Assembly: GCA_015055665.1 (NCBI GenBank) | Contig: SVHX01000001.1 | Span: 1,109 to 65,108, forward strand | Length of the DNA stretch: 64,000 nt | From: Clostridiales bacterium | GTDB taxonomy: Bacteria; Bacillota; Clostridia; Christensenellales; UBA1242 | Reading direction: 5' to 3' | Part shown: positions 1 through 64,000 of the stretch, in pieces | How positions within the stretch are numbered: position 1 is the first letter of the stretch | Layout of the letters: the number at the start of each line of letters is the position of its first letter | Position numbers and translations under genes: made by a program | Notes under the pieces: generated by a model | What the model was told of the DNA's origin: nothing | The model's database searches: none | The model's input: only the letters and a program-made list of their open reading frames with translations

Positions 1-1
1 T

Positions 2-637
2 AAAGAATACTATTATTATGTTTGTTCAACCTTTAAAAAGGGTGGCCATAATGCTTGCACAAAACATTCAATACAAACAAATGTTGTGAAAGATGTTGTA
101 TTTGAGGTCTTAAAACAATATGTCAATGTTGCTTTGACAATGAATAACATAATTGACTTTATCAATCAAAGTAAAGAAAGAAATAGTCAAACTGACAAAT
201 TTGAGAAACAACTATCAGCAAAGCACAAAGAAAGAGATAAGGCAAGTAAAATGCTTGTTGATTTGTATCCAGACTTTAAGAATGGACTACTAAATCAAGA
301 CACATATTTAATGTTTAAGGCCAAATATGAACGAGAAATCTTATCAATCAATGAACAAATTGCAGAAATTGAGAATAGAATTGAGCAGATCAAAACTGGC
401 TTAACACAAGAAAATAGGTTTATTTCAAACTTTGTGAAATATCAAAATATTACAGAACTTACAAGAGATATGGTTGTTGAACTTATCAATAACATATACA
501 TCTATGAAGGTGGCAGAATTGAGGTCGAAGTCAAATTTAGAGATGAATACGAAACAGCATTAGAATACATTGAAATCAATAGACAGATCTATGTTGCTGA
601 ACAACAATTTAAACATGCGCAGGTTGCGGTTGTGTAG
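2..637 (+). CDS. Large serine recombinase, C-terminal part (5' end outside the window)
   Basis: The frame is open from nt 2 (KEYYYYVCSTFKKGGHNACTKHS...), upstream of the GTG used in the ORF track. The Cys-rich zinc-ribbon segment and the C-terminal tail (FVKYQNITELTRDMVVELINNIYIYEGGRIEVEVKF) are paralogous to the downstream recombinase (KYYFYCPTYKQSSAVCSKHS; FKKYKNFTTLTREMAVELIKKIKVFEDKRIEVELNF). Confidence 0.8.
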   Translation, partial: KEYYYYVCSTFKKGGHNACTKHSIQTNVVKDVVFEVLKQYVNVALTMNNIIDFINQSKERNSQTDKFEKQLSAKHKERDKASKMLVDLYPDFKNGLLNQDTYLMFKAKYEREILSINEQIAEIENRIEQIKTGLTQENRFISNFVKYQNITELTRDMVVELINNIYIYEGGRIEVEVKFRDEYETALEYIEINRQIYVAEQQFKHAQVAVV

Positions 638-644
638 GTGAAAT

Positions 645-2309
645 ATGGCAAGAACAAGTAGATATATAGATAGTTCCTTAGCGACCGAACACGCATATAA
701 AATATGGAAAACAGCGCTTTATATTAGATTGTCTAGGGAAGACGGTGATAAGGAAGAAAGTGAGAGTATTGTTTCACAAAGAGAAATGTTAATGAAGTAT
801 TTAAGTAATAAGATTGACCTAAGCTTATACAATCTTTACATTGATGATGGCTATTCTGGAACAACCTTTGATAGACCAGCATTTCAAAGATTACTTAACG
901 ATATTGGCGATAAGAAGGTTAATTGTGTTGTGGTAAAAGACCTTTCAAGATTTGGTAGAAACACAACAGAAACAAGTAGATATATTCAAATTGTATTCCC
1001 AATGTTAAATATAAGGTTTATATCAATCCTTGATAATGTTGACAGTTATGAAGACCCAAACTCTATCAATAATCTTGTTGTTCCTTTTAAAAATATCATG
1101 AATGAGGACTATGCAAGAGAAAACTCAAAGAAGGTAAGAACTGCAAGTGATACTTATAGGAAAAAAGGCAAGTTTATTGGAAGTTTTGCTTGTTATGGGT
1201 ATTTAAAAGACCCCGAAGATCATCACAAACTGATTGTGGATAATGAAGCGGCAGACAATGTAAGACTAATATTTGATTTGTATGTTGGGGGAATGACACC
1301 AACTTCTATTGCAAGAAAGCTGAATGAAATGGGTGTTTTAAGTCCTTGTGTCTATAAGCAATCAAAAGGTCTTAAATATCACAATCCAAGTCAAATCAAT
1401 AAAAATAGTTTATGGGCAGATACTACTGTTAGAACTATGTTGAACAACGAAGCTTATATAGGAAGTGTTGTTCAAGGCACCAAAAGAAAGGTGAGTTATA
1501 AATGCAACAAATTCATAACTATACCGAAAGAACATAGAATTACAGTTCAAAACATGCACGAGCCAATAATATCAAAAGAGGTTTTTGAACAAGCACAATC
1601 AATCCTACAAGAAAGGACAAAACAATACTTTGGAACAAACAAAAGAAATGAAGATAGAATTTTGTCAGGTTTGGTTGTTTGTGGTGATTGTAATCATAAT
1701 ATGCGAGTATCAGTCGCAAGTAGTGTAAACCTTAAAGGAAAATATTATTTCTATTGTCCTACATACAAACAATCAAGTGCAGTATGTAGTAAACACTCAA
1801 CTAGAAATGATATATTAGAAACGATAGTATTTGAAGTCTTAAAACAATATGTGTTATTGGCAGTTGATTATGATGAGGTCATTAAGTCATTAGATAAGAA
1901 AAAACCAACTATTATAAAAGATACCAATGATATGATTAAGGAAAAGAAAATTAAAGAACGACAATCCTTAAATCGAACATTAAGTATGTTGTATATGCAA
2001 TATAAGAATGAGAGCATATCTCACGATCAATATCTTGCAGATAAAACTAAGATAGAAGATAAGGTAAAACAACTTGACAATGAGATTATAACTATTTCGC
2101 AAAAAACAAATAATAATGTGTTAAACACACATAATAACTTTGTTAGCACGTTCAAGAAATATAAGAACTTTACAACACTAACCAGAGAAATGGCTGTTGA
2201 ACTTATAAAGAAAATTAAAGTCTTTGAAGATAAAAGAATTGAAGTAGAACTTAATTTTCAAGACGAATTTGAACTTGCTGTCAAATATTTGGAAAGCGAA
2301 TTGCGATAA
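645..2309 (+). CDS. Large serine recombinase (resolvase catalytic domain, recombinase domain, zinc ribbon and coiled-coil / DUF4368-like tail)
   Basis: The N-terminal ALYIRLSREDGD carries the catalytic Ser motif, followed by VVVKDLSRFGRN. The central recombinase domain is followed by a Cys cluster (CGDC...CPTYK...C). An AGGTGA Shine-Dalgarno lies just upstream of the ATG. Confidence 0.9.
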   Translation: MARTSRYIDSSLATEHAYKIWKTALYIRLSREDGDKEESESIVSQREMLMKYLSNKIDLSLYNLYIDDGYSGTTFDRPAFQRLLNDIGDKKVNCVVVKDLSRFGRNTTETSRYIQIVFPMLNIRFISILDNVDSYEDPNSINNLVVPFKNIMNEDYARENSKKVRTASDTYRKKGKFIGSFACYGYLKDPEDHHKLIVDNEAADNVRLIFDLYVGGMTPTSIARKLNEMGVLSPCVYKQSKGLKYHNPSQINKNSLWADTTVRTMLNNEAYIGSVVQGTKRKVSYKCNKFITIPKEHRITVQNMHEPIISKEVFEQAQSILQERTKQYFGTNKRNEDRILSGLVVCGDCNHNMRVSVASSVNLKGKYYFYCPTYKQSSAVCSKHSTRNDILETIVFEVLKQYVLLAVDYDEVIKSLDKKKPTIIKDTNDMIKEKKIKERQSLNRTLSMLYMQYKNESISHDQYLADKTKIEDKVKQLDNEIITISQKTNNNVLNTHNNFVSTFKKYKNFTTLTREMAVELIKKIKVFEDKRIEVELNFQDEFELAVKYLESELR

Positions 2310-2397
2310 GAAATAAGTATAAAACCTTACAAAAATCGCAATTTCGCACCAAAATTTGCGAAATAGTTATATTTTTTTAAAAATTTATGGTCCATAG

Positions 2398-2802
2398 TTG
2401 ACAATGGCACCAGCTGCAATGAGTACATTGGTGGCGCACTTTAGGGATACTAGGACAACTCCTGATGATTATGATTTGATTTTAACCGGCGATCTTGGGA
2501 AGCTAGGAAGTGAAATCTTGCTTGATCTTATGGAACACGAAGGTGTTAAGCTGAAAGAAAATTATAATGATTGTGGACACATGATGTTTAATAATAACCA
2601 AAAGACATATCAGGGAGGTAGTGGGGCTGGTTGTAGTGCTGTAATACTGAATTCATATGTGGTAAAAAAGATGGATGAAGGAAAGTTTAAAAGGGTATTG
2701 TTTGCTCCTACAGGTGCTCTTCTGAGCACAACTAGTAGTCAGCAAGGGGAAACCATACCTGGAATTTGTCATGCTATTGAATTAAGGAGAGTTGATGATT
2801 AA
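2398..2802 (+). pseudogene. spoVAD: spoVAD 3' segment (C-terminal ~134 codons of stage V sporulation protein AD); the gene is split by the upstream element
   Basis: MAPAAMSTLVAHFRDTRTTPDDYDLILTGDLGKLGS...GGSGAGCSAV...APTGALLS matches the C-terminal third of B. subtilis SpoVAD (recalled: GSAMAPAAADT...RTPDDYDLILTGDL...GGSGCACSAV...ATGALLS). The TTG at 2398 is only the first possible codon after a stop, not a credible start. Confidence 0.85.
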
Positions 2803-3167
2803 TGTGGTTGATGTATCTAAAGGTGTTTCTTGTTGGTGGATTTATATGTATGTTGGGGCAGTTGTTGATAATTAAGACCAATATGACCAGTTCAAGAATA
2901 CTAGTGTTGTTTGTTAGCATAGGTGCGATTATGGAGGCGTTTGGTTTATATGATCCGATTGTGAATTTTGCATCTGCGGGGGCAACCGTTCCAATAACGG
3001 GGTTTGGAAGGAGCTTGGCAAAAGGTGCAATAGAGGCTGTTAAAGAGAAGGGGTTGCTAGGTGTTCTTACTGGTGGGTTAACTGCAACCGCTGGAGGTAT
3101 TGCTGCGGCCGTTGCATTTGCGTATTTAATGGCTCTAATCTTTAATAGTAAAACAAAAAAATATTGA
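2802..3167 (+). CDS. spoVAE: Stage V sporulation protein AE (SpoVAEB-type; SpoVAC/SpoVAEB family membrane protein)
   Basis: FLVGGFICMLGQLL...AGATVPITGFG...GVLTGGL is typical of SpoVAEB. Its ATG overlaps the spoVAD stop (TAATG), indicating translational coupling. Confidence 0.9.
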   Translation: MWLMYLKVFLVGGFICMLGQLLIIKTNMTSSRILVLFVSIGAIMEAFGLYDPIVNFASAGATVPITGFGRSLAKGAIEAVKEKGLLGVLTGGLTATAGGIAAAVAFAYLMALIFNSKTKKY

Positions 3168-3266
3168 TAAATATAAGTAAAATGTTATAAATATGCAAAT
3201 AAAATTCCATCCTCTAAACAATATGATGTTAATCATAATAAGGGTAATAAATTAATATATTATTAT

Positions 3267-3953
3267 GTGGGACAGTTATGTGGATTAACCAATATTGCAA
3301 AAAAGTTTTTTGGGTCTAAAAAGAAATTTTTAGGCTTTTTGTCTATACTTATAACAGTTGTGGTAATATTTATAATATTTTCGTATATGGTTAATCCTGT
3401 AATAATGGATACTGTTGAAATTAAGTCTAGAGCACTTGCTACAAGGGCTATGAATAGTTCTGTGGCAGATGTTGTGATGAGCTCAATAATTTATGATGAT
3501 CTTGTTACAATTGTAAGTGATGACTTTGGTAATATTTCTATGATTCAAGCCAATTCTTTGGCAATAAATAACTTGAGCAAGGATTTGGCTCAAACATGCG
3601 AAGAGCGGATTTCTGAGTATGGCAAGGCTGGAGTGTCTGTTCCTTTAGGTACATTTACTGGGATACCGCTTTTTGTAGGTAGAGGGCCAAGAGTTTCAGT
3701 TAAAATGACGCCTATCGGGTCAGTGGTTTGTAAGTTTGTATCTCATTTTGAAACTGCTGGAATTAACCAAACAGTACATAAAATTTATGTTAATGTTAAT
3801 GCAAAGGTTAGTGTTATTATGCCGTTGAGTAGTAGGAGTTTGGAGGCGACTCAGCAGGTCTTGATAAGCGAAAGTGTTATAGTTGGACAAGTACCAGAAG
3901 TTTATTTGCAGTCTGATACGCTTGATACGTTGCTTAACTTTGTTCCATATTGA
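3267..3953 (+). CDS. yunB: Sporulation protein YunB
   Basis: It has an N-terminal TM helix followed by the YunB signature region (VPLGTFTGIPLFVGRGPRVSVKMTPIGSV...FETAGINQTVHKIYVNV...ESVIVGQVPEVY). The start codon (GTG 3267) is uncertain. Confidence 0.8.
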   Translation: MGQLCGLTNIAKKFFGSKKKFLGFLSILITVVVIFIIFSYMVNPVIMDTVEIKSRALATRAMNSSVADVVMSSIIYDDLVTIVSDDFGNISMIQANSLAINNLSKDLAQTCEERISEYGKAGVSVPLGTFTGIPLFVGRGPRVSVKMTPIGSVVCKFVSHFETAGINQTVHKIYVNVNAKVSVIMPLSSRSLEATQQVLISESVIVGQVPEVYLQSDTLDTLLNFVPY

Positions 3954-4187
3954 TGAATAATTATGAAAATGCATAAATATGTGACGTAATGTATAAGAAT
4001 ACGCAAGAACGAATAAATATACAAAATTGGCTTGAGTGGCAACTGTTTTTAAGTTTTGCATAATACTTTGCAATGAGTGTTTGTTTAAACTAAAATAAGT
4101 TCTACAAAATCAAAAATAAACTTTGTCTGATTGTCTTGAAAAATATAGTAATATATGCTAATATAATAGTGTATTTAGGAGATTATT

Positions 4188-5312
4188 ATGTTTTTTGACA
4201 ATGCGAGTACTACAAAAATAGATGTAGACATTTTGTCTGCAAGTGTAGAGACAAATAATGAGCTTTTTTATAATCCAGGTGGATTGTATAGTTCTGGAAG
4301 AAAGGTAAGAGGTGTGATCGATAAGTGCCGAGAAGATATTTTAAACGCTCTAAATTTTCAAGGCAAAATTGTTTTTACTGGCTCTGCGACAGAAGCTAAT
4401 AATTTGGCTTTATTTGGCTCTGCGAGGAAGAATTTTAAGGTCCTTATTTCTATGGGTGAGCATCCAAGTGTTTATAATTCAGCACTAGAATTAAAAGCTA
4501 GAGGATATGATGTTGATTTTATCAAACTGCTACCAGACGGAACTGTTGATATTGGTGATTTTGAATTAAAGATGAGTAAATCAGTGGGGCTTGTATCAAT
4601 AATGCATGTTAGCAATGAAACGGGTGCAATTAACGATATTGCTAAACTTGTAGATATTGCTAAGTCTGTTAATCCTAATGTTATATTCCATTGTGATGGT
4701 GTACAAGCTGTCGGTAAGATTGAGGTTGATCTGGATTTGCTAGGTGTTGATATGTATACTGTATCCGCTCATAAAATTCATGGCATGAAGGGTGTCGGTG
4801 CTTTACTTTATAATTCAAGGTTGCAGCTTAAGCCAATAGTATTTGGCGGTGGACAGGAAAGTGGATTGCGAAGTGGTACAGAAAATTTAATTGCAATTAA
4901 GAGCTTGTCTGAAGCTGTTGTGAAAGCTGTTGCCAATCAGAAAAACAATTATAACCATGTAAAGGCTCTTAGGGATAGGTTTGTTGAGTTGCTTAGTGAG
5001 TCTGTCATTGAGTATCAACAGTTCTCAGGTGATTCATATTCGCCGTATATAGTGTCGTTTGGTGTTAAGAATTGTAGGGCGGAAACTATTCTTAATATGT
5101 TAAGCGATCGCGGTGTCATGGTTGGTAATGGCTCGGCGTGTTCGTCTAGCAAATCGGGTAATCGCATATTAGAATCAATGGGGGTTGCTAAGCAATTTAT
5201 TGAGGGTAATATTCGTGTTAGCTTTTCTAAAATCAATACGATTGATGAGGTGGAAAAGTTTGTGTCTGTATTGCTTGAGGTTGTTAAGCTGTATTTAGAT
5301 AAAGCAAGGTAA
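4188..5312 (+). CDS. Cysteine desulfurase (class V aminotransferase, NifS/IscS/NifZ-like), partner of ThiI
   Basis: The PLP-lysine motif is SAHKIHGMKGVGALLY, GGGQESGLRSGTEN is present, and the active-site Cys loop is GNGSACSS. An AGGAG RBS precedes the start, and the gene lies immediately upstream of thiI. Confidence 0.9.
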   Translation: MFFDNASTTKIDVDILSASVETNNELFYNPGGLYSSGRKVRGVIDKCREDILNALNFQGKIVFTGSATEANNLALFGSARKNFKVLISMGEHPSVYNSALELKARGYDVDFIKLLPDGTVDIGDFELKMSKSVGLVSIMHVSNETGAINDIAKLVDIAKSVNPNVIFHCDGVQAVGKIEVDLDLLGVDMYTVSAHKIHGMKGVGALLYNSRLQLKPIVFGGGQESGLRSGTENLIAIKSLSEAVVKAVANQKNNYNHVKALRDRFVELLSESVIEYQQFSGDSYSPYIVSFGVKNCRAETILNMLSDRGVMVGNGSACSSSKSGNRILESMGVAKQFIEGNIRVSFSKINTIDEVEKFVSVLLEVVKLYLDKAR

Positions 5313-5386
5313 GTGGTAGAAAATTGCAATTATTTGTCATAAACCATATTGTTTATGGCAGTAAATCTATATCAAAGGAGAAAGAT

Positions 5387-6541
5387 ATGCAAAGAGTAAT
5401 TATAATTAGGTACGGAGAGATTTTTCTTAAGGGAAAGAATTTTTCTTTCTTTGAGAACAAGTTGATTGATAATATTATGTCTGTATTGGACGGCATGGAG
5501 TGTAATTTTAATCGACTTAACAAAAGGTTTTTTATTTCTGATTATGAAGAACGAAATGAGAAAAAAATTATTGCTGCACTAAAATGTGTGTTTGGTATTC
5601 ACTCTATCAGTCCTGCAATAATGGTTGAGAGTACAGAAGAGTCGATTAATAGTTATGTGTCTGGGCTGAAGATTAAGTCGGGTAGCTTTAGAGTTTCGGT
5701 TAATAGGGCAGACAAAAGGTTTCCAATAACATCAATGGAGTATGGTGCTAAGCTGGGTGGGTTGATACTTAAGAACAATCCTGGTATACGTGTTGATCTA
5801 CATAATCCTGATATCGAGGTGTGTGTTGATATTAGAGAAAACAATTCCACCTTTGTGTATCACGAAGTAATCAAGGCTTCTGGTGGTATGCCTGTTGGAA
5901 CTAGTGGTAGTGGGTTGCTCCTTTTGTCGGGTGGTATTGATAGTCCGGTTGCAGGATATATGATGGCAAGGCGTGGTATGCCAATTGCTGCATTGCATTT
6001 TCATAGTTATCCATACACTAGCGAAGATGCCAAAAATAAGGTTATAGATCTTGCCAAAATTATTAGTAAGTATACTGGGCATTTTAGATTGTATGTGTGT
6101 TCCTTTACGGAAATTCAAGAGTCAATACACAAGCATTGTAATAGTGAGTTTATGATTACTATTATGCGTAGAATAATGTATAGGATTGCTGAAAGAATTG
6201 CAAAAGATAATCATATTGGAGCTATAATAACTGGGGAAAACCTTGGTCAAGTTGCTAGTCAAACAGTAGAGAGTATGACCTGTACAAATGATGTTGTTGA
6301 TGATTTACCTATATTTAGGCCTTTAATAGCTTTTGACAAAGAAGATATTACGAAGATTGCTATGGATATTGGTAGCTATGAAACTTCAATACTGCCTTAT
6401 GAGGATTGTTGTACCGTTTTTCTTCCTAAGCATCCTGTAATTAAACCAAAGATAGAAAAGTGTGTAAAGGAAGAATCGAAACTAGATATAGGGGGACTCA
6501 TTACGAGTGCTATGCAAAACTTAGAAATTATTGATATTTAG
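5387..6541 (+). CDS. thiI: tRNA 4-thiouridine(8) synthase ThiI
   Basis: It has the ferredoxin-like/THUMP N-terminus and the PP-loop motif LLLSGGIDSPVAGY. I chose the ATG at 5387 (MQRVIIIRYGEIFLKGKN), which is preceded by AAAGGAG, rather than the ORF-track start at 5324. Confidence 0.9.
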   Translation: MQRVIIIRYGEIFLKGKNFSFFENKLIDNIMSVLDGMECNFNRLNKRFFISDYEERNEKKIIAALKCVFGIHSISPAIMVESTEESINSYVSGLKIKSGSFRVSVNRADKRFPITSMEYGAKLGGLILKNNPGIRVDLHNPDIEVCVDIRENNSTFVYHEVIKASGGMPVGTSGSGLLLLSGGIDSPVAGYMMARRGMPIAALHFHSYPYTSEDAKNKVIDLAKIISKYTGHFRLYVCSFTEIQESIHKHCNSEFMITIMRRIMYRIAERIAKDNHIGAIITGENLGQVASQTVESMTCTNDVVDDLPIFRPLIAFDKEDITKIAMDIGSYETSILPYEDCCTVFLPKHPVIKPKIEKCVKEESKLDIGGLITSAMQNLEIIDI

Positions 6542-6557
6542 ATATATTTTGTTATTA

Positions 6558-6592
6558 AAGACTTGGTGACTGTGGTCATTGAGTCTTTTTTT
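6558..6592 (+). terminator. Rho-independent terminator after thiI
   Basis: The hairpin is GACTTGGTGAC-TGTG-GTCATTGAGTC (includes G-U pairs), followed by a T7 run. Confidence 0.6.
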
Positions 6593-6657
6593 GGTGGGTA
6601 ATAGGTTGTCAAATTGTGTCAAATAAAAAATTGTAAATAAATTTTTGTAAAATATAT

Positions 6658-6687
6658 TTGACAAAGTGTATATATGTAATTTATAAT
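6658..6687 (+). promoter_or_regulatory. SigA-type promoter for rny (TTGACA, 17-18 nt spacer, TATAAT)
   Basis: TTGACA is at 6658-6663 and TATAAT at 6682-6687, which leaves a ~130-nt leader before the rny ATG. Confidence 0.55.
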
Positions 6688-6821
6688 AAAATTGTATAAT
6701 ACATACAATAGTGTATTTTGATTACGGTGTCTATAGTATAATTTTCTATTGTGGGCATCTATAAAAGGGGATTTACATTAATTTTTATTATATAAATTAT
6801 TTTTTAAAATAGGAGAGAACA

Positions 6822-8411
6822 ATGATAAACATGAACTTATTGCTCATGCCTGCTATTGTTCCTGGTTTGCTAGGTGCTCTTATAGGTATCGCTGCTGCTA
6901 TACCAAGCACATTTCTAGTAATTCGTGCTATTCAGAAGAATAAGGCTGACAAGGATACTGCTAAGGCCAAGACTATACTTGATGAGGCAAAGCTTGAAGC
7001 CAAGAATCTTAAGAAGGAAGCTGTTCTTGAGGCCAAAGAAGAGACTTTGAGGATAACTAGCGAGTGCGAACAGGAAGTAAAAAATAGAAGAGCTGAGATT
7101 CAGAAAGCTGAGAATAGAATAAGTCAGCGTGAAGAATTCCTTGATAAGAAGGAAGAGTCTATTGAGAAGAAAAATGAGGCTTTGGATAAGGCAAAAAGCG
7201 ATCTTGAAGCCAAAGAACAAGATTTGCAGAAGCGTATTGCTGAGCAAGATAAGGTAGATGCTCAGATGACTGCTGAGCTAGAGAGAATTTCGAAATTATC
7301 CAAAGATGAAGCTAAAAAAGAGCTTATTGCAAAATATGAAGATGAGGCAAAAAAGGATGCTGCAATCCTAATTAGAGAGATTGAATCTAATGCTAGAGAT
7401 GAAGCAGATAAGAAGGCTAAAGAAATTGTAACTCTAGCTATTCAGAAGACTGCTGTAGATCATACCAGTGAAGTTACCGTATCTACCGTTGATCTTCCTA
7501 ATGATGAGGTTAAAGGTAGGATTATTGGTAGAGAGGGTAGAAATATCCGTGCACTAGAATCTGCTACTGGTGTAGATCTTATTATTGATGATACGCCTGA
7601 GGCTGTAGTAATTTCTTCGTTTGATCCAGTTAGGCGTGAGATTGCTAGAATTTCGCTTGAAAAACTTATTCTTGACGGTCGTATCCATCCTGCAAGAATC
7701 GAAGAAATGGTAGAAAAGGTTACCAAAGATATTGAAACAACTATCAAAGAAGAAGGTGAGGCTGCTGTATTTGATGCTGGTATTCATGGTATGCATCCAG
7801 AGCTTATTAAACTACTTGGTAGGTTAAAGTATAGAACAAGTTATGGTCAAAATGTCTTAAAACATAGTTTAGAGGTATCTTATTTGGCTGGACTTATGGC
7901 ATCTGAGCTGGGAGCTAATGTACAAGTTGCTAAGAGAGGTGGTTTACTCCATGATATTGGTAAAGCTATAGACCACGAAACAGAAGGAACTCATATTAGT
8001 ATTGGCGTGGATGTTGCTACCAAGTATAAGGAAAGTAAAGATGTAATACACTGTATTGCTGCGCATCATGGTGGTGTGGAGTACGAGAGTCTAGAGGCAA
8101 TCTTGGTTCAGACTGCTGATGCTATATCTAGCTCGCGACCTGGTGCGAGAAGAGAGTCTCTTGAAGCGTACATTAAGCGTCTTACACAACTAGAAGAGAT
8201 TGCTAATGGATTTAAGGGTGTAGATACTAGTTTCGCTATTCAAGCGGGTAGAGAGATTAGAATTATTGTAAAACCTGAAGAAGTGTCTGATGAACAAGCT
8301 TTATTTATGGCTAAAGATATTGCTAAGAAAATTGAGAAGGAGATGGAGTATCCTGGTCAAATTAAGGTTAATGTCATTAGAGAAACTCGTAATGTAGATT
8401 ACGCAAAATAA
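6822..8411 (+). CDS. rny: Ribonuclease Y
   Basis: It has an N-terminal TM helix, a long K/E-rich coiled coil, a KH domain ([26 protein letters not shown]) and an HD domain (LLHDIGKA...AAHHG). An AGGAGAG RBS precedes the start. Confidence 0.95.
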
Positions 8412-8413
8412 TA

Positions 8414-8442
8414 AAAATCCCGTCTAATTAGGCGGGTTTTTG
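8414..8442 (+). terminator. Rho-independent terminator after rny
   Basis: The hairpin is CCCGTC-TAATTA-GGCGGG, flanked by an A-run and followed by TTTTT. Confidence 0.7.
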
Positions 8443-8461
8443 TTGGGTAGAGAGGTGGATA

Positions 8462-8908
8462 ATGAAGCATGTGGATTTGTATACGGATGGTGCTTGTAGT
8501 GGCAATCCTGGTAAGGGTGGCTATGGGGGTATTTTAATGTATAATGGGCATAGCAAAGAGTATAGTGGTTATGATCCAATGACAACCAATAATCGTATGG
8601 AGCTTACAGCGGTGATTGTGGGGCTGCGTATGCTAAAAGAACCTGTGGAAATTAATATTTATTCGGACAGTGCTTATACTGTTAATGCCTTTCTTGAGGG
8701 GTGGATTGATAATTGGATTCTTAAAGGTTGGCGGACTGCTGGCAAAAAGCCAGTTCAGAACGTAGAGCTTTGGCAAGAACTTTTGGAACTTATAAAGCCA
8801 CATAATGTGACTTGGGTCAAGGTCAAGGGGCATGCAGATAACGTATATAACAATCGTTGTGACGCTCTTGCTACAGGTGAGGTTGCTAAACACATGGCTG
8901 ACGTATAA
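8462..8908 (+). CDS. rnhA: Ribonuclease HI
   Basis: LYTDGACSGNPGKGGYG...NNRMEL...IYSDSAY...VKGHADNVYNNRCDALA gives the DEDD catalytic pattern of RNase H type 1. Confidence 0.9.
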   Translation: MKHVDLYTDGACSGNPGKGGYGGILMYNGHSKEYSGYDPMTTNNRMELTAVIVGLRMLKEPVEINIYSDSAYTVNAFLEGWIDNWILKGWRTAGKKPVQNVELWQELLELIKPHNVTWVKVKGHADNVYNNRCDALATGEVAKHMADV

Positions 8909-9040
8909 CTGTATTTTTATCCAAGATTATAAATAAATATACAGGCTTTGGCTCTTTGATATGAGTGAATACGTGTGTTAAATTGAAGGCAAGTGCTAAC
9001 GGTCTAATATATAAATTATCTAGATTTTCATAATAATCAC

Positions 9041-9069
9041 TTGACAAGCTGGATTAATTAAGGTAAAAT
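9041..9069 (+). promoter_or_regulatory. SigA-type promoter for tRNA-Trp (TTGACA, 17 nt spacer, TAAAAT)
   Basis: TTGACA is at 9041-9046 and TAAAAT at 9064-9069, about 20 nt upstream of the tRNA 5' end. Confidence 0.6.
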
Positions 9070-9090
9070 ACCTAAGTTAATCTAGTACAT

Positions 9091-9165
9091 AGGGGTGTGG
9101 CTCAATGGTAGAGTAGCGGTCTCCAAAACCGTCGGTTGTGGGTTCGAGTCCTACCACCCCTGCCA
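9091..9165 (+). tRNA. trnW: tRNA-Trp (anticodon CCA), with encoded 3' CCA
   Basis: The acceptor stem is AGGGGTG/CACCCCT. The D-arm is GCTCAATGGTAGAGT, the anticodon loop CT-CCA-AA, the T-arm GTGGG-TTCGAGT-CCTAC, the discriminator G, and CCA is encoded. Confidence 0.9.
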
Positions 9166-9172
9166 AACTAAT

Positions 9173-9210
9173 AGCAACAAATTCGAAAATGAATTTGTTG
9201 CTTTGTTATT
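9173..9210 (+). terminator. Rho-independent terminator after tRNA-Trp
   Basis: A perfect 12-bp stem AGCAACAAATTC-GAAAAT-GAATTTGTTGCT is followed by a T-rich tract. Confidence 0.8.
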
Positions 9211-9319
9211 TATGCAGGGTAGGACTTGCAGACTTTGTCTGCCGACAACTTAGTTGTCGCAAACCCACAACTGTGGTGTATTCGGGAACCCTACCCGAAG
9301 ATTGACGCTACGCTTAATG

Positions 9320-9340
9320 CGAGTCCTACCACCCCTGCCA
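9320..9340 (+). repeat. Direct 21-bp duplicate of the tRNA-Trp 3' end (CGAGTCCTACCACCCCTGCCA), an att-like scar
   Basis: It is identical to 9145-9165 (T-loop 3' part, T-stem 3' strand, acceptor 3' strand and CCA). No matching 5' half of a tRNA lies upstream of it. Confidence 0.7.
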
Positions 9341-9453
9341 ATAAAAATTAGAACGCAAGAAATTGCGGTCATTTTTATTACTAGGAGTGGTAGAGGGGCT
9401 ATGCCCCTAGTAAGCTTTTGCTTGCGACTCGAACCGTATTCGTTGGCTTAGCG

Positions 9454-9488
9454 AAAAACAGTCTAATATGGCTGTTTTTTGTTTTTTT
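9454..9488 (+). terminator. Orphan rho-independent terminator closing the structured non-coding stretch 9205-9490
   Basis: An A-run, the hairpin ACAGTC-TAATAT-GGCTGT and then TTTTTTGTTTTTTT. No CDS ends here. Confidence 0.55.
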
Positions 9489-9638
9489 CTATGTTTATCG
9501 TTGATGCGATTTTGAGTTGTTGTTCTTGGAGGGATGTTGGTGTTTGTGAGAATTGTACAATGTAATTTCCAGTGATGTAAATTTTATTTAAAATTGTTTA
9601 TAAATTTGTCGAAAGGTGGTGTATTTCGTTGACTGAAT

Positions 9639-9667
9639 TTTGTATATATAATATAATAATTAACGAG
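9639..9667 (+). promoter_or_regulatory. Near-consensus SigA promoter of the giant gene (TTGACT, 17 nt spacer, TATAAT)
   Basis: TTGACT is at 9639-9644 and TATAAT at 9662-9667. The ~125-nt leader contains an 8-bp hairpin, CGTAGGCG-TGCT-CGCTTACG, at ~9686-9705. Confidence 0.6.
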
Positions 9668-9796
9668 ATAAGTATTTTTAATGCGCGTAGGCGTGCTCGC
9701 TTACGTATGTTAAATTAAAATACTAAAATAATTGCTGGTAAAATTTCAAATATTTCTGCAGCAATTACAAATAATAGATCTAGGAGATTATTTAAC

Positions 9797-12700
9797 ATGG
9801 TAAAGTCTAACAAACCAAATTTCAGAGTAAAGCATCCTTACGGATACCTAATCCAGAGTATCTTGATAGGCCTTGTAATGGTACTATCTGGTATTTTTTC
9901 CGTAGCGGCATACAATGTCTTTACTGGCATGGATAAGTCTAGCCCATCAATTAATACTGAGGCTGTAGGTGGAGTTACAGACACTGTTGAAACAGACCAA
10001 GAATTACCTACTCATTATGATCCAAATGGTGATTATCCAATTATTGGGTCAGGAACCAGTGCTGATCCTTTCTTGGTTACTTCGTGGGCGGAGCTTTTAT
10101 TCTTAAACCATGTTGCGAAAAATGTCTATTCGTATGACGAGTTGTATATTTCAATCGCTAATGATATTTTTATCTCATCTGCCCGCGTTACTTATTATGA
10201 GTATGATGGATACGAATATACTGAAGTCTATGGATGGACAAATCTTAGCACTGCACCAACATTACATATAATGGGGAACGATTTTACAATATTCTTAGAT
10301 TTTACAGATAGATCTGACTTTTCTCTTTTCGATGAAATTAATTCTTGCACTGTGACTGATCTGAATATTCTTGAGAATACATCTGGGACTGTCACCTACA
10401 AACATAGTGTTTTCGCATCTTGTATTTTTAATTCCTACATACATGATGTAAGATTCTCTGTTGGCCCAAATAGAACCACGATAATTTATGATGAACCTGC
10501 AAAAGCGAGTTATAATAACGGATCGGGATTGTTAGCGATGTTCTCTGCTGGAACAACATTTACTAATTGCGTAGTGGATCTTAGTAATGCTGCTGGTGGG
10601 GGAATAACTCTTCAGACTACATCCATATTTAAATTCTCATTAATTACTAATTCAGGAGTACCATCTGTATATACATCTAAGCCTTTGGACTATACATACA
10701 ATCAATTTTATGGATGTTCTGTTAGTGGGTTGATTACTCACAAATGTTTGACCAATAGCACTTCTTCCAGTTGTATTGCTGGAATATCAGAATATATTGG
10801 TAGGACAGGGTTTAATATTTATCCACGAATATGGTATTGCTATTCAGATATACAGTTTGCATTGACGGCGTCTGCATCTAACCCTGCATATACTGCTAGT
10901 GGTGGTAAATTATATGCCAGTGCGTTTAGTAATTTCTTTTACAGTGGTATGCAGGCACAGTATAATTATTTTGGAGCAGAGTCTCTTATCAATACCATTA
11001 ATACCTCGTATTATACAGTTGCAAGAGCAGATTACTTATCTTTAGGAACGTTCTTTACATATATTCAGGGTTCAGCATTAACTAATTCAACTGTAGTAAG
11101 ATACAATTATAATTCAGAATTGTTCGAAACAGATGCCGGATTCTTTAATGCTCATGACAATCAATATGTGTCTTATTGCTATTTTTATTCAGTGGCGGTT
11201 ACTAGAGGACCTAATGGTGGCGGAAAGACCGCAGCATATATGTATACTACTTTAGCATACAATGAGTCAATGCCGAGTGGACCATGGGTGAAGTCTACTA
11301 GAGCTGATGATTGCTTTAATACAACTACTGCCCGTGTAATGCCAGTTAATATATTGCCTTCTCATACGGATACATATGCTCAAACAACAGCGACGACAGA
11401 TAGTGATGGTTACTACCTTGTAGATACACCTGCTAAGATGATGTATGTTGATTACTTGAGTAGATACATGATGGAAGCAGGATCCTATAAGATTAAAGTT
11501 AAATTGACTGCTAATATAGATATGTCGGGGTATTTGTGGGCACCATTAGTAGATTATTTTACGGGTGGTCCCACCATTGATGGTGCAGGTTTCACTATAA
11601 GCAACCTAACTATGGATCAACATAGAAATGCTGCAGTTGGTAATACAACAATACTTACCGGTTCTAGCACTGGCACGAGAACTCCGGGATATGCGTATGC
11701 TCTGGGGCTCATAGGTAATATTCGTGGTGCGGCGACTATTCAAAATTTGAAGATGTCCGCAACTAATATTATTACATATTCACATAACTATAATACATTT
11801 CATATAAACAGGGATGTAGCAGATAGTTCTGAGGGAATTCATGCTATTTATGGAGCAGGTGTAGACTCAACGTCTACTACGGGGATAGGATCCTATGCTA
11901 ATAATCAACCAGTAGCAGCGGGGTGTTTTGTTGGTTCAGCAGCGTATTTTGGACATGCGGGATATGTGGGGGGTACTGTTACACCTGTTGGGAATGCTGT
12001 TAACATATACAACTCCACGAATATTAATACAACAATACATTTTAGAAGTACACCTATAACTAATGCGGCTTATGTTACTGTTCCTGTCAATACAGTACTT
12101 ACTGGTACTCGTTCTATGTATACAAGTTCTTGTATAGGGCGGTTGCTAAAGACAACCGTCACGTTGGATGGTGTTGTAACGTCTGGGTTTGTTAATAATA
12201 CAGCTGTTAATGCAACTAACAAACCAGGATCCATAATTGGTAATATTACTAAGACCAATTCTAGTGGTTCAAGTTATACGTCTACGATAACAGCATCATC
12301 GGTATATGCAGAAACATCTGCTACTACGAACTATATTCAAGACATTATCGGTGTTGCTAGGTATGCTACATCTCTTCAGACTCTTAATGTTACTGATTGT
12401 ATTTTACTTAATACTGCTACAAATTCGGATCTTACTTATCCAGCTAATAGATTGCTTACTGATAACGATATGACTACTTATGCTAATGAGGGTGGTAGTA
12501 CTACCACAATGTCGAATATAGCGTCGTACGCTAAGTCAACATCTGCTGAGATTTGGGGAGTCTATTCGATTTGTGAAGATTGTAATTATGGAAGCTCGTT
12601 AGTTTCGAATAATCCTGCGTCATATAAGGCTAGTTCATCATATGATGATTTTTACCAAATTGATTTTGTCTTATATAAGTGTGAGCCGTCTGCAGTCTTT

Positions 12701-15700
12701 TATGAGGTAACTGGTTCTGGCACAACACTTAACACTAACGGAGTTTATGTTCCTAGTGGAAGCGGTGGGGATAGGACATCGGATATAACGTCTCTTAAGT
12801 TTGCAAGGCTTCCTCACGAACAATTGGTACTTGACAACAGTCAGTATACACATATTGTTGCTGATGAAGATATGGCTGCATATTATGGTGCAACATTTGA
12901 TGATGGTGAAAATTGTTGTGGATATAGACCATCTTCGAGTAATTTTGATTACAACACCACTATGTCTAGCGGGCTAGCAGCGTTAGCTTCTGCCTGTAAT
13001 GCAGATTATACATATTATGTTCCGATTGTGGTAACCGCACCAATTACCGGGCCTAGATACTTCTTTGTGACTGAGTCAGATGACTTTAGGGGAACTTGGT
13101 CGGTTACTTTAACTGGAACCGGAACTTTAACGCAAGTACAAGACTTTCAGACGGGTGCTAATTATAATCCATCATCACTAAGTACGCTTGGTACTACATA
13201 TAGGGCTAGATTGTATAAGGTTAGCGGTTATAATAGTTCTACTCAAATAGTAATGTCATGTACAAATCAAATTGCATATGGAGAGCTTTATTCAACAAAT
13301 ACAACAAATGTTAAGGATTATGCTGCGTCGTTCTGGACCTGGGCATATAGTTCTGGAAAAAATAAAACCGAACAGTTAAAACCATGTACTAAAGGCACTA
13401 CTGGAGCCATTTCTTCAGGAGCAACTAATAAGACTTTAACTCTTCCTGTGAGTCAAATTAGAGCGTCTTACGATACAGATAATGCAGTTGTATATGGTGA
13501 TGTAGAGCACTTTATTGCTTCTTATAACACAACGGAAAGTGCCGAAACGGCAACTAATTATGCTAGCTTCGACATAGATATTTATAATAGATTCGTTACC
13601 GCAACCATTAATGGAGTTGGTAGACCTCTAATTTCAGGAGGAGTTTCGATCTATAATGAAGAAGGAACTGAAAGGGAAGCAAATATGGGTTATACCCGGT
13701 ATTATGAAATGTTAATCTTGTCTGGGCGAATAGTAGGACTTAGCGCTGAATGGAGCTATTTTGAGGATCCATTTGGTGCATCATTTGTGTCTGAGTATTG
13801 GGTTGATAAAAATAATAAAGGTATCTTAGCTCACCCTAACACCAATTATGGTCATTATAATACACATGCAACGCCTATATCTACGTCGACTGACTATAGC
13901 GATATTGTAGCACAATATGTAGATATGAGTGCACTGCCAACATATTATACATACCTAGTAATTGCTGCGTGTGATCCGAATTCACTCGCTGGTATCCGTG
14001 TTAATATTGAAACTGACAATCTTTGGTCTGATGGAGCATATGGTGATTTTGCCTATACAAGTTCAACAATACCTTTATCGTTTAATGGTACACCATTAAC
14101 TGATGGTGACATTCTTGAATTCTTTGTTACTAACACTATTGAAATGAACTTTGATTTATTAAATGCAGATAATCAAGTAGAGTATTGTAAGATTGAATTT
14201 GGTATAGAAGAATATGATGAAGAATCTTATAAATATGTTCTTTCTGAAGTCCTCTATACGCTCTACATTACTGGAAATACTAACGGAATTATTAACACCA
14301 CTACAACGCTTAGTAGTGCGACATCCCCTTCTAGGATGTTATCCCTGACATCATTTGAAATGCCGTATACATATTTTGATACTTATAATGAAGATGACGA
14401 ATGGTATACGGATGTGGATTACATGCAAGTGACATTTGGTGTTCTATCTTATTCAATGGTTGGTAAAGCTGTTGCATCAAGGTATAGTGGACCAACTCTT
14501 ACAAACAATACTTATACAATAACCAATCCGCTAGATTGGATGGTGTTATCTAGCAAAACCATTACTTCTGATGTAACCATCGAATTAGCTAATGATATCA
14601 ATTTTGAAACATTTAATTATGCTACGCCTCTTGGTCTAAGTGGAGATTTAACAGGCATCAGATTTGCTTCATCTGGCATCACCCTTTCGATGTCAGGGTT
14701 AGGCGCAACTAAGGGATCGCTTACAGTAGATGGAAATGGTTATACTATTACCGGAATCACTATGATGGTTGCCACAGGATTGTTTGGTGGTTTTGTAAAC
14801 AGTATGATTATTAGAGATATTTCATTTCATGAGCCGTATGCAAATAATTCTCCTTCATATGCAAACTTTAATCAATTTTATTGTGTAGCACAAACAGTCT
14901 TTGGTCAATTATTGGGTTCTGCAGGTCCAATTTATACAGCAGACAATGTTAATGTGACAAGTTCTAGTAGAACAATTGACCATGGCATGGTTATCTTCAG
15001 TATTCGAAGCTTACAGACGGGTACAGTTGAGATGGCTACAGATGTTACAATAACTCATTGCAGTATAGACGTTAAGATTAAACTTCATGATGGTTATTCT
15101 GTGCTTAACATGGCTGTATCTCCGTTCTTTGTCAGTGAGTATAATACAATAAATTCAAATCATTATTATGTTTCGATTACTGGAACATACATATTTAGTG
15201 ATTGTTATATGGTTGTTGACTATGAGACAACAACATCAATTGTAGATTACTTTTATATCGGAGAAAAGTATATGACCAACTGTTATTTTGTTGGTTATGA
15301 TCTTAAGTGTACATATTTAACTGTTGATAGAAGTGTTACATATTCGGCAGGAACAAAAGGAAAGCTGTATTACCAGCCGACTGCACATGGGACTATTAAT
15401 AATTCTACAACATATTTTACCAATCTGATTACATGTACAGCACTTACTGATGCTCAGATGAAGCAGAAGAGTAGTTTCTCTGGATTTACTTTTGGGCAGG
15501 GGAACTGGTACATGGATACTGGTGCTACTGGATATAATAGCTCTTATAAGCAGATTAATAGAGGTTATCCTGTTATATGGAATAGTGGTATAACCGTTGC
15601 CGAAGAGGCTACGCTTTCGTTTAAAGTTAATGGTGTTGCTTTGAGTAATACAACGATTAATAGTAATATGTATTACACGGTTGATGCTGATCAAACGACT

Positions 15701-18700
15701 TATAGGGTATATCATACTAATGGATCGACTAATACGACGCTTGGTCATAGCAGTCACGAAGTATTATTTACACTAACATCAGACGCGGGCAAGTTCCAGA
15801 CTTCTCAGGGTGCTAGTATGAACCTTATTTTCACGGGTCCTAACACATCTTGGGCGAATAGTGATGCGAACCGAGATAGGGGTTATGGCTTTAAGATTAA
15901 TGGTGTTAAGTACAAGACTACTGCACTCTCACTGACTACACCTAGTAGTGGTGTGATGACTATACCTATAAGTAGTTACGAGGCATCATCAAATACTATT
16001 GAAGTAAGCGTCGAGACGTTGTATGTCGTGCTTATTGGATTGCGAGAGGGTGGTCTTGCTAGTAATGTAGCTAATAGTGGATATATAGCTCCTGGCTCTG
16101 ATAGTGGGAATTATACTGCGTGGGGTACAATAATAGGGCATAAATACTATTTTTACAAAAAAATAGATTTCAACCTTAAGACAACTTATGCTTCTGTTAT
16201 TATATATACTGACGGATGTTATACGTTTCCAAGTTCAGGGTCTTCTAATGATATGATGACATTTTATGACACAACAAATCGAAAGTACCAATCGGATAGT
16301 ACAACTGTGTACAAAAGATCATTTAATGTTGCTAGTGGAACGATTACATCATTAAATTATACAGCTACAAAACCTACGTCAACTGTGGATGGAACCAATA
16401 ACAACTATTTAGTTTATGATAGCACTGGTAGTACAACCGGTGGCAACATTATGTGGTATTTAGTAAGAACAGTTGTTGTTACATCAACTGTTTCGGGCAC
16501 AGCAGGAGCATCTACTGGTAACTTTACATTCCAAATAGGAACAAATACTGAGTTAAATGGTAATTATGGCAACCAAACACAATATAGGTATCAATTTGGT
16601 TATGACCTTAATCATCATTATCGTGAAAGTACAGTAACTATAAGAATAACTACAGCTGATCAATACAAAAAGATTGCGACATGTTATACTAGTAATAGTC
16701 CTGGCGGAACTGCAGTATATGATCTTGTAGCTGCTGCAAATGCATTACGCGGTTCGAATTATTCAGATTATCATATTAAAAACATAGTGCTTGTAATCAC
16801 ACCATCATTTAATGCAATGGCAGACTCAACTGGCAATGTAACAATGACAGTAACATTTGCCAAGGTGGGGCAAGCTGATGTCGAACTATCTGGCACCAGT
16901 GCTGGAGGTTCCGATATTGGTCAGAGTTTATTTGGCCAGACCGTTAAATTTGGTAGTAGTTATGATGCATCAAGAACTGCTCTTGCGTTTAATATGTCAT
17001 ATGCAGATGCTACACTTCCTGTAACTCTTAACGTAACGCATGTAGGAACGACACCTGCTAATGCTACTAATGATAAGATTACAGTTACTTATGGTGGAAC
17101 TAGTACAGCTCAGACGCTTACTGGTCAGACCAGCAAGACTGCTAAAGCATACACCTACCAAGTATTGCCTGGAGCGGCTGCAACATTTACTATTAGTGGT
17201 GTAACAGCTGTAACTAATAGTACAGGATTCCCGTTCCTCATCTATAAGAGCAATAATTACAATGTAAGATTTGTATGGTCGACTAGTGCAATAACTAATC
17301 TATCCACATCAACACTTACTGATGATCTTAGTTATACAACTGGTACAATATCTGCCGCCACCACGCTATATCTATATATAGTTGAGGTGCAGGCGTATAC
17401 AATGACATCATCTATATCTTCTACATACAAATGTGAAGTATTAGACTTAATGTCGAGCAAGTCAATTACAGTTAACCTCTCGTATAAGAATAATTCTGGT
17501 ACAGCAATTGCAACCCAAACAGGTGTGCAAACATATAGTAGCAGTGCAACGGTATTCTCAGATGTAACAATATCTGGGTATACTACGATTCCAACTGTAG
17601 CAGTAACAAGTTCGTCTGCAACATCCTCTGATTATACATTTAGTGGTAATCCTTTGACTGCAACTACTGGTAAAAAGCTTAATCTTAGTGGACTAGTAAC
17701 TAATGCTAGTAATGGAACAATAACTGGTCCTGCAACAGCAACTAATTCTGCTACTGCAGCAACAGGATCGACATGGACTGTAAAAACTGTAACCATTAAG
17801 GTTTATGTCCTTAACTTAGATCTACAAGACGAGGCATCTCCTAATATTTATTATTGGGGAATAGGTAGTAATTCTGCATTAAATAGCGTGGTATCACTAT
17901 CTAGTCTAAGTGGAGATATAAGTGTTAGTAGTGTTAAGCTATTTAACGTAGTCAAATCTACAGAAAGTAGTCGTAATATATATACTATTACTATGGCCAA
18001 AGCTTCGCCTGTAAAAATTACTAGAGGTGACGATTATGGTAGTAATAGTAGAATACTGATGCCAATCACTATGAATCCTAACGAACAGGCTATGGAACAA
18101 TATACTCATGTAGCCGGCAACTATATTGGTGTAAGGGGATATATCTTATCTAGTGAGACTGCATCTACTCCTGCAGAAATAATCTTTACTTATGCACCGC
18201 TAGTAACTATTGGAATTGCTTCTAGTGAGCTTGCAGATGTATCGTATAATTCTGTTCAAGCCAAGGCTCTTAAACATGATGCGATTACTAACGAAACAAT
18301 TAGTGCTAATGTATATTCTGGCGGTAGTAATAATAACGTAACAATTGCTCCTGAGGCTAGTAACAATACGGCTAAGACATATACATATAATCTTGGTAGT
18401 ACTAATTCTAGCACTCCAGTTGACATTAAGATTACCATTACAGCATCTGTTAGTGTAGCAGGTTATGACTTCTATGGATGGTATGTTGGTGCACATGGAG
18501 TTATCACCAGTGCTAGTGCTAATACTACTTCAACAGGTGCAAAGACGTCTGTTAGATATGTTATAGACAATAGTGGAACAACCAAATCACTAACAATATA
18601 TATGAATCAGGATTGTTTCTCGTATAATATTGCTTCGGGTAATTACTCAGCAACAGTTAACTTCTATCCAATCTTTAGAGAAAGGATAGTGGCTAGTGGA

Positions 18701-21700
18701 ACAACTAATTCTTCTCTTACTGTTAATGGTAAGATTAAGGCAGAATTAATTGACACATATAGTAGCACTTCTAGTACAATATATACAGTTAATAATACAT
18801 CTCAAGCAAGTGCTTCGGTTAATAATAAGAATTTGTACTACTATGGCATATATTATCTATCTACAACTCCTGGAACATATGCAATAACTGGTACAACCTT
18901 AAATGGAGGTAGCGAAACTGGCTGGAACGGTACAGCAGCTAAAAATGCTGAGATTGTTAAAGGAACAGCGCTTAGTGGAGCATGTCAAATAGTAGTAAAT
19001 GCTACATCTAGACACTCGTTTACTGAAAGCAACCCTCAGTATACTTACATAGATAAAACATCTAAGGATAATGCTGGTAATGCCGGAGTAAGCTTTATAA
19101 GTACGCATGATTTAAGTAGTGGATCCTATACATATACTAATTGGAAATATGGTATAGGTAGTGGTACGACATTTACTAATTATGCTAATAATAATGCAAA
19201 CTATCTACTCACTCATTATACAGTAACGATAGATACTACTAAACTTGTTCTACGGGTTGGTGTTAGTGGAGCTACGTATACAGATGACGTTGGAACTTAT
19301 ACATTTGCAGTTAATAATTATTGTGTGTTAAGTGCAACGCTTACTAATAATTTTGGCTCAACATCTCACTCTATTACTGTTCAAGCACACTTTATAGAAA
19401 GACCGGCTGTTGTTGCAGTGACAGGTGGAGATGCTACAGTTGGTGCAGTAACATCTGGTGTAACAATGAGATATGTTCGTATTGGTTCGACAGTATCTTC
19501 GTATAGCGGAGGAGTTGTATTCACCGATATGGGTGGAACTGCAACAACAATAAACACTAAGACTAGTTTAGGCTCTATTGATGGTTTGACTTACTTTAGA
19601 TATGATTTAGGATCTTCTAAGGTACTTGCGTCTATTCAGTTATCTGGTACTACTACAGGTGCTCAAATTGTTGAGATCTCCAATGATGGATCTAATTGGT
19701 ATACAGTAGCTGATGTTTTTATGGGAGATAATGTAACTGCATTAATTGACTTTATAGCTGATAGTCATATTAATACTTCGGCAGAAACTTATTATCCATT
19801 GGTCGGTGGTTATACTTATATTATAAGATCGTCTGAAAGTGATTGTAAGTATGCTACATATACGACCATCCCAACAGAAGATCCTGCCAGTGGTACATCG
19901 GTAACTGCCAGCGGTGTAACAATTAATTTAAGTAGCAATTCTGGTACAGTATATCTTTATGTTAATAAAAACTTCAACATTGTCATTAGTAATGCTACAA
20001 CACTTGGTAGTCTTGGTACACAAAATATCTTTACAAGTGTCGCTAACCGCTCTTCATATAATTCTGTGGGAATTAGACTTGTTAATAGTCATGATACTTA
20101 TATTGATCACTACAATACTACTAATTATGTACAGCATAATTTAACAGGTTTAAGTATTACGCCTATAACAGTATATTCGTATAAGTATATCAAGTTTGGA
20201 GCGATTTCTTCTGTTCTTGATATGAAGACTGATGTTATTAATGATAACGACAGTTCTAATAATAGTTATATAGATACTGCTTTATCCAATCTTACTTATG
20301 CTCCAACTACTAATGTAGGTAACTATTATAGATATTTCCGTAAGAGTAATTCTGCTTCTGGTGCTAGTGATGCAGTTAAAAATGCTCACAAAATGCGTTA
20401 TGATTATACTGGTAACATACCTTTATGGGCGACATTAAGTACAACATCTAATACGGATACATCTACCATTAATGCTACATGGACAAGTAATGCGACAACC
20501 TCTATTGTTGTAACATTTAATGATACTGGTGCTAATACCACATATAACCTCAAAGGTACTTATACTGAGAAAACTCTTACTAGGTACTTTGGATGTGGAC
20601 ACGCATCTAATGCTCATAGTGGTTGTGGAGTGGATAATACAACACTTACTATTCATACTAATTCGAGAACTCATACTGGTACATATAGTGGTGCGACCTA
20701 TAAGGTAACATCCATTATATCTAGCAACGCTATTGCGTCTACTGTATTCGGTACTGGTATGCAGGGAACTACTGTTGGTAATAGAGGAGATCTAACGATC
20801 ACTGCTGGATACTTTACAATATTCAAGGTAGAGACAGATAACAACATCAATGGAAATACTGGTAACGATTTAGTTGATAAATGGACTATTGTTGATAGTG
20901 TGGTAAGTAGTAACAATTCTACATTTAACCAATACAAAGGTGCTAGTAGGTCTAGTTATAGTGCTAATGTGTCTGATGCTATATATGGTAATTGGATACA
21001 GACAGAAACCATTAAAACTGTTGCTACATATCCTACTAATACAGTTAGAATTTATCATGCTTTTGTAATTCCTGTTAGAGTATCACTTGATGCGAAGATC
21101 GTTCAGCGTAATACAAGTCTAACTATCAATTATATTGATGATGCAACTTATAATAGTGCTAATGATGATAAATTATACTTTGAGATGAAATGGGGTAGTA
21201 TTGCCGTTGGAATTATCTCTGTTACTCAAGGTGGTGGATCGTCATACTTGCGTTGGGATAGTACTAATAAGAATATTATCCTAAAATCCGGCATTGCTTA
21301 TGACGTACAATTTAACGAAACATATGACTATATGGGCATATGTCATTATGATAGCAATACTAACAAATCTAAACATGGTAATGTAACATATGTAACTAGT
21401 ACATCAAGCACTAATGCATATAAGGAATCGGCTAATAAGCATTACGAGCCAACAACTGATGACTGGTTGAAGCTTGCTATTGGTTCCAATACTTCGGGTA
21501 TGTCATCTGGGGCAACATTAACTCTAACAGCATATTTTAATCTCTATGGTAGAATATTTGTTAATGGATATGACGTTACAAGCAGTAGAGAACCTATCAA
21601 TGATGCTACAATTAGTTATACGGGTGGCGTTGTAACCAACATTGCTAGCGGAACTAATACTCGCAGCATAACATATACAACATCTTCTGCTGCAGGATCT

Positions 21701-24700
21701 AATACTTATGCTTACTTCTTAGAGGGATCGAATCCTGTGTTTGTTGCTAACAAAGGTAGAAATTCTGCTAGAACTATAGCAACATTACCTCAGAATGTAT
21801 ATAGAGTAAGTAACTTTACAGATAGAACTGCGTTTGGCTCGGGCAAAACTCCAACAGTTGCTAAGGGCACATCTGCTATGTCTTATTCTGATACGTCTAA
21901 CAGCAAATTTGTGAAAGATAGACTAACTCACACAACTCATGCTGATGAGGTAGGTCAAGGCGGAGGATCAGATCACTACTATGTAGTAATATATCAGACA
22001 TACATACCTCACAAAGTAGGTATTCTGGCTATGCAGTTTGATATGACTATGGGTAATACTCAGTCTGGAATTAGTACTGCAATTAATGGTGTTGTTAGTG
22101 GATATCAATGTACTGTTAGTTATGAAACTAGTGTATTTGTATATACAGATACATTTGGTAACAAATTGTATGTATGGGGAAATTCGGCATGTAATGCTGT
22201 TCCTGCAATGACAATGGAAGGTCTTATACCAGTAGGTGGTGGATATATTGCTTCTACTAACTTATATTATTCGTACAACGAGTCTGAGTCACCAGCTGTT
22301 TATGAGTTTAATAAGTGGACACTATACGACTCTTATGCTAGTTCCAATTGGGCAACATCTGATTCTGCAACTAACCCTAGTGCTGTTAATACATTAGGAG
22401 CATCACATTATACTTGTTTCATAAGCAATAGTTATGCTTATCCTAGTACAACATATTCTGTAGTTCTTAAGCTTGATTACGTATTTACGGTTAATCTTGT
22501 ATATAGAATTAAGACAGCGTCTACTGGATCGTACAGTATAACAACACAATTTGCTGGTAATAATTTTGTGTCAATAGGAACATCTTCATCTCCATCTTGG
22601 AAGTCTGTTGCTAATGCTAATATTGCATTAACATATTCGGCAACTAGTAGAAATATATATGTTGCAGCCAAAGCTCCTAACGTTAGTGATGTAAGATTCA
22701 GAATTGAGGCGTTCAAATTCGCTACTTCAATTGACGCAGCGGGGGACACATTAATTACTTGTAATACGTCTTCTGATACTGCTCTTAACAAGGGTTATGG
22801 TTATATTAATCATAATATTACAATTAATAATGCAACACATGGATATTACTTTGTAGATATTATTCCTGTATATTCGTTTGGATATGCTACTGGAAATGAT
22901 GCAGATGTAGTATCTAACAATAATTATTCGGTAGAAACATACGTATCTACAACTGCTAGTAATGGAAAGTATGAAGGTCTGACCGGATTTGATGAATCTC
23001 TTAGCGGATATAGTTATGCTGTATCTGGTACAACATACTATGATGCTTGGAGCGTACTAACAATTACTCCTCAATTAATTGATGGATTCTCTGGATACCA
23101 CAAGACCGGAACTAAGGTTGGTTGGGAGTCTGCTAATGGTGTAACTAATTGGGTAACTAATGTTCCAATTGCTACTACCACTAGTGGAATATATACAGTT
23201 ACATTTAATCCATATAGTAGTGGAACTACATTATGGGATAAGTCGTTCTTTACAGGACTGAAATATAACGTTCAAGAGAAAACAATTACGGTTAATGTTT
23301 ATCTTGGACTAGTTGATACTGCTGGTAATAGTGTGACATATACTAATGCATTAGCATTACCTCAAGCGACTGTAGTATTTACAACAGACAACATATCTGA
23401 TGCATCTGTTACGCGTACGATAGCTGCGGATACAACTCTTACAAGTATGGAGAGTGCTGCTTATACCAAAGGTTACTATGGTTGGGTACAAGCGGTAGTA
23501 ACAATTACTAATGCTGGGACTAATACATATCTATTCCACGAAACAGATCAATTCAGAACAACTGGTAATAATATTACTTGTAGTTCGGCTATTGTTAACT
23601 CAATTACAGGTCATAATATTAACACAGAGTCGCTTACAACTAATAGATTAACTGGAACATTAAAGTTAATAGATGATATTCCAGCTAGTCCAGACAAGTC
23701 GACAACTGCATATCTAACATCTTCTTCTACTAATGGAAATATTGTTGTTAGTGCTAATTTAGTACAATTATTCTATGCAACTATCAATATTATGACACTT
23801 GGCGAAGACGGTATTAGTAATAGTGATACTCCATTAGATAGCTTTGCAATTACTAATAACAAAGTATTTGCTGACGGTACTGCTGGCGGCTCTACATTTG
23901 CAATTGTGTATGATAGCGGAATCAAAGGATACAAGATAACTACTCAAATTGAGTATCTTGATGACCTTAGCTTCTCTCTTGATACTATAATTGAGCCAAA
24001 GTATAGTGAAGGCACTTATATTAGAGGTTATATCTATAGCTTTATCAGTGTTAATGGCGGTCGAAACATAACTAGTTCGGTTAACACAACTAATAATGTT
24101 ATGACAGTTAATAGTGCTGATATGTACCAGGCAGTAACTATTGATATTTATTACATACCGGTAGTTGAGCTTGAGCTTAATATTAGTGCCGGTAAAGGAA
24201 CACTTGAAACGACTTTTGCTAACTTTAATAATGATGGCGGTAGCAACGAGTCTGTAGGATATTATACTTATTCTGGTGGTAATGCTACATATAATAATAG
24301 AACTAATCTTATTTATGCTACAGCAGATACAAAGCCTACTGGATCGGTATCTATAGCAACTGCAGCAATAAGTAATACACAAACAATTACTGCAACTTCT
24401 AGTGCAGTTACTAGGTATGTATATATTCCTATGCTTCATGCTGCTAATTCTAAGACTAACTTAGCACCAGTATATTATACGAGTACAGCTACAGCATATG
24501 TAGAGAATAGTGCTAATCTAGCTGATAGAGAAAGATATATACCAGATGTGTTAACATATTATGTGACTGCTTACTCAATGCACAATACCTATGTATATAC
24601 ATTTGATGGCAATACATATACAAGAGAAGAGATGGCTAGTGGCTTTAAGTCTGATGGCACAGCTATCGCTCAGAGAGAGACCGCTAATCCTGATGTAACG

Positions 24701-27700
24701 TTAACTACTAATTTTGCAAAGACTATAGGAACTACTAATTATACTCAGTATCCAACAAATTATCCTGCTAGTGCTAGTGATACTAGTAAGTTGGCAAATA
24801 ACTTCATACCAATGTATGCCAAATATTCTAGTGGTGATAACCATGAAGGTAATCATAGAGTAACTTGTAACTTCCTCAAGGAATACACTTTCTCTTATGA
24901 AACATATCTATCTTATGTACATGCTAATGAGAATTACATGACAATGAAGATTGATGGTAATACTTATAGCGAATATGATGATGTGTCTGGCACAACCGGT
25001 CGTATTCTTAACTTTACTAATATTCACGTAACTACAGCTGATGCTGAGCAAGAATTGATCCTTGATTGGGATACAGATACTTATGAGGCAATCTATTATA
25101 CATCTTCTAAGAAAACTTCTTCGGCAAGTGCTGATGTGGTTAATGTAGGAGCTCCTGTTATAAGTGATAGTGTTGCTAAGATTATTAATATATCAGATTT
25201 GGGATCAAATAATGCGTACTATATTTCTCAAAAATATGTACAGAAATCTAATCTTACAATTAATATCAATCCTACGAACTTTACTGCTGACGATCAACCA
25301 CAGATTAGTATTGCACAATCTCCAGTTGATCCTGGTACTAAAGTTCCTAGCGGTGCAACTCCAATAGGTACATCTAGTACATTTATTGGTAGTGTAGCAA
25401 GTAATGTTTATACTCCTAACAATGTATATGTTCATAATGCTACAAGCGAGGTTAATACAATCTCTGCAGTATTACAGAGTGATGTTAATTATACATTATG
25501 TGCTGAATACTTAGATCCTAACATATTTGGATACTACTTTGCAGGATTCTATTTCCAAGGACAATCTACATCTATTGAGAATATTACTCCAGAGGATTAT
25601 CTATCTAAAGTTGAGCCTCCAACCAATATCACTATCAATGGCGAAACTATATTGGGTTATACTTATACATTTAGTCCATTAACTGTACTTAATAATACAA
25701 TTATTGCTAGATATATAAGAATTGATCAACCTAATGATATTATCAATATTAGTGGTAATGCTCATGTTGAGATAAGTTATTCTTCGGCAACTAGCCTTGG
25801 AGCAATTGCAGCAGGTAATACTTATAAGACTGATATGACCAAATATTCTCAACCTATCAATACTATTCAGAAAGAGGATAGGGAAGTAAGTAGTGTAACT
25901 CGCAACTTTGTAATATTCGATATTTATCCAGGATACAAGACAGATATTACAACTGTCGTAACTGGTTATAAGAATAGTACACTTGATCTAACTACTAACT
26001 TTAGTTATGGTAAGGTAAGTGGTCAGAATTATTATAGACTTGCAATATTTATTGGTAACTTTACCAATAACGGACTAACAGATCTATATCACGATTATGC
26101 ATTGCTTATTAGCATTGTTGCCAAATCTCAGACTTGGGCAGATAATACACTTGCAGTTAGTAAGACTAATGGGGTATACAAGGTAGCTAATGGTTACCAA
26201 CTTGCGTACTGTCTATACAATCCTGATATTGCAGGAAGTGCAGATACTGAGATTGAGCTTACTGCTAATATTGACCTCGAAGATTATTTATGGATTCCTG
26301 TTAATAACTTTAGGGGAACAATTAATGCTAAATCTTATACAATCTACAATATCAATACAGCTACTAACTCAACAACTATAACTAACGGTGCTCCAGATCC
26401 AAGTAACACTACAACAGGACTCACAAGCATTGGTAATAGTAGTGGATTATATGGCACAATTGATGCTAGGTTCCAGAACGAGTACGATAACACAGAAGAG
26501 TATGATACTCGTGGTAAAGTATTCCATACTAGTATTGGGGGTAGTCCTAATATTGGCGATATCGATTCGTTAGCTAATGAAATTACATATTATACTTATG
26601 CGGAACAAACCGGTACAGGATTGCTAGGATATACCGAAAATGCTGAGATCTATGACCTTAGAATTGCAGCATACAATAACGTATATTATAATACAACCAA
26701 AGTATCTAGCAATTATCCATATTTAGTTATGGGTAGTATGGTAGCTACTGCGAATAACACTTATATTGTTAATTCTAGTATCAATAATTATGGTGGAGTA
26801 GGCGTATCGTATAGTTCGCTAATGAGTGTTCCTACTATCGTTCCAATTGGTATGTTAGTAGGTAAAATGACTGGCTTTGGCATAATTGATGGTGTTAATG
26901 TAATTAGTGGTACTAATTTGTCATCAACAGTTAGTGGTCCACAAGATGCAGGCAGTTATGTAGGTGGAGTGCTTGGTATGAGTAGTACAGCAACTGCCAA
27001 GACCTATTCTACCTCTAGCGTATCTGCATCAACACATATTATTAATGTATCACAGCTAGCTAACTTTAGCGTATCGAGTAGTACCGCCACCGCAGGTGTA
27101 GTTGCTATTCAAGATACAGATGCAGTTATTTATATTAGCGAAACTATATTAGGTATTACAGGATCTGCTAGTGGAAGTCTTGCTCCATTATGTCAGAATA
27201 TATCTGATTCTTCGGATATTAAGGTTGATAATACTTATGTTAGTCAATTTGTAACTAACGCATCTAATACCACGGTTACATCTACGAGCGGAATTGCTAA
27301 TAACTTTAATAATGGTAAGTGGAAATTGTCTGGTGCTACTCCAGTAGCGTTAAGACGAGCTATTAGAGATACATATACTCCAACTAATGTATCTATAGCA
27401 GATAATACAACTTATCTAATTACAACAGGTCAAGAACTTATTAATCATCTATATTCGGCTCAAACATCTTATAGCTCTGCTACTGGTGTTAAGCTAAGGA
27501 TAACTAATAATATTGATCTAGGTAATATTATCTGGAGATCTTATAATCTTCCAGCTGGATACACATTAGATGGCGGCGGTTATACAATAACAGGCTTGCT
27601 ACTTAATGACGAGAAACCATATACGGCTGATGGACTAACAGGAAGTGCATTTGCATCTTGCGGACTAGTTAATAATGTATATGGCACAATTAAAAATGTT

Positions 27701-30700
27701 GTTATAAGTGATGCTTACTCAATTATTGTGGGTGACGACACTGTTAATAACGAAGCAACTAATTCGAGCTATGATATTGATGATGTTGATATTGATTATT
27801 TTGGATTCGTTGCAAGGACTCTTCAAGCTGCTGGTAGAGTTCAACAATCAATTATTAGTGGACTTAACGAGTCGTATACTAATGCGACAGTTATTAAAAT
27901 TGGTGGTGTAGTAGGTAGCGACATTACTGCAAGCAATGGATTGTATGAGGTTGAGTTTACTGGAACGATTGATGTATATAGTTATATCAAAGCGTTTACT
28001 ATTGGTGGAATCTCGGCTACCAGTGGTGATGCCAATGCTAGATTGCACTCGGCAGCTAAGATTAACGTGTACAATCTAGCACCAACGACTACTTCTTATA
28101 TTGGTGGAATTATAGGTAATTCAACAACTGGACAAACACTTACAGATTCTTATTACGGTAACGGATCTAGTATAGATATCCATGGATTATCTGCTACTAA
28201 TATTAAGATTGGTACAATTTCTGGTGGCAGTTCTAACCTTACTAGGGTATATAATGGTTATAATACTAATTATCCAATTAGTGGTGTATCTGCATCAAGC
28301 ACTAATGTTTATTCGTTATTCGGTACATCTAAGAATCTTGAGCCAACTAAGGCTAACACTCTAGCACTTGCTAAGGCTAATATGACCGGTTATGACTTTA
28401 TCAACGTTTGGACAGTTAATACTGATATTAGTGGTACAGGATATCCATATCCTATTCTAATTGGCAACCTAAATGCTCATGATATTACATTAATAGCAGA
28501 GATTGAGGGTATGGGCTCAGGCGAAACTGCAATTAATGCAGGAACAATTGTCGATCATGCAACTAACTATAATGGAGATGCAACTTGGGGTAATAGCTAT
28601 CACATTGATTCGACATTATCAGGTGATAACAAGCTTAATACTCAAATAGCTAAAGCTCTACATAGTACAACTCTTACTAGCCATACAGTTACAGTTACTC
28701 CAGCAACTGGATATCATATTGCAAGAATCGAACTTGATGATGTAACAATTTACTCTGGACGTATGACTTATGAGTCTAACAATAACGATCCTCAAACATT
28801 TGATATTAATACTATGTTTAGTACATATGAGAGTAGCTTTACTGCCCAATATGCTAAAACTCTAGCAGAAGAAAGCGAGCATACTATCAAAGTTGTGTTC
28901 TCTAAAGACTTCTGGTATATCGAATCTGGTATTTACGATCTAACAAGCGGAGCATACCAGAATAACGATAATACAGATGGCAGTGGTGCTAGTCCTACAG
29001 CATATGGTGTAATGGCTAGTAAGTATGGTCAGATCACAACTACAACTAGCAATACATTTAATCTAACTCATGCTAATGGGTCAGACTTGTACAATAATAA
29101 TTCAGCAGGTAATACAAATCATTGGACACTTGCTAATAGTAAGACAGATTACTATTATATAGATACTTATCCAACGCTTGAATCTACTGTTTCATTTACA
29201 TTTAATAGTAGAGTCGAATATGGATCTGGTAATAGTATAATAGCTTCAAGACTAGTCGGCTGGGTATATGTTCCGATTATTAGTAGTAATATTAATACGT
29301 CAATAACTGTATCAGAACTTATAGCTAACAATGCTTATATGATGATAAGCAATACTGGTGCTGTTTCATTTGGAACACCAACAGGTGGCTATACTAATTA
29401 CATTGAAGAGTTATTTGATAATTCTAAGCTAGACAACTCTGGAATTACTACAGATAATACAACAATTACTTATACAACCAAAGATGGAGATAAAGTAACC
29501 AACAACTATATTTCCGGTAGTACAATCACTGTTAGACCAGAGGAATCTCCTTATGGAAGTGGTGTATTCTACGCAGTTGTTGAGTATATTGCGGTAGGAT
29601 CGTTTAACGATCAGATTCATACACATATACACGACATTGATGAGTGCTTTACAGATGGTGTAATTACTTGTAATGATGATTTCCATGCAATTTCACATAC
29701 AGTAACAAGTGGTGCATTTAGTAGTTCTGACAAAGAAGCAGCTAACTGTATCATTAGCACAGATTCTACAATCAAATATCGTGACGAGGCTGGCTCTCAG
29801 ATTGACATTACTTGGGGAGATTATATCCCTAATGGAGCAGGACATAGCGAAGACGCTCCGCAAGTTACTCTCACTCTTGCTAATATAATTGCAGGTAGGG
29901 TAATTGGACGATTCGCCCGTACGTTCTACGATCTAGAAACAGACACCGTCCGCACATGGTATTATGTATATGATGAAGTTGCAACTACAGTACTCAATAC
30001 TATTTACGAAATTAATGGTAGTACTAAGACAATAATATTTAATCGTAAAGACGGAGAAGCTCCAGTTAACTACGATCAATATATTAACCATATCAATAAT
30101 TTCCGTGTAGAGAACTTTACAACAGTTACAACTGATCCTGTTACTGGTATCAAATACGCTACAAGCGAATTAAGACTTACCAATTGGACCATAGAGTATG
30201 CTGGTCAATATACATTCTTCCTAAGAGAGAATTTATATGATGTAACAACTCAAATTACTAATCCTCAGAACGAAACAGAGACATTAGTTTATGTTTCTAG
30301 CCAAGAGCTTGGAACTTCTGGACGTTCTTCAACGTTCCTTGCTGGCGTTAAGACAGACGAAAATGGTGTTAGCTATTACAAGATTGGTGCTGGTTCATAC
30401 GCAGTTCTAGAGAATAATATTGTTCATGAAGAAGTTGTTATGGCGGGTGTGTATAACTTAATTGTTCAAGTGCATTACAATGCCGGATCAATTATCATAT
30501 TTACTCAGATACCTAATAACTACTTCATGCATCATACATTTAAGACTGGTTCTAAGTATAGATTATCAGATAAAGTAGGTGTCTTAGCTAGGGATCTTAC
30601 AGATCCAACAACTGGACTCAATACTGTAAGCAAAACAACATCATACACTCAGACTGCTGTTAATACCGGCGTGAGGGATAATGGATATCTATATTATATC

Positions 30701-33700
30701 TACGAAGTCGATTCTACTATCACAGATATTGATAAGACTTACTTCTATGATTATGGTAGATTAACTAACGAAGCTGCTAATATGATAATCGAAGTAACAT
30801 TTGAAGAAGACAAATTTACATACTTTGATCAATTAGGTCTAGATGTTACTGGGCTTACTACCGCCACCCCAGAGAGTGTTACGGTTACTGGTGACGCTAG
30901 TATTACAGATGCCGAAGGATTTATATCCAAATATATTGACTTCACTCTTGTATCTGGAGATAATGGCCTTACTAGAGATACAGCATTTGTACTCAATAAT
31001 CCTTACAAACTTGGATATCTAGCTTATCTAATAAACGAAGGTGTACAGATTAATGGCAAGGGTGCTTCCCAGTATATTTATCAAGTTGTTGGTACATTAG
31101 ATATGTACGATAGATATTGGGATACAATTAGCATATTTATTAATGGTACAATTTTTGGAACTAATATTAATGAAAATCTATATACTACTGCAACAATTGA
31201 TAATTTGCAATTGTCTGCAAGTGACGAAAGTGGCTTTATTGATTTGTTTGTAGGTGCAACAATTAGCGATATTAACTTCACTAATATGGATTATAATCAT
31301 GACGCAACCCATACTTACAATAGCTATATCCTGTTTAATCTGCTTGTAAGTGCTACATTAGATCGTATTAGTGTGACTGGGACCAAAGTTGATTGCAATA
31401 ATTCTGTGGGTTTAATTTATAACTTTGGAGCAACTTCAATATTAAATGAATCTTATATAGGATTAGTTACTAAGGCTGGTTCGTCTTCTAACCCTAATGG
31501 TAAATTTATATTTGAAGCTGTTGATAAACATGCAACTATAAAAGATAGTTATATTAATGTTGGTGGATATTTAGGGAATGATTATACTACCTTATTACCA
31601 CAATGTCATAATACAATTATCGAAAAGAGTGGTACGAGTACTACACATACTGTAAGTGGAACTAACCATATTATAGATAGTAACTTCTATACTAAGTCAG
31701 AGTCTGAGGCGAAGTCAATACTTACTGATATAGATACTACTAGAATTTGGAAGTACAACGCTACAACCAAGACATTTGATATGGTTAAATTACAGACTTA
31801 TGAGCTTGCTAATGTTGCATATAAGGTAAGTGGTACTGCTCCAACGGCTGGAGATGGATCCAAATATAACCCTTATATAATTGATTCACTAGCTAAGTAT
31901 TATTGGTTTGTAGATAAGATGAATACTGATGCTTCATATAATGATGATGCTAAGTATTATGCACTTGGTGCAGATATTGACTTTGCGGGTTATTATGTAG
32001 ATGTCATTGACGATTTCCGTGCTAACCTTGATGGTAGGGGATATGTTCTTAAGAATATGTACTACTACAATAATACTCTTGTAAACTTCGCTCCAATAAT
32101 TACTAATAACGGAGTTGTAGATAGATTGTATATTAGCAATATCAATCTTAAGAGTGTATATACAGATTATAGTACAGATACTTATTCTGCAGGACTAATT
32201 TCTAGTAATAACGGAACGCTAAGTCGTACAAGTATCAATGGTAATATGATAAGCAATGCATCATATCATGCAGGTGCAGTAGCACATAACTATTCTGATG
32301 GTATTGTGGATACCGTTATAATCTCAAAGAATAATACAATCAATTCTAATATTATATCGTCTGCCGCTGGGGAATCTGATGTTGTAGCTGGTGTTATAGC
32401 ATTAGATGAAGCAACTACAGCTAATATGCTAGGAGTAGAAGATACTAATATATTGGGATATTGTAATATTGCTGGTGTTACCTACTCTGAAACATATATT
32501 TCAGTATCTAATTTATATTCTAAAAATATTTATATTGGACAATACAATGTTCAAAATGCCAGCGTTGTTGTTTTGAATTCGGATACTGTGATTTCTATAA
32601 GCAATATATATTCAACCGCGACATACGGAAATGATGATGATATAGAAGGATTAGTGGTTTATAATCTTGGTGATGGCGATATTAATATCACATATGCTTA
32701 TGCATTATCGCAAGCGTCAGTTCCAGTTGCTTATAGTGAAGGCGGTGCAGTTAATTCAGTAATGACAGAGTCGTTATCTGCTAGTGAGATGACAACTACT
32801 AAGTTTGATCCTAGTTCTTGGGATTATGCAAGAGTATGGAGTGTATATGGTAGCACACCAGTATTCAAGTACTTTAATGATAATATAATTCAATTGCCGT
32901 TTGGCGAAGATTATGATTATATTGATGCTAGTACAATTGATGATGTTTATGGAGCAACTAATCAGTATTATACTTATAATATTGATGCTAATGATAATAA
33001 TAGGCGTGTTGCTGGCAAGTATATAGTAGTTCGTAACGCATCTACGGGCGATAACTATATCATTGAAGTTCTCAGTGGTAGCGAGAACGGAGTTAATATT
33101 ATGCAGACAGGTGTAGGTGGTAGCACACTTAGTCAACGCGAGATAGTTATTAATCCAGATGGTACAATCTACATATATAAGGGTGCAACTGCTACTATTA
33201 ATGTTACATCAGTTATGTATAGACATATTACTGAGATTAGATTGCGTAATTATAACGATACATCCGTTGATGATATCGAAGAAAATACTCAAGGTTACCA
33301 GATGACTTATGATGGTGATTATACCAATAACCATAGATTGACAGATGGTAACAAAGTTGGTGTAACGTTTACAATTATTCCTACTCTAGATATATCTGAT
33401 ATGTATGATAGAGATAGATTCGATTACTATGTAACAATATCAGATGCAATTGATACTTATGATGTATCACTTAGCCGTACTCAGAATACTTCGACTACTA
33501 ATAACCTTATCTATGACGCTACTATTACTGATGGAACTAATACTGTTACAATCCGTAATAATATAGCTGACAAAGATATGGCTGACGGAGAGAAATTAAC
33601 ATTATCTAATATCGAGCATGGCAAAACAGTTACAATCTCACTTGCTCTTAATCCTACAATTCTTGCCAAAGTTGACGAGAATATTAGGGTAGACAAGTGG

Positions 33701-36700
33701 AGATTAAAAGGAAGTATGGATAATAACCTACTTCTAAGTGATGTAACAATCACAGATTCTCAGTGGGACGAAACGTATGGTATTACTAATGCCCTCAACG
33801 ATCTAGAAGGTGCAGGTTATACGGCATTGCCAATTGAGAATGATATTAATAATATTACCTCTGCTACTGCTTACTATGATGTAACCGCAGGTCGCATCTC
33901 TATTACATTTACAGCTACAACCACTACTTGTGGCGAATATGTGGTAGACCTAGTTCACCAGTGGTTAGTTCAAGTAAGTATGAAGATAAGTACTGACGCT
34001 GGCGAGAATTACCCAGATGTATGGCTAAGCGGTAGTGCTAATGGCGAAACACTATTCACAGATAGAACTCTATCTCAGGTAGTAGATGCTAATGGCAATA
34101 CAATAGGCTACAATAGACAGTACATAGATGCAGATGGAACAACAGTTAATACGCTTAACCATGGTATCTACACAATAGGTAATACTAATTACAATTATAA
34201 TGCTACCGGCAATATTGAATATCCATTTAATTACTTGCCAGAAGCTACAAGAAATGTAAGTTACCAGAATATATTCGTAGATAACGGAAATTCAATTAAT
34301 GTGTACACATCACATACTCGTAACTATACCTTTAATGGATTCACAGATAGTGGAACCAATACCATAAGGACAGATACATTATCTCAACATTCTGCAGATT
34401 ATATTATCCTATACCACTATGTAACACTTACAATTACTCGTGCATATAGCGGAACTAATGCAGCTAATAGATTCATAGCACATTATACTCCAGCTATACA
34501 CAATGTTAATGTTATAGTGTCAGAGGGTGAGATCTGGGATTATAATCAACATAATGGTGAGGTCGAAGCTCCTGCATCAGTACTAGCCGGTAACGACATC
34601 AGCGACGACAAGGTAACAGGTACTAATATCAATAGCAGTGTATTGCATGGCGAAAGCATCACTATCAAGACACTTCCAGATATTAGATATATACTTAACT
34701 TTGTCGAAGTTAAATATTATAACTATATCACAGATGAGAACGAAGTTCGTAAATATCGTCTAAATAGCAATGGAACTATTTCTTATGTAGGCTATAAACC
34801 AGCTCAATTATCTCTACCAACTATGGAGATATATTCGGATGGATCTTGGATAACCTCTACAATATCTATGCCTTATACCGAGCCGGTAGTTAATTCTACA
34901 GGAGATAAGATAAGGACGTATGAAATAGTGCTTAATAATGTATACGGAGATATTGAAGTTAATATAGACTATATTAGACTATATTGGAACGATACTCCTA
35001 CAACAACTACTACACCATCTCCATCTGGCAAGACGGCAACTGGAGCTATAGATAATCCTTATATTATTGATTCAGCTCAAGACTGGGGCTGGATAGTAGA
35101 TAATGCAAGCGAATCTAATAACTACTTCGAAGGCAAATACTTTGAGGTTACAGCTGATATCGACTTCGAAGCAAGATTCATGCCAAGTATTCCAGTATTC
35201 AATGGAACAATTATCGGTAACGGACATTCATTTAGTAATGTCATACTAGATGGAAATGAATTACTATTGTTATTGCTAGACGGAGCTAATGATCAGGGAT
35301 CTATATTGGGACGTAGGAATTATCTTGGAGAATATAAAGCGATTATTTGCGAACAAGAATCATTAATGATCTATTATGGACTAATATGTGTAAGTCATGC
35401 TGGTCAAATACGAGATCTAGACTTTGTTGGGCTTGATTTAAGAGTTGTAAATACAGCTCCTGCTGAAGATTTGGATCTTATTGTAGGATCAATAGTTGCA
35501 TATTCTGATTCTCAGTATTTAGATGGTTGGACACTCAGAGATGTGACAATAGATAATACATCCAATATTTCTGTTACAGATTCATATTCTACGACAGAAA
35601 ATGCTTCGTTAATAGTTGGAGGTATGCTAGGTGCTTCCGCAAGAAACGGTGTTGAATATTCTAATAATATGGCTGATATTACAGTTAATATTAATAACAT
35701 TATATGTACTCATCCAGAATACATGAATAGTCATGTCGTTGGTGGAGTAGTAGGTGTTGGTAATATTAGAAACTCTATTAATTATGGAGATATTAATGTT
35801 ACAAGTAATCAAGCGGTTTTAGTTGGAGGAGTATTAGGATTTGGAAATTCTACGTTATTAATGTATGCTGATGCACTTATTAATCATGGTAATCTAACAT
35901 TGAATAGTTCTGCCGAAGGAGTAGCAGGGATTGCTGCAATTGGATGTTATAATGGAACAATCTACGATTCTTATAACACAGGCGTAGTTAGTGCTACAGG
36001 CGGATATACAGCTTATGCTGCTGCTAATACTGTTAATGGCTATTCAACAACAAGTATTAATAGTGATGCGGCATTTGACGAAGGATTTGAATACTTCCAT
36101 TACTATGATGTATCTAGTCTAAGCGAAGCTAATAAGATGGCGGAGAGCAGTTATGCAGAATTCGACTTTGATGCCGAGTGGACAATAGATACTAGCGAAA
36201 GTTCGACTTACAAGTATCCTAGACTATGGTTTGAGTGTGCTAATGGTAGTTGGGCAGACACAGACTTTAGTGGAATAACTTTGAATTCGCTATACGTATC
36301 AGGACTAGATGCTTATGTAATATCAACTGCCGAAGAACTTGCATATATGTCTTATATTACTAATCGTAATACATCTGGATATGAGGCACTTGATGGAAAA
36401 ACATTTATAATAGCCTCAGCCGATGGCATAGATATGAGTGGCAAGTGGTGGCAACCAATTGATACAGATATATCTCTTAATATTATTGGTATCAATATAG
36501 ATAAGGCTAATCTACGTGCATTTGATGTAAGTCACTTAGGTGCAGATCAGGGTGTATCTATAATTGGCTTAACATCAAGAATTAATGGTTTCATCCACAC
36601 AATTGGCAATACTACTACTCAATCTAGAGTAGCTGGTATCAATATAGAAAAGCTTACAGTTGCATCAGATATTGAAAGTGAATTTGAAATAGATGGTGTT

Positions 36701-38551
36701 AGTTGGACATATACGGCATCATTAGCTGGTGGAGCTACAAACACATTATTCGAATACTGCAATTATATTAGTGGATTGGTTAGCAATATTGATGGTGTTG
36801 CTAGTGGTTTAGTTGGTTATCTAGATGCTACTTCAATTGTATATGGATGTAGTGTAACAGGATATAACGAAGCTGAGATTGACAATGGCCATCTTGGAGA
36901 ACTACATAATTCTGCTAACTTTGGCGACGATTATGGTGGAAGAGTTATGTCTAATTATGTTGCAGTTGGATTAGTTGGAATCAATATTGGAACACTTAAA
37001 GAAAGTTACTTTAATGGTATCATTACTCGAAGTATAGCTAATAGCATTGTTGATAGTCGAACTCGTGATTCTGCAATTGCAATTGTAAATGTTGGAATTA
37101 CTAAGGATTGTTATGCTAAAGGTTTATTCAAAGATTATGATCTAGTTAATTCGCACATTTTTGCTGGATTGTATGATAATAGTGGATCACTAGAAAATAC
37201 TTACATTGCTATGAGTACATATAATTTTGATAATGTAAATTATTATATTATTTACTATAATGGTGGTGACACAATGGCTCGTAACTACTATCTAGTTGAT
37301 CTAGCAAGTGATCCTAAGGTTGCAGAGGGCTTGACTCGAGTATGTGGTGAAGGTAGTCTGACTACCGCGCAGATGCAGCAGATTAGTGACGAAGATCTTA
37401 GCGACTGGAGAACATTTAAGAAGAGTAGCGGTTGGGACTTCCGCGATATATGGACATATATTGATGGATACAATAGGGATTATCCTGTACTTCGTAAGAT
37501 ATATGGACCTGGACTATCTGAGATAGCGATTACTATATACAATCCGCACATGATGGTTGGTAGCACTCCTGTGCAGCTTGGAGATATGGTAATTAACCTA
37601 GACGAAGATATCCTAGAGTGGAACGACACAACTGGTGTATACAGTATCTATGGAGAGCTTAATACTCATCCAACGCTCAATATACCAGTGCTAACACTTA
37701 TGTATACAGTGCCTATTGATTATATCAACGAGATTGTTGTATCTAATACTGGAGAAGGTCTCATTACGAGTGTAATCTTTGGAGAGAGATATCCAGCAGG
37801 AACCGACCTTAATGGAACTATTCTTGAATCGGAAATCACTAATTATAGCGAATATGCGGGCAAGAATAAGGCAACAAATGATGGAACGACATACAACAAT
37901 AATGATGATATTGTTATTACTCAGATGTTTGATGAGAAGTACTATGGACTATTCATCACTTACGAAGAGAGAGATTTCAATATCACAGTTAATGCTGATA
38001 TGACAGCTCATGCTGATACTGATGGAGTACTAGAGACTGACATTATGACAGTTGTATTAGTACATTGTGATGATTCTGGTGTAGTTGATTATGCTTATAC
38101 AATTACATTAGGTGATGGCGATACTGTAAGTCTAACTGATATCTATAATGGTACTTATGACAAGCAGTATGACAATACCGATTACAAAGGCAACACAAGG
38201 AGTCTTACATACGACGACTTTGGCTCGTGGACGATATACGCATATCTACCACTATTCTACGAGAACAATACTACTGATGTTGGTATAACTAATACTATTG
38301 ATACTACTCATCCAACACTAAGTAATATCGATAGGAAGATATACGACTTAAGTAGTAACACAGTTGTTGATGCAACTGCTCCAAGTATATTACCTTTAAG
38401 CGGTATTAATAATAGTCAGATTGGTGTTAATTGTTTAGGTACATTTACACTAGATACAATGGTTAGAGATGTTACAATTAACATTACTATCCATAAGGCT
38501 CTCGAACACTGGTTACATGCTAGTGCAAGTAATGGTTATTCTAACTATTAA
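9797..38551 (+). CDS. Giant (9,584 aa) N-terminally membrane-anchored surface protein: multi-module parallel beta-helix (GLUG-motif type) adhesin-like protein with a long Thr/Ser/Asn-rich beta-sandwich stalk
   Basis: One uninterrupted 28,755-nt ORF in AT-rich DNA, with AGGAG ~10 nt upstream of the ATG. The N-terminus is a K/R-rich stretch plus a ~23-aa hydrophobic helix (LIQSILIGLVMVLSGIFSVAAY). At least 9 modules start with a (D/N)P(F/Y)xI...L..L...-xxxxL(T)A(D/N)IDL...W.P(I/V)...F.G.(I/L)DG.G(Y/H).I.N(L) cap. These are followed by GG(V/I/L)(V/L)G-type GLUG-like rungs and end in a ...(Q/E)M......(W/F)DF..(V/I)W......YP(V/I)L-like cap. There is no LPXTG or other C-terminal sorting signal. Confidence 0.9.
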   Translation: MVKSNKPNFRVKHPYGYLIQSILIGLVMVLSGIFSVAAYNVFTGMDKSSPSINTEAVGGVTDTVETDQELPTHYDPNGDYPIIGSGTSADPFLVTSWAELLFLNHVAKNVYSYDELYISIANDIFISSARVTYYEYDGYEYTEVYGWTNLSTAPTLHIMGNDFTIFLDFTDRSDFSLFDEINSCTVTDLNILENTSGTVTYKHSVFASCIFNSYIHDVRFSVGPNRTTIIYDEPAKASYNNGSGLLAMFSAGTTFTNCVVDLSNAAGGGITLQTTSIFKFSLITNSGVPSVYTSKPLDYTYNQFYGCSVSGLITHKCLTNSTSSSCIAGISEYIGRTGFNIYPRIWYCYSDIQFALTASASNPAYTASGGKLYASAFSNFFYSGMQAQYNYFGAESLINTINTSYYTVARADYLSLGTFFTYIQGSALTNSTVVRYNYNSELFETDAGFFNAHDNQYVSYCYFYSVAVTRGPNGGGKTAAYMYTTLAYNESMPSGPWVKSTRADDCFNTTTARVMPVNILPSHTDTYAQTTATTDSDGYYLVDTPAKMMYVDYLSRYMMEAGSYKIKVKLTANIDMSGYLWAPLVDYFTGGPTIDGAGFTISNLTMDQHRNAAVGNTTILTGSSTGTRTPGYAYALGLIGNIRGAATIQNLKMSATNIITYSHNYNTFHINRDVADSSEGIHAIYGAGVDSTSTTGIGSYANNQPVAAGCFVGSAAYFGHAGYVGGTVTPVGNAVNIYNSTNINTTIHFRSTPITNAAYVTVPVNTVLTGTRSMYTSSCIGRLLKTTVTLDGVVTSGFVNNTAVNATNKPGSIIGNITKTNSSGSSYTSTITASSVYAETSATTNYIQDIIGVARYATSLQTLNVTDCILLNTATNSDLTYPANRLLTDNDMTTYANEGGSTTTMSNIASYAKSTSAEIWGVYSICEDCNYGSSLVSNNPASYKASSSYDDFYQIDFVLYKCEPSAVFYEVTGSGTTLNTNGVYVPSGSGGDRTSDITSLKFARLPHEQLVLDNSQYTHIVADEDMAAYYGATFDDGENCCGYRPSSSNFDYNTTMSSGLAALASACNADYTYYVPIVVTAPITGPRYFFVTESDDFRGTWSVTLTGTGTLTQVQDFQTGANYNPSSLSTLGTTYRARLYKVSGYNSSTQIVMSCTNQIAYGELYSTNTTNVKDYAASFWTWAYSSGKNKTEQLKPCTKGTTGAISSGATNKTLTLPVSQIRASYDTDNAVVYGDVEHFIASYNTTESAETATNYASFDIDIYNRFVTATINGVGRPLISGGVSIYNEEGTEREANMGYTRYYEMLILSGRIVGLSAEWSYFEDPFGASFVSEYWVDKNNKGILAHPNTNYGHYNTHATPISTSTDYSDIVAQYVDMSALPTYYTYLVIAACDPNSLAGIRVNIETDNLWSDGAYGDFAYTSSTIPLSFNGTPLTDGDILEFFVTNTIEMNFDLLNADNQVEYCKIEFGIEEYDEESYKYVLSEVLYTLYITGNTNGIINTTTTLSSATSPSRMLSLTSFEMPYTYFDTYNEDDEWYTDVDYMQVTFGVLSYSMVGKAVASRYSGPTLTNNTYTITNPLDWMVLSSKTITSDVTIELANDINFETFNYATPLGLSGDLTGIRFASSGITLSMSGLGATKGSLTVDGNGYTITGITMMVATGLFGGFVNSMIIRDISFHEPYANNSPSYANFNQFYCVAQTVFGQLLGSAGPIYTADNVNVTSSSRTIDHGMVIFSIRSLQTGTVEMATDVTITHCSIDVKIKLHDGYSVLNMAVSPFFVSEYNTINSNHYYVSITGTYIFSDCYMVVDYETTTSIVDYFYIGEKYMTNCYFVGYDLKCTYLTVDRSVTYSAGTKGKLYYQPTAHGTINNSTTYFTNLITCTALTDAQMKQKSSFSGFTFGQGNWYMDTGATGYNSSYKQINRGYPVIWNSGITVAEEATLSFKVNGVALSNTTINSNMYYTVDADQTTYRVYHTNGSTNTTLGHSSHEVLFTLTSDAGKFQTSQGASMNLIFTGPNTSWANSDANRDRGYGFKINGVKYKTTALSLTTPSSGVMTIPISSYEASSNTIEVSVETLYVVLIGLREGGLASNVANSGYIAPGSDSGNYTAWGTIIGHKYYFYKKIDFNLKTTYASVIIYTDGCYTFPSSGSSNDMMTFYDTTNRKYQSDSTTVYKRSFNVASGTITSLNYTATKPTSTVDGTNNNYLVYDSTGSTTGGNIMWYLVRTVVVTSTVSGTAGASTGNFTFQIGTNTELNGNYGNQTQYRYQFGYDLNHHYRESTVTIRITTADQYKKIATCYTSNSPGGTAVYDLVAAANALRGSNYSDYHIKNIVLVITPSFNAMADSTGNVTMTVTFAKVGQADVELSGTSAGGSDIGQSLFGQTVKFGSSYDASRTALAFNMSYADATLPVTLNVTHVGTTPANATNDKITVTYGGTSTAQTLTGQTSKTAKAYTYQVLPGAAATFTISGVTAVTNSTGFPFLIYKSNNYNVRFVWSTSAITNLSTSTLTDDLSYTTGTISAATTLYLYIVEVQAYTMTSSISSTYKCEVLDLMSSKSITVNLSYKNNSGTAIATQTGVQTYSSSATVFSDVTISGYTTIPTVAVTSSSATSSDYTFSGNPLTATTGKKLNLSGLVTNASNGTITGPATATNSATAATGSTWTVKTVTIKVYVLNLDLQDEASPNIYYWGIGSNSALNSVVSLSSLSGDISVSSVKLFNVVKSTESSRNIYTITMAKASPVKITRGDDYGSNSRILMPITMNPNEQAMEQYTHVAGNYIGVRGYILSSETASTPAEIIFTYAPLVTIGIASSELADVSYNSVQAKALKHDAITNETISANVYSGGSNNNVTIAPEASNNTAKTYTYNLGSTNSSTPVDIKITITASVSVAGYDFYGWYVGAHGVITSASANTTSTGAKTSVRYVIDNSGTTKSLTIYMNQDCFSYNIASGNYSATVNFYPIFRERIVASGTTNSSLTVNGKIKAELIDTYSSTSSTIYTVNNTSQASASVNNKNLYYYGIYYLSTTPGTYAITGTTLNGGSETGWNGTAAKNAEIVKGTALSGACQIVVNATSRHSFTESNPQYTYIDKTSKDNAGNAGVSFISTHDLSSGSYTYTNWKYGIGSGTTFTNYANNNANYLLTHYTVTIDTTKLVLRVGVSGATYTDDVGTYTFAVNNYCVLSATLTNNFGSTSHSITVQAHFIERPAVVAVTGGDATVGAVTSGVTMRYVRIGSTVSSYSGGVVFTDMGGTATTINTKTSLGSIDGLTYFRYDLGSSKVLASIQLSGTTTGAQIVEISNDGSNWYTVADVFMGDNVTALIDFIADSHINTSAETYYPLVGGYTYIIRSSESDCKYATYTTIPTEDPASGTSVTASGVTINLSSNSGTVYLYVNKNFNIVISNATTLGSLGTQNIFTSVANRSSYNSVGIRLVNSHDTYIDHYNTTNYVQHNLTGLSITPITVYSYKYIKFGAISSVLDMKTDVINDNDSSNNSYIDTALSNLTYAPTTNVGNYYRYFRKSNSASGASDAVKNAHKMRYDYTGNIPLWATLSTTSNTDTSTINATWTSNATTSIVVTFNDTGANTTYNLKGTYTEKTLTRYFGCGHASNAHSGCGVDNTTLTIHTNSRTHTGTYSGATYKVTSIISSNAIASTVFGTGMQGTTVGNRGDLTITAGYFTIFKVETDNNINGNTGNDLVDKWTIVDSVVSSNNSTFNQYKGASRSSYSANVSDAIYGNWIQTETIKTVATYPTNTVRIYHAFVIPVRVSLDAKIVQRNTSLTINYIDDATYNSANDDKLYFEMKWGSIAVGIISVTQGGGSSYLRWDSTNKNIILKSGIAYDVQFNETYDYMGICHYDSNTNKSKHGNVTYVTSTSSTNAYKESANKHYEPTTDDWLKLAIGSNTSGMSSGATLTLTAYFNLYGRIFVNGYDVTSSREPINDATISYTGGVVTNIASGTNTRSITYTTSSAAGSNTYAYFLEGSNPVFVANKGRNSARTIATLPQNVYRVSNFTDRTAFGSGKTPTVAKGTSAMSYSDTSNSKFVKDRLTHTTHADEVGQGGGSDHYYVVIYQTYIPHKVGILAMQFDMTMGNTQSGISTAINGVVSGYQCTVSYETSVFVYTDTFGNKLYVWGNSACNAVPAMTMEGLIPVGGGYIASTNLYYSYNESESPAVYEFNKWTLYDSYASSNWATSDSATNPSAVNTLGASHYTCFISNSYAYPSTTYSVVLKLDYVFTVNLVYRIKTASTGSYSITTQFAGNNFVSIGTSSSPSWKSVANANIALTYSATSRNIYVAAKAPNVSDVRFRIEAFKFATSIDAAGDTLITCNTSSDTALNKGYGYINHNITINNATHGYYFVDIIPVYSFGYATGNDADVVSNNNYSVETYVSTTASNGKYEGLTGFDESLSGYSYAVSGTTYYDAWSVLTITPQLIDGFSGYHKTGTKVGWESANGVTNWVTNVPIATTTSGIYTVTFNPYSSGTTLWDKSFFTGLKYNVQEKTITVNVYLGLVDTAGNSVTYTNALALPQATVVFTTDNISDASVTRTIAADTTLTSMESAAYTKGYYGWVQAVVTITNAGTNTYLFHETDQFRTTGNNITCSSAIVNSITGHNINTESLTTNRLTGTLKLIDDIPASPDKSTTAYLTSSSTNGNIVVSANLVQLFYATINIMTLGEDGISNSDTPLDSFAITNNKVFADGTAGGSTFAIVYDSGIKGYKITTQIEYLDDLSFSLDTIIEPKYSEGTYIRGYIYSFISVNGGRNITSSVNTTNNVMTVNSADMYQAVTIDIYYIPVVELELNISAGKGTLETTFANFNNDGGSNESVGYYTYSGGNATYNNRTNLIYATADTKPTGSVSIATAAISNTQTITATSSAVTRYVYIPMLHAANSKTNLAPVYYTSTATAYVENSANLADRERYIPDVLTYYVTAYSMHNTYVYTFDGNTYTREEMASGFKSDGTAIAQRETANPDVTLTTNFAKTIGTTNYTQYPTNYPASASDTSKLANNFIPMYAKYSSGDNHEGNHRVTCNFLKEYTFSYETYLSYVHANENYMTMKIDGNTYSEYDDVSGTTGRILNFTNIHVTTADAEQELILDWDTDTYEAIYYTSSKKTSSASADVVNVGAPVISDSVAKIINISDLGSNNAYYISQKYVQKSNLTININPTNFTADDQPQISIAQSPVDPGTKVPSGATPIGTSSTFIGSVASNVYTPNNVYVHNATSEVNTISAVLQSDVNYTLCAEYLDPNIFGYYFAGFYFQGQSTSIENITPEDYLSKVEPPTNITINGETILGYTYTFSPLTVLNNTIIARYIRIDQPNDIINISGNAHVEISYSSATSLGAIAAGNTYKTDMTKYSQPINTIQKEDREVSSVTRNFVIFDIYPGYKTDITTVVTGYKNSTLDLTTNFSYGKVSGQNYYRLAIFIGNFTNNGLTDLYHDYALLISIVAKSQTWADNTLAVSKTNGVYKVANGYQLAYCLYNPDIAGSADTEIELTANIDLEDYLWIPVNNFRGTINAKSYTIYNINTATNSTTITNGAPDPSNTTTGLTSIGNSSGLYGTIDARFQNEYDNTEEYDTRGKVFHTSIGGSPNIGDIDSLANEITYYTYAEQTGTGLLGYTENAEIYDLRIAAYNNVYYNTTKVSSNYPYLVMGSMVATANNTYIVNSSINNYGGVGVSYSSLMSVPTIVPIGMLVGKMTGFGIIDGVNVISGTNLSSTVSGPQDAGSYVGGVLGMSSTATAKTYSTSSVSASTHIINVSQLANFSVSSSTATAGVVAIQDTDAVIYISETILGITGSASGSLAPLCQNISDSSDIKVDNTYVSQFVTNASNTTVTSTSGIANNFNNGKWKLSGATPVALRRAIRDTYTPTNVSIADNTTYLITTGQELINHLYSAQTSYSSATGVKLRITNNIDLGNIIWRSYNLPAGYTLDGGGYTITGLLLNDEKPYTADGLTGSAFASCGLVNNVYGTIKNVVISDAYSIIVGDDTVNNEATNSSYDIDDVDIDYFGFVARTLQAAGRVQQSIISGLNESYTNATVIKIGGVVGSDITASNGLYEVEFTGTIDVYSYIKAFTIGGISATSGDANARLHSAAKINVYNLAPTTTSYIGGIIGNSTTGQTLTDSYYGNGSSIDIHGLSATNIKIGTISGGSSNLTRVYNGYNTNYPISGVSASSTNVYSLFGTSKNLEPTKANTLALAKANMTGYDFINVWTVNTDISGTGYPYPILIGNLNAHDITLIAEIEGMGSGETAINAGTIVDHATNYNGDATWGNSYHIDSTLSGDNKLNTQIAKALHSTTLTSHTVTVTPATGYHIARIELDDVTIYSGRMTYESNNNDPQTFDINTMFSTYESSFTAQYAKTLAEESEHTIKVVFSKDFWYIESGIYDLTSGAYQNNDNTDGSGASPTAYGVMASKYGQITTTTSNTFNLTHANGSDLYNNNSAGNTNHWTLANSKTDYYYIDTYPTLESTVSFTFNSRVEYGSGNSIIASRLVGWVYVPIISSNINTSITVSELIANNAYMMISNTGAVSFGTPTGGYTNYIEELFDNSKLDNSGITTDNTTITYTTKDGDKVTNNYISGSTITVRPEESPYGSGVFYAVVEYIAVGSFNDQIHTHIHDIDECFTDGVITCNDDFHAISHTVTSGAFSSSDKEAANCIISTDSTIKYRDEAGSQIDITWGDYIPNGAGHSEDAPQVTLTLANIIAGRVIGRFARTFYDLETDTVRTWYYVYDEVATTVLNTIYEINGSTKTIIFNRKDGEAPVNYDQYINHINNFRVENFTTVTTDPVTGIKYATSELRLTNWTIEYAGQYTFFLRENLYDVTTQITNPQNETETLVYVSSQELGTSGRSSTFLAGVKTDENGVSYYKIGAGSYAVLENNIVHEEVVMAGVYNLIVQVHYNAGSIIIFTQIPNNYFMHHTFKTGSKYRLSDKVGVLARDLTDPTTGLNTVSKTTSYTQTAVNTGVRDNGYLYYIYEVDSTITDIDKTYFYDYGRLTNEAANMIIEVTFEEDKFTYFDQLGLDVTGLTTATPESVTVTGDASITDAEGFISKYIDFTLVSGDNGLTRDTAFVLNNPYKLGYLAYLINEGVQINGKGASQYIYQVVGTLDMYDRYWDTISIFINGTIFGTNINENLYTTATIDNLQLSASDESGFIDLFVGATISDINFTNMDYNHDATHTYNSYILFNLLVSATLDRISVTGTKVDCNNSVGLIYNFGATSILNESYIGLVTKAGSSSNPNGKFIFEAVDKHATIKDSYINVGGYLGNDYTTLLPQCHNTIIEKSGTSTTHTVSGTNHIIDSNFYTKSESEAKSILTDIDTTRIWKYNATTKTFDMVKLQTYELANVAYKVSGTAPTAGDGSKYNPYIIDSLAKYYWFVDKMNTDASYNDDAKYYALGADIDFAGYYVDVIDDFRANLDGRGYVLKNMYYYNNTLVNFAPIITNNGVVDRLYISNINLKSVYTDYSTDTYSAGLISSNNGTLSRTSINGNMISNASYHAGAVAHNYSDGIVDTVIISKNNTINSNIISSAAGESDVVAGVIALDEATTANMLGVEDTNILGYCNIAGVTYSETYISVSNLYSKNIYIGQYNVQNASVVVLNSDTVISISNIYSTATYGNDDDIEGLVVYNLGDGDINITYAYALSQASVPVAYSEGGAVNSVMTESLSASEMTTTKFDPSSWDYARVWSVYGSTPVFKYFNDNIIQLPFGEDYDYIDASTIDDVYGATNQYYTYNIDANDNNRRVAGKYIVVRNASTGDNYIIEVLSGSENGVNIMQTGVGGSTLSQREIVINPDGTIYIYKGATATINVTSVMYRHITEIRLRNYNDTSVDDIEENTQGYQMTYDGDYTNNHRLTDGNKVGVTFTIIPTLDISDMYDRDRFDYYVTISDAIDTYDVSLSRTQNTSTTNNLIYDATITDGTNTVTIRNNIADKDMADGEKLTLSNIEHGKTVTISLALNPTILAKVDENIRVDKWRLKGSMDNNLLLSDVTITDSQWDETYGITNALNDLEGAGYTALPIENDINNITSATAYYDVTAGRISITFTATTTTCGEYVVDLVHQWLVQVSMKISTDAGENYPDVWLSGSANGETLFTDRTLSQVVDANGNTIGYNRQYIDADGTTVNTLNHGIYTIGNTNYNYNATGNIEYPFNYLPEATRNVSYQNIFVDNGNSINVYTSHTRNYTFNGFTDSGTNTIRTDTLSQHSADYIILYHYVTLTITRAYSGTNAANRFIAHYTPAIHNVNVIVSEGEIWDYNQHNGEVEAPASVLAGNDISDDKVTGTNINSSVLHGESITIKTLPDIRYILNFVEVKYYNYITDENEVRKYRLNSNGTISYVGYKPAQLSLPTMEIYSDGSWITSTISMPYTEPVVNSTGDKIRTYEIVLNNVYGDIEVNIDYIRLYWNDTPTTTTTPSPSGKTATGAIDNPYIIDSAQDWGWIVDNASESNNYFEGKYFEVTADIDFEARFMPSIPVFNGTIIGNGHSFSNVILDGNELLLLLLDGANDQGSILGRRNYLGEYKAIICEQESLMIYYGLICVSHAGQIRDLDFVGLDLRVVNTAPAEDLDLIVGSIVAYSDSQYLDGWTLRDVTIDNTSNISVTDSYSTTENASLIVGGMLGASARNGVEYSNNMADITVNINNIICTHPEYMNSHVVGGVVGVGNIRNSINYGDINVTSNQAVLVGGVLGFGNSTLLMYADALINHGNLTLNSSAEGVAGIAAIGCYNGTIYDSYNTGVVSATGGYTAYAAANTVNGYSTTSINSDAAFDEGFEYFHYYDVSSLSEANKMAESSYAEFDFDAEWTIDTSESSTYKYPRLWFECANGSWADTDFSGITLNSLYVSGLDAYVISTAEELAYMSYITNRNTSGYEALDGKTFIIASADGIDMSGKWWQPIDTDISLNIIGINIDKANLRAFDVSHLGADQGVSIIGLTSRINGFIHTIGNTTTQSRVAGINIEKLTVASDIESEFEIDGVSWTYTASLAGGATNTLFEYCNYISGLVSNIDGVASGLVGYLDATSIVYGCSVTGYNEAEIDNGHLGELHNSANFGDDYGGRVMSNYVAVGLVGINIGTLKESYFNGIITRSIANSIVDSRTRDSAIAIVNVGITKDCYAKGLFKDYDLVNSHIFAGLYDNSGSLENTYIAMSTYNFDNVNYYIIYYNGGDTMARNYYLVDLASDPKVAEGLTRVCGEGSLTTAQMQQISDEDLSDWRTFKKSSGWDFRDIWTYIDGYNRDYPVLRKIYGPGLSEIAITIYNPHMMVGSTPVQLGDMVINLDEDILEWNDTTGVYSIYGELNTHPTLNIPVLTLMYTVPIDYINEIVVSNTGEGLITSVIFGERYPAGTDLNGTILESEITNYSEYAGKNKATNDGTTYNNNDDIVITQMFDEKYYGLFITYEERDFNITVNADMTAHADTDGVLETDIMTVVLVHCDDSGVVDYAYTITLGDGDTVSLTDIYNGTYDKQYDNTDYKGNTRSLTYDDFGSWTIYAYLPLFYENNTTDVGITNTIDTTHPTLSNIDRKIYDLSSNTVVDATAPSILPLSGINNSQIGVNCLGTFTLDTMVRDVTINITIHKALEHWLHASASNGYSNY

Positions 38552-38574
38552 TATTGGTGATATCCAATAAATCA

Positions 38575-38621
38575 CAAAAAAAGACTCTAATAGGGTTATT
38601 CCTATAAGAGTCTTTTTTTTT
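38575..38621 (+). terminator. Rho-independent terminator of the giant gene
   Basis: An A-run, a 14-bp stem AAGACTCTAATAGG-GTTATT-CCTATAAGAGTCTT (one mismatch) and a T9 run, about 25 nt after the stop. Confidence 0.8.
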
Positions 38622-38723
38622 GTGGCTATGAGAAAGATGTGTTTGAGGAAAGTGAATTGGTTGGATATTGGTATTGATGTGGCGGCGGCGGAGTCGTGTT
38701 AGCTAAGGAGTAGTCGCCGACAC

Positions 38724-38756
38724 AATAAAAAGCACCCAGCGGCTAAGTTGGGTGCT
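38724..38756 (-). terminator. Rho-independent terminator of the ABC operon (minus strand)
   Basis: The stem AGCACCCA/TGGGTGCT has a 10-nt loop. On the minus strand it is followed by TTTTTATT, just downstream of the permease stop. Confidence 0.7.
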
Positions 38757-38765
38757 AATATTATA

Positions 38766-40904
38766 TTAGAAATCTCTCTTCTGGAAAACAGAGTATGCAA
38801 CAGCTAGGAATACAAGTGAGTATATAGCATATAAGAAACTAGAGAATAGTAGGCTCATACTGCTATGTATACCAGTAATAAGTACTGATTGTATTGCTCC
38901 AGCAATACCAGATCCTGCTCCCATCGATACAAATGTATTACCAAAGTATTTGAATAGATGCAGATTCATACCAGGAAGTAGGGTGTACCAGAACGTGCCA
39001 CCAAATAATATATTGAGTGCAAAGTTTACAATTAATAATACTAATACACAAGTAATTGAGGCCGGGTAGTTCTTAAATAGTATGGATATCATTAGTGCCA
39101 AATATACAAAGAATAATATATCCAAAGTAAGAGTAATAATGTTAATTATCATAAGTAGTAGAGGGGATATTTCGAAAGCTGTGGTTGCATTGATTACCGC
39201 AAGTACTGGAGTAGATGACAATCCGTATACGAAGTATCCACCGACAAATGTAAGTATGCTCGTAAATAACATAAATGTAATTACGAAGAATATAGTTGCA
39301 AGTAGCTTGGATGTGATAATTTTACTACGTTTGTATGGTCTAACAAGTAACAATTTGATTGTGCCGCTCTCTGTTTCGCCAGTTATTAAGCTACATACTA
39401 ACATCATTGCAAATACCATAATAACTACTGTACAAAGCTCTAATGTGAAATACATATAGTCATAAGCGTTGGTCTTGATTGTAGAGTCCTGTGCAAACGA
39501 GAAGTTTGACGCAAATGAATTGCTATATTTATTGTTATTTAGATAATATCTATTAGTTGTAATTCTTTCGTTATATTGGTAAGTATTAAAGTCTTTGAAT
39601 TCGTATCCGTATAGATTGCTATAGGTATCTTTGTTGTATTTGCTAGCTATTGAGCTTATAACTATATCATTAATGATTGTCGAATAAGTACTACTTAATA
39701 GGCTATAATTAGTAACAGCAGTGCTAATATTTGATATTGATTCGTCGCCCTTAAGTTCTTTGATATTATTAAGAATATCATTGCTATTATTATTCTTGGT
39801 CGTTTGAAGAATTTCCATATCTGATACAACCGAAATATCCAGATGAACTTGGCTTATGCGAGTGTTGTCAGTTGATGTCTCTGCTTGAGTTAAAGAATCA
39901 AGTAATCCTCTAATATTGAGTAATTCTAATGAATGTTTAACGTTGACATAATTATCCCTAATGCCCATTTCGTATTCGCTAAGATCTAGTATGTCTAAAG
40001 CTTCTGTAAGCTTATTGTTTAAATCATGGTAATCATCATTGCTCATAACGATTACAGGGAATTCTGACTTCATAAGAGTGTCTAAATAATTTTTTAGGTT
40101 AGTAAGACAAAGAGTCATATTTTTGCAAGATTCTTGAATTTTATCAATCTTACTATATCCAGAGATGACAGAGTCTGAGTAGGAACTATAAAAGCTATTA
40201 AACTCGATTGCTGCACCTTTGATTGATGTGTAAACAAAATTTGTACCGGAGTTAAGTGTTGACTTTAGATGCTCTTTATACTTATTGCCTTCAACATTAT
40301 ATGTATTGACTATTTCGGTATCAGTTTTGCTTTCGTTTTTGCAGTCTTCGTATAGAGAACTAACTCCTGTGCATCCTTGACTAAGGTAATAAGATGAATT
40401 GCCAGTATATCCTATATAGGTTGGTTTTGTTAATGCAAGTTCTGTTAATTCTGGAAATTCGGCAAGAGATTCAAGAGATTTGTAAGCTTCAAGGAAATTA
40501 CCTAAATGTGTTGTGAATTCCTTACGTAGAGAGTGTCTTATCTCTGTATTATTCTCGGTAGACAGTTTCTCGCCACAAGATATAACTTCGTTATAGTAGT
40601 TGGTAAGTTTGATTGTATTATCATTAAGTGACTTGTAATATCTAATTACTTTGTCTGTCTTATTAAGTGTATCATCAAATTCCTTTTTGGAATTGATTTT
40701 GTTCTCATCATAAAAGCTGTCGTAATAATCGCTAGAATTAGTTGCCATATCGTAGGTAATAGTTGGATCAGTTATAGCTGTTGGGTTAAATATAGCAAGG
40801 GACGATAGAATTGTTATCACAAGCAAAACTGCCATAACAAAAATGCTAGGGCGTTTGAAGATTTTCTTAAATTCGGCAGAAGTTAATTTGAATATGCTAC
40901 CCAT
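38766..40904 (-). CDS. ABC-2 type transporter permease with a very large (~450 aa) extracytoplasmic domain between TM1 and TM2
   Basis: TM1 is IFVMAVLLVITILSSLAIF. It is followed by a long N/S/Y/D-rich soluble region and then a C-terminal bundle of ~5 TM helices with the ABC-2 loop GETESGTIKLLLVRPYKRSKI. The gene lies directly downstream of the ATPase gene. Confidence 0.8.
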   Translation of the reverse strand: MGSIFKLTSAEFKKIFKRPSIFVMAVLLVITILSSLAIFNPTAITDPTITYDMATNSSDYYDSFYDENKINSKKEFDDTLNKTDKVIRYYKSLNDNTIKLTNYYNEVISCGEKLSTENNTEIRHSLRKEFTTHLGNFLEAYKSLESLAEFPELTELALTKPTYIGYTGNSSYYLSQGCTGVSSLYEDCKNESKTDTEIVNTYNVEGNKYKEHLKSTLNSGTNFVYTSIKGAAIEFNSFYSSYSDSVISGYSKIDKIQESCKNMTLCLTNLKNYLDTLMKSEFPVIVMSNDDYHDLNNKLTEALDILDLSEYEMGIRDNYVNVKHSLELLNIRGLLDSLTQAETSTDNTRISQVHLDISVVSDMEILQTTKNNNSNDILNNIKELKGDESISNISTAVTNYSLLSSTYSTIINDIVISSIASKYNKDTYSNLYGYEFKDFNTYQYNERITTNRYYLNNNKYSNSFASNFSFAQDSTIKTNAYDYMYFTLELCTVVIMVFAMMLVCSLITGETESGTIKLLLVRPYKRSKIITSKLLATIFFVITFMLFTSILTFVGGYFVYGLSSTPVLAVINATTAFEISPLLLMIINIITLTLDILFFVYLALMISILFKNYPASITCVLVLLIVNFALNILFGGTFWYTLLPGMNLHLFKYFGNTFVSMGAGSGIAGAIQSVLITGIHSSMSLLFSSFLYAIYSLVFLAVAYSVFQKRDF

Positions 40905-40957
40905 ATATACTCCTTACATTTGCTAAATGTTACTATTTAGCTATATTTAGGTTTAAT

Positions 40958-41896
40958 TTAGATTATATTAGTCTTTCCTTTGGATTTGTTATTAATAATT
41001 TCTAGGAAGATCTGTTCTAGTGATCTTGATACTATTTCGATACCGAATATAGAGATTCCATAACCAAGAAGTCTTTGAGTGATATCCGGTATTGCTTCTT
41101 CATTAGTATAAGCTAGGACTCTATTACCGGCTATATCGCATTTGATTTGCATTTCGTTTACAAGAATTTTTCCTGCAAAGTTAGGGTAATCAACCTTGAT
41201 CTGAACTCTCTTAGCTCCTTCGATACTCTCTCTAAGGGATGTAATAGATCTAATCTCAAGCAATTGTCCGTTATTGATAATACCAATTGTGTCGCATATT
41301 TGTTCCATATCAGAGAGCATATGGCTAGAAATTAGTATTGCAATCTTGTATTCTCTAGCAAGTGTTTTTAGGAAATCTCTCATTTCCTTGACACCGTTAG
41401 GATCTAGTCCGCTAAGAGGCTCGTCTAGGACAAGAAGTTTAGGGGAGTGGAGCAATGCCTGAGCAATTCCTAGTCGTTGTTTCATGCCCAGCGAATAGGT
41501 CTTGAGCTTATCTTTGAGCCTTTGTTCTAGTCCTACAACGCGAGCATATTTAATTATGTCATTTTTGGTTACTCCGGTATGCAGACTAGCATAGTATTTA
41601 AGGTTGTCCATGCCTGTCATAGTAGGATACATTAGAGGATTTTCGATAAGTGCACCTATATATCTAAGAGCTTTTTCTGAGTCCTTAGGCATATCATAAT
41701 TGCATATACGGATAGAGCCTTTGGTCATGCTAGTAAGGCCACAAATCATCTTCATGGTGGTAGTTTTGCCAGCACCATTAGGGCCTAAGAATCCAAAAAT
41801 TTCACCTTCTTTGATAGTGAAAGATACATTATTAACTGCGACTCTGTTGCCAAATGTTTTGGTAACATTTGAAACATCAAGAACTACTTTTTCCAA
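40958..41896 (-). CDS. ABC transporter ATP-binding protein (ABC-2 / BcrA-like exporter subfamily)
   Basis: Walker A is GPNGAGKTT, the signature motif is YSLGMKQRLGIAQAL, Walker B is LLVLDEPLSGLD, and the H-loop is SSHML. Confidence 0.93.
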   Translation of the reverse strand: MEKVVLDVSNVTKTFGNRVAVNNVSFTIKEGEIFGFLGPNGAGKTTTMKMICGLTSMTKGSIRICNYDMPKDSEKALRYIGALIENPLMYPTMTGMDNLKYYASLHTGVTKNDIIKYARVVGLEQRLKDKLKTYSLGMKQRLGIAQALLHSPKLLVLDEPLSGLDPNGVKEMRDFLKTLAREYKIAILISSHMLSDMEQICDTIGIINNGQLLEIRSITSLRESIEGAKRVQIKVDYPNFAGKILVNEMQIKCDIAGNRVLAYTNEEAIPDITQRLLGYGISIFGIEIVSRSLEQIFLEIINNKSKGKTNII

Positions 41897-41984
41897 TTCA
41901 TTCTCCTTTATTTTTTTGCGTTATATGAGTAATAACACGAATTAGTTAGTAATACAATAATCTATAGGTGTAAGGTGGTAAGTT

Positions 41985-42881
41985 ATGACAAGAAGGTTAA
42001 TTATTAGATTATTACAACTTATATTATTAGTATCAACTATTATTCTGATAACAATATGTGACACAAGTAAGCCTATATTGCACATTGTATTAATTTGTGT
42101 CCCACAAGTATTGTTAATTCTTTCGTATATTTTTGATTGGTTAAATCATGGGGTGTTGTCCAAATTATTTAAGACATCTTTCGTGATTTCGTGTGTAATT
42201 ATAATAACTTATATAGTAATGATTCGTTTAGGAATATTTGATAAATTCTCTAGTGTGTCAGCATTAAGACAATACATTATTTCTTCTGGTAATTTAGGAA
42301 TATTTGTTTATATTACAATTCAGCTGCTTCAAGTAGTATTTTTGCCAATTCCTGCATCTATTATTTGTATAGTAGGTAGTCTTATCTATGGCCCAGTTCT
42401 TGGCGGGTTATATTGTAGTATTGGTGTAGTACTGGGCTCTATTATATCGTACATCATTGGTAATGTATTTGGCTTTAAATTAGTATCGTATATTATAGGC
42501 AAAGATAAGGCAATCAAGTATTCGGATATCCTTCGCAAGAGAGGAGTACTTTTCTTAGCAATTGCATTTTTGTTACCAATGTTTCCTGATGACATACTAT
42601 GCTTTGTTGCAGGGGTTACCAAAATACCAATCAAAAAGTTCCTTCTTGTAACATTAATTACTAGGCCAATAGGTGTAATATGTATGTCAATATTTGGCTC
42701 GGGGTATCTAATACCGTTTAGCGGTTGGGGTATATATGTTTGGATGGGAATACTAGTTGTTGCAGTTGCCATTATGCTAATAATGTTTAAGTGGCAAGAT
42801 AAAATGCAAGACTGGATAATCTCCAAAGTTTTTCGAAAGAAAACACTTAAAAGTAGCGAGATTAATCAAAGAACAACTTAA
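41985..42881 (+). CDS. TVP38/TMEM64 (DedA-related, SNARE-associated) family membrane protein with an N-terminal TM extension
   Basis: The core VFLPIPASIICIVGSLIYGPVLGGLYCSIGVVLGSIISYIIGNVFG...LPMFPDDILCFVAGVTKI is typical of the family. It is polytopic throughout. Its 3' end overlaps the convergent PadR-like gene by 20 nt. Confidence 0.8.
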   Translation: MTRRLIIRLLQLILLVSTIILITICDTSKPILHIVLICVPQVLLILSYIFDWLNHGVLSKLFKTSFVISCVIIITYIVMIRLGIFDKFSSVSALRQYIISSGNLGIFVYITIQLLQVVFLPIPASIICIVGSLIYGPVLGGLYCSIGVVLGSIISYIIGNVFGFKLVSYIIGKDKAIKYSDILRKRGVLFLAIAFLLPMFPDDILCFVAGVTKIPIKKFLLVTLITRPIGVICMSIFGSGYLIPFSGWGIYVWMGILVVAVAIMLIMFKWQDKMQDWIISKVFRKKTLKSSEINQRTT

Positions 42882-44730
42882 GCTTAGTTAGTATGTAATA
42901 TACAATTGGTCCAATGCAGAAGTTAGTTGCCATAACGATCGGTACTATTATTGTAGTAGCAAAGTATCTGAAGTTATCTAACTCGAATCCTCCAAGTGCG
43001 TTAAAGCAGTAAACAAGAATAGTTATAACTATGAAGGTAAGGATTCCAAACCAGAACGTATATTTAAATCTAAAAGTATTAACCTTGTGAGATCCCGAAT
43101 TAAGTATATATGGGATAATACAACATAGTGCGAATATTCCAATAGCAACACAAGAAAGTATTAATGTTGTCTTGCCATTAGGGGTGATTAAGCCTCTAGA
43201 ATTGAGCATAACCCAAGATACAACTATCTCGGTTGTCATAATAAGAGTCATTATAATACCAAAGACAAGTTTAAGCTTATTAACAAGCATATAAGTTTTG
43301 TCTACAAGTACTGCTTTGGTAGTATTCTCGTATCTAGTCATGTTAACATTACTTGCTGGAGTAGAGTAGTTATTGATCTGCTCAATATATTCGGCATCGT
43401 TATGTTTAACCTCGAATTCTTCATCAGAATCAAGACTAATCATGCTATCGTTAGAGTCCTCGTTATCCCAATTATCTTCTTCGTCATAATCAAATAGTCT
43501 ATTATCGGTAATAGAGTCTTCTTCAAGGTCGACATAATCGTCCTCTTCAATTTCTTCCTCATCTTTATAAATTTTGCCTAACTCGTTGCGATAATCAACA
43601 GGTTTATCAGCTACAGGTGAGGTCTGAGTAGGAGTTTGTTTAACAGGTGTTGACACAGGTTTCATCTTAGACATTGTAAGTAGGTTGAATTTAGCGAGGA
43701 AGTTTTCGTTACGTTGATTCTTCTCCTCGTCACTAAGGTCGACAATTGAATCTTTAGGGGATTTGTCAGATTTATTAGTAGTTTCGGTATATGTTGTGTA
43801 ACTAAAGTTGGAGTTACTTGACCTTCCAACAACGTTATCTATTACAACTGGCTCGTATTTTTTTGTTTCAGGAACATAATCTTCATCTCTAAGTTTATAT
43901 ATGCCATCTCGGTCTTTAACAATAACTTGTTCCTTCTTTGGTTTGCGAAGGTACATAGTATTGTAATTGGATGCGGAGCATTTCTTTATTGATTCCTTAG
44001 ATCTTGTTACAAAGTTTAACCAATTATTATCTTCTTCCGATTGATCGTTGCTAGTATTATCTACTATTGATGTTGTCGGAGCCACATTTTCTTCTACGAT
44101 AGATTGACTGCAATTAACTTTTGTATCGTCAATCATATTGTCCATTGGAGTAGGTTGGTAGAATTTATGATCGTATACCATATCATTAGTAGGGGTGGCT
44201 GATTCTTTATCTTCAAAATCTGCTATGGCTGGGACATCATCTTCACTAATCTCAGTTATAATATTTGATGAATCGTTGGATGATTCTAACTCGTCATCTT
44301 CTTGTTCATCTTCTTGTTCGTCATCTTGTTCGTCATCTTGATCTTCATCTGTATCCATGTCTTCAGTATCATTTTCGGTAGGCGAAGATAGTGTAATGTT
44401 GTTATCTTCGAGCACTTCTTCGACAGACTCATCAAGTTCTTTTAATACAAACTTACGGTAATACTCTTGTCCTAACTCAGTAAGGTGGTAGTAGTGTCGT
44501 CTGCCACCAATATCGCTATCTCCCCAATATGATGTTACAAATTCCTTCTCTTCAAATCGGGAAAGACTGCTATAAAGACTAGGCTGTTTGAGCTGAATCT
44601 TACCATCAGAGAATTCTTCCACCTCTTTGATTATTTCGTAGCCATACTTGTCGCCGGTAACAAGAGTCTTAAGAATTATGTTGTTTACAGATCCACGAGA
44701 TGCGTTTCTTTTCCTTTTTTTTCTAGGCAT
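42862..44730 (-). CDS. Membrane-tethered PadR-family transcriptional regulator (N-terminal winged HTH, long acidic disordered linker, 4 C-terminal TM helices)
   Basis: The N-terminal GDKYGYEIIKEVEEFSDGKIQLKQPSLYSSLSRFEEKEFVTSYWGDSDIGGRRHYYHLTELG is a PadR wHTH. It also has a D/E/Q-rich tract (DEDQDDEQDDEQEDEQEDDE) and four hydrophobic helices in the last ~140 aa. A GGAG RBS precedes the start. Confidence 0.8.
   Translation of the reverse strand: MPRKKRKRNASRGSVNNIILKTLVTGDKYGYEIIKEVEEFSDGKIQLKQPSLYSSLSRFEEKEFVTSYWGDSDIGGRRHYYHLTELGQEYYRKFVLKELDESVEEVLEDNNITLSSPTENDTEDMDTDEDQDDEQDDEQEDEQEDDELESSNDSSNIITEISEDDVPAIADFEDKESATPTNDMVYDHKFYQPTPMDNMIDDTKVNCSQSIVEENVAPTTSIVDNTSNDQSEEDNNWLNFVTRSKESIKKCSASNYNTMYLRKPKKEQVIVKDRDGIYKLRDEDYVPETKKYEPVVIDNVVGRSSNSNFSYTTYTETTNKSDKSPKDSIVDLSDEEKNQRNENFLAKFNLLTMSKMKPVSTPVKQTPTQTSPVADKPVDYRNELGKIYKDEEEIEEDDYVDLEEDSITDNRLFDYDEEDNWDNEDSNDSMISLDSDEEFEVKHNDAEYIEQINNYSTPASNVNMTRYENTTKAVLVDKTYMLVNKLKLVFGIIMTLIMTTEIVVSWVMLNSRGLITPNGKTTLILSCVAIGIFALCCIIPYILNSGSHKVNTFRFKYTFWFGILTFIVITILVYCFNALGGFELDNFRYFATTIIVPIVMATNFCIGPIVYYILTKLKLFFD
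44291..44350 (-). repeat. In-frame 12-nt microsatellite-like repeats encoding the (D/E)DEQ acidic tract of the PadR-like protein
   Basis: The plus strand reads ...CTTGTTCATCTT CTTGTTCGTCAT CTTGTTCGTCAT CTTGATCTTCAT..., a period of 12 nt. Confidence 0.6.
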
Positions 44731-44964
44731 ATATTGTTACTCCTATTATGTTATATCAAGTTATATCGTGAACAATTGCTAAGAGGTGAATCCCATCAAA
44801 TAATATCACTATATTACTAGATATGATAAATACATACTATTTATATAATATATAATAATACAAAAATAGTCAAATAAAATGCTATGCAACCAATTAATTT
44901 CTTGCTAAAATATTAACTTTATTTGTAATATTGTTTTTGCTCTGATATAATAATTTTGTAATAT

Positions 44965-45236
44965 ATAATATAGGAAGTTCAAGCAAGCAGTGCAAAGCAA
45001 TATTTGAATTGAACTGACGACAGTTTCACTATTGTAATAGGCAATTTATTGCCTGTGTGATGAAAATCGCACGAGTTGCGTTAGCAACATTACATAATGT
45101 ATAATATAGGAAGTTTAAACAAGCAGTGCAAAGCAATATTTGATTTAAACTGACGACAGTTTCACTATTGTAATAGGCAATTTATTGCCTGTGTGATGAA
45201 AATCACACGAGTTGCGTTAGCAACATTACATAATGT
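44965..45236 (+). repeat. Two tandem copies of a 136-bp structured unit (44965-45100 and 45101-45236) in a divergent intergenic region
   Basis: The copies differ at 5 positions. Four of these lie in the two arms of one hairpin and are compensatory (AGTTCAA...TTGAACT versus AGTTTAAA...TTTAAACT). Each unit also holds the hairpins AGGCAA-TTTA-TTGCCT and GTTGC-GTTA-GCAAC. Confidence 0.85.
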
Positions 45237-45279
45237 ATATTATAAGTAAAAATTGCTATTAGTTAATAATGGAGAAGTT

Positions 45280-45948
45280 ATGGTAAGTCCAGATTTGATA
45301 GTTAGGAGTCATAGGCGAAGTTTGAGTCTAAGCATTAATAAGCATGGCGAGCTGATTGTTCGTGCACCAAAGAGATTATCTATTGATCACATTATGCGAT
45401 ATATTAAAGAAAAGGAACATTGGATCATCACCAAACAAAAAGAAATAGAATCACGATTATCAATTAATAAAGATGTTATTAATTATAATGAGATACTATT
45501 CCTAGGCAAGAAATACAAAATCAAATATTCTAATGCTATCAAAAAAATTGAACTTGTGGAAGATGGCCTATTAGTACCTACTAAGTATACTAACGAGATA
45601 GCACCCCGATTAAAGAAGTGGTTGCACTCAATGGCAAGCAAGATTCTCTGTGAAAGGATTGAGTATCTAGCCAGTGTCATGCAAGTTGATTATGCAAGTG
45701 TAACAATCTGTAATAACAAAACAAGGTGGGGAAGTTGCGATAGTAGTCGTAATATAAAATTAAATCTAAGACTCGTATCGTTACCACATAAGATAATTGA
45801 TTTTGTTATCATACATGAGCTTGCACACATAATAGAGTTTAATCACTCGAAAGACTTCTACAAGATTATATCGCTTGTTCAACCTTCGTACAAATTACAG
45901 CAGAAGAATCTTAAAGAGTATGACTATCTCTTGAGTGTATATAGGTGA
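45280..45948 (+). CDS. YgjP-like / DUF45 (M48-related, SprT-like) metal-dependent hydrolase
   Basis: RRSLSLSINKHGELIVRAPKRLS is the typical N-terminus. The C-terminus carries the zincin motif IIHELAHIIEFNHSKDFY. I chose the ATG at 45280 (GGAG 5 nt upstream) rather than the TTG at 45253. Confidence 0.75.
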   Translation: MVSPDLIVRSHRRSLSLSINKHGELIVRAPKRLSIDHIMRYIKEKEHWIITKQKEIESRLSINKDVINYNEILFLGKKYKIKYSNAIKKIELVEDGLLVPTKYTNEIAPRLKKWLHSMASKILCERIEYLASVMQVDYASVTICNNKTRWGSCDSSRNIKLNLRLVSLPHKIIDFVIIHELAHIIEFNHSKDFYKIISLVQPSYKLQQKNLKEYDYLLSVYR

Positions 45949-46097
45949 TGATATCGACTAATCCCGATTAGTAATTATAGGTAATCGGTTGTGCATTTAA
46001 ATAATCCGTTAGGATTGGTATAATCGTATAGGCTGTCTGAGCATATCTAATGTTATTAGTTGGTTATAGGAGAGTTGTGTAAGGAATTTGATATAGG

Positions 46098-46124
46098 GAC
46101 AGGGATGTTTGCCTGTCTTTTTTG
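46098..46124 (+). terminator. Rho-independent terminator ~150 nt downstream of the DUF45 gene
   Basis: The hairpin GACAGG-GATGTTTG-CCTGTC is followed by TTTTTT. Confidence 0.55.
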
Positions 46125-46471
46125 TTGCCTTTAATAGGTGTTAATATAGGCAGGGTGTAGTGTGATGCATAATAAACCTACACGCCTTAGATGGAATTTT
46201 CACAAGAAAATTATATAAAAACGCTCAAATTTGTGACCATAAAAAAGTGGCTTTATTACGTATTTATAGACAAAAACTATTCGCAAAAGACAAGTTTAAC
46301 GAATAGTTTGGCATATAAAATATGGTTGTTTGGCGGGTGAAATATTATACTGACTCGTGCTTTGTGATAATTGTTAAGTATAGATATATTGTATTGAATT
46401 AGATTATCAAATATAATTATTCAAATTATCAAAAAAGCTTGCAAAGAATTGTTTTTTTAATATTATGCATT

Positions 46472-46519
46472 TTTGCATAGTACCGTTTGCATAGTATTAG
46501 AATTGTACTTTGCATAGTA
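46472..46519. repeat. Three direct copies of TTTGCATAGTA (46472-46482, 46486-46496, 46509-46519); candidate protein-binding iterons
   Basis: The 11-mer occurs exactly three times within 48 bp, in non-coding DNA about 90-135 bp beyond the 3' end of the minus-strand gene 46608-47480. Confidence 0.6.
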
Positions 46520-46607
46520 CATAAAAAAACTAGTAACACGACTTTATAATATATCTACAATAAATTAGATATGCTAAAGTTATGCTACTAGTAATTATTA
46601 GTAATTG

Positions 46608-47480
46608 TTACCTTGCTAGATAGTTTTCTATTATACGCAAGATATGTTTGCAGTAATATGGTGACATCCCTCGATAGATACTTCCGAACGCAGAGTCCTG
46701 TTCATCCACTGTCTTAAATTCTTTAAGTGAGTGATTGCGTATAAAGTTAATTAGTCTAAGCATGCTATCTTTGTCATCACCTTTGAGGAATTCGTTAGGT
46801 ACATTATATACTAGTGTTTCTATAATTTCAGATGGTAAGTTATCGATCTTATTATTCTTGAGCAAAATATTTTTGAGTATTAATACTATATCTCTATACT
46901 TACCTTTCGTTTGTTTGTTCTTGTGATTGTAATTATCTATAAACTTCTGAGGGTATTCTATTTGAATATCATTGCCATGATAATATACAAGACCCCTAAC
47001 ATTATTTTCGTTATAATAAGTTAGTGCTGGTATTATACGAAAATAATAATCTGATGATGTATTGTCATCCAGCATTACATTTGACTTGATACATATTGAT
47101 GCTCTGTCTATCCAGATTATATTGTTAGAATCAAAGTGATTAAGGCAAGCTTGAGTAATACCTTTGCGAATATCCGATAGACTTATATATAGATCAGGTA
47201 TATCGAATTTGCCTGGCTTGTGATTCTTTGGCTTAAGCTTAGGTCTATAATTAAGTGGTTGATCAATCTCTATATAAAGTGTTGTAAATATATCTTTGTG
47301 GCAATTGGTCTTTAGGATATATTCATCAAGAATTCTGATTGTAAAGTCGTCCTCGCTAAACATATGTTTATCAGCAAAGAACTGTTCGATTATTTGGAAT
47401 AGATTATCTATTAGATTATCAGTTATTTCTTCTTGATATGGTTTGTCAACTGTTTTTTTAAGTTCATTAGGAATATACAT
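46608..47480 (-). CDS. Hypothetical protein; possible nucleotidyltransferase-fold (cGAS/DncV/SMODS-like) protein with atypical catalytic motifs
   Basis: The layout loosely resembles CD-NTase/SMODS proteins: a ...LYIEID acidic pair, FRIIPAL where the third acidic residue is usually found (vDvvPa-like), GKYRDIVLILKNIL, and a C-terminal SEIIETLVYNVPNEF helix. I chose the ATG at 47480, preceded by GGAGGG. The assignment is pattern recognition only. Confidence 0.3.
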   Translation of the reverse strand: MYIPNELKKTVDKPYQEEITDNLIDNLFQIIEQFFADKHMFSEDDFTIRILDEYILKTNCHKDIFTTLYIEIDQPLNYRPKLKPKNHKPGKFDIPDLYISLSDIRKGITQACLNHFDSNNIIWIDRASICIKSNVMLDDNTSSDYYFRIIPALTYYNENNVRGLVYYHGNDIQIEYPQKFIDNYNHKNKQTKGKYRDIVLILKNILLKNNKIDNLPSEIIETLVYNVPNEFLKGDDKDSMLRLINFIRNHSLKEFKTVDEQDSAFGSIYRGMSPYYCKHILRIIENYLAR

Positions 47481-47636
47481 TACGCCCTCCATTAACTTAG
47501 TTTAACACAATTTTATATTTTTGTCATACAAAACACAATTTGTATTATATTTTGTTTTACAACTTTTCGATTAAATGTTAGACTATAATTATATATAACT
47601 ATTCGCAAAATATTGCAATAATTAGAGGGGAATTAT

Positions 47637-48695
47637 ATGGATCAAAATTATTTTGTACAGCGAGATGAAGATAATATTCTTAAGCTTAGAGAGATTAGGC
47701 GCACATTGCCTGCTTTCTGTGGAGAGTTCTTTCGAGGAATAGAGCCTAATTCGACACCCCTAACCCGCCTTGGATATGCGAGAGATCTTAAGATTTTTTT
47801 TGATTTTCTGGTTACAGAAACAGAAGAGTTTTATGGCAAGCCTATTCTTCAATTTGATATAGAGGATCTAAACAAGCTTACATCCACGCACCTAGAAATG
47901 TTCCTTGAATATATATCGCTGTATAGAGTTAATGGCAAGACGGTTAAAAATGGCGAGAAAGCCAAGTGTCGTAAACTTAGTAGCATAAGAGCTATGCTTA
48001 AGTACTTCTACAAGAAGGAAGCAATTAAATCTAATGTCGCATCTAAGATAGACACTCCTAAGATACATGAATCTCAGATTATTAGGCTGGAATTAGATGA
48101 GGTTGGCAAAGTTCTTGATCTAGCCGAAACTGGTCAGGATATGACCAAGATGCAACAAGGATTTCACAAACACACTCAAGCTCGAGATTATGCAATGTTG
48201 TCACTTTTTCTTGGAACTGGTATTCGTATTTCCGAGTGTGTCGGACTTAATATAGATGATTTTGATTTCAAGCAGAACGCCTTTAAGGTAACTCGCAAAG
48301 GTGGCAATAGAGTAATACTCTATTTTAACGAAGAAGTAGCGGATGCCCTACAAAATTACATATTAGAACGCAAAAATGTCAAAGCTCAACCAGGTAGCGA
48401 AAAAGCCCTATTCTTAAGCCTACAGAACCGAAGAATATCTTGTCGTGCCGTAGAAAATCTGGTTAAGAAGTATAGCAAAATTATTAACCCACTTAAGAAA
48501 ATTACTCCACATAAATTGCGTAGCACCTTTGGTACTAACCTATATCGCGAAACCAATGATATATATATCGTTGCGGATGTCTTAGGACACAAAGATGTTA
48601 ATACAACTCGTAAACACTATGCTGCAATTTCGGAGGATATCAGAAGAAGTGCTGCTCAGAAAGTTAGGTTTAGAGAATCTCAAAAAGTTGAATAA
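47637..48695 (+). CDS. Tyrosine site-specific recombinase (XerC/XerD-like integrase family)
   Basis: It has an N-terminal SAM-like core-binding domain (TRLGYARDLKIFFDFL). The C-terminal catalytic domain has R (GTGIRISE), HKLRSTF, LGHKDVNTTRKHY (the H-x-x-R...H...Y pattern). An AGAGGGG RBS precedes the start. Confidence 0.85.
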   Translation: MDQNYFVQRDEDNILKLREIRRTLPAFCGEFFRGIEPNSTPLTRLGYARDLKIFFDFLVTETEEFYGKPILQFDIEDLNKLTSTHLEMFLEYISLYRVNGKTVKNGEKAKCRKLSSIRAMLKYFYKKEAIKSNVASKIDTPKIHESQIIRLELDEVGKVLDLAETGQDMTKMQQGFHKHTQARDYAMLSLFLGTGIRISECVGLNIDDFDFKQNAFKVTRKGGNRVILYFNEEVADALQNYILERKNVKAQPGSEKALFLSLQNRRISCRAVENLVKKYSKIINPLKKITPHKLRSTFGTNLYRETNDIYIVADVLGHKDVNTTRKHYAAISEDIRRSAAQKVRFRESQKVE

Positions 48696-48701
48696 AAGGT
48701 A

Positions 48702-48740
48702 GAACAAATGTTTGACAGGGGCTTTGCTTCGTGATATAAT
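48702..48740 (+). promoter_or_regulatory. lexA promoter (TTGACA, 17 nt spacer, TATAAT) with an overlapping SOS (LexA/Cheo-type) box GAACAAATGTTT
   Basis: The box is at 48702-48713 and overlaps the -35 hexamer at 48712-48717. The -10 hexamer is at 48735-48740. The same core, AACAAATGTTT, occurs at the recA promoter. Confidence 0.7.
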
Positions 48741-48776
48741 ACCTATATAATATTAATTGGAGCAAGGAGATTAACA

Positions 48777-49412
48777 ATGCCTAAGTATTCTAAAGAAGAT
48801 CAACTATATGATTATATAAGAAGTTATAAGAACGAGAACGGTTTTCCCCCTACTATAAGAGAGATGTGCAAGGCTATTAAGGTAAGGTCTACAAGTACAA
48901 TTTTCTATTATCTTAATAAACTTGAGAATTCTAATAAAATTAAGAAAAATCCTAATAAAAATAGGGCTCTTGAAATTGTCGAAAGCGAGAAAAATATTAA
49001 TATACCAACTATTAGCACCATAGCTGAGAATATTGATAATCTTACTAGAATTCCTGTTCTTGGAACTGTTACTTGTGGAGAGCCAATTCTTGCTGTTCAG
49101 ACTAATGAAGAATACTTTATGGTATCTCCTACATTATTCAAAGGCAATGACTTATTTATGCTAACCGCCAAGGGTGACAGTATGATCAATGCTGGAATAT
49201 ATGATGGTGACAAGATTGTCCTTAAGCAACAGTCGTATGCTGATAATGGAGATATTGTTGCAGCACTAATTGAAGATAGTGCTACAATTAAGCGTTTTTA
49301 TAAGGAAGACGGCCATTACAGATTACAACCAGAAAATGATACAATGTCCCCTATTATCGTGGATAATGTACAGATTATTGGTAAAGTTGTTGGACTTGTT
49401 CGTAAATTCTAA
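48777..49412 (+). CDS. lexA: LexA repressor
   Basis: It has an N-terminal wHTH (GFPPTIREMCKAIKVRSTSTIFYYLNKLE) and a C-terminal S24 peptidase domain (GDSMINAGIYDGDKIV...ATIKRFY). Confidence 0.95.
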   Translation: MPKYSKEDQLYDYIRSYKNENGFPPTIREMCKAIKVRSTSTIFYYLNKLENSNKIKKNPNKNRALEIVESEKNINIPTISTIAENIDNLTRIPVLGTVTCGEPILAVQTNEEYFMVSPTLFKGNDLFMLTAKGDSMINAGIYDGDKIVLKQQSYADNGDIVAALIEDSATIKRFYKEDGHYRLQPENDTMSPIIVDNVQIIGKVVGLVRKF

Positions 49413-49416
49413 AACA

Positions 49417-49450
49417 AAAAACTCTAATACGTATTGTGTTAGAGTTTTTT
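49417..49450. terminator. Bidirectional terminator between lexA and miaA
   Basis: The stem is AACTCTAA/TTAGAGTT with an 11-nt loop, flanked by an A-run on one side and a T-run on the other. Confidence 0.65.
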
Positions 49451-49468
49451 ACATGTAATTAATTTTAT

Positions 49469-50383
49469 TTAAGAATTATATAATTTGATTATATTATCAA
49501 TTATATTCTTGTCCTCAAGCGGATTAAACCAATGTATATCAGGATTTCTTTTGAACCAAGTAATTTGCCTTTTGGCATAATTACGAGTATGTTGTTTAAT
49601 TTTTTCGATAGCTTCATCTAGAGATATTGATCCAGTAAGATAATCCACTATTTCTTTGTAACCAATGCCTTTCATAGACTGGGAGTTGTCAGGGGTTATA
49701 TTTCTCGAAAGTAGTCCCTGCACCTCTTCTAGTAATCCATCTTGAATCATGATATCAACGCGTTGGTTGATTCGAGAATACAGAACACTTCGATCCATGG
49801 TAAGCCCTATAAAAAGCGGATTATTGATAATAGGGACTTCGGAATTTTGCAAAGAATTGCTTGTATCTTGGTTTTGCATTGCAATTTCTAGTGCTCTAAT
49901 TACCCTAACAGTATCATTAATATGTAGTCTATCTGCGGCTTCTGGATTTAACGCACGAAGTTTGTTATGGATATATTCCTTGCCATGCTTTTCAAGTTCC
50001 GTATTTAATTGTTTTCGGATATCATCATTATGGATAGCGTTGCCATAAGAGTAATCTTTGACTAGACTATCTATATAAAAGCCTGTTCCCCCTACAATTA
50101 TCGGTAAAATTCCCCTGCTTTTAAAATTATTAATTGTATCTTTTGCTAGATTGCGATAATCTACTACATTAAAATCTTCTTCTGGTCTTGCAACATCAAT
50201 TAGATGGTGCTTAACACCATCCATTTCTGCCGCTGTTGGCTTTGCTGTGCCAATACTAAGCTCTTTGTAGATATACATACTATCTGCGTTAATAATCTCC
50301 GTATTAAGAGCTTTTGCGAGCGAAATTGATATACTTGTCTTGCCGGTTGCTGTTGCTCCTAATATTATAATTGCATCATACAT
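49469..50383 (-). CDS. miaA: tRNA dimethylallyltransferase
   Basis: P-loop IILGATATGKTS, then GGTGFY and the IPP-transferase core. I chose the start at MYDAIIILG (50383) because the ORF-track extension overlaps mutL. Confidence 0.93.
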   Translation of the reverse strand: MYDAIIILGATATGKTSISISLAKALNTEIINADSMYIYKELSIGTAKPTAAEMDGVKHHLIDVARPEEDFNVVDYRNLAKDTINNFKSRGILPIIVGGTGFYIDSLVKDYSYGNAIHNDDIRKQLNTELEKHGKEYIHNKLRALNPEAADRLHINDTVRVIRALEIAMQNQDTSNSLQNSEVPIINNPLFIGLTMDRSVLYSRINQRVDIMIQDGLLEEVQGLLSRNITPDNSQSMKGIGYKEIVDYLTGSISLDEAIEKIKQHTRNYAKRQITWFKRNPDIHWFNPLEDKNIIDNIIKLYNS

Positions 50384-50387
50384 TATG

Positions 50388-52373
50388 TTATACAATCCTT
50401 TTGAACCATTTTTCAATTTCTTTTTTGCTAACTTCAATTACTATTGGTCTACCATGAGGACATAATAGTACTTGTCCGTCTTCACTGAGTTGCTTTAATA
50501 GTTGACTAATTTCGTCTTTGCTTAGCTTGTCATTGGCTTTTACAGCACTGCGACAAGCTTTCTTAGCAATATAATCCTTAATTGAATCTCCTCTAGACAA
50601 TACTAATTTACCATCTAAGTTAGTTAGTATTTCATCAAAGAACTTATCGAGGTCTAGATTATCAAATAGCAATGGCACTGTCGAAATTTTGAAGGAACTA
50701 TCGCCAAATGCTTCAATATCGATTCCCATAGAGATAAGAACATCAATATTATTGGATATAAATGATGCTTCTGTATAATTGATATCTAATATGTAAGGTA
50801 TCATAAGTGGTTGAACGGCAATATTTTTGGACTCTAGTTCTGCATTGAATTTATCAAAGAGTAATCGCTCATGACCAGCATGCTGGTCTATTACTAGCAT
50901 TTTATCGTCTTTTTCAACTAAGATATATGTATTAAATAACGAACCTATTACATTGATTTCGTCATTAAATAAAACACTTTCTTGCTGGCTATTAGTGGTA
51001 TTAGTAATGTCGCCATATATTTGGTTACTATCCTCGGTGTCGAGTTTCATATCAACTTGAGTGTTGTTATCTTCCATTTGCGGTCTCGTATTCTGAGCAA
51101 TTTTATATTCAAATGGTCTAAAAGGAGCCGGCTCTTTGTAATTGAAATTTTCAGATTTGGCTATTTCTAATGATTTATTAAACTCCTCGACTTCGACTTG
51201 TTTTTTGTTAGATTCGTATTCGACTTCCTTGGTAAGAGTAACTTCGATAATCTCATCATTATCTTTGCTACTTGGCTTGTTTTCTTGAGAATCTATATTA
51301 TTATAATTTGAGCCAATGTTGTCTAATACTTTAAGTTTGCTTTTATCAACCTCTTCTATATCTTCTGAAGAAATGGTCTTGGTGTTGTTGATATTATATA
51401 GAATATTAAGAATCTCGGAATACACAATACCAAATAGCGAGTTACTATCCTCGAATTTGACCTCAAGTTTGTTAGGGTGAACATTAACATCAACTTTATC
51501 AAGCGGGATTTCTAAATTTAGGACAAAGAACGGGAAACCGCCCTTCATCATAAAGTTCTCATAAGCACGATTAATAGCCGTTGATATAGTTTGGTTAATA
51601 ACATACCTGCCATTAATAATTAGTGTCTGATATGTTCTGTTAGCCTTAGAAAATGATGGCTTGCCAATATACCCAGAGAACTTAAAATCCCCTCGCTCGA
51701 ACTTAACATCTAAGATATTGTCTACGATAAGCTTGCCGTAAATTGTATAGATGGCGTCATAGAGCCCCGTGCCAAATGAGTGATAAACAATCTTGTTGTC
51801 TGCTATATATTTAATCGAGATATCAGGATTGGCAAGAATTAGTCGTGATATATAATTGGTGATGTCGTTTTCTTCGAGTTTTGGCTTCCTTAGGAACTTT
51901 TTTCTTGCAGGGATATTATAGAATAGGTCGCTAATAACCATATATGTGCCAGTTGTTGCTCCAATGGGAGAGATTTCACCCATTTCACCACCTTCACAAA
52001 CAACTTGGTAACCTTCTTCGTCATCAGCGGTTTTTGAAGATAAAGTAATTTTTGATACAGACGCAATTGAGCTTAGTGCTTCGCCTCTAAATCCAAGTGT
52101 TCCTATACTTGCTAGATCCTCTACTGATTTTACCTTGCTTGTAGCATGAGCTAAGAAGACTTTGTCATAATCATCTCTTGAGATTCCGCATCCGTTGTCA
52201 GATACCTTAATTTGCTTTATTCCGCCATCTAGTATTTCAATAGTTATACTAGTTGCTCCAGCGTCTATACTATTTTCTACTAATTCTTTGACTACGCTAG
52301 CGGGTTTCTCAACAACTTCGCCAGCAGCAATCTTATTATACACATCTTTGGTTAATACATTAATTCTTGACAT
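50388..52373 (-). CDS. mutL: DNA mismatch repair protein MutL
   Basis: The N-terminal GHKL ATPase has IAAGEVVEKPASVVKELVENSIDAG and DNGCGI. The C-terminal dimerisation/endonuclease region has DQHAGHERLLFD (DQHAxxERxxYE-type) and CPHGRP. Confidence 0.95.
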   Translation of the reverse strand: MSRINVLTKDVYNKIAAGEVVEKPASVVKELVENSIDAGATSITIEILDGGIKQIKVSDNGCGISRDDYDKVFLAHATSKVKSVEDLASIGTLGFRGEALSSIASVSKITLSSKTADDEEGYQVVCEGGEMGEISPIGATTGTYMVISDLFYNIPARKKFLRKPKLEENDITNYISRLILANPDISIKYIADNKIVYHSFGTGLYDAIYTIYGKLIVDNILDVKFERGDFKFSGYIGKPSFSKANRTYQTLIINGRYVINQTISTAINRAYENFMMKGGFPFFVLNLEIPLDKVDVNVHPNKLEVKFEDSNSLFGIVYSEILNILYNINNTKTISSEDIEEVDKSKLKVLDNIGSNYNNIDSQENKPSSKDNDEIIEVTLTKEVEYESNKKQVEVEEFNKSLEIAKSENFNYKEPAPFRPFEYKIAQNTRPQMEDNNTQVDMKLDTEDSNQIYGDITNTTNSQQESVLFNDEINVIGSLFNTYILVEKDDKMLVIDQHAGHERLLFDKFNAELESKNIAVQPLMIPYILDINYTEASFISNNIDVLISMGIDIEAFGDSSFKISTVPLLFDNLDLDKFFDEILTNLDGKLVLSRGDSIKDYIAKKACRSAVKANDKLSKDEISQLLKQLSEDGQVLLCPHGRPIVIEVSKKEIEKWFKRIV

Positions 52374-52381
52374 AATAATCC

Positions 52382-54988
52382 TTATTTTAAGTAATTTTTG
52401 AGTTGAATAAGAACATCAAATGCATTAAGAGGTGTTAAGTTGTTTACATTAAGATCTTCTAATACACCCATGATATTCTTAATATTCTTGTTGTTTTGTT
52501 CGTTCTTGACTGCATAATCAGAATCAAGGCTATTTATGATTTTATGCTCACGTACCATATCATTTTCTTCAAGTACATGAAGTATTTCTCTAGCTCTAGA
52601 TAGCACATCTTCTGGAAGTCCTGCAAGTGACGCCACCTCTATTCCAAAGCTTCTGCTAGCTCCGCCTCTAACTATCTTTCGAAGGAAAATGATACTATTG
52701 TTAAATTCTTTGATAGAAACTTTAAAATTCTTAACTCCATCAAGAAGCCCCTCTAGTTCTGTTAGTTCGTGGTAATGAGTAGAGAATAGTGTCTTACAAG
52801 AATAATTCTTGCTAATATATTCTATAACAGACCAAGCTATACTTAATCCATCGAAGGTAGATGTTCCCCTGCCAATCTCATCAAGTATAAGAAGGCTATT
52901 GTTGGTAGAATTCTTAAGTATGTTACTTACCTCACTCATTTCTACCATGAAAGTACTCTGACCAGTAGATAGGTCGTCACTAGCACCAATTCTTGTAAAT
53001 ATCTTGTCTACTAGTCCAATTTTGGCTGATGCAGCAGGTACAAAGCTACCAATATGAGCCATTAGAGTAATTATAGCTACTTGCCTCATATATGTGCTCT
53101 TACCTGCCATATTAGGTCCAGTAATAATCATTGTTCTGGTGTCGTTAGAATTTAATATTGTGTCGTTAGCTATAAAGTCCTCTTGCTTATTAATTATCTC
53201 GACAACTGGGTGTCTTCCACTAATAATTTCGATACAATCGTAGTTCTTGCTTACAATTGGTTTGCAGTAGTTATTTTCCATTGCAACAGTGCTAAAAGAT
53301 AGCATAACATCCAATTCTGCCAACGCTTTGGCTGTAATCTGCATCTCGGTAAGTTTTGCAAGTAATTGCTCTCTAATATTAGCAAATAACTCCTTTTCTA
53401 AGTTTTCTTTAAGTGACTCGGCATTAAGTATTTTTTCTTCAAGCTCTTTAAGTTCTTCTGTTACATATCTTTCGGAATTTGAGATGGTTTGTTTGCGAAT
53501 ATAGTGATAAGGCACTGCTCCCGATTGAGATTTAGGTACATCAATATAGTATCCAAATACTCTGTTGTAGGATACCTTTAGGTTCTTAATACCTGTTATC
53601 TCTTTTTCTCTAGCCTCTAATTCGCTCAACCAGATTTTGCCTGATTTTGATATATCTATTAGTTCATCAAGCTCTTTATGGAATCCGTATTTTATTGTGT
53701 CGCCATCTTTATTAGGCTTAATAATATTATTTTTGTCTACAATTGCTTTGTCAAGTAAAGTTACAATATCCTGAAATTCGCCTAAACTTTCAAATATCCT
53801 GACTAAGTTAGCGGATTTGAAGTTGCTTAATATTTCTTTTAATTCGGGGATATAACTTAGAGAATTTTTAAGAAGTATACAGTCTGCAGGAAGCAAATTA
53901 TTGTAGCTAATTCGACCACACAAACGCTCTACGTCGTATACGTTGTATAAAATATCTGATAGCTTGCCTCTGGCAACTATGTTTTTGCATAGTTCCTCTA
54001 CGGCGTTAAGTCTAGCAGAAATCTTCTTGTCATCATACAATGGTTGCTCGATATATGTTTTTAATAGTCGAGAGCCCATAGAAGTTCTTGTTTTGTTAAG
54101 CACCCAGTATAGAGAGCCTCTTTTTTTCCTATCCTTAATTGATTCGGTAAGTTCTAGATTACGCCTTGTGCTTGCATCTAATTGCATATACTGAGAATTC
54201 TCATAATACTCGATATTGTTGATGTGTACAAGATGTCTTTTTTGTGTATCTTCTATATACTCAAGTATTGCTCCTGCACTAATAATAGAATATTGTCGCG
54301 AAGATATGCCAAACTTTTTAAGAGTATCGACCTGTAGTTGTTTTTTTAGTATTTCGTGAGCCTTGGCATAGTCGAAATGCTCGTCTGCATATTCTTGTCC
54401 AACAACTGCGTAGGCAGACATTACACAAGGCAATGTGTTGTAATAAGTTAGCATATCTCTAGGCATAATTACTTCGCTAGGCTTAATGCTTACAATATAG
54501 TCGTTAAGTTGAGATAGAGTATTGTCCCCTGTAAACTCGGTCGTTACAAATTTACCCGTAGATATATCTAGACAAGATACGCCCATGTTGTCTTTTTCTT
54601 TGTAGATAGCTACGACATAATTGTTTTTTGATTCATCCAGCATAGAAGAATCAATAACTGTACCTGGAGTAATTACTCTTACAACGCCCCTCTTGACTGG
54701 GGCACCCTTTTGTGGTGCTGTCAATTGCTCGCAGATGGCTACTTTATATCCTTTGTCAAGAAGTCTAGCAATATATGTTTCCGCGGCATGATGAGGGATT
54801 CCGCACATAGGTGCACGCTTTTCTAACCCACAATCTCTACCGGTCAGTGTAAGTTCTAGCTCCCTTGCACAGAGTTCTGCGTCCTCAAAGAACATCTCAT
54901 AAAAGTCGCCCAATCTATAAAATAGTATTGCGTCTTTGTATTCTTGTTTTTTTTCTAAATATTGAGTCATCATTGGTGTTAATGCCAT
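52382..54988 (-). CDS. mutS: DNA mismatch repair protein MutS
   Basis: The mismatch-binding N-terminus reads TPMMTQYLEKKQEYKDAILFYRLGDFYEMF. Walker A is GPNMAGKST, and the C-terminal STHYHEL motif is present. I chose the start at MALTPMM (54988), which is preceded by GGAG. Confidence 0.95.
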   Translation of the reverse strand: MALTPMMTQYLEKKQEYKDAILFYRLGDFYEMFFEDAELCARELELTLTGRDCGLEKRAPMCGIPHHAAETYIARLLDKGYKVAICEQLTAPQKGAPVKRGVVRVITPGTVIDSSMLDESKNNYVVAIYKEKDNMGVSCLDISTGKFVTTEFTGDNTLSQLNDYIVSIKPSEVIMPRDMLTYYNTLPCVMSAYAVVGQEYADEHFDYAKAHEILKKQLQVDTLKKFGISSRQYSIISAGAILEYIEDTQKRHLVHINNIEYYENSQYMQLDASTRRNLELTESIKDRKKRGSLYWVLNKTRTSMGSRLLKTYIEQPLYDDKKISARLNAVEELCKNIVARGKLSDILYNVYDVERLCGRISYNNLLPADCILLKNSLSYIPELKEILSNFKSANLVRIFESLGEFQDIVTLLDKAIVDKNNIIKPNKDGDTIKYGFHKELDELIDISKSGKIWLSELEAREKEITGIKNLKVSYNRVFGYYIDVPKSQSGAVPYHYIRKQTISNSERYVTEELKELEEKILNAESLKENLEKELFANIREQLLAKLTEMQITAKALAELDVMLSFSTVAMENNYCKPIVSKNYDCIEIISGRHPVVEIINKQEDFIANDTILNSNDTRTMIITGPNMAGKSTYMRQVAIITLMAHIGSFVPAASAKIGLVDKIFTRIGASDDLSTGQSTFMVEMSEVSNILKNSTNNSLLILDEIGRGTSTFDGLSIAWSVIEYISKNYSCKTLFSTHYHELTELEGLLDGVKNFKVSIKEFNNSIIFLRKIVRGGASRSFGIEVASLAGLPEDVLSRAREILHVLEENDMVREHKIINSLDSDYAVKNEQNNKNIKNIMGVLEDLNVNNLTPLNAFDVLIQLKNYLK

Positions 54989-55002
54989 AAAAATCTCCAT
55001 TT

Positions 55003-56322
55003 TTAGTTAATAATTTCGGCTATTAGCTTGTTGTTTGCGAATCTAATAATTCTTGCCTTGTAGAATTTGTTAAGTTCAAGAGAAGAATTTTCGATTAAAA
55101 TTGTCTTTCCACTATCGCTTTGGGCAATTGTGTTGTTGTCTTCATGATTAATTGTAAGTATGTTGTAAATTTTCCCAATAGATTGCTTGTTATTGTCCTT
55201 TGTAACTGATTTGGATAATTGAAGTAGTTTGTGAATTCGGTCTTTTTTGGTGTCTTCGTCAATTTGGTTATCCATTTTTGCTGCAACAGTTCCGCTTCTT
55301 TTTGAGAACATAAAGGCAAATACTCCATCATATTTTACATCTTTGACAAGATTGTATGTATCCATGAAATCTTCGTCAGTTTCACCTGGGAACCCAACGA
55401 TTATATCAGTTGATATGTAAGCATCCGGCATGAATTGGCGAATATTCTCGACAACAGACAAGTAATGTTCCCTTGTATATTTGCGGTTCATTAATTTGAG
55501 TATATTATTACTACCTGATTGTACAGGAAGGTGTATGCATTTGCAAATTTTCTCGTTCTCCGCAATGACTTTAATTACATCTAGAGTCAGGTCTTTAGGG
55601 TGTGATGTCATAAACTTGATACGGAAATCCCCTGGAATAGAGGCGATTTCTTTAAGTAAGTTAGCAAAATTAATATTTTCATCATCAATATCGTTGCCAT
55701 AGCTATTAACATTTTGACCAAGCAAAGTTATATACTTGTATCCATCTGCAACAATTGATCTACACTCGGATACAATATCTGCCATATTGCGGCTGCGTTC
55801 TCTTCCTCTAACATAAGGAACAATACAGTAAGAACAGAAGTTGTTGCATCCATAGTTAATATTAACCCAAGCGTTAGAGAATAGCCCATCTCTAGAGATC
55901 TCAATATCTTCGTATATCCCTCTAGCTTCAGGCCAAACATCAATTATGTGTCTTCTGTTGCCTTCTTGATACTGTAGTATTAGATCTTTTAGAGCGTGTA
56001 TATTATGTGTTCCGAAAATAATATCGACAAAAGGGAATTTTGATAATATCATCTCGCTTCGACCTTCTGCTTGTGACATACATCCACAAATAGCAATAAT
56101 AAGATGAGGCTTAGATTTCTTAAGCTTCTTAAGAGCTCCAATATTACCCATAATCTTTTGCTCTACTCCATCTCTGATGCAGCATGTATTAAAGACAATT
56201 ATGTCCGCATCTTTGGTAGTGTCTGCTTGCTCTTTATATCCAAGTGATTGTAGCATACCTGCAAGTTTTTCGCTATCATGTACGTTCATCTGACAGCCAA
56301 ATGTTTTTATATAATATTTCAC
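55003..56322 (-). CDS. miaB: tRNA-2-methylthio-N6-dimethylallyladenosine synthase (radical SAM methylthiotransferase)
   Basis: It has the UPF0004 N-terminus (YIKTFGCQMNVHDSE), the radical-SAM motif CNNFCSYCIVP and a C-terminal TRAM domain. Confidence 0.9.
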   Translation of the reverse strand: MKYYIKTFGCQMNVHDSEKLAGMLQSLGYKEQADTTKDADIIVFNTCCIRDGVEQKIMGNIGALKKLKKSKPHLIIAICGCMSQAEGRSEMILSKFPFVDIIFGTHNIHALKDLILQYQEGNRRHIIDVWPEARGIYEDIEISRDGLFSNAWVNINYGCNNFCSYCIVPYVRGRERSRNMADIVSECRSIVADGYKYITLLGQNVNSYGNDIDDENINFANLLKEIASIPGDFRIKFMTSHPKDLTLDVIKVIAENEKICKCIHLPVQSGSNNILKLMNRKYTREHYLSVVENIRQFMPDAYISTDIIVGFPGETDEDFMDTYNLVKDVKYDGVFAFMFSKRSGTVAAKMDNQIDEDTKKDRIHKLLQLSKSVTKDNNKQSIGKIYNILTINHEDNNTIAQSDSGKTILIENSSLELNKFYKARIIRFANNKLIAEIIN

Positions 56323-56475
56323 TGTTTCTTCCTCTGGATTTATAATAGTTGTTATTAATCAATCTATCTGATTATTTAATAAAATATAGTACAAAATAAG
56401 TATATAATATATTTGCAAAAAATTCAAGTATTTATTAAATTTTTTCTATCGATAATTACTATTATAGGATACAAT

Positions 56476-58767
56476 ATGAGAAAAAGAAAAGTACTAAAAA
56501 TATTGGCTTTATTAATACTGATTGTGGTAATTATAGCAGGCTCAAGCTGTTTAATTTTTGTAAAAAATGCAATTGATGATGTCAAAGATATTGAACTTGA
56601 TAATATTAAGTCTATGCAAACGTCGTGTCAAGTATATGATGTTAATGGCAATGAATTTGCTGATTCTCAAAAAAATACATATGTCACAATTGATAAGATT
56701 AGTCCCTACCTAATATCTGCATTTGTAAGTATTGAAGATAAAGACTTTTATGATCATAATGGCTTTAATTTCAAACGTATTGCAGGAGCGGTTGTAAGAA
56801 ATATTTCGAGCAGAAAAATTGTTGAGGGTGCTAGTACAATATCACAACAACTTATTAAGAATAAATATTTGACTAATGAAAGAACGTTTGATAGGAAGAT
56901 AAAAGAGGCATATTTAACAGTCAAACTAGAATCTCAGTATTCTAAAGATGAGATAATGGAAACTTATCTAAACACAATATATTTTGGTAATGGTGCTTAT
57001 GGTATTGCAGATGCATCATATGCTTATTTTGGCAAAGTACCCATAGAGCTTGATTTAAACGAAAGTTGTGTCTTGGCGGGACTTGTCAAATCCCCTGCTA
57101 ACTATTCACCATTTAATGATATCGATAATGCAATAGACCGAAGGAACTTGGTTCTAAGCGAGATGCTTGAAGATGGCAAAATAGATATCGAAACATATAA
57201 TACAGAAGTGACAAAAGATATTGCCCTAAATCCAAAATCTATTAAGAAAGACAACTCTGACCTCTATTATAGAAATGTAATCAAAGAGGCAGAAGAGATA
57301 CTGGACTTAAGCAAAAACGAAATTAATAGTCGCAAGTATAAAATATTTACATATATGGATCGAGATATCCAAACTAATCTTAATAATGTAGTGTCAGATG
57401 ACAAATATTATCACGTTAATGAGTATGGCAATATTGCCGATAGTCTATCAATTGTTGCAGATAATAGAAGTATGAGTATATCTGCAATAGCTGGGCGAAG
57501 CGAATATGATTTGTTAGATTTTAAAAGGCAACCTGGTAGCTTGATTAAGCCGTTGCTGGTTTATGCTCCAGCATTTGAGAGTGGCAAATATTATCCTTGT
57601 AGTAGAATTCTTGACGAGCATACAACAATTGATGGTTATAGTCCTAGAAATGTTGGTAATAAATATTATGGTCATGTGTCTATTAGAGATGCTGTTGCAC
57701 AAAGTTTAAATGTCCCCGCTGTTAAAATTTGTGACGATCTAGGAATTGATACTTGTATATCTTATGCTGACAAGCTGAATCTAAACTTAGCTGAAGAAGA
57801 TAATGGTCTGGCAATTGCATTGGGAGGATTAACTTACGGATGTAATTTAAAAAATATCATTGATAGCTATTCACCTTTTGTGACTAATGGCGAGTATCAA
57901 AAATACAGATTTATTGATAAAATAATTGATTGCAATAATTGCACTGTATATAGTAGATATATGACAAAAACACAAGCATTCAAAACATCAACGTGTGAGT
58001 TAATGACAAAAACGCTTGCGTATAGTAGTAAAAACGGAACTTCGAAACTATTAAAAAATTTACCGTATGATGTTGCAAGCAAAACAGGTACAGTAAATAT
58101 TAAGGATACCAATTATAATTCTGACGCTTACTGTCTGGCGTACACAACCAAGCATACTATGGTAACTTGGCTTGGCAACTATTCGATGGAAAAACAACAT
58201 AATCTTTCTGGTTGTAATAATGGTGGAACGTATTCAACGCAGATGGTCAAAGATATGTTTGAACTGATTTATGATAACCATTATCCTGATGATTTTGAAT
58301 TCGCTAATTTGGTGGAGTTGCCGATTGATTCTGTATCGTTATCACGAGATAATGAAGTTAAACTTGCCTCCAATCTACCCCAAAGATTTGTTACATATGA
58401 GGAATTTGCAATTGATAATACCCCAACTTTAGCCTCCAATATATTAGATGTTCCTATAGTCCCTACTCTAAAATGTATTACAAATACAAGTAGCGTAGTC
58501 TTATCTTTTGATGTTTGCGATTACTATACATATGATATTGTAAGATACTGCAAAGGTGAGAAATTTATTATGGAAACAATCTCTGGCGAAAGTGGTAATT
58601 ACGAATACGTGGATACCAATCTTATGGACAATACAAAATATAAGTATTGTGTAATTACTCGATCTAATACAACTAATATTGAAAAAGTTTCTAATGTTGT
58701 TGAAGCAACTATTAATCGAAATTATAATGATTTATTAAATAATATAAATAGAAATTCTATGTGGTGA
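56476..58767 (+). CDS. Class A penicillin-binding protein (glycosyltransferase GT51 plus transpeptidase) with a C-terminal FN3-like domain
   Basis: An N-terminal TM anchor is followed by the GT51 motifs SIEDKDFYDHNGF and GASTISQQLIKN. The transpeptidase motifs are SLIKP (SxxK), SPRN (SxN) and KTGT. The tail has an FN3-like NTKYKYCVITRSN. I chose the start at MRKRKV (56476). Confidence 0.9.
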   Translation: MRKRKVLKILALLILIVVIIAGSSCLIFVKNAIDDVKDIELDNIKSMQTSCQVYDVNGNEFADSQKNTYVTIDKISPYLISAFVSIEDKDFYDHNGFNFKRIAGAVVRNISSRKIVEGASTISQQLIKNKYLTNERTFDRKIKEAYLTVKLESQYSKDEIMETYLNTIYFGNGAYGIADASYAYFGKVPIELDLNESCVLAGLVKSPANYSPFNDIDNAIDRRNLVLSEMLEDGKIDIETYNTEVTKDIALNPKSIKKDNSDLYYRNVIKEAEEILDLSKNEINSRKYKIFTYMDRDIQTNLNNVVSDDKYYHVNEYGNIADSLSIVADNRSMSISAIAGRSEYDLLDFKRQPGSLIKPLLVYAPAFESGKYYPCSRILDEHTTIDGYSPRNVGNKYYGHVSIRDAVAQSLNVPAVKICDDLGIDTCISYADKLNLNLAEEDNGLAIALGGLTYGCNLKNIIDSYSPFVTNGEYQKYRFIDKIIDCNNCTVYSRYMTKTQAFKTSTCELMTKTLAYSSKNGTSKLLKNLPYDVASKTGTVNIKDTNYNSDAYCLAYTTKHTMVTWLGNYSMEKQHNLSGCNNGGTYSTQMVKDMFELIYDNHYPDDFEFANLVELPIDSVSLSRDNEVKLASNLPQRFVTYEEFAIDNTPTLASNILDVPIVPTLKCITNTSSVVLSFDVCDYYTYDIVRYCKGEKFIMETISGESGNYEYVDTNLMDNTKYKYCVITRSNTTNIEKVSNVVEATINRNYNDLLNNINRNSMW

Positions 58768-58816
58768 GGTACGACTGAGTATATTATCAATGTTATAATT
58801 TGAGTATTGTGTTTAG

Positions 58817-58860
58817 TAAAAAAGCAAAAGTAATTATAATATTACTTTTGCTTATATTTT
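58817..58860. terminator. Bidirectional terminator between the PBP gene and recA
   Basis: A perfect 12-bp stem AGCAAAAGTAAT-TATAAT-ATTACTTTTGCT (58823-58852), flanked by an A-run and a T-run. Confidence 0.8.
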
Positions 58861-58882
58861 TTTAATAATCAGCTAGATAAAA

Positions 58883-59875
58883 TTAACACTTGCCTTGTAG
58901 TTTATCGTAAACTTGTTTCTTAACCTCTTCAAATTGTTCTGGGTTAGATTGTAGATATAGTTTAACATTTTCTTTACCTTGGCCAATTTTCTCGCCTAAA
59001 TAACTATACCATGAGCCACTTTTCTGAATAATATCTAGTTCAACTGCTGCGTCAATTATACAACCTTCGTTATTGATACCTGTTCCGTACATGATATCAA
59101 ATTCTGCAACTTTAAATGGAGGTGCAAGCTTGTTCTTGACAATCTTTACCTTAGTGCGATTACCTATTATGTCAGCACCATCCTTAATTACATCAGATTT
59201 ACGGATGTCCATACGTATAGAAGAGTAGAATTTTAGGGCTTTTCCGCCTGTTGTGGTTTCTGGATTGCCGTACATAACGCCGATTTTTTCTCTTAATTGG
59301 TTAATAAATATAACGCAGGCATTAGTTTTATTCACAATTGCAGTTAATTTTCTAAGTGCTTGGCTCATAAGTCTTGCTTGGATTCCTACAAAGCTATCTC
59401 CCATTTCGCCATCAATTTCTGCCTTAGGAGTAAGTGCAGCTACACTATCAATAACAACACAATCAACAGCTCCGCTGCGTACAAGTGCCTCACAGATCTC
59501 TAATGCTTGCTCACCAGTGTCTGGTTGAGAGATATATAGATTGTCTACATCTACGCCTAATTTGCGTGCATATTGAGGGTCTAAAGCGTGTTCTGCGTCA
59601 ATAAAAGCGGCTGTACCGCCCATTTTCTGAGCTTCGGCGAGTACGTGCAAGGTAACGGTAGTTTTTCCTGAACTCTCAGGGCCGTAGATTTCAATAATTC
59701 TACCCTTTGGAAGTCCGCCTATGCCAAGAGCCATGTCTAGTGTTAAACATCCGGTAGGAATAACGTCAATAGACTTCTGAACATCATCACCTAACTTCAT
59801 AATAGAACCTTTGCCAAATTGTTTCTCAATCTGTAATATGGCTTGTTCTAGTTGTTTTTTCTTATTTTCGTCCAT
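58883..59875 (-). CDS. recA: Recombinase RecA
   Basis: [11 protein letters not shown] and the Walker A motif GPESSGKTT, with the typical RecA core throughout. I chose the ATG at 59875 ([10 protein letters not shown]) rather than the TTG at 59896. Confidence 0.97.
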
Positions 59876-59894
59876 AGTAAAATTTCCTTTTATC

Positions 59895-59944
59895 AAACAT
59901 TTGTTTTATAACTACATTATACTATAATCGTATTGCTCTGTCAA
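59895..59944 (-). promoter_or_regulatory. recA promoter (TTGACA, 17 nt spacer, TATAAT on the minus strand) with SOS box AAACAAATGTTT at about +1 to +15
   Basis: On the minus strand the -35 hexamer is at 59944-59939, the -10 at 59921-59916, and the box at 59906-59895. Confidence 0.7.
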
Positions 59945-59969
59945 TCAAAAATTCTAAAAAAACTAATTT

Positions 59970-61151
59970 TTACACGAGAAATTTATAATCGTTTTGTTTA
60001 AGCTTTTTTATTAAATAAAACATAGTTGTTTCGCTAAGAGTATCTATAAGTGATGTATCATTATGATTAATCTTATTTTTGTAAACATGAATACCGTCAA
60101 GATCACCTATAGCCACATAACACATATCATCATTAATATCGCCTAGCACGAATATTGCTATATCTGCAACGGTTTTTTGAATTAGTAGATTGTCAAGTTC
60201 GTATACGATATTAACACTATTAAATCCGTGATGGTTAATTAATTTGTCGTCAACGCGAAATTGTTCTAATATAGCACTCTGATTTGTGAAATTTTGAGAA
60301 AATTGGATTAGGTTATTTGCATTATGTTTGTTAAGTTGATGAGCAATATTACCATTAGTAATTGTTTCTACTATTGCTAATTTTTTACGTTGAATTGATA
60401 GCAAATTTGTAGCTGTTTCGTATAGATTCGTATCATCAGTTGAATAGATATAGTTATTTAATTTCGAACAAATTTCTGCAATAATTGGTTGAGCAATTGC
60501 ATTTTGAGTTGAATTGTATCGTATATAAATGGCTGTATCTAGCCGATTATTGACAAATGTAATGTTTATAGAACTATTATTTAATTCGTTACTTATGGTT
60601 TGCTTGATGCTAGACAATAATGTTCCATAGCATCTAAGCGTTAATAGCGAATCAAACTGAGCAATTGTCGGTGCTAGAAATCTAGTAATACCTTGATCAA
60701 ACACAGCTTTTATAAACTGATCGTTATTGGGTAACGATATAATTAACGTGTTGTTATATTTGTTGATATATCCTGCATCCAAGAAGTGAGGATCTATTAT
60801 CGGGATTGAATCTGTAGGAACAAGCATAGTCTTATGAGATTCTAAGCTAATATTATTATAATTACAGTAATTATTAATATTAGCTATTATTGATTGATTT
60901 GTTGTTGTACCCTTATGCAATAATTCAGACAATTTGCTTGTGTTGCTATTAAAACTTCCGATATCTTGATTGTTAAGCAATATGACACAGTTATAATTAT
61001 TAAGGTTTATATTTGATATCTCTTCTATATTATTGCAATAGAAAATAAGGGAAGCCTCCTCCCCTATTTTGTTTATATTGAGTTTTAGTGTATTGAGAGC
61101 CGAATAATTACTCTCCAATTTGTTGTCAATACAAATTATTGCAATTTTCAT
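59970..61151 (-). CDS. cinA: Highly diverged CinA-like protein (competence/damage-inducible protein A position), probably catalytically degenerate
   Basis: It sits in the conserved pgsA-cinA-recA position. Its size matches CinA. The C-terminal AIVETITNGNIAHQL resembles the CinA_C/PncC ESCTGG region with the Cys and Gly residues replaced, and I see no TGGLGPT-type MoCF motif in the N-terminal half. Confidence 0.5.
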   Translation of the reverse strand: MKIAIICIDNKLESNYSALNTLKLNINKIGEEASLIFYCNNIEEISNINLNNYNCVILLNNQDIGSFNSNTSKLSELLHKGTTTNQSIIANINNYCNYNNISLESHKTMLVPTDSIPIIDPHFLDAGYINKYNNTLIISLPNNDQFIKAVFDQGITRFLAPTIAQFDSLLTLRCYGTLLSSIKQTISNELNNSSINITFVNNRLDTAIYIRYNSTQNAIAQPIIAEICSKLNNYIYSTDDTNLYETATNLLSIQRKKLAIVETITNGNIAHQLNKHNANNLIQFSQNFTNQSAILEQFRVDDKLINHHGFNSVNIVYELDNLLIQKTVADIAIFVLGDINDDMCYVAIGDLDGIHVYKNKINHNDTSLIDTLSETTMFYLIKKLKQNDYKFLV

Positions 61152-61182
61152 AACTGAGTTTATTTTTTAAAAATATACTTGT

Positions 61183-61902
61183 TTATTTTGTGGATGTCTT
61201 TTTAGTTGCTTTCTTAGTGTTTGATTTTTTTGTCGTAGTTGTTTTGTTTGGTTTTGATTCGGTAGTTTCGTTTGTATTGTTATCGGTATCTATTTTTGTA
61301 TTTTCATTTTTTGACTCTGGAGCAAATACAAATCTTCCTTTGATAAGATAAGAAATGCCAGATAGTAATACAAGCAATGTTGTAATTGCAACTACGCCAT
61401 AGAATATGTAGGTGGTGATTTCGAAGGCAAGTGTTTCATTGATTTTGTCGTATTCTCTAAGTCCAGCGATCAAGAATCCAAATACTGTCATAACATATTG
61501 GAAATTGGACTTAACCTTGCCAAACATATCAGCTGGAATTACTACGCCTTTAAGTTGTGCTAATTGTCTTAGTCCATTGATAGCATAGTCTCTAAGTAGA
61601 ATTAGGAAGATAACGATTATTCCATAAGGTTGAGGAATAACTGGATCAGAGCCAACTATAAGTAGTAACAATCCTGTGGTGCATAATAATTTGTCTGCAA
61701 TAGGATCAAGAAACTTGCCAAAATCGGTAACTTGATTGTACTTTCTGGCAATATACCCATCTATAAAGTCAGAAACTGCCAGTATAATAAACAATCCTCC
61801 TGCTACAAAGTCGTTGCCCGGAAAGTTGATTAATGCAACTGCTAGGAATACTGGCAACAATATAATTCTTGATAATGTGATTCTGTTAGGTAAGTTCATC
61901 AT
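61183..61902 (-). CDS. pgsA: CDP-diacylglycerol--glycerol-3-phosphate 3-phosphatidyltransferase, with a Lys/Thr-rich C-terminal tail
   Basis: The CDP-alcohol phosphotransferase motif reads DFIDGYIARKYNQVTDFGKFLDPIADK, and the protein is polytopic. The last ~55 aa are a low-complexity N/T/K-rich stretch. Confidence 0.92.
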   Translation of the reverse strand: MMNLPNRITLSRIILLPVFLAVALINFPGNDFVAGGLFIILAVSDFIDGYIARKYNQVTDFGKFLDPIADKLLCTTGLLLLIVGSDPVIPQPYGIIVIFLILLRDYAINGLRQLAQLKGVVIPADMFGKVKSNFQYVMTVFGFLIAGLREYDKINETLAFEITTYIFYGVVAITTLLVLLSGISYLIKGRFVFAPESKNENTKIDTDNNTNETTESKPNKTTTTKKSNTKKATKKTSTK

Positions 61903-63205
61903 AAATTTCTCCTTTTAGATCGTAATCTAATGTATCTATAATTTTTACTTTTAATATCTCCCCAAGAGGTAATTGTCCATCAACAAAAATAACTGTATCT
62001 ATCTCAGGTGCTTGTCCGTAGAATCTTGTAACTGAGTAATCTGAATTGCTTTCGTCAACAATAACATCATACACTCGACCAATTAATTTTTGGTTAAAGT
62101 TGTTAATGATTTCATACTGCTCGGAGTATAATCTGTTGTATCGAGATTCTTTAATTTTCTCATCTATTTGGTCAGACAATTTATAGGCGTTAGTCCCCTC
62201 TTCTCGACTGTATTTAAAGAATCCTACATTTTGTAATTGATAGGTCTTAAGGAATTTGGATATCAGATCAACATCTTCTTCTGTTTCGCCTGGGAATCCA
62301 ACTATGAAAGTAGATCTAATAATAATATCAGGAATTTCATTTTTCAATTTATCAAATAATGTGCAAATACTTTCGTAATTGGATCGTCTATTCATTGCTT
62401 TGAGAACTCTAGAAGATACGTGCTGAAGTGGTATGTCTAAATATTTAAGGACTTTTGGGTTATCTCTAATTTCTGATATTAGATCGTCATCAATCTCTTC
62501 TGGATAACAATATAATAATCTTATCCACTCTATACCTTGTACTGCAGACAATCTTCTAATAAGCTCAACTAGTGATTTTTTACCATAAATATCTACACCA
62601 TATTTAGTAACATCTTGTGCTACAAGTATGAGTTCCTTAATGCCAATATTTGAGAGTCTAGTTGCTTCGTTTACTAGCTCTTCTATATCTTCGGATTTGT
62701 ACCTGCCTCGGATATATGGGATAAGGCAATATGTGCAGAAATTATTACAACCCTCAGATATCTTAAGATACGCATAATGCTGAGGTGTCGTAAGAGATCT
62801 ACCGATTACATTTGGGATTGATAGATTAATATTATATAAGCCCAGAATAATACTAACTATTTTGTCATTATCCTTGATATTAACAAAAGCATCAACCTCA
62901 GGCAAACTAGAGGTTAAGTCTTGGTAATTAAGTTCGTTTAAACATCCGGTAACTACTAATTTCTCAAGGTTAGCAGATGATTTATACTCTGACATATCGA
63001 GTATATTCTCTATTGCTTCTAGTCTTGCACTCTCGAGAAAAGCACAAGTATTAACGATAATAATCTCGGCATCTTCTGGATTACCAACAATTTGGAATCC
63101 AAAAGACTTAAGATTAAATATGATTTTTTCTAGGTCTACGCGATTCTTGTCGCATCCTAAGGAGATTAGACCAATGCGTTTATTTTTAACTTCTTCTATT
63201 GTCAT
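61886..63205 (-). CDS. rimO: Ribosomal protein S12 methylthiotransferase
   Basis: It has the UPF0004 domain (IGLISLGCDKNRVDLE), the radical-SAM motif CNNFCTYCLIPYIRG and a C-terminal TRAM domain. Its gene-order position is ftsK-rimO-pgsA. Confidence 0.9.
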   Translation of the reverse strand: MTIEEVKNKRIGLISLGCDKNRVDLEKIIFNLKSFGFQIVGNPEDAEIIIVNTCAFLESARLEAIENILDMSEYKSSANLEKLVVTGCLNELNYQDLTSSLPEVDAFVNIKDNDKIVSIILGLYNINLSIPNVIGRSLTTPQHYAYLKISEGCNNFCTYCLIPYIRGRYKSEDIEELVNEATRLSNIGIKELILVAQDVTKYGVDIYGKKSLVELIRRLSAVQGIEWIRLLYCYPEEIDDDLISEIRDNPKVLKYLDIPLQHVSSRVLKAMNRRSNYESICTLFDKLKNEIPDIIIRSTFIVGFPGETEEDVDLISKFLKTYQLQNVGFFKYSREEGTNAYKLSDQIDEKIKESRYNRLYSEQYEIINNFNQKLIGRVYDVIVDESNSDYSVTRFYGQAPEIDTVIFVDGQLPLGEILKVKIIDTLDYDLKGEIYDELT

Positions 63206-64000
63206 TATTCGTCTATCCCCTCTCCAAACCTTTCTTCAAATTCTTGTTCTGTAATATATAGTTGTCTACGACCATTATGATCCCCTGGAGAAATGAATCC
63301 TGCTTTTTCCATTTGCATAACAATTTTGCTAGCTTTTGGATATCCCATTGCAAAATATGATTGCAAAGATGATGCACTAGCACGTTTAGATTTAATAAAG
63401 AATTTTAAGCAATCCTTAAGCATTGGGTCAAATTGATCTTCTGCAGATCCGCTTGTTGGGTCAAATCCATCTTTTTTATTAAACATTTGGTCAACGATTT
63501 CGTCATCAAACTCGGCGTCATTGTTATCCTTAATATATTTAACAACATTTAAAAGTTCTTGGTCTTTGACATAAGCACACTGGATACGCTCTGTATCGTT
63601 GCTACCTTTAGGTAAGAACAACATATCGCCCATACCTAGTAGTGACTCTGCTCCAGCTGTATCGATTATAGTTTTGCTATCTATATAAGAATTCACAGCA
63701 AAGGCAATTCTGCTAGGAAGGTTCGTCTTAATTGTACCAGTAATTACATCTGTTGTTGGTCGTTGTGTAGTAAGTATTAAGTGGATTCCAGCAGCTCTTG
63801 ACTTGGCAGCAAGTCGTACAATCTTTTCTTCAATTTCCTTCTTGGCAACAGCCATATAATCTCCTACTTCATCAAATACCATAACAATATAGTACATCTT
63901 AGGTAATTGACCAGAGATAACTTCTGGGCTTTCGTTGTAACCTTCGATATTACGTGCACTAACCGAACTTAATCGTTTATACCTACGCTCCATTTCGTCT
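63205..64000 (-). CDS. ftsK: DNA translocase FtsK/SpoIIIE, C-terminal part (5' end outside the window)
   Basis: The frame is open to the window edge (..DEMERRYKRLSSVSARNIEGYN). The motor-domain motif LILTTQRPTTDVITGTIKTNLPSRIAFAV is present, as is the C-terminal gamma winged helix (ASASSLQSYFAMGYPKASKIVMQMEKAGFISP). Confidence 0.92.
   Translation of the reverse strand, partial: DEMERRYKRLSSVSARNIEGYNESPEVISGQLPKMYYIVMVFDEVGDYMAVAKKEIEEKIVRLAAKSRAAGIHLILTTQRPTTDVITGTIKTNLPSRIAFAVNSYIDSKTIIDTAGAESLLGMGDMLFLPKGSNDTERIQCAYVKDQELLNVVKYIKDNNDAEFDDEIVDQMFNKKDGFDPTSGSAEDQFDPMLKDCLKFFIKSKRASASSLQSYFAMGYPKASKIVMQMEKAGFISPGDHNGRRQLYITEQEFEERFGEGIDE

Follow-up and report, generated by a model that had tools for sequence, protein, structure and literature searches.

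All described intervening elements of sporulation genes lie in genes expressed in the mother cell, and the accepted logic is that excision there is safe as the mother-cell genome is discarded. The skin element (sigK; SpoIVCA) and SPbeta (spsM; SprA/SprB) of Bacillus subtilis, skinCd of C. difficile and yin in yabG of C. botulinum are prophages or defective prophages in sigma-E/sigma-K mother-cell genes. They are excised in a dying cell and, like the element described here, carry a large serine recombinase (LSR) gene at the element end. In the case of SPbeta and skinCd, a constitutively made recombinase is paired with a small separate factor that governs excision. The spoVA operon, by contrast, is sigma-G dependent and forespore-expressed in B. 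subtilis and C. difficile. The elements that split spoVAD therefore differ from skin, SPbeta, skinCd and yin in that the target gene is needed inside the forespore, and also in that no phage structural genes occur in the parts inspected. They resemble skin-like elements in that a sporulation gene is interrupted, that a serine recombinase of their own lies near the end and that, in relatives, the join rebuilds the open reading frame, whereas spoVAD is not a mother-cell gene. Another parallel is gin, which splits gerE in Bacillus cereus ATCC 10987. Like the spoVAD elements it is non-phage, about 28 kb long, carries several serine recombinase genes of which two form an operon, has a short junction core and leaves a precisely rejoined sporulation gene, and its sporulation-specific excision has been shown experimentally to need GirC and GirX (PMC5595907). 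However, gerE is a mother-cell gene and gin is found in a few B. cereus strains (Abe et al. 2017), in contrast to a forespore-expressed target and a family spread across many Clostridia.

The 64-kb window analysed here, a stretch of one contig from a member of the Clostridiales, begins with the right-hand end of a mobile element, large in size and inserted in spoVAD. It opens inside rec1 (1..637, + strand), the 3' part of an LSR gene with Pfam Zn_ribbon_recom and DUF4368 domains. Positions 2-637 encode the C-terminal 211 aa of a 566-aa protein, the full-length gene for which is present, 100% identical, in metagenome contig L001 (45-1745). The operon continues 8 bp past rec1 with rec2 (645..2309, +), a complete 554-aa LSR with Pfam Resolvase, Recombinase, Zn_ribbon_recom and DUF4368 domains and the last gene of the element; together rec1 and rec2 are its terminal genes, 95 bp from the crossover. 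Downstream of rec2, a terminator scan locates a hairpin (ATTTCGCA..TGCGAAAT) with a T-run at 2341..2380 (+), which would serve as insulation between element and host operon; the intergenic stretch containing it differs at two positions from that of relative L018. The spoVAD 3' fragment (2404..2802, +) follows, comprising the last 132 codons and the stop of a gene cut after codon 208 of about 336. Over window 2398/2404-2802 it matches profile positions 200-328 of 329 of Pfam SpoVAD (E = 3.5e-54) and it aligns, through P0335, to residues 209-333 of the solved SpoVAD 3LMA. Its first codon is a native Met codon, and an in-frame TAG (2395-2397) sits just before the matching stretch. Translationally coupled to it is an intact spoVAE (2802..3167, +; Pfam SpoVAC_SpoVAEB positions 2-117 of 117), the start of which shares one base with the spoVAD stop codon. 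An intact sporulation gene, yunB (3267..3953, +; Pfam Spore_YunB), provides host context outside the element and its synteny is kept in L018, L007 and L032. The first-pass annotation had described a lone spoVAD 3' end joined to an intact spoVAE, with two LSRs directly upstream, and both descriptions hold. Its remark that the known intervening elements occupy mother-cell genes is likewise in line with the literature.

The fragment carries no Shine-Dalgarno sequence or promoter of its own, and no promoter-like site was found on the + strand from 1540 to 3462. The operon order in relatives is spoVAC-spoVAD-spoVAE, so that the insertion would sever spoVAE from an operon promoter upstream of spoVAC. 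One reading of this arrangement is a permanent but harmless interruption, with SpoVAD supplied by a second spoVA operon or with the two fragments acting as a split protein. Extra spoVA operons are indeed carried on mobile elements in Bacillus and reported on islands of gut Firmicutes, and the native Met codon would offer the C-terminal fragment a start. Yet the 64-kb window holds no second spoVAC, spoVAD or spoVAE, the C-terminal fragment has neither ribosome-binding site nor promoter and lies downstream of a terminator, the N-terminal fragment is 28-50 kb away in relatives and nothing suggests that the halves assemble. We regard this reading as improbable.

The same junction was assembled independently in the JGI metagenome contig L001, and at least six samples from JGI and ENA yielded contigs encoding an identical Rec2 protein. 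The junction in the window is therefore not an assembly artefact. Samples containing the window's organism include JGI 3300032167, 3300018878, 3300018475 and 3300018494 and ENA ERZ27248370 and ERZ27248436. A false join, in assembly or binning, of a mobile-element contig to a truncated spoVAD would draw some plausibility from the frequency with which metagenome contigs break at element ends and from one odd join elsewhere (L033), but the same architecture also recurs in unrelated metagenome-assembled genomes (MAGs) with diverged sequences, and we give this explanation almost no weight.

No N-terminal spoVAD sequence is present anywhere in the 64-kb window. The other end of its element lies outside the window, and the 5' half and attL were accordingly examined in relatives. 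In the closest of these, MAG GCA_017453125.1, the 5' part of spoVAD lies about 50 kb upstream, after spoVAC: spoIIAA-spoIIAB-sigF, spoVAC and spoVAD codons 1-208 are found at about 47.9 kb of a contig of which positions 1-1200 are rec1, and the next contig carries the rec2 end, the spoVAD C-terminal part and spoVAE. In GCA_964400145.1 both spoVAD halves lie on one contig, 28.2 kb apart, and the right end of the element consists of a DUF6870 gene and two LSR genes. The 5' 208 codons are thus located at the far end of both the ~50-kb and the 28-kb element, in the same orientation and after or near spoVAC, which argues for insertion rather than deletion. When the relative's own two halves (L019 and L018) are joined in silico, an intact, in-frame 336-aa SpoVAD results, reading ..NNMGAAMAPSAMSTL.. 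like intact alleles, and by inspection the halves of L030 and L032 join in frame at CACC. The closest N-terminal fragments come from other samples; rejoining was tested in relatives and in a chimera of a relative's N-terminal half with the window's C-terminal half. The first-pass annotation had proposed to look for a 5' part at the far end of the element and for an ORF of about 340 aa on joining, and had named a missing 5' fragment or an out-of-frame join as grounds for abandoning the idea. Both features are present in the relatives and neither contrary outcome was seen there.

Comparison of attR, attL and attB places attR at 2386..2435 (+), with an element arm TATGGTCCATAGTTGACA (2386-2403), a shared core ATGGCACC (2404-2411) and the spoVAD-side arm following. 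Window-type elements have ATGGCACC as their core and L030/L032 only CACC. The short core common to the three sites points to CC at 2410-2411 as the crossover dinucleotide, and strand exchange would take place at this CC, which belongs to the Ala-Pro codons of the conserved NNMGAAMAPAA motif. This motif (NNMGAAM-AP-AA) is near-universal in spoVAD and is encoded by the attB stretch of roughly 50 bp. On the element side, most family loci share the arm consensus TATGGT..A..CTTGACA. The TTGACA at the junction was considered as an outward promoter and set aside: it lacks a matching -10, and the hexamer falls within the conserved arm for recombinase binding. By eye, the reconstructed attP is an imperfect inverted repeat of 24+2+24 with arms bearing TATGGTCC and GGACCATA, 14 of 24 positions being symmetric when counted in the same way. 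The attL expected for the window element reads ..ATGGCACC followed by GYNATTGMTATAATAGGACCATAG. The 77-nt left arm hardly varies between host species, and a strong terminator lies about 120 nt inside the element past attL, giving terminators at both ends. Read-through from the spoVA promoter into an excision gene at the left end was also considered and rejected, as this terminator would block it.

The arrangement extends well beyond the window. Searching with rec2 led to ten informative loci (37-84% identity), all with a recombinase upstream of a spoVAD C-terminal fragment and all but two with spoVAE (8/10). The same junction occurs at these ten loci and in more than 100 distinct clusters of N-terminal fragments; on the N side, MAP is followed by no more than 25 aa in 114 of 118 matches, and most of these tails have the form xIxIIG[PIL]. 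From these junctions, the spoVAD codon pair is the shared target of an element family in many gut Clostridia. The C-terminal fragments at the ten recombinase-found loci are all free of frameshifts, both halves are intact wherever inspected, and the carrier genomes keep intact spo0A, sigF, spoIIAA/AB, spoVAC, spoVAE and yunB. Nearly all homologues of the C-terminal fragment are about 130 aa long, an observation discounted as evidence, as the search seems limited to matches of at most about 1.75 times the query length. The evidence for a family rests instead on the recombinase-anchored loci, the junction tails and the cluster contents.

The gene content of the elements is unlike that of a prophage. 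Three PHROG scans took in two closely related elements over about 30 kb and Pfam scans covered those and two further members; beyond the scanned parts lay about 28 kb of the relative's element (JAFTKS010000012.1, 11,155-37,905) and 8 kb of the 28-kb element (CAYNTF010000003.1, 40,252-48,436). In the parts inspected, the PHROG scans returned no phage structural families, only an anti-repressor-like Bro-N protein, repressors, a primase, a methylase and unknowns, and the Pfam scans no capsid, tail or terminase domains. IMG/VR matches were confined to a single 4.5-kb fragment, and the prophage reading finds no support in the parts inspected. Family cargo varies between members and comprises primase, methylase, restriction-modification and mobilisation genes. 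NikA-like, RepA_N and primase genes represent mobilisation or replication, and DUF3846 and DUF4313 genes also occur; no relaxase or type IV secretion genes were found in the inspected parts. Judged from those parts, the elements look like non-phage integrative islands of about 28-50 kb.

For a single genome pair, dS of rec1/rec2 is 0.47-0.64 compared with 1.5 to saturation for five host genes. An element dS of about 0.5-0.6 against a saturated host dS indicates horizontal movement. Similarly, a rec1 with 81% identity occurs in a host whose spoVAD C-terminal fragment is only ~55% identical to the SpoVAD sequences compared. Split and full-length SpoVAD occur together in six of ten clusters at 90% identity, and the intact locus L033 and the split locus L034 share 99.4% DNA identity. 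L033 shows one odd assembly join. By these comparisons the elements clearly move between hosts, and members of one species may have or lack them. The dN/dS ratio of the split halves was considered as a test for retained function and found uninformative, the element being younger than the host split.

Recombinases of Tn5397 and Tn4451 from clostridia and enterococci, TndX and TnpX respectively, are the closest named relatives of rec1 and rec2. The two window recombinases are 45% identical to each other and both keep the catalytic YIRLSRED motif, at residue 23 in rec1. TndX is ~32% identical over 93% of rec1, with a C-terminal DUF4368 domain common to TndX and the window LSRs. The best solved relative of rec2 is SprA/YokA of SPbeta, followed by TnpX (catalytic domain), and further solved-structure matches include TP901-1 and A118. 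By alignment and domain content, the recombinases are TndX/TnpX-like. TndX and TnpX each work alone and select their targets loosely around a GA dinucleotide, in contrast to the two-recombinase operon, preceding DUF6870 gene and one specific spoVAD codon pair of the elements described here. The tandem LSR operon, non-phage island and conserved chromosomal target are shared with SCCmec and its CcrA/CcrB, for which no directionality factor is known. SCCmec differs in inserting at the 3' end of rlmH without destroying the gene, in its staphylococcal hosts and in its other cargo. The spoVAD elements combine a catalytic serine and Recombinase/zinc-ribbon domains with an att core, an attP repeat, presence/absence polymorphism and horizontal movement between hosts, all features of LSR elements.

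In family elements a DUF6870 gene always precedes the TndX-like LSR genes, lying upstream of them, and DUF6870-LSR modules are also found at non-sporulation sites. The DUF6870-recombinase module is conserved and is a candidate integrase/directionality-factor pair; the DUF6870 protein had no sequence match to solved directionality factors. A promoter reading places a housekeeping-type (sigma-A-like) extended -10 promoter before the recombinase operon. No convincing sporulation-sigma motifs were seen upstream of DUF6870, the recombinases or spoVAC, in a search by eye that is weak in AT-rich DNA. In the literature searched, we found no published link between spoVAD and a serine recombinase or an intervening element, nor any mention of DUF6870.

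Our results support, on balance, a model that assigns window 1-2411 to the right end of a non-phage element that moves horizontally and whose LSRs use an attB within spoVAD and interrupt the gene reversibly. The elements are a new spoVAD-targeting family of integrative elements. In the integrated state spoVAD would be null: its N-terminal 208 codons would run to a stop 7-8 codons inside the element and then a terminator, and the C-terminal fragment and spoVAE would lose the forespore promoter, switching off SpoVA dipicolinate import. The recombinase operon would be expressed from its housekeeping-type promoter and its products probably perform both integration and precise excision, by analogy with TndX, TnpX and CcrAB; the DUF6870 protein, whose gene immediately precedes theirs, may modulate them. 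Across the population the interruption would in that case be reversible, as opposed to a programmed event of a terminal cell, and the element would persist because spoVAD is dispensable for vegetative growth. Clostridial spores without dipicolinate stay viable, as spoVA mutants of C. perfringens and C. difficile show. Neither the excised-circle (attP) junction TTGACAATGGCNCCNGYNATHGMNATHATHGG, sought among JGI metagenome contigs in 241 million metagenome records, nor a species-specific empty site for the window's organism, encoding AAMAPAAMSTLVAHFRD and sought in the metagenome scan, gave any match; both negatives are weak since minor variants are rarely assembled. For a plain knock-out, wide occurrence in carriers with intact sporulation genes is somewhat unexpected, as are C-terminal fragments free of frameshifts. 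Both observations fit a mechanism that restores the gene when needed.

Such restoration could alternatively be developmental. The first-pass annotation had proposed a skin-like intervening element: the splitting of spoVAD by an LSR element, as opposed to its deletion, stands, while programmed excision found no support in anything computed and sits uneasily with mobile non-phage islands, presence and absence within species, a housekeeping-type promoter and TndX/TnpX-like recombinases. As a true intervening element in a germ-line gene, it would be cut out in the forespore by the recombinases once an excision factor, for which the DUF6870 protein is a candidate, is produced under sigma-F or sigma-G. 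This would restore spoVAD-spoVAE early enough for dipicolinate to be taken up. The circle would remain in the forespore, which does not divide, perhaps aided by the primase and RepA_N genes. At germination, with the constitutive recombinase alone present, it would re-integrate, or else it would be lost to give element-free spores. Every tested LSR element that splits a sporulation gene (skin, SPbeta, vfbin, vrin and gin) excises in sporulation, and the insertion is very widespread where other sporulation genes are intact, with undamaged halves and a precise, in-frame rejoin. A constitutive recombinase beside a separately transcribed small gene recalls SPbeta SprA/SprB and skinCd, the replication genes could maintain a circle, and intact alleles within species are the expected outcome of germ-line loss. 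Against this, no sporulation-type promoter was recognised by eye, a weak test, 5' of DUF6870 or the recombinases, and the terminator past attL would stop spoVA read-through. The attP junction is absent from the metagenome records, the elements are mobile with variable cargo unlike domesticated remnants, and DUF6870-LSR modules occupy non-sporulation sites as well. TndX/TnpX-type recombinases are also reported to act without a directionality factor. Programmed forespore excision is consequently offered as a tentative and rather unlikely alternative. It would resemble the active lysogeny of Listeria monocytogenes comK, where a prophage excises under a specific condition, restoring the gene in non-terminal cells, and later re-integrates. 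The comK element is, however, a functional phage with another integrase type and unrelated to sporulation. The full reversible germ-line switch, comprising forespore excision, a circle held in the dormant spore and re-integration by constitutive recombinases at germination, appears doubtful.

The model of a mobile element that interrupts spoVAD reversibly has consequences for uncultured gut Clostridia, in which one codon pair of a forespore-acting gene is targeted in genomes that otherwise keep their sporulation genes. The case also yields a defined pair of attB and attP sites together with the conserved DUF6870-recombinase module. If germ-line DNA loses the element and later regains it, this would represent a new kind of developmental rearrangement. 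Were the germ-line switch true, it would provide the first case of an intervening element within a gene of the forespore, and developmental DNA rearrangement would not be limited to the terminal mother cell. If loss of dipicolinate import is tolerated or switched, a mobile element would be a determinant of spore quality and of transmission in gut communities.

The window opens at the right end of the element, where two tandem large serine recombinase (LSR) genes lie inside spoVAD. A partial ORF ending at 637 (+ strand) carries the C-terminal part of rec1 (Pfam Zn_ribbon_recom and DUF4368) and is followed by rec2 (645-2309, + strand, 554 aa; Resolvase, Recombinase, Zn_ribbon_recom and DUF4368), with the catalytic YIRLSRED motif retained by both recombinases. 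The spoVAD 3' fragment of 132 or 134 codons (2404 or 2398 to 2802, + strand) matches positions 200-328 of the 329-position SpoVAD profile (E = 3.5e-54). In the ORF listing and translation an in-frame TAG (2395-2397) lies just 5' of it, and its stop codon overlaps by one base the start of spoVAE (2802-3167, + strand, 121 aa), which matches SpoVAC/SpoVAEB over its full length. Pfam places yunB, a class-V aminotransferase and thiI downstream, in that order. The order rec1-rec2-spoVAD'-spoVAE-yunB recurs with 100% protein identity in an independent JGI metagenome contig (L001), and an identical rec2 protein is found on five further JGI/ENA contigs, where the evidence is rec2 alone, the junction itself being seen in L001. 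Together with the ORFs and domains of the window, this argues that the split is real rather than an assembly accident, and an assembly or binning artefact is exceedingly improbable. The first-pass annotation, which placed a spoVAD C-fragment and spoVAE behind two LSRs, is borne out by the ORFs, Pfam and L001. The second spoVA operon it had envisaged was not found within the 64-kb window, which holds neither an N-terminal spoVAD nor a further spoVA gene; it is considered unlikely that another spoVA operon, or a split protein that works, makes up for the loss.

The missing 5' half is supplied by relatives. Scanning genomes with rec2 gave 12 loci; the MAGs that carry them belong to Oscillospiraceae, Eubacteriales, Faecousia, Avispirillum and unclassified Clostridia. 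In all 10 loci free of a contig-end cut, a spoVAD C-fragment beginning at the identical residue follows 0.07-5 kb downstream of a recombinase (37-84% identity), and spoVAE comes next in 8 of them (the exceptions are loci L010 and L017). The closest relative, MAG RGIG3907 (GCA_017453125.1), is 91.5% identical to the window in rec1, 84% in rec2, 85% in SpoVAD-C and 90% in SpoVAE. A homologue search with an N-terminal query identified its N-fragment, P0216 (215 aa), at ~47.9 kb on JAFTKS010000012.1, the contig that carries rec1 at position 1-1200 in the same orientation; spoIIAA-spoIIAB-sigF, a 767-aa gene and spoVAC lie 5' of P0216. Counting rec2 and the right junction (attR) from the next contig, this element spans ~50 kb. 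In GCA_964400145.1 the two spoVAD halves lie 28.2 kb apart on a single contig, and the right end of the element comprises DUF6870, a 566-aa LSR and a 527-aa LSR. The 5' part of spoVAD sought by the first-pass annotation at the other end of the element is thus present in both relatives. GCA_964400145.1 also has two TMEM164-family genes between spoVAC and spoVAD (L030, 7357-10636), so the layout of the spoVA operon is variable in the group.

Comparison of junctions defines the site. Uninterrupted alleles of near relatives (L027 and L028) read GCNGCNATGGCACCAGCNGCNATGAGT, encoding ..GAAMAPAAMS.., while the left junction (attL) in five hosts reads ..GCNGCNATGGCNCC then (C)GTTATTGCTATAATAGGACCATAGACC... 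or a near variant, and the attR of the window reads TTTATGGTCCATAGTTGACA-ATGGCACC-AGCTGCAATGAGT. The common core is ATGGCACC in the subgroup of the window and merely CACC in GCA_964400145.1 (L030/L032); the arm of more distant elements finishes in ..CTTGACAnnnnC, with host sequence restarting at CC-NGC-NGC. Combined, the element arms give TATGGTCCATAGTTGACAATGGCA-CC-CGTTATTGCTATAATAGGACCATA, an imperfect inverted repeat (24+2+24) whose outer boxes are TATGGTCC/GGACCATA; from this comparison of arms we would put the crossover at the CC within the Ala-Pro codon pair. Joining the two halves of RGIG3907 in silico at the core yields an uninterrupted 336-aa SpoVAD, and a chimera of its N part with the C part of the window is in frame at 337 aa. 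The test for an intact rejoined ORF that the first-pass annotation had proposed thus comes out positive through the relative. Judged from these sequences, the insertion is reversible in principle. The target motif is kept in the solved Bacillus SpoVAD (DMGSAMAPAA), and conservation of the motif as far as Bacillus accounts for the use of the site by one recombinase lineage across distant hosts.

Insertion in spoVAD is frequent and polymorphic within species, as seen from the N-side tails, from mixed protein clusters and from a strain pair. With a 134-aa query, 114 of 118 N-side matches end no more than 25 residues past ..MAP, mostly in an element-derived xIxIIG(P/I/L) tail that is the translated GGACCATA arm; many of them are complete ORFs (209-215 aa), whose contigs reach 279 kb. 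Full-length SpoVAD (329-341 aa) also occurs in 6 of the 10 clusters of split proteins checked at 90% identity. The intact strain L033 (GCA_947631005.1; 1736-3948) and the split strain L034 (9327-10666) share 99.4% DNA identity up to the core. In L033, DUF6870 and an LSR that breaks off near residue 395 stand 27 bp before an intact 340-aa spoVAD, and spoVAC is missing between them; the genes upstream in L034 are quite unlike these (TerD, a VirD4-like coupling protein). The breakpoint shares GCTCGAAGAGGAGTAA. The join in L033 comes from a MAG chimera or else from a rearrangement at microhomology. That nearly all C-fragment matches are ~130 aa was dropped as a sign that relatives are split: in three homologue searches no match exceeded ~1.75 times the length of the query (a 93-aa query gave none above 162 aa), so short queries see fragments only and full-length SpoVAD could not appear for the 132-aa query.

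Several comparisons indicate that the elements are exchanged between species. Between the window (or L001) and RGIG3907, rec1 shows a dS of 0.47 and the C-terminus of rec2 one of 0.64, compared with 1.5 to saturation for the host genes spoVAD-C, spoVAE, yunB, the aminotransferase and thiI. In an IMG/VR fragment (L029), rec1 is 81% and rec2 70% identical, whereas the neighbouring spoVAD C-fragment is only ~55% identical to the SpoVAD sequences compared. At the left end, 77 nt of the element are almost the same in hosts with clearly different SpoVAD N-fragments (L019, 10625-10700; L023-L026), the five listed N-fragments being 79-85% identical to a common query. Judged by these divergences, the insertion seen in the window does not date back to an ancient ancestor. 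For this reason, low dN/dS of the split halves is uninformative and was dropped as a sign of present function. Three of the four short attL-bearing metagenome contigs (L023, L024 and L026) end ~45-60 bp past the N-fragment stop codon, which probably reflects a repeat common to many elements in one sample.

The element inserted in spoVAD is mobile, non-phage, LSR-type and site-specific, and the preference for spoVAD runs family-wide. Inspection covered ~20 kb each of the RGIG3907 element and the 28-kb element, and in three more distant members the 7-10 kb at the right end. Three PHROG scans over ~30 kb of two closely related elements matched only an anti-repressor-like Bro-N protein, XRE repressors, a primase, a C5 methylase and families of unknown function, and IMG/VR holds a single 4.5-kb fragment of such an element (L029). 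Pfam adds DUF3846, DUF4313, BspA-type LRR proteins, YpsA, RepA_N and NikA-like genes, type I restriction-modification, Mrr, an AbiEii-like ATPase and ArsP. Wherever members were checked by Pfam or tblastn, the gene directly 5' of the recombinase was DUF6870. The best named relative of rec1 is TndX of Tn5397 (~32% identity), the others being unnamed Oscillospiraceae recombinases; SPbeta SprA and TnpX are the best matches among solved structures. Modules of DUF6870 and recombinases are found elsewhere too, Vescimonas fastidiosa being one case, so the spoVAD-targeting group represents one branch of a wider family. In V. fastidiosa MM35 (NZ_AP023416.1, 655264-662567), DUF6870 precedes five tandem 'recombinase family' genes, and the element end adjoins barstar and spoIIID, a mother-cell sporulation regulator, on the opposite strand.

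Elsewhere in the window, a single uninterrupted ORF of 9,584 aa (9797-38551, + strand), scanned in three pieces, gave no Pfam match at E <= 1e-4; its neighbourhood is ordinary chromosomal (rny, rnhA, ABC transporter, lexA, miaA, mutSL, recA, ftsK). A 352-aa Phage_integrase-family tyrosine recombinase (47637-48695, + strand) directly upstream of lexA (48777-49412, + strand) could be a housekeeping enzyme of the Xer type or could mark the border of another element.

Terminator-like signals after rec2 (a hairpin with T-run at 2341-2380, from a terminator scan) and ~120 nt past attL in RGIG3907, where the terminator is clear, suggest that the element is insulated at both ends. Because neither a promoter-like site 5' of the spoVAD C-fragment and spoVAE nor a ribosome-binding site for the C-fragment was found, SpoVAD should be absent and spoVAE silent in the integrated state. 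The recombinase operon is preceded by an extended -10 (TGnTATAAT) within a long, conserved hairpin followed by Ts (L012, 9880-9945; L032, 6468-6540; L029, 448-522; L011, 9915-9985; first bases of L001-L003), which in L011 carries two compensatory pair changes. Several metagenome contigs start within this hairpin. We read it as a putative terminator that ends transcription of DUF6870 and whose loop contains the promoter of the recombinases, which would imply housekeeping-type recombinase expression. No sporulation-type promoter was recognised 5' of DUF6870, the recombinases or spoVAC; in DNA this rich in AT, such a reading says little for or against one.

The main rival reading, tentative and rather doubtful, is that excision is programmed in the forespore and that the circle then either persists and re-inserts at germination or is lost. 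It is consistent with an insertion widespread in genomes with intact sporulation genes, with the intactness of both spoVAD halves, and with an apparently constitutive recombinase next to a small gene, as in SPbeta. Published accounts place all characterised intervening elements in mother-cell genes, yabG included. Two metagenome scans, for the circle (attP) junction and for the empty site of the window's species, gave no match. Of the first-pass reading, insertion of an LSR element stands through the relatives, while the label 'skin-like' is unproven. On balance we lean towards an actively mobile element whose TndX/Ccr-like recombinases would mediate integration and occasional excision without developmental programming. 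Such excision would give rise to split and intact alleles within a species, as observed, and cells would tolerate the insertion, as spoVAD is required in sporulation alone. Clostridial spoVA mutants still form viable spores without dipicolinate. No paper in the literature collection searched connects spoVAD with a serine recombinase, and this is apparently a new, so far undescribed spoVAD-targeting LSR integrative element. It has real potential, and may prove to be more than an LSR integrative element.

Follow-up and report, generated by a model that had tools for sequence, protein, structure and literature searches.

A 9,584-residue, almost repeat-free protein encoded beside tRNA-Trp in an uncultured gut Christensenellales bacterium

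A single open reading frame of 28,755 nt, which fills 44.9% of the 64,000-nt stretch of DNA analysed here (the window; contig SVHX01000001.1 of GCA_015055665.1, from an uncultured gut Clostridia, Christensenellales, UBA1242), raises the questions of whether it is one real gene and what its product might do. The frame runs on the forward strand from an ATG at 9797 to a TAA at 38551, encodes 9,584 amino acids (1,040 kDa, or 1.04 MDa; pI 4.6) and is the only ORF in the window longer than 900 aa. An earlier reading of the letters alone (the sequence-only reading) had described an uninterrupted frame of about 45% of the window, under coding constraint and with every other frame littered with stops, and the counts agree: no in-frame stop was observed where ~702 would be expected from base composition, and the remaining five frames hold 406–1,442. 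Codon usage is native (GC3 of 0.23; RSCU against 22 neighbouring genes, r = 0.94), which together with the stop counts places the frame under coding constraint. Antisense ORFs of 104–201 aa inside the gene were read as shadow ORFs because they lack Pfam matches. The giant ORF is a real gene, carried on the chromosome of an uncultured Christensenellales bacterium. Ranking its product among the largest of bacteria, as had been done, was an overstatement: bacterial proteins of up to 85,804 aa have been predicted (bioRxiv 10.1101/2023.11.21.568195), and the size of this one is far from the record.

The gene is probably transcribed as a unit of its own. A sigma-70-like promoter, TTGACT-17-TATAAT, matches 11 of 12 consensus positions (a consensus match only) on the forward strand at 9629–9657; its presence had been recognized correctly, at coordinates 10 nt too far downstream (9639–9667). 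The ribosome-binding site AGGAG follows on the same strand at 9782–9786, 10 nt 5' of the ATG, and an intrinsic-terminator-like hairpin with a U-run lies beyond the stop codon at ~38572–38625 (forward strand; dG −30 kcal/mol, z = −5.8), so that all three elements of the self-contained monocistron described earlier are in place. Two further terminator-like hairpins, at 9173–9202 and 9450–9483, lie 5' of the promoter-like site and suggest that the giant gene probably starts its own transcription. An invertible promoter was considered and dropped, as the flanking inverted repeat (9579–9599/9726–9746) is AT-rich and only 71% complementary, with no adjacent recombinase. The 5' region gave no Rfam match to a riboswitch or sRNA, the only match being the tRNA-Trp(CCA) at 9091–9165 (forward strand), which is a conserved landmark upstream of the giant gene, here as in the relatives. 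The flanks had been said to lack dedicated genes for secretion, sortases or glycosylation, and this proved true of the whole 64-kb window, which has no sortase, secretion or glycosyltransferase genes anywhere.

The product is rich in Thr (12.7%), Ser (10.1%), Asn (8.5%), Gly (7.9%) and Tyr (7.5%) and poor in Lys (2.9%), Arg (2.2%) and Glu (3.2%), as had been noticed by eye. Its hydrophobic periodicity is of the beta type (z = +3.6 versus −1.3 for the alpha type), the opposite of helical control proteins; composition, periodicity and the solenoid-type modules described below all point to a product that is probably beta-rich, in line with the sequence-only reading. The conserved leader (aa 1–43; 9797–9925, forward strand) consists of a basic N-region, MVKSNKPNFRVKHPYGY, and the sole transmembrane (TM)-like segment found by hydropathy, a window at aa 15–43 preceded by five basic residues. 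This single N-terminal segment makes the exported or surface character proposed earlier probable, the product being either exported or anchored in the membrane through it. Neither an LPXTG motif nor a C-terminal TM segment was found in the product, and Pfam and NCBIfam scans detected no wall-binding domains (SLH, CWB2 or others).

The gene was searched for repeats at the DNA and protein levels. Tandem Repeats Finder (TRF) and a repeat finder yielded no meaningful DNA repeat in the 29 kb, BLOSUM autocorrelation detected no periodicity in the protein, and protein self-comparison revealed only weak, motif-level modules, chiefly through their caps. These results uphold the earlier view that long near-identical tandem repeats are absent, that modules are recognizable at the motif level and that recent amplification of repeats does not account for the size. 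The sole recurring unit is a very divergent module of ~400 aa, present in nine copies that make up ~36% of the chain, all on the forward strand. Module 1 (aa 84–500; 10046–11296) has a weak N-cap match, GTSADPFLVTSWAEL; module 2 (aa 524–935; 11366–12601) a solenoid-type N-cap, ...TANIDMSGYLWAPL...TIDGAGFTISNL; and module 3 (aa 1567–1935; 14495–15601) both an N-cap and a C-cap (LTDAQMK...GYPVIW). Module 4 (aa 5445–5850; 26129–27346) is followed by module 5 (aa 5857–6226; 27365–28474), with GGVVG/GGIIG coil motifs and a C-cap (GYDFINVW...GYPYPIL), by the weakly matching module 6 (aa 7061–7345; 30977–31831) and by module 7 (aa 7354–7712; 31856–32932), whose N-cap reads NPYIIDSLAKYYWFV...ADIDF...LDGRGYVLKN. 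Four GG[VIL][VIL]G-type (GLUG-like) motifs 28–41 aa apart mark module 8 (aa 8414–8822; 35036–36262), and module 9 (aa 8839–9236; 36311–37504) ends in a C-cap (LTTAQMQ...GWDFRDIW...DYPVL) and matches Pfam GLUG only at E = 1. The GG[VIL][VIL]G coil motifs are confined to the modules. A Flg_new/InlB-B-repeat array was also considered and dropped, the GY.F.GWY motif occurring just twice.

The kind of module was identified through its N-cap. Iterated HMM searches recovered nine N-caps in the giant protein and two to three in each relative, and a profile of 12 of these from the window and relatives (A3) matched 3n6z_A in the PDB (E = 1.5e-8, 37.6 bits, chain residues 41–118), a match limited to the ~75 residues of the N-cap. 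The common pattern is PY.I...A...L....L.ADID..G..W......F.G.FDG.G..I.N. The 3N6Z structure is a solenoid homologous to the N-terminal domain of IgA1 protease (PMC4021314). By its N-cap, then, the recurring module is of the 3N6Z/Peptidase_M26_N beta-solenoid kind; we count this homology as demonstrated, and the module as a whole may share the solenoid fold. Neither the tiles nor the single modules gave a significant Pfam match to PF07581 (GLUG), PF05342 (Peptidase_M26_N) or PF13229 (Beta_helix), with sub-threshold scores of E = 1 for GLUG and E = 1.4 for Beta_helix and none reported for Peptidase_M26_N. PDB sequence searches with the full-module (A2) and C-cap (A5) profiles returned no match. 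When aa 8830–9250 were modelled in AlphaFold2 with the internal nine-module alignment, mean pLDDT was 33 and only a cap strand and helix reached ~65–70.

Between modules 3 and 4 lies a Thr/Ser-rich central region of ~3,500 aa (15602–26128, forward strand), in which neither a repeat nor a period nor a homologue could be detected; a PDB sequence search with its profile (A4) gave no match, and 600 aa of it modelled alone in AlphaFold2 had a pLDDT of 31. The region is collinear with the orthologues in genomes L011 and L013, with 22–31% identity in the aligned aa 2401–2900, where the conserved islands YRxYWSTS, KxTRGD and FTYAPxVTxG are found, including an RGD at aa 2743–2745 that is invariant between the window and these two orthologues. 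Outside the modules, the remaining ~64% of the chain is unclassifiable beta-rich sequence.

A tiled domain scan, which had been suggested as a check, was run on ten 1,000-aa tiles against Pfam, NCBIfam and PHROGs and found no significant domain; the best Pfam tile scores (E = 0.015–0.027) were to unrelated families, and the best PHROGs score (E = 0.0098) was to a family of unknown function. A PDB sequence search with both halves of the product gave no match. Exhaustive HMMER comparison of one 1,200-aa segment (aa 1540–2739) with 1.84 billion representative proteins resulted in two marginal matches only, one of which (P0007) was set aside as probably a fragment or chimera because it also has an alanine-racemase N-domain. 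In word-indexed searches of 5.8 billion proteins, aa 1–1200 retrieved one 99%-identical fragment only and aa 8396–9260 nothing, while a leader profile retrieved five short fragments (P0002–P0006) from the same collection. Pattern scans of GTDB genomes with aa 1–2000, of JGI metagenome contigs with aa 4700–9584 and the leader, and of IMG/VR with the leader found no relatives, and no literature on giant proteins of Christensenellales was found. The near-total absence of database homologues is the truly unusual property of the giant protein. A UniProtKB survey of proteins longer than 5,000 aa, the majority of them eukaryotic, assigned a domain to 38,248 of more than 41,000 (PMC11573180). To be almost repeat-free, with relatives recognizable only in a few sister genomes, is unusual for a bacterial giant protein.

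Those relatives share the chromosomal position of the gene. When related genomes were searched 3' of tRNA-Trp, as had also been suggested, four Christensenellales genomes (L011, L012, L013 and L015; contigs CAKJZJ010000011.1, SVHM01000001.1, CAKVID010000001.1 and JAEDFU010000020.1) were found to carry a syntenic giant frame in the order IscS–ThiI–RNase Y–(RNase HI, tRNA-Trp)–giant gene. Each frame begins after the tRNA and stays open to the end of the retrieved DNA, at least 1,252–2,993 aa, so that the comparison covers the first ~1,250–3,000 aa of the relatives' genes. Another genome, L091, has a leader gene in another context, after mraZ/rsmH. The nearest relatives are rumen, colon and faecal metagenome-assembled genomes (MAGs). 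The leader, KPNFRVKHPYxYLIxSIxLG followed by the TM segment, is the sole clearly conserved part in the four syntenic genomes and in fragments P0002–P0006; as a family pattern it reads [KR]-P-[NS]-F-[KR]-V-K-H-P-Y-x-Y-L-x-x-S-I-x-L-G, then TM, opening a very long ORF that continues for at least 1,239–3,027 aa, with P7, V11, K12, H13, P14, Y15, Y17, L18, S21, I22 and G25 invariant in five genomes. Beyond it, similarity to the relatives' giant frames is patchy, weak and collinear: the orthologues reach no higher global identity than shuffled sequences do, and only the alignment scores exceed the controls. Flanking proteins are 56–85% identical to those of the relatives, IscS only 56–59%, and since the relatives are themselves this distant, an initial reading of the divergence as hyper-mutation was toned down. 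Judged from synteny and leader, the giant locus is lineage-specific and long-maintained. Near-saturated divergence of the ectodomain at a fixed site would imply that selection acts on physical properties only, or that hosts, phages or partner microbes exert strong diversifying selection. We suggest tentatively, as a proposal that may well not hold, that the locus defines an undescribed family of megadalton non-repetitive surface proteins, kept at one site beside tRNA-Trp in uncultured gut Christensenellales, with the VKHPYxYL leader, possibly a new targeting or anchoring signal, as its sole hallmark and a ~9,500-aa ectodomain diverging almost to saturation.

Most bacterial giant proteins described so far can be understood as assembly-line enzymes or as arrays in which known domains are repeated. 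The classical giant repeat adhesins (Ebh, Bap/LapA, SiiE and MpIBP/RTX adhesins) have tens to ~120 near-identical tandem domains, and several need adjacent type I secretion genes. Serine-rich repeat proteins (SRRPs) are characterized by a KxYKxGKxW-type signal plus AST, SRR regions, LPXTG and a SecA2/Y2 and glycosyltransferase locus. Apilactobacillus kunkeei, a further source of giant proteins, belongs to the Bacillota. The giant protein shares megadalton size and presumed surface location with the classical adhesins and differs from them in lacking DNA and protein tandem repeats, a C-terminal RTX signal and type I secretion genes (the repeat count of MpAFP is from PMC4083281). Unlike SRRPs, it has the leader KPNFRVKHPYGYL, no match to an NCBIfam signal model and no LPXTG, and the window has no secA2, secY2 or gtf genes. 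Giant1–5 of A. kunkeei are extracellular proteins of 3,000–8,000 aa, with solenoid domains in Giant1–4 (PMC12863079, which covers part of the SRRP features as well). Like the present protein, they have a Bacillota host. They further resemble it in an N-terminal Sec signal with no sortase motif reported, and in an atypical Asn-rich composition, fast evolution, narrow phyletic range and presumed surface interactions (PMC12863079). The A. kunkeei proteins contain long imperfect-repeat arrays (mostly alpha-helical in Giant1–3), a C-terminal DUF5776/SH3b-like region and a single N-terminal solenoid (PMC12863079), whereas the giant protein has no repeat array, nine scattered solenoid-type modules, a different leader and, in Pfam searches of its last 584 aa, no DUF5776/SH3b-like domain, GLUG at E = 1 being the only score. 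To 3N6Z itself, a 'putative IgA1 protease' of Bacteroides with a Peptidase_M26_N/GLUG solenoid, it is linked by the N-cap profile match and the GG[VIL][VIL]G coil motifs; only the cap matches, and no M26 peptidase domain follows. Giant genes of Omnitrophota are likewise very long ORFs, largely unannotatable by sequence and with a proposed role in attachment, but their products of 30,000–85,804 aa have many TM regions and mostly SecA DEAD helicase-like domains and are encoded near type II secretion genes (bioRxiv 10.1101/2023.11.21.568195); the giant protein has one TM segment, no SecA DEAD-like domains and no type II secretion neighbours.

A further comparison is with fibrillar adhesins as described by Monzon and Bateman (PMC9210967), which are also very long and fast-evolving, come from Gram-positive-type hosts and contain solenoid domains proposed to be adhesive. 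They differ in having a stalk of tandem recognizable repeat domains and usually a sortase or wall anchor (PMC9210967), both undetected here: autocorrelation, self-comparison and Pfam found no stalk of tandem repeated domains, and no cell-surface anchor (LPXTG/sortase, SLH, CWB, LysM) was identified, although the N-terminal TM segment could serve as an anchor in the membrane. The giant protein has no recognized adhesive or cell-wall-binding domain; the 3N6Z-type modules are its only candidates for one, and the adhesive role of such domains is itself a proposal (PMC9210967). We favour, with somewhat better than even confidence, a surface fibre or adhesin-like protein that is anchored at its N-terminus, specific to this lineage and fast-evolving. 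The basic leader and hydrophobic segment (aa 1–43) would route the chain through the Sec pathway, after which the segment would be kept as an N-terminal membrane anchor or cleaved, and the remaining ~9,500 acidic, Thr/Ser/Asn/Tyr-rich residues would form a long, mostly beta, non-repetitive extracellular fibre. Its most likely role would be contact with the surroundings, possibly attachment to glycans, to plant particles, to host mucus or to other microbes, and rapid sequence change would be tolerated provided that the frame stays open and its product exportable and beta-rich.

The rival that survives best, though rather unlikely, is a structural envelope component that binds no particular ligand and acts as a fibrillar coat, as a spacer or as protection from phages, host immunity or grazers, with selection on length, solubility and beta-structure only. 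Sequence divergence is near saturation while frame, composition, leader and position persist, among relatives whose IscS is only 56–59% identical, and no specialized tip or binding domain is recognizable, both as such a component would predict. Against it, domains for wall binding or self-assembly, such as SLH or CWB2, are absent, and the conserved islands YRxYWSTS, KxTRGD and FTYAPxVTxG argue for more than bulk constraint. Nothing in the present data separates an envelope component from an adhesin. Unlikely, too, is a secreted or surface multi-enzyme whose modules are catalytic (polysaccharide lyase, glycosidase or protease) and degrade plant or host glycans. Right-handed solenoids of the pectate-lyase type are frequently enzymes, 3N6Z hits have been taken to suggest 'potential catalytic functions' (PMC9210967), coupling of attachment to carbohydrate degradation has been proposed for the Omnitrophota giants (bioRxiv 10.1101/2023.11.21.568195), and the rumen, colon and faecal origin of the nearest relatives would suit such an enzyme; however, Pfam and NCBIfam yielded no CAZyme, peptidase or lyase family match even at E ≤ 1, no acidic or catalytic motif is conserved over the nine modules, whose A2 alignment has no invariant column, and no carbohydrate-uptake genes adjoin the giant gene.

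It is very improbable that the frame is an assembly artefact joining two or more unrelated genes, or a decaying pseudogene without full-length translation. Both halves were reproduced independently at ~100% identity: JGI contigs match window positions 7302–18908 at 99.98–99.99% with no gaps, metagenome gene calls place the start codon identically, and another contig both encodes the exact 4,864-aa product of 23957–38548 and is 100% identical over 28766–50904. Two points of the earlier concern about frameshifts or a chimeric join stood. JGI sample 3300032167 has the gene on two separate contigs with an overlap of just 26 nt (23956–23981), a stretch spanned by no independent contig, and in assembly L094 a 1-nt deletion at ~12787 splits it into 1,059 and 883+ aa; together with an in-frame TGA in the L091 relative, the L094 frameshift suggests that the giant gene may be dispensable or often inactivated. 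Nevertheless, the 5' and 3' contig products (4,728 and 4,864 aa) sum to 9,584 aa plus the overlap in a single frame, one module family occurs in both halves (the module at aa 524 pairs with those at 5445 and 5857, and 7354 with 8414), composition and codon usage are continuous along the gene, position 12787 shows no deletion in L001 and L002, open frames of at least 2,800 aa persist in relatives, and stops would soon accumulate if a frame of 28.7 kb and 36% GC were decaying, but there are none.

Least credible of all is mobile-element or prophage cargo integrated at tRNA-Trp, such as a giant tail-fibre or receptor-binding protein: the gene adjoins tRNA-Trp, the 3' end of the tRNA recurs as a 22-nt copy at 9320–9341, with additional copies of the same sequence in L013, and the solenoid modules are like phage tailspikes in kind, but no second att-like copy was found beyond the gene, no integrase or phage gene neighbours it, PHROGs offered nothing better than its family of unknown function and IMG/VR nothing, codon usage is native, and four other genomes have a giant frame at this position. 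The upstream 9.7 kb had no match in a plasmid database.

If the gene is expressed, a small-genome gut anaerobe can make, export and keep very long non-modular beta-rich polypeptides, and the product would be a candidate surface determinant for Christensenellales, an abundant but poorly understood gut lineage, with a possible new leader motif for giant substrates. Genes of this kind are broken up by assemblers and appear just as fragments in the protein collections searched, and are therefore systematically under-counted.

The giant gene (9797-38551, forward strand) extends from ATG to TAA over 9,584 codons, and the next longest ORF in the window encodes 872 aa. Its frame contains no stop, against about 702 expected from base composition; in each of the other five frames there are between 406 and 1,442. 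GC3 is 0.23, and relative synonymous codon usage correlates with that of 22 neighbouring genes (r=0.94). Because it combines an absence of stops with neighbour-like codon usage, the frame is a native coding sequence and neither a chance ORF nor recently imported DNA. A sequence-only reading had reported a single 28.7-kb ORF under coding constraint. That reading was equally accurate on composition, as the product (1,040 kDa, pI 4.6) is enriched in T (12.7%), S (10.1%), N (8.5%), G (7.9%), and Y (7.5%) and poor in K (2.9%), R (2.2%), and E (3.2%). The proposed monocistron signals were recovered, but the promoter-like site (TTGACT-17-TATAAT) is located at 9629-9657, 10 nt upstream of the 9639-9667 originally assigned to it and downstream of two terminator-like hairpins that are themselves 3' of tRNA-Trp. 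An AGGAG ribosome-binding site precedes the ATG by 10 nt, and a strong hairpin followed by a U-run (dG -30 kcal/mol, z -5.8) lies 3' of the stop codon. In line with that reading, which had spotted none, long near-identical tandem DNA repeats are absent, with TRF and a repeat finder returning nothing meaningful across 29 kb. The giant gene is real and probably monocistronic. Besides the two hairpins (9173-9202 and 9450-9483), the spacer between tRNA-Trp and the promoter (9166-9628, 460 nt) contains inverted repeats in a nested arrangement (9218-9230/9318-9330 and 9326-9348/9371-9393), and it did not match any Rfam family.

The sole hydrophobic stretch of the protein long enough to cross a membrane is at aa 15-43, preceded by five basic residues; no LPXTG motif or C-terminal anchor was found. 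Hydrophobic residues recur with beta-type (z +3.6) and not alpha-type (z -1.3) periodicity, and helical control proteins from the same window gave the reverse. Ten tiles of the protein had zero significant matches in Pfam, NCBIfam, and PHROGs, and a PDB sequence search with both halves returned nothing. Self-comparison identified a single divergent recurring unit, in agreement with the earlier statement that modules would be recognizable only at the motif level. This unit has two parts, an N-cap (Y.I.T...L....L.ADID..G..W.P...F.G.[IL].G.G..I.N) starting near aa 84, 532, 1567, 5453, 5866, 7061, 7354, 8414, and 8839, and a C-cap (T..M......[FW]DF...W......YP.L) present about 350-400 aa downstream of the N-cap in at least five modules. 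GLUG-like GG[VIL][VIL]G motifs are confined to the modules, which account for about 36% of the chain; elsewhere, a central stretch of 3,500 aa included, neither a repeat nor a period could be detected. A profile built on 12 N-caps (window protein and relatives) matched PDB 3N6Z (E=1.5e-8), a 'putative immunoglobulin A1 protease' from Bacteroides described in the literature as a solenoid that had escaped recognition and as a homologue of the IgA1 protease N-terminal domain (PMC4021314). Since this match spans the cap and not the whole module, the corresponding Pfam models gave no significant score on the modules, and AlphaFold2 returned pLDDT values of 33 for one module and 31 for one central segment, the solenoid-type fold of the modules is a prediction.

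The protein is acidic and of beta type in sequence, carries a signal or anchor segment at its N terminus, and includes nine divergent modules with a 3N6Z-type cap, and we consider it probable that it is a surface fibre or adhesin-like protein. An extracellular beta-rich fibre had been proposed before; the periodicity and the N-terminal segment support this proposal, but fibre formation and export we infer. The conserved leader (aa 1-43) would direct Sec-dependent export of the giant protein, serving as a membrane anchor or as a cleaved signal. The window protein has a V-A-A site (aa 37-39) that the relatives do not conserve. Once exported, the chain would fold into an elongated fibre in which solenoids alternate or combine with other beta domains, and its binding partners would be glycans, particles, host surfaces, or other microbes. 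The protein might instead be a non-specific structural coat or shield, which we consider unlikely; that it is a multi-enzyme is slightly less likely still.

The closest analogues of the putative surface fibre are the Giant1-5 proteins of Apilactobacillus kunkeei, which are 3,000-8,000 aa long, have a signal peptide and, in Giant1-4, solenoid domains, evolve fast, and are narrowly distributed, but which are set apart from the protein described here by long arrays of imperfect repeats and by DUF5776/SH3b-like domains at the C terminus (PMC12863079). Of the tested features that define fibrillar adhesins, SRRPs, RTX/Bap/Ebh-type adhesins, and Omnitrophota giant proteins, at least one per group is missing here. 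The size of the giant protein is unremarkable by itself: bacterial proteins of up to 85,804 aa have been predicted (bioRxiv 10.1101/2023.11.21.568195), and more than 41,000 UniProtKB entries, mostly eukaryotic, exceed 5,000 aa, 38,248 of them with an assigned domain (PMC11573180). The sequence-only reading, whose observation was confirmed and whose interpretation was largely right, thus overstated the rank in naming it one of the largest bacterial gene products. What is unusual is the combination of megadalton size, zero repeats, zero significant domain matches, and almost no homologues.

Searching aa 1-1200 against 5.8 billion clusters matched only a 99%-identical fragment, and aa 8396-9260 had no match in the same large protein collection. 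Exhaustive HMMER searching of 1.84 billion representatives with aa 1540-2739 gave two matches at E<=1e-3 and zero below 1e-10. No relatives emerged when GTDB genomes, JGI metagenome contigs, and IMG/VR were scanned by pattern; the window's own species is absent from the GTDB representatives scanned. RNase Y places the window nearest (81-85% identity) to MAGs of uncultured Clostridia/Christensenellales, obtained from rumen, colon, and human-gut samples. Relatives downstream of tRNA-Trp, the location suggested for a search, were found in the four closest genomes (L011, L012, L013, and L015), where an open frame begins about 0.9-1.6 kb after RNase Y, past RNase HI and tRNA-Trp, and continues to the end of the retrieved DNA, so that its lengths are lower bounds (at least 2,993, 1,252, 2,849, and 2,812 aa, respectively). 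No Pfam domain was found in the three of these frames scanned (L011, L013, and L015). The window protein and its relatives share the strongly conserved leader, [KR]P[NS]F[KR]VKHPYxYLxxSIxLG followed by a TM segment, with 11 invariant residues besides the initiator Met; it also occurs in five fragmentary metagenome proteins. Past the leader, relatives align only at module caps and scattered collinear patches. The sole multi-hundred-residue block aligned across three genomes, aa 2401-2900, shows 22-31% identity with small conserved islands. Global identity is not above that of shuffled sequences, although the real alignments score 3-4 times as high as the shuffled ones. Identities of flanking proteins (RNase Y, 81-85%; RNase HI, 75-85%; ThiI, 63-69%; IscS, 56-59%) indicate that the relatives' genomes are fairly distant, and, notably, the giant open frame, the leader, and the chromosomal position all persisted across that distance. 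On sequence comparison, these giant genes form a syntenic, lineage-restricted family that evolves much faster than housekeeping genes, but the data require no exotic mutational mechanism. It is possible, if doubtful, that gut Christensenellales have a new protein family, defined by the leader and made up of 'dark' megadalton surface proteins without repeats. Within the aligned aa 2401-2900 block, an RGD (window 18017-18034, aa 2741-2746, ITRGDD) is invariant in the three alignable orthologues (window, L011, and L013); the whole protein contains two RGDs versus about one expected by chance. A leader-bearing relative in another context, after mraZ/rsmH, occurs at 10001-11779 of a 35-kb contig (L091, ENA ERZ18242344). 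It has an in-frame TGA after codon 81, and the solenoid module goes on beyond it without a change of frame; each of the nine neighbouring genes has a TAA stop, and they look normal under the standard code. Nonsense mutation, sequencing error, and read-through are the candidate explanations for the TGA.

That the giant gene is an assembly artefact or pseudogene is very improbable. An exact copy of the upstream-encoded RNase HI protein is present on 12 metagenome contigs, and the giant gene's start codon is identical in the contigs that reach it (L001-L004). Two of these (L001 and L002) align to 7302-18908 with 99.98-99.99% identity and zero gaps. Both halves of the gene were recovered in JGI sample 3300032167, in which a 5' contig has 4,728 open codons to its end and a second contig, 100% identical to window 28766-50904, encodes exactly the 4,864 aa of 23957-38548. 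The two overlap by 26 nt (23956-23981), their products amounting to 9,584 aa plus the overlap, but no independent contig was found across the overlap. Because both halves of the protein share the same module family and composition is continuous, a chimeric join is unlikely. One assembly runs counter to an intact frame: L094 (sample 3300024269) is identical to 9776-15610 apart from the loss of 1 nt at about 12787 (GATATAACG to GATAT-ACG, outside any homopolymer), which breaks the gene into calls of 1,059 aa and at least 883 aa. Either the assembly is in error here or the variant is genuine and naturally inactivated. Two independent metagenome contigs (L005 and L006) end at exactly 9157, inside tRNA-Trp, and two others (L003 and L004) at exactly 11016, inside the giant gene, hinting at strain-level branch points in the assembly graphs. 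A 201-aa antisense ORF (23834-24439, reverse strand) inside the giant gene overlaps the 23956-23981 contig break of sample 3300032167 and, lacking a Pfam match, is read as a probable shadow ORF.

Both flanks consist of housekeeping genes, with an IscS-like aminotransferase, ThiI, RNase Y, RNase HI, and tRNA-Trp upstream and a convergent ABC-2 transporter, a DedA/VTT protein, a PadR-like protein, MiaA, MutL, MutS, a PBP1-type enzyme, and RecA downstream; that the giant gene, with its neighbour-like codon usage, is mobile-element or phage cargo is scarcely credible. Sortase, secretion-system, and glycosyltransferase genes are absent from the 64-kb window, as had been noted for the flanks. An exact 22-nt copy of the tRNA-Trp 3' end (GAGTCCTACCACCCCTGCCA...) lies at 9320-9341, 155 nt downstream of the tRNA, and L013 carries three additional copies of a 35-nt version (11906-11940, 12093-12127, and 12230-12264). 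These look like att-site scars left by integration and excision events recurring at tRNA-Trp; beyond the giant gene, a matching copy was not found. The RNase HI and tRNA-Trp segment (window 8462-9165) is inverted relative to RNase Y in L011, L012, L014, and L015 and has the same orientation as RNase Y in the window and L013, indicating a local inversion adjoining the giant gene. At 86-2802, two serine-recombinase-type ORFs (86-637, DUF4368; 645-2309, Resolvase, Recombinase, Zn-ribbon, and DUF4368) are directly followed by a SpoVAD fragment matching only profile positions 200-328 of 329, which suggests a recombinase-bearing intervening element inside spoVAD, similar to sporulation-excised elements. 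A 136-bp unit (2.1 copies, 95% identity) at 44959-45244 is intergenic between the 622-aa PadR-like gene and a YgjP-like metallopeptidase gene. A CD_NTase_C-domain gene (46608-47492, reverse strand) adjoins a phage-type integrase (47637-48695) and a LexA-like repressor (48777-49412), and 46608-49412 may constitute a small defence or mobile island.

What the first reader, a model, noticed from the sequence alone, without database searches (positions are those of the whole stretch)
10046..37500. At least nine diverged beta-helix modules with conserved N-cap and C-cap motifs inside the giant protein
Nine N-cap motifs recur. Examples are GTSADPFLVTSWAELLFL (~10046), YYLVDTPAKMMYV...LTANIDMSGYLWAPL...IDGAGFTISNL (~11400), YTITNPLDWMVL...LANDINF...VDGNGYTITGI (~14505) and YKVANGYQLAYCL...LTANIDLEDYLWIPV (~26168). 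The others are YLITTGQELINHL...ITNNIDLGNIIW...LDGGGYTITGL (~27400), FVLNNPYKLGYLAYL (~30974), YNPYIIDSLAKYYWF...LGADIDFAG...LDGRGYVLKNM (~31850), DNPYIIDSAQDWGWI...VTADIDFE...GNGHSFSNV (~35040) and YVISTAEELAYMSYI (~36301). Each is followed by rungs of the GGxxG type (IGGVVGS, IGGIIGN, VGGVVGV, VGGVLGF, ASGLVGY, AVGLVGI). Most end in a cap such as LTDAQMKQKSSFSGFTFGQGNWYM...RGYPVIW (~15443-15590), ANMTGYDFINVWTV...GYPYPILIG (~28365-28465), LSASEMTTTKFDPSSWDYARVWSV (~32775-32880), ANKMAESSYAEFDFDAEWTI...YPRLWF (~36115-36235) or LTTAQMQQISDEDL...SGWDFRDIWTYIDGYNRDYPVLRKI (~37358-37500). This architecture matches what I recall of GLUG-motif proteins (IgA1-protease-associated and large Firmicute surface proteins), but nine divergent copies in one chain is unusual. 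It suggests an array of distinct binding or enzymatic heads on one stalk.
Basis: partly seen in the sequence, partly recalled or inferred. Interest (0 to 1): 0.7.

Follow-up and report, generated by a model that had tools for sequence, protein, structure and literature searches.

The report
Giant surface protein with nine beta-helix modules

Summary
Eight score clearly above shuffled controls; M6 is marginal. That profile matches the solved solenoid 3N6Z (E 4e-30) and the beta-helix NTD2 domain of S. pneumoniae IgA1 protease (E 4e-17). Most of the modules it was built from carry Pfam GLUG. The GLUG recollection is therefore right by homology. However, Pfam GLUG and Peptidase_M26_N find nothing in the window protein, because its rungs are largely eroded.

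"Nine copies is unusual" is wrong. The N-cap profile finds 100,506 protein clusters, and each of the best 150 has 5-20 copies. Three things do stand out:
- the length;
- about 6,000 aa of orphan spacer, including one 3.5-kaa module-free stretch;
- extreme divergence from syntenic orthologues (26-28% identity against 56-85% for flanking genes) although module positions are kept.

There is one N-terminal transmembrane helix, no protease domain and no sortase signal. The most likely reading is a fast-evolving fibrillar adhesin. That function is inferred, not shown.

The parts
9797..38551 (+). Giant ORF, 9,584 aa. Composition is T 12.7%, S 10.1%, N 8.5%, Y 7.5% and K+R 5.1%.
   Evidence: No Pfam, NCBIfam or PDB sequence hit on the whole protein. 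The exact sequence is not in the 15-billion protein collection.
9797..10135 (+). N-terminal leader. It has a basic motif KPNFRVKHPYGYL followed by the only TM-like helix (aa 21-38, nt 9857-9910). It is a signal anchor or a long signal peptide. This is the only part conserved at BLAST level with orthologues (39-54% identity).
10043..10951 (+). Module M1 (aa 83-385). A degenerate beta-helix module with no recognisable C-cap.
   Evidence: External HMM 11.4 bits against shuffle maximum 3.9. hhalign 66%. The L003 orthologue has a clearer module (43 bits) at the same position, aa 63-392.
11363..12532 (+). Module M2 (aa 523-912).
   Evidence: 48.4 bits in both the external-HMM test and the leave-one-out N-cap test. 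hhalign 96.6%.
14468..15580 (+). Module M3 (aa 1558-1928). The N-cap carries an insertion of about 25 aa. The C-cap is LTDAQMKQ...RGYPVIW.
   Evidence: 28.4 bits. Leave-one-out 13.7 bits. The C-cap is conserved with L003 and L005.
15581..26131 (+). Central spacer of 3,517 aa with no module, no Pfam domain and no internal repeat. It holds a colinear conserved patch (aa 3263-3445, nt 19583-20131) with sub-threshold discoidin-like hits.
26132..27334 (+). Module M4 (aa 5446-5846). A long insertion follows the N-cap.
   Evidence: 24.8 + 7.4 bits. Leave-one-out 17.6 bits. Contains GGVLG at aa 5723.
27401..28459 (+). Module M5 (aa 5869-6221). Rungs IGGVVGS and IGGIIGN. C-cap ANMTGYDFINVWTV...GYPYPILIG.
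   Evidence: 50.8 bits. The AF2 model is confident only in the N-cap.
30929..31786 (+). Module M6 (aa 7045-7330). The most degenerate module, with marginal support.
   Evidence: 4.3 bits against shuffle maximum 3.9. 6.9 bits with the A3 HMM, which does not contain it. BLAST to the M9 N-cap at E 0.002. hhalign 32%.
31796..32920 (+). Module M7 (aa 7334-7708). It has the best C-cap.
   Evidence: 56.8 bits. C-cap HMM 14.7 bits.
35033..36220 (+). Module M8 (aa 8413-8808). The most canonical module, with three GGhhG rungs.
   Evidence: 71.9 bits. hhalign 98.2%. AF2 pLDDT 68, pTM 0.66. The top 50 Foldseek matches in PDB are right-handed beta-helices.
36308..37504 (+). Module M9 (aa 8838-9236). Rungs ASGLVGY and AVGLVGI. 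C-cap SGWDFRDIWTY...YPVLRKI.
   Evidence: 37.3 bits. BLAST to the multi-module protein P0015 at E 5e-9.
37505..38548 (+). C-terminal 348 aa with no recognisable domain, no LPXTG sorting signal and no TM helix.

Best explanation
The ORF encodes a real 9,584-aa exported protein of an uncultured, spore-forming, Christensenellales-like gut Clostridia bacterium.

Shown here:
- The protein contains nine modules of about 300-400 aa. They are homologous to the widespread 'GLUG-type' right-handed beta-helix module: an N-cap helix plus a DIDL...W.PI...F.GT.DG.G.TI strand, then G-G/L-h-h-G rungs, then a ...DF..vW......YP.L C-cap.
- That is the same module as PDB 3N6Z and the NTD2 domain of M26 IgA1 proteases.
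- The modules lie as M1-M2, M3, a 3.5-kaa module-free stretch, M4-M5, M6-M7 and M8-M9.
- They are about 20% identical to one another. Their rungs are so eroded that Pfam GLUG no longer detects them.
- The remaining 63% of the chain is orphan, polar sequence rich in Thr, Ser, Asn and Tyr.

Inferred:
- The single N-terminal hydrophobic helix directs Sec export and probably holds the protein in the membrane.
- The chain extends from the cell as a long fibre.
- Each beta-helix module offers a different flat binding surface for glycans or proteins of the host, the diet or other microbes. This makes it a multi-headed fibrillar adhesin rather than an enzyme.
- The locus evolves very fast under diversifying pressure, while the module layout is kept.
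For: A real gene: 28.7 kb open in 35% GC DNA.

Module homology:
- The external HMM gives nine hits at the nine predicted places and none elsewhere, with a shuffle maximum of 3.9 bits.
- hhalign gives 92-98% for seven modules. The window-only profile against canonical modules gives 97.3%.
- The N-cap profile finds 3N6Z at E 1.3e-5.

The family is GLUG and beta-helix:
- 11 of 13 canonical modules carry PF07581.
- 7,800 proteins match the canonical profile. 119 of the 120 listed carry PF07581, and many are named 'GLUG motif-containing protein'.
- The canonical profile hits 3N6Z at E 4e-30 and IgA1 protease structures 6XJA/6XJB/7JGJ at E 4e-17.
- NTD2 of IgA1 protease is a beta-helix (PMC9637739). 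3N6Z is a solenoid with GLUG-like repeats (PMC4021314).
- The AF2 model of M8 has pLDDT 68 and pTM 0.66. It is all-beta with capping helices. Its 50 best PDB matches are right-handed beta-helices, including SRRP and PfbA adhesins, pectate lyases and IgA1 protease.

Surface location: one TM-like helix at aa 21-38, preceded by basic residues and conserved in orthologues.

Adhesin reading:
- Peptidase_M26_N-type domains were flagged as candidate adhesive domains of fibrillar adhesins (PMC9210967).
- GLUG proteins of gut archaea have been proposed as adhesins (PMC9723798).
- No catalytic domain was found.

Fast evolution with kept layout:
- The L003 orthologue has modules at aa 63-392, 523-833 and 1552-1845, then none up to aa 5287.
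- Global identity is 26-28%, against 24-25% for shuffled sequence.
- The flanking genes YunB, IscS, ThiI, RNase Y and RNase H are 56-85% identical.
Against: - Pfam Glug and Peptidase_M26_N do not detect anything in the window protein.
- The rung-only profile is barely above shuffles.
- The Foldseek matches are not significant (E>=0.012, TM about 0.2-0.25) and both AF2 models are of moderate or low confidence. The fold therefore rests mainly on homology.
- M6 is marginal.
- No wall anchor (LPXTG, SLH, LysM, CWB) and no recognised stalk domain is present. Retention on the surface is assumed.
- No ligand, expression or localisation data exist.
- The function of GLUG modules is unknown even in canonical proteins.
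Confidence: 0.65

Rival explanations
1. The modules are enzymatic heads: beta-helix polysaccharide lyases, hydrolases or epimerases, as in pectate lyases, polygalacturonases or tailspikes. The protein would be a multi-enzyme glycan-degrading fibre.
Against: Those matches are non-significant and reflect the generic fold. No Pfam or NCBIfam lyase or hydrolase family hits any module, even at E<=10. The sequence homologues are GLUG/NTD2 modules, which have no known catalytic role; in IgA1 protease NTD2 is a gating domain. No residue apart from a few glycines is conserved across the nine modules.
Confidence: 0.15
2. It is a structural envelope, sheath or exosporium fibre of a spore-former, not an adhesin. 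The beta-helix modules would act as rigid spacers or self-association units.
For: The genome encodes sporulation protein YunB next to the locus. The protein has extreme length and polar, low-charge composition. It has no recognised adhesive or catalytic domain.
Against: The sequence diverges very rapidly between related species while housekeeping neighbours are conserved. That is more typical of proteins facing the environment than of structural scaffolds. No collagen-like or other repeats typical of exosporium fibres are present.
Confidence: 0.1
3. It is an IgA1-protease-type (M26) enzyme or a relative of one, as the PDB names of the closest structures might suggest.
For: The closest solved homologues of the module are named IgA1 protease.
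Against: There is no M26 catalytic domain. The only HExxH in 9,584 aa is an isolated HEGNH at aa 5016, in a region with no Pfam hit. Only the NTD2-like beta-helix is shared.
Confidence: 0.02
4. The recurring motifs are chance similarities in a compositionally biased giant protein, and there are no homologous modules.
For: Pairwise BLAST between modules is weak outside the N-caps. The internal leave-one-out test for C-caps fails. M1 and M6 fail the internal N-cap test.
Against: The external profile hits exactly the nine predicted sites and nothing else, above 50 composition-preserving shuffles. The top five C-cap hits are the five predicted ones. hhalign gives E 2e-11.
Confidence: 0.02

Closest known systems
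Multi-module 'GLUG motif-containing' giant surface proteins of Bacillota and other phyla (Pfam PF07581 Glug with PF05342 Peptidase_M26_N). An example is MCL2110993.1, 'YDG domain-containing protein' of a Clostridiales bacterium: 7,498 aa with 11 N-cap matches.
   Same: The module anatomy is the same (N-cap, rungs, C-cap). Module length is the same: spacing between successive N-caps has a median of 359 aa. Many modules sit in one chain, 5-20 in the best 150 hits.
   Different: In those proteins the modules are mostly tandem and fill about 85% of the chain, and most carry clear GLUG rungs. Here the modules fill 37%, lie in pairs between long orphan spacers, and escape the Pfam models. Some database members, such as P0017, also escape Pfam. 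At 9,584 aa the window protein is longer than any of the best 150 hits, whose maximum is 7,830 aa.
PDB 3N6Z, BACOVA_03286 'putative immunoglobulin A1 protease' of Bacteroides ovatus, a single-module protein.
   Same: A profile of the window's N-caps plus three from syntenic orthologues matches its residues 47-112 (E 1.3e-5). The canonical module profile matches it end to end (residues 41-359, E 4e-30). It has been described as a solenoid with GLUG-like repeats (PMC4021314).
   Different: It is a single module of 363 aa with unknown function. No direct full-length sequence match to any window module by phmmer.
NTD2 'gating' beta-helix of M26 IgA1 metalloproteases (S. pneumoniae 6XJA/6XJB/7JGJ, G. 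haemolysans 7UVL).
   Same: It is homologous to the canonical module (E 4e-17 and 8e-11) and is described as a beta-helix (PMC9637739).
   Different: There the module is an accessory to a zinc-protease domain and gates its active site. The window protein has no protease domain.
Beta-solenoid adhesin domains of Gram-positive fibrillar adhesins: the L. reuteri SRRP binding region (5NXK/5NY0) and S. pneumoniae PfbA (4MR0).
   Same: They are right-handed beta-helix heads on very long surface proteins of gut or mucosal Bacillota. They are among the top structural matches to the M5 and M8 models.
   Different: The resemblance is structural only and non-significant (E>=0.006). The window protein has no serine-rich repeats, no LPXTG and no accessory Sec genes nearby.

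Membership tests
Pfam Glug (PF07581) | Match to the 28-residue GLUG motif HMM at or above the gathering score (20.5 bits). | tested here: not met
   No hit on the two halves of the protein at E<=1 or on any of the nine modules at E<=10. Only six strict GGhhG motifs remain, in M4, M5 and M8.
Pfam Peptidase_M26_N (PF05342) | Match to the HMM at or above 27.7 bits. Its positions of about 150-250 correspond to the N-cap and first rungs. | tested here: not met
   No hit. Proteins retrieved with the window's N-cap profile do match it at positions 148-250.
GLUG-type beta-helix module (operational superfamily: N-cap + rungs + C-cap, as in 3N6Z and IgA1 protease NTD2) | Near full-length match to a profile of canonical modules, above composition-matched controls. 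| tested here: met
   Nine hits covering about HMM positions 20-320 of 352. Eight score 11.4-71.9 bits against a shuffle maximum of 3.9; M6 scores 4.3. hhalign gives 92-98% for seven modules and 97.3% for the pooled window profile.
GLUG-type beta-helix module | Right-handed parallel beta-helix fold. | tested here: inconclusive
   AF2 of M8: pLDDT 68, pTM 0.66, all-beta with capping helices. AF2 of M5: pLDDT 54. The best Foldseek matches for M8 and nearly all for M5 are right-handed beta-helices, but E>=0.006 and TM is about 0.2-0.3. The fold is supported indirectly by homology to 3N6Z and NTD2.
M26 IgA1-specific metalloprotease | Zinc-metalloprotease domain with HEMTH/HExxH plus a downstream Glu. 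| tested here: not met
   No Peptidase_M26_C or other protease family hit. The single HEGNH at aa 5016 has no domain context.
Fibrillar adhesin (sensu Monzon et al. 2022) | Repeated stalk domains, an adhesive domain and a cell-surface anchor. | tested here: inconclusive
   Candidate adhesive modules are present. There is an N-terminal TM helix but no LPXTG or wall-binding domain. The spacers have no recognised stalk domain and no detectable repeats.
Serine-rich repeat proteins (SRRP) | Long Ser-rich dipeptide repeats, a KxYKxGKxW-type signal peptide and an accessory SecA2/Y2 locus. | tested here: not met
   No tandem or direct repeats. The leader is different. The neighbours are housekeeping genes.

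The most novel reading that the evidence does not exclude
This chromosomal site lies downstream of RNase Y, RNase H and, in the window, tRNA-Trp. In a clade of uncultured gut Christensenellales-like bacteria it holds a giant surface gene that is under strong diversifying selection. The orthologue checked most fully keeps the leader, the length scale and the positions of the beta-helix modules, while nearly all sequence identity is lost. Each of the nine modules would then be an independently evolving, species-specific binding head, for example for host glycans, secretory IgA or phage decoying. The eroded GLUG rungs would mark a distinct, so far unmodelled subfamily of the beta-helix module.
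Probability: 0.3. Interest if true: 0.5.

Novelty: new variant of a known kind. Interest (0 to 1): 0.3.

Why it matters
The finding shows that a very common surface-protein building block can erode until curated models (Pfam, NCBIfam) miss it completely. The N-cap profile finds this block in about 100,000 protein clusters. Here a 9.6-kaa protein is left with no annotation. For gut microbiology it points to a giant, fast-evolving, probably surface-exposed protein in a poorly known Clostridia lineage. That makes it a candidate for host or particle attachment and a possible strain or species marker. It is not a new mechanism. The module type, the multi-module architecture and the adhesin hypothesis are all already in the literature.

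Tried and rejected
- Pfam and NCBIfam on the whole protein, on each module and on ten spacer tiles: nothing significant.
- phmmer of both halves against PDB: nothing.
- Word-indexed homologue search with M8-M9: 8,000 candidates, none significant.
- The search for related loci with M8-M9 in GTDB genomes, and with aa 1-600 in JGI metagenomes: no relatives.
- Exact look-up of the protein: not in the collection.
- Internal leave-one-out HMM for C-caps, including my own guesses for M1, M2, M4 and M6: not above shuffles. It was replaced by the external C-cap HMM.
- AF2 of M5 using only window modules and N-cap fragments as the alignment: pLDDT 54, usable only for the N-cap.
- Foldseek searches: fold-consistent but non-significant.
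- Search for further modules, repeats, protease motifs or sortase signals in the spacers: none.
- Extension of the L003 orthologue. The first scan added 7.4 kb. The second was wasted, because the collection is stored in fixed 8-kb blocks and the same block was returned. The full orthologue could not be recovered.
- The discoidin-like hint at aa 3225-3345: sub-threshold in Pfam (E 0.03-0.08) and unsupported by a PDB profile search.
- The IgA-protease reading was rejected for lack of a catalytic domain.
Full report
**1. What is there**

The window has about 35% GC. It carries one uninterrupted ORF at 9797-38551 (+) of 9,584 codons. Its neighbours are core chromosomal genes:
- upstream: YunB, an IscS-like aminotransferase, ThiI, RNase Y, RNase H and tRNA-Trp;
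- downstream: an ABC-2 transporter, PadR, a XerC-like integrase, LexA, MiaA, MutL, MutS, MiaB, a class A PBP and RecA.

RNase Y is 81-85% identical to that of uncultured gut 'Clostridiales/Clostridia/Christensenella' MAGs. The host is therefore a spore-forming, Christensenellales-like gut bacterium.

The protein is polar: T 12.7%, S 10.1%, N 8.5%, Y 7.5% and K+R 5.1%. It has a single TM-like stretch at aa 21-38, after a basic N-terminus. It has no LPXTG signal with a C-terminal anchor and no protease-type HExxH context.

**2. Check of the observation**

Pairwise BLAST between the nine proposed modules is significant only for N-caps: M7-M8 2e-8, M2-M4 3e-7 and M2-M5 3e-5. It is weak for C-caps.

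In a leave-one-out HMM test against 50 block-shuffled copies of the protein, seven N-caps scored 13.7-48.4 bits against a shuffle maximum of 8.2. M1 and M6 did not pass. The same internal test failed for C-caps.

GGhhG-type rung motifs are enriched inside the modules:
- six strict motifs, all in M4, M5 or M8 (shuffled mean 0.38);
- 26 loose motifs against 7.1 in shuffles.

**3. Independent test with outside sequences**

A profile of seven window N-caps plus three from orthologues found canonical N-cap fragments in the 5.8-billion protein set (E 1e-9 to 7e-5; one carries PF05342). It also found PDB 3N6Z at E 1.3e-5.

An exhaustive profile search of 1.84 billion cluster representatives gave 100,506 proteins at E<=1e-3. 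The best 150 are 1.5-7.8 kaa proteins with 5-20 N-cap copies each:
- median 8 copies; 53 have at least 9;
- spacing between successive N-caps has a median of 359 aa.

From 250 such inter-N-cap segments I built a 352-position HMM that contains no window sequence. Its consensus shows an N-cap, a VGLFG rung, repeated VGGIVG rungs and a C-cap of the form kTtaELk...ldFnnvWa...YPvL.

Searched against the giant protein with all filters off, this HMM gives positive scores at exactly nine places.

| Module | Bits |
|---|---|
| M8 | 71.9 |
| M7 | 56.8 |
| M5 | 50.8 |
| M2 | 48.4 |
| M9 | 37.3 |
| M3 | 28.4 |
| M4 | 24.8 + 7.4 |
| M1 | 11.4 |
| M6 | 4.3 |

The best score in 50 shuffled proteins was 3.9 bits.

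Splitting the HMM into its three parts gives the following:
- N-cap: the eight best hits are M8, M7, M2, M4, M5, M9, M3 and M1.
Three of them are above the shuffle maximum.
- Rungs: scores are weak (best 4.9 bits), but the eight best hits all fall inside modules.

hhalign gives 92-98% probability for seven modules, 66% for M1 and 32% for M6. It gives 97.3% (E 2e-11) for the pooled window profile against canonical modules.

Conclusion: nine modules are present. Eight are secure and M6 is marginal. The rungs are largely eroded.

**4. What the module is**

Eleven of 13 canonical modules carry Pfam Glug and three carry Peptidase_M26_N. Multi-module hits such as P0013, P0083, P0022 and P0041 carry Glug, and the first three also Peptidase_M26_N.

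A search with the canonical alignment returned 7,800 proteins. 119 of the 120 listed carry PF07581, and many are named 'GLUG motif-containing protein'.

The canonical profile matches solved structures:
- 3N6Z end to end, E 4e-30;
- S. pneumoniae IgA1 protease chains at residues 109-380, E 4e-17;
- G. haemolysans IgA1 protease, E 8e-11.

The literature describes that IgA1 protease region (NTD2) as a beta-helix that gates the active site (PMC9637739). It describes 3N6Z as a previously unrecognised solenoid whose repeats are distantly related to GLUG (PMC4021314).

An AF2 model of M8, using GLUG proteins as the alignment, reached pLDDT 68 and pTM 0.66. It has confident N- and C-caps and an all-beta body. 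Its 50 best PDB matches are right-handed beta-helices, but none is significant (E>=0.012). The M5 model, built on a shallow alignment, was confident only in the N-cap.

The beta-helix assignment therefore rests mainly on homology. The models are consistent with it.

Pfam Glug and Peptidase_M26_N themselves detect nothing in the window protein. The modules are therefore filed as a diverged variant of the GLUG-type module, not as Pfam family members.

**5. Architecture and evolution**

The modules lie as M1-M2 (aa 83-912), M3 (1558-1928), a 3,517-aa module-free stretch, M4-M5 (5446-6221), M6-M7 (7045-7708) and M8-M9 (8413-9236), followed by a 348-aa tail.

They occupy 37% of the chain, against a median of about 85% in the best database hits. 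The spacers have no Pfam, NCBIfam or PDB match, no internal repeats and no DNA repeats.

Three related MAGs have a giant ORF at the same place, downstream of RNase Y and RNase H. Each is open to the end of the fetched DNA: at least 2,967, 5,287 and 2,809 aa.

Only the leader (39-54% identity over 41-115 aa) and a few patches are alignable by BLAST. Global identity is 26-28% against 24-25% for shuffled sequence. The five flanking genes are 56-85% identical.

Yet the L003 orthologue has modules at aa 63-392, 523-833 and 1552-1845 and none from there to aa 5287. This mirrors M1-M3 and the long spacer of the window protein. The layout is conserved while the sequence is not.

**6. Function**

Nothing here tests function. 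I commit to a Sec-exported, N-terminally tethered fibrillar adhesin that displays nine different beta-helix binding surfaces. The grounds are:
- the export/anchor signal;
- the size and composition;
- the absence of any catalytic domain;
- the rapid divergence, typical of exposed proteins;
- published proposals that Peptidase_M26_N/GLUG domains are adhesive (PMC9210967; PMC9723798).

The rivals are listed with their odds: enzymatic heads, a structural fibre, an IgA-protease relative and chance.

**7. Novelty**

The claim of rarity was not: proteins with 9-20 such modules are common in public data.

What is new is modest:
- a very diverged subfamily that escapes current models;
- an unusually long protein with about 6 kaa of orphan spacer;
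- a conserved-layout, hyper-divergent locus in an uncultured gut lineage.

Noticed in passing
window 9091-9165 (+): A tRNA-Trp (CCA) gene lies in the 890-nt gap between RNase H and the giant gene. The rest of the gap (9166-9796) has no Rfam match at gathering thresholds.
   Followed up: partly
window 19583-20131 (giant protein aa 3263-3445); L003+L081 giant aa 3279-3500: This is the only well-conserved colinear patch inside the central spacer (30% identity, E 2e-11 to the L003 orthologue). The stretch just upstream of and overlapping it gives sub-threshold hits to F5/8 type C (discoidin, galactose-binding) domains (E 0.03-0.08). It may be a buried carbohydrate-binding domain. A PDB profile search did not support this.
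   Followed up: partly
window 9797-9931 (aa 1-45); L001, L003 and L005 giant ORF starts: A conserved leader motif, KPNF(R/K)VKHPY.YL, immediately precedes the TM helix in all four orthologous giant proteins. It was not seen in the 150 canonical multi-module proteins. It may be a lineage-specific export or retention signal.
   Followed up: partly
database proteins P0017 (3,688 aa, 10 N-cap matches) and P0031: Some large multi-module proteins retrieved by the N-cap profile have no Glug or Peptidase_M26_N hit in Pfam; P0017 has no Pfam hit at all. The N-cap and C-cap of this module are not covered by a dedicated curated model, although the N-cap profile finds about 100,000 clusters.
   Followed up: partly
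window 645-2309 (+) and 47637-48695 (+): A large serine recombinase (Resolvase + Recombinase + Zn ribbon + DUF4368) lies near the window start. A tyrosine integrase lies next to LexA. These are possible mobile-element or Xer-type functions, not obviously linked to the giant gene.
   Followed up: no
window 42862-44730 (-): A 622-aa ORF has a PadR domain only in its first 92 residues. This is unusually long for a PadR regulator, and the remainder is unannotated.
   Followed up: no
window 38731-38756 (+): A terminator-like hairpin with a 10-bp stem lies about 180 nt after the giant gene's stop codon. It sits between the giant gene and the convergent ABC-2 permease gene (38766-40904, -).
   Followed up: no
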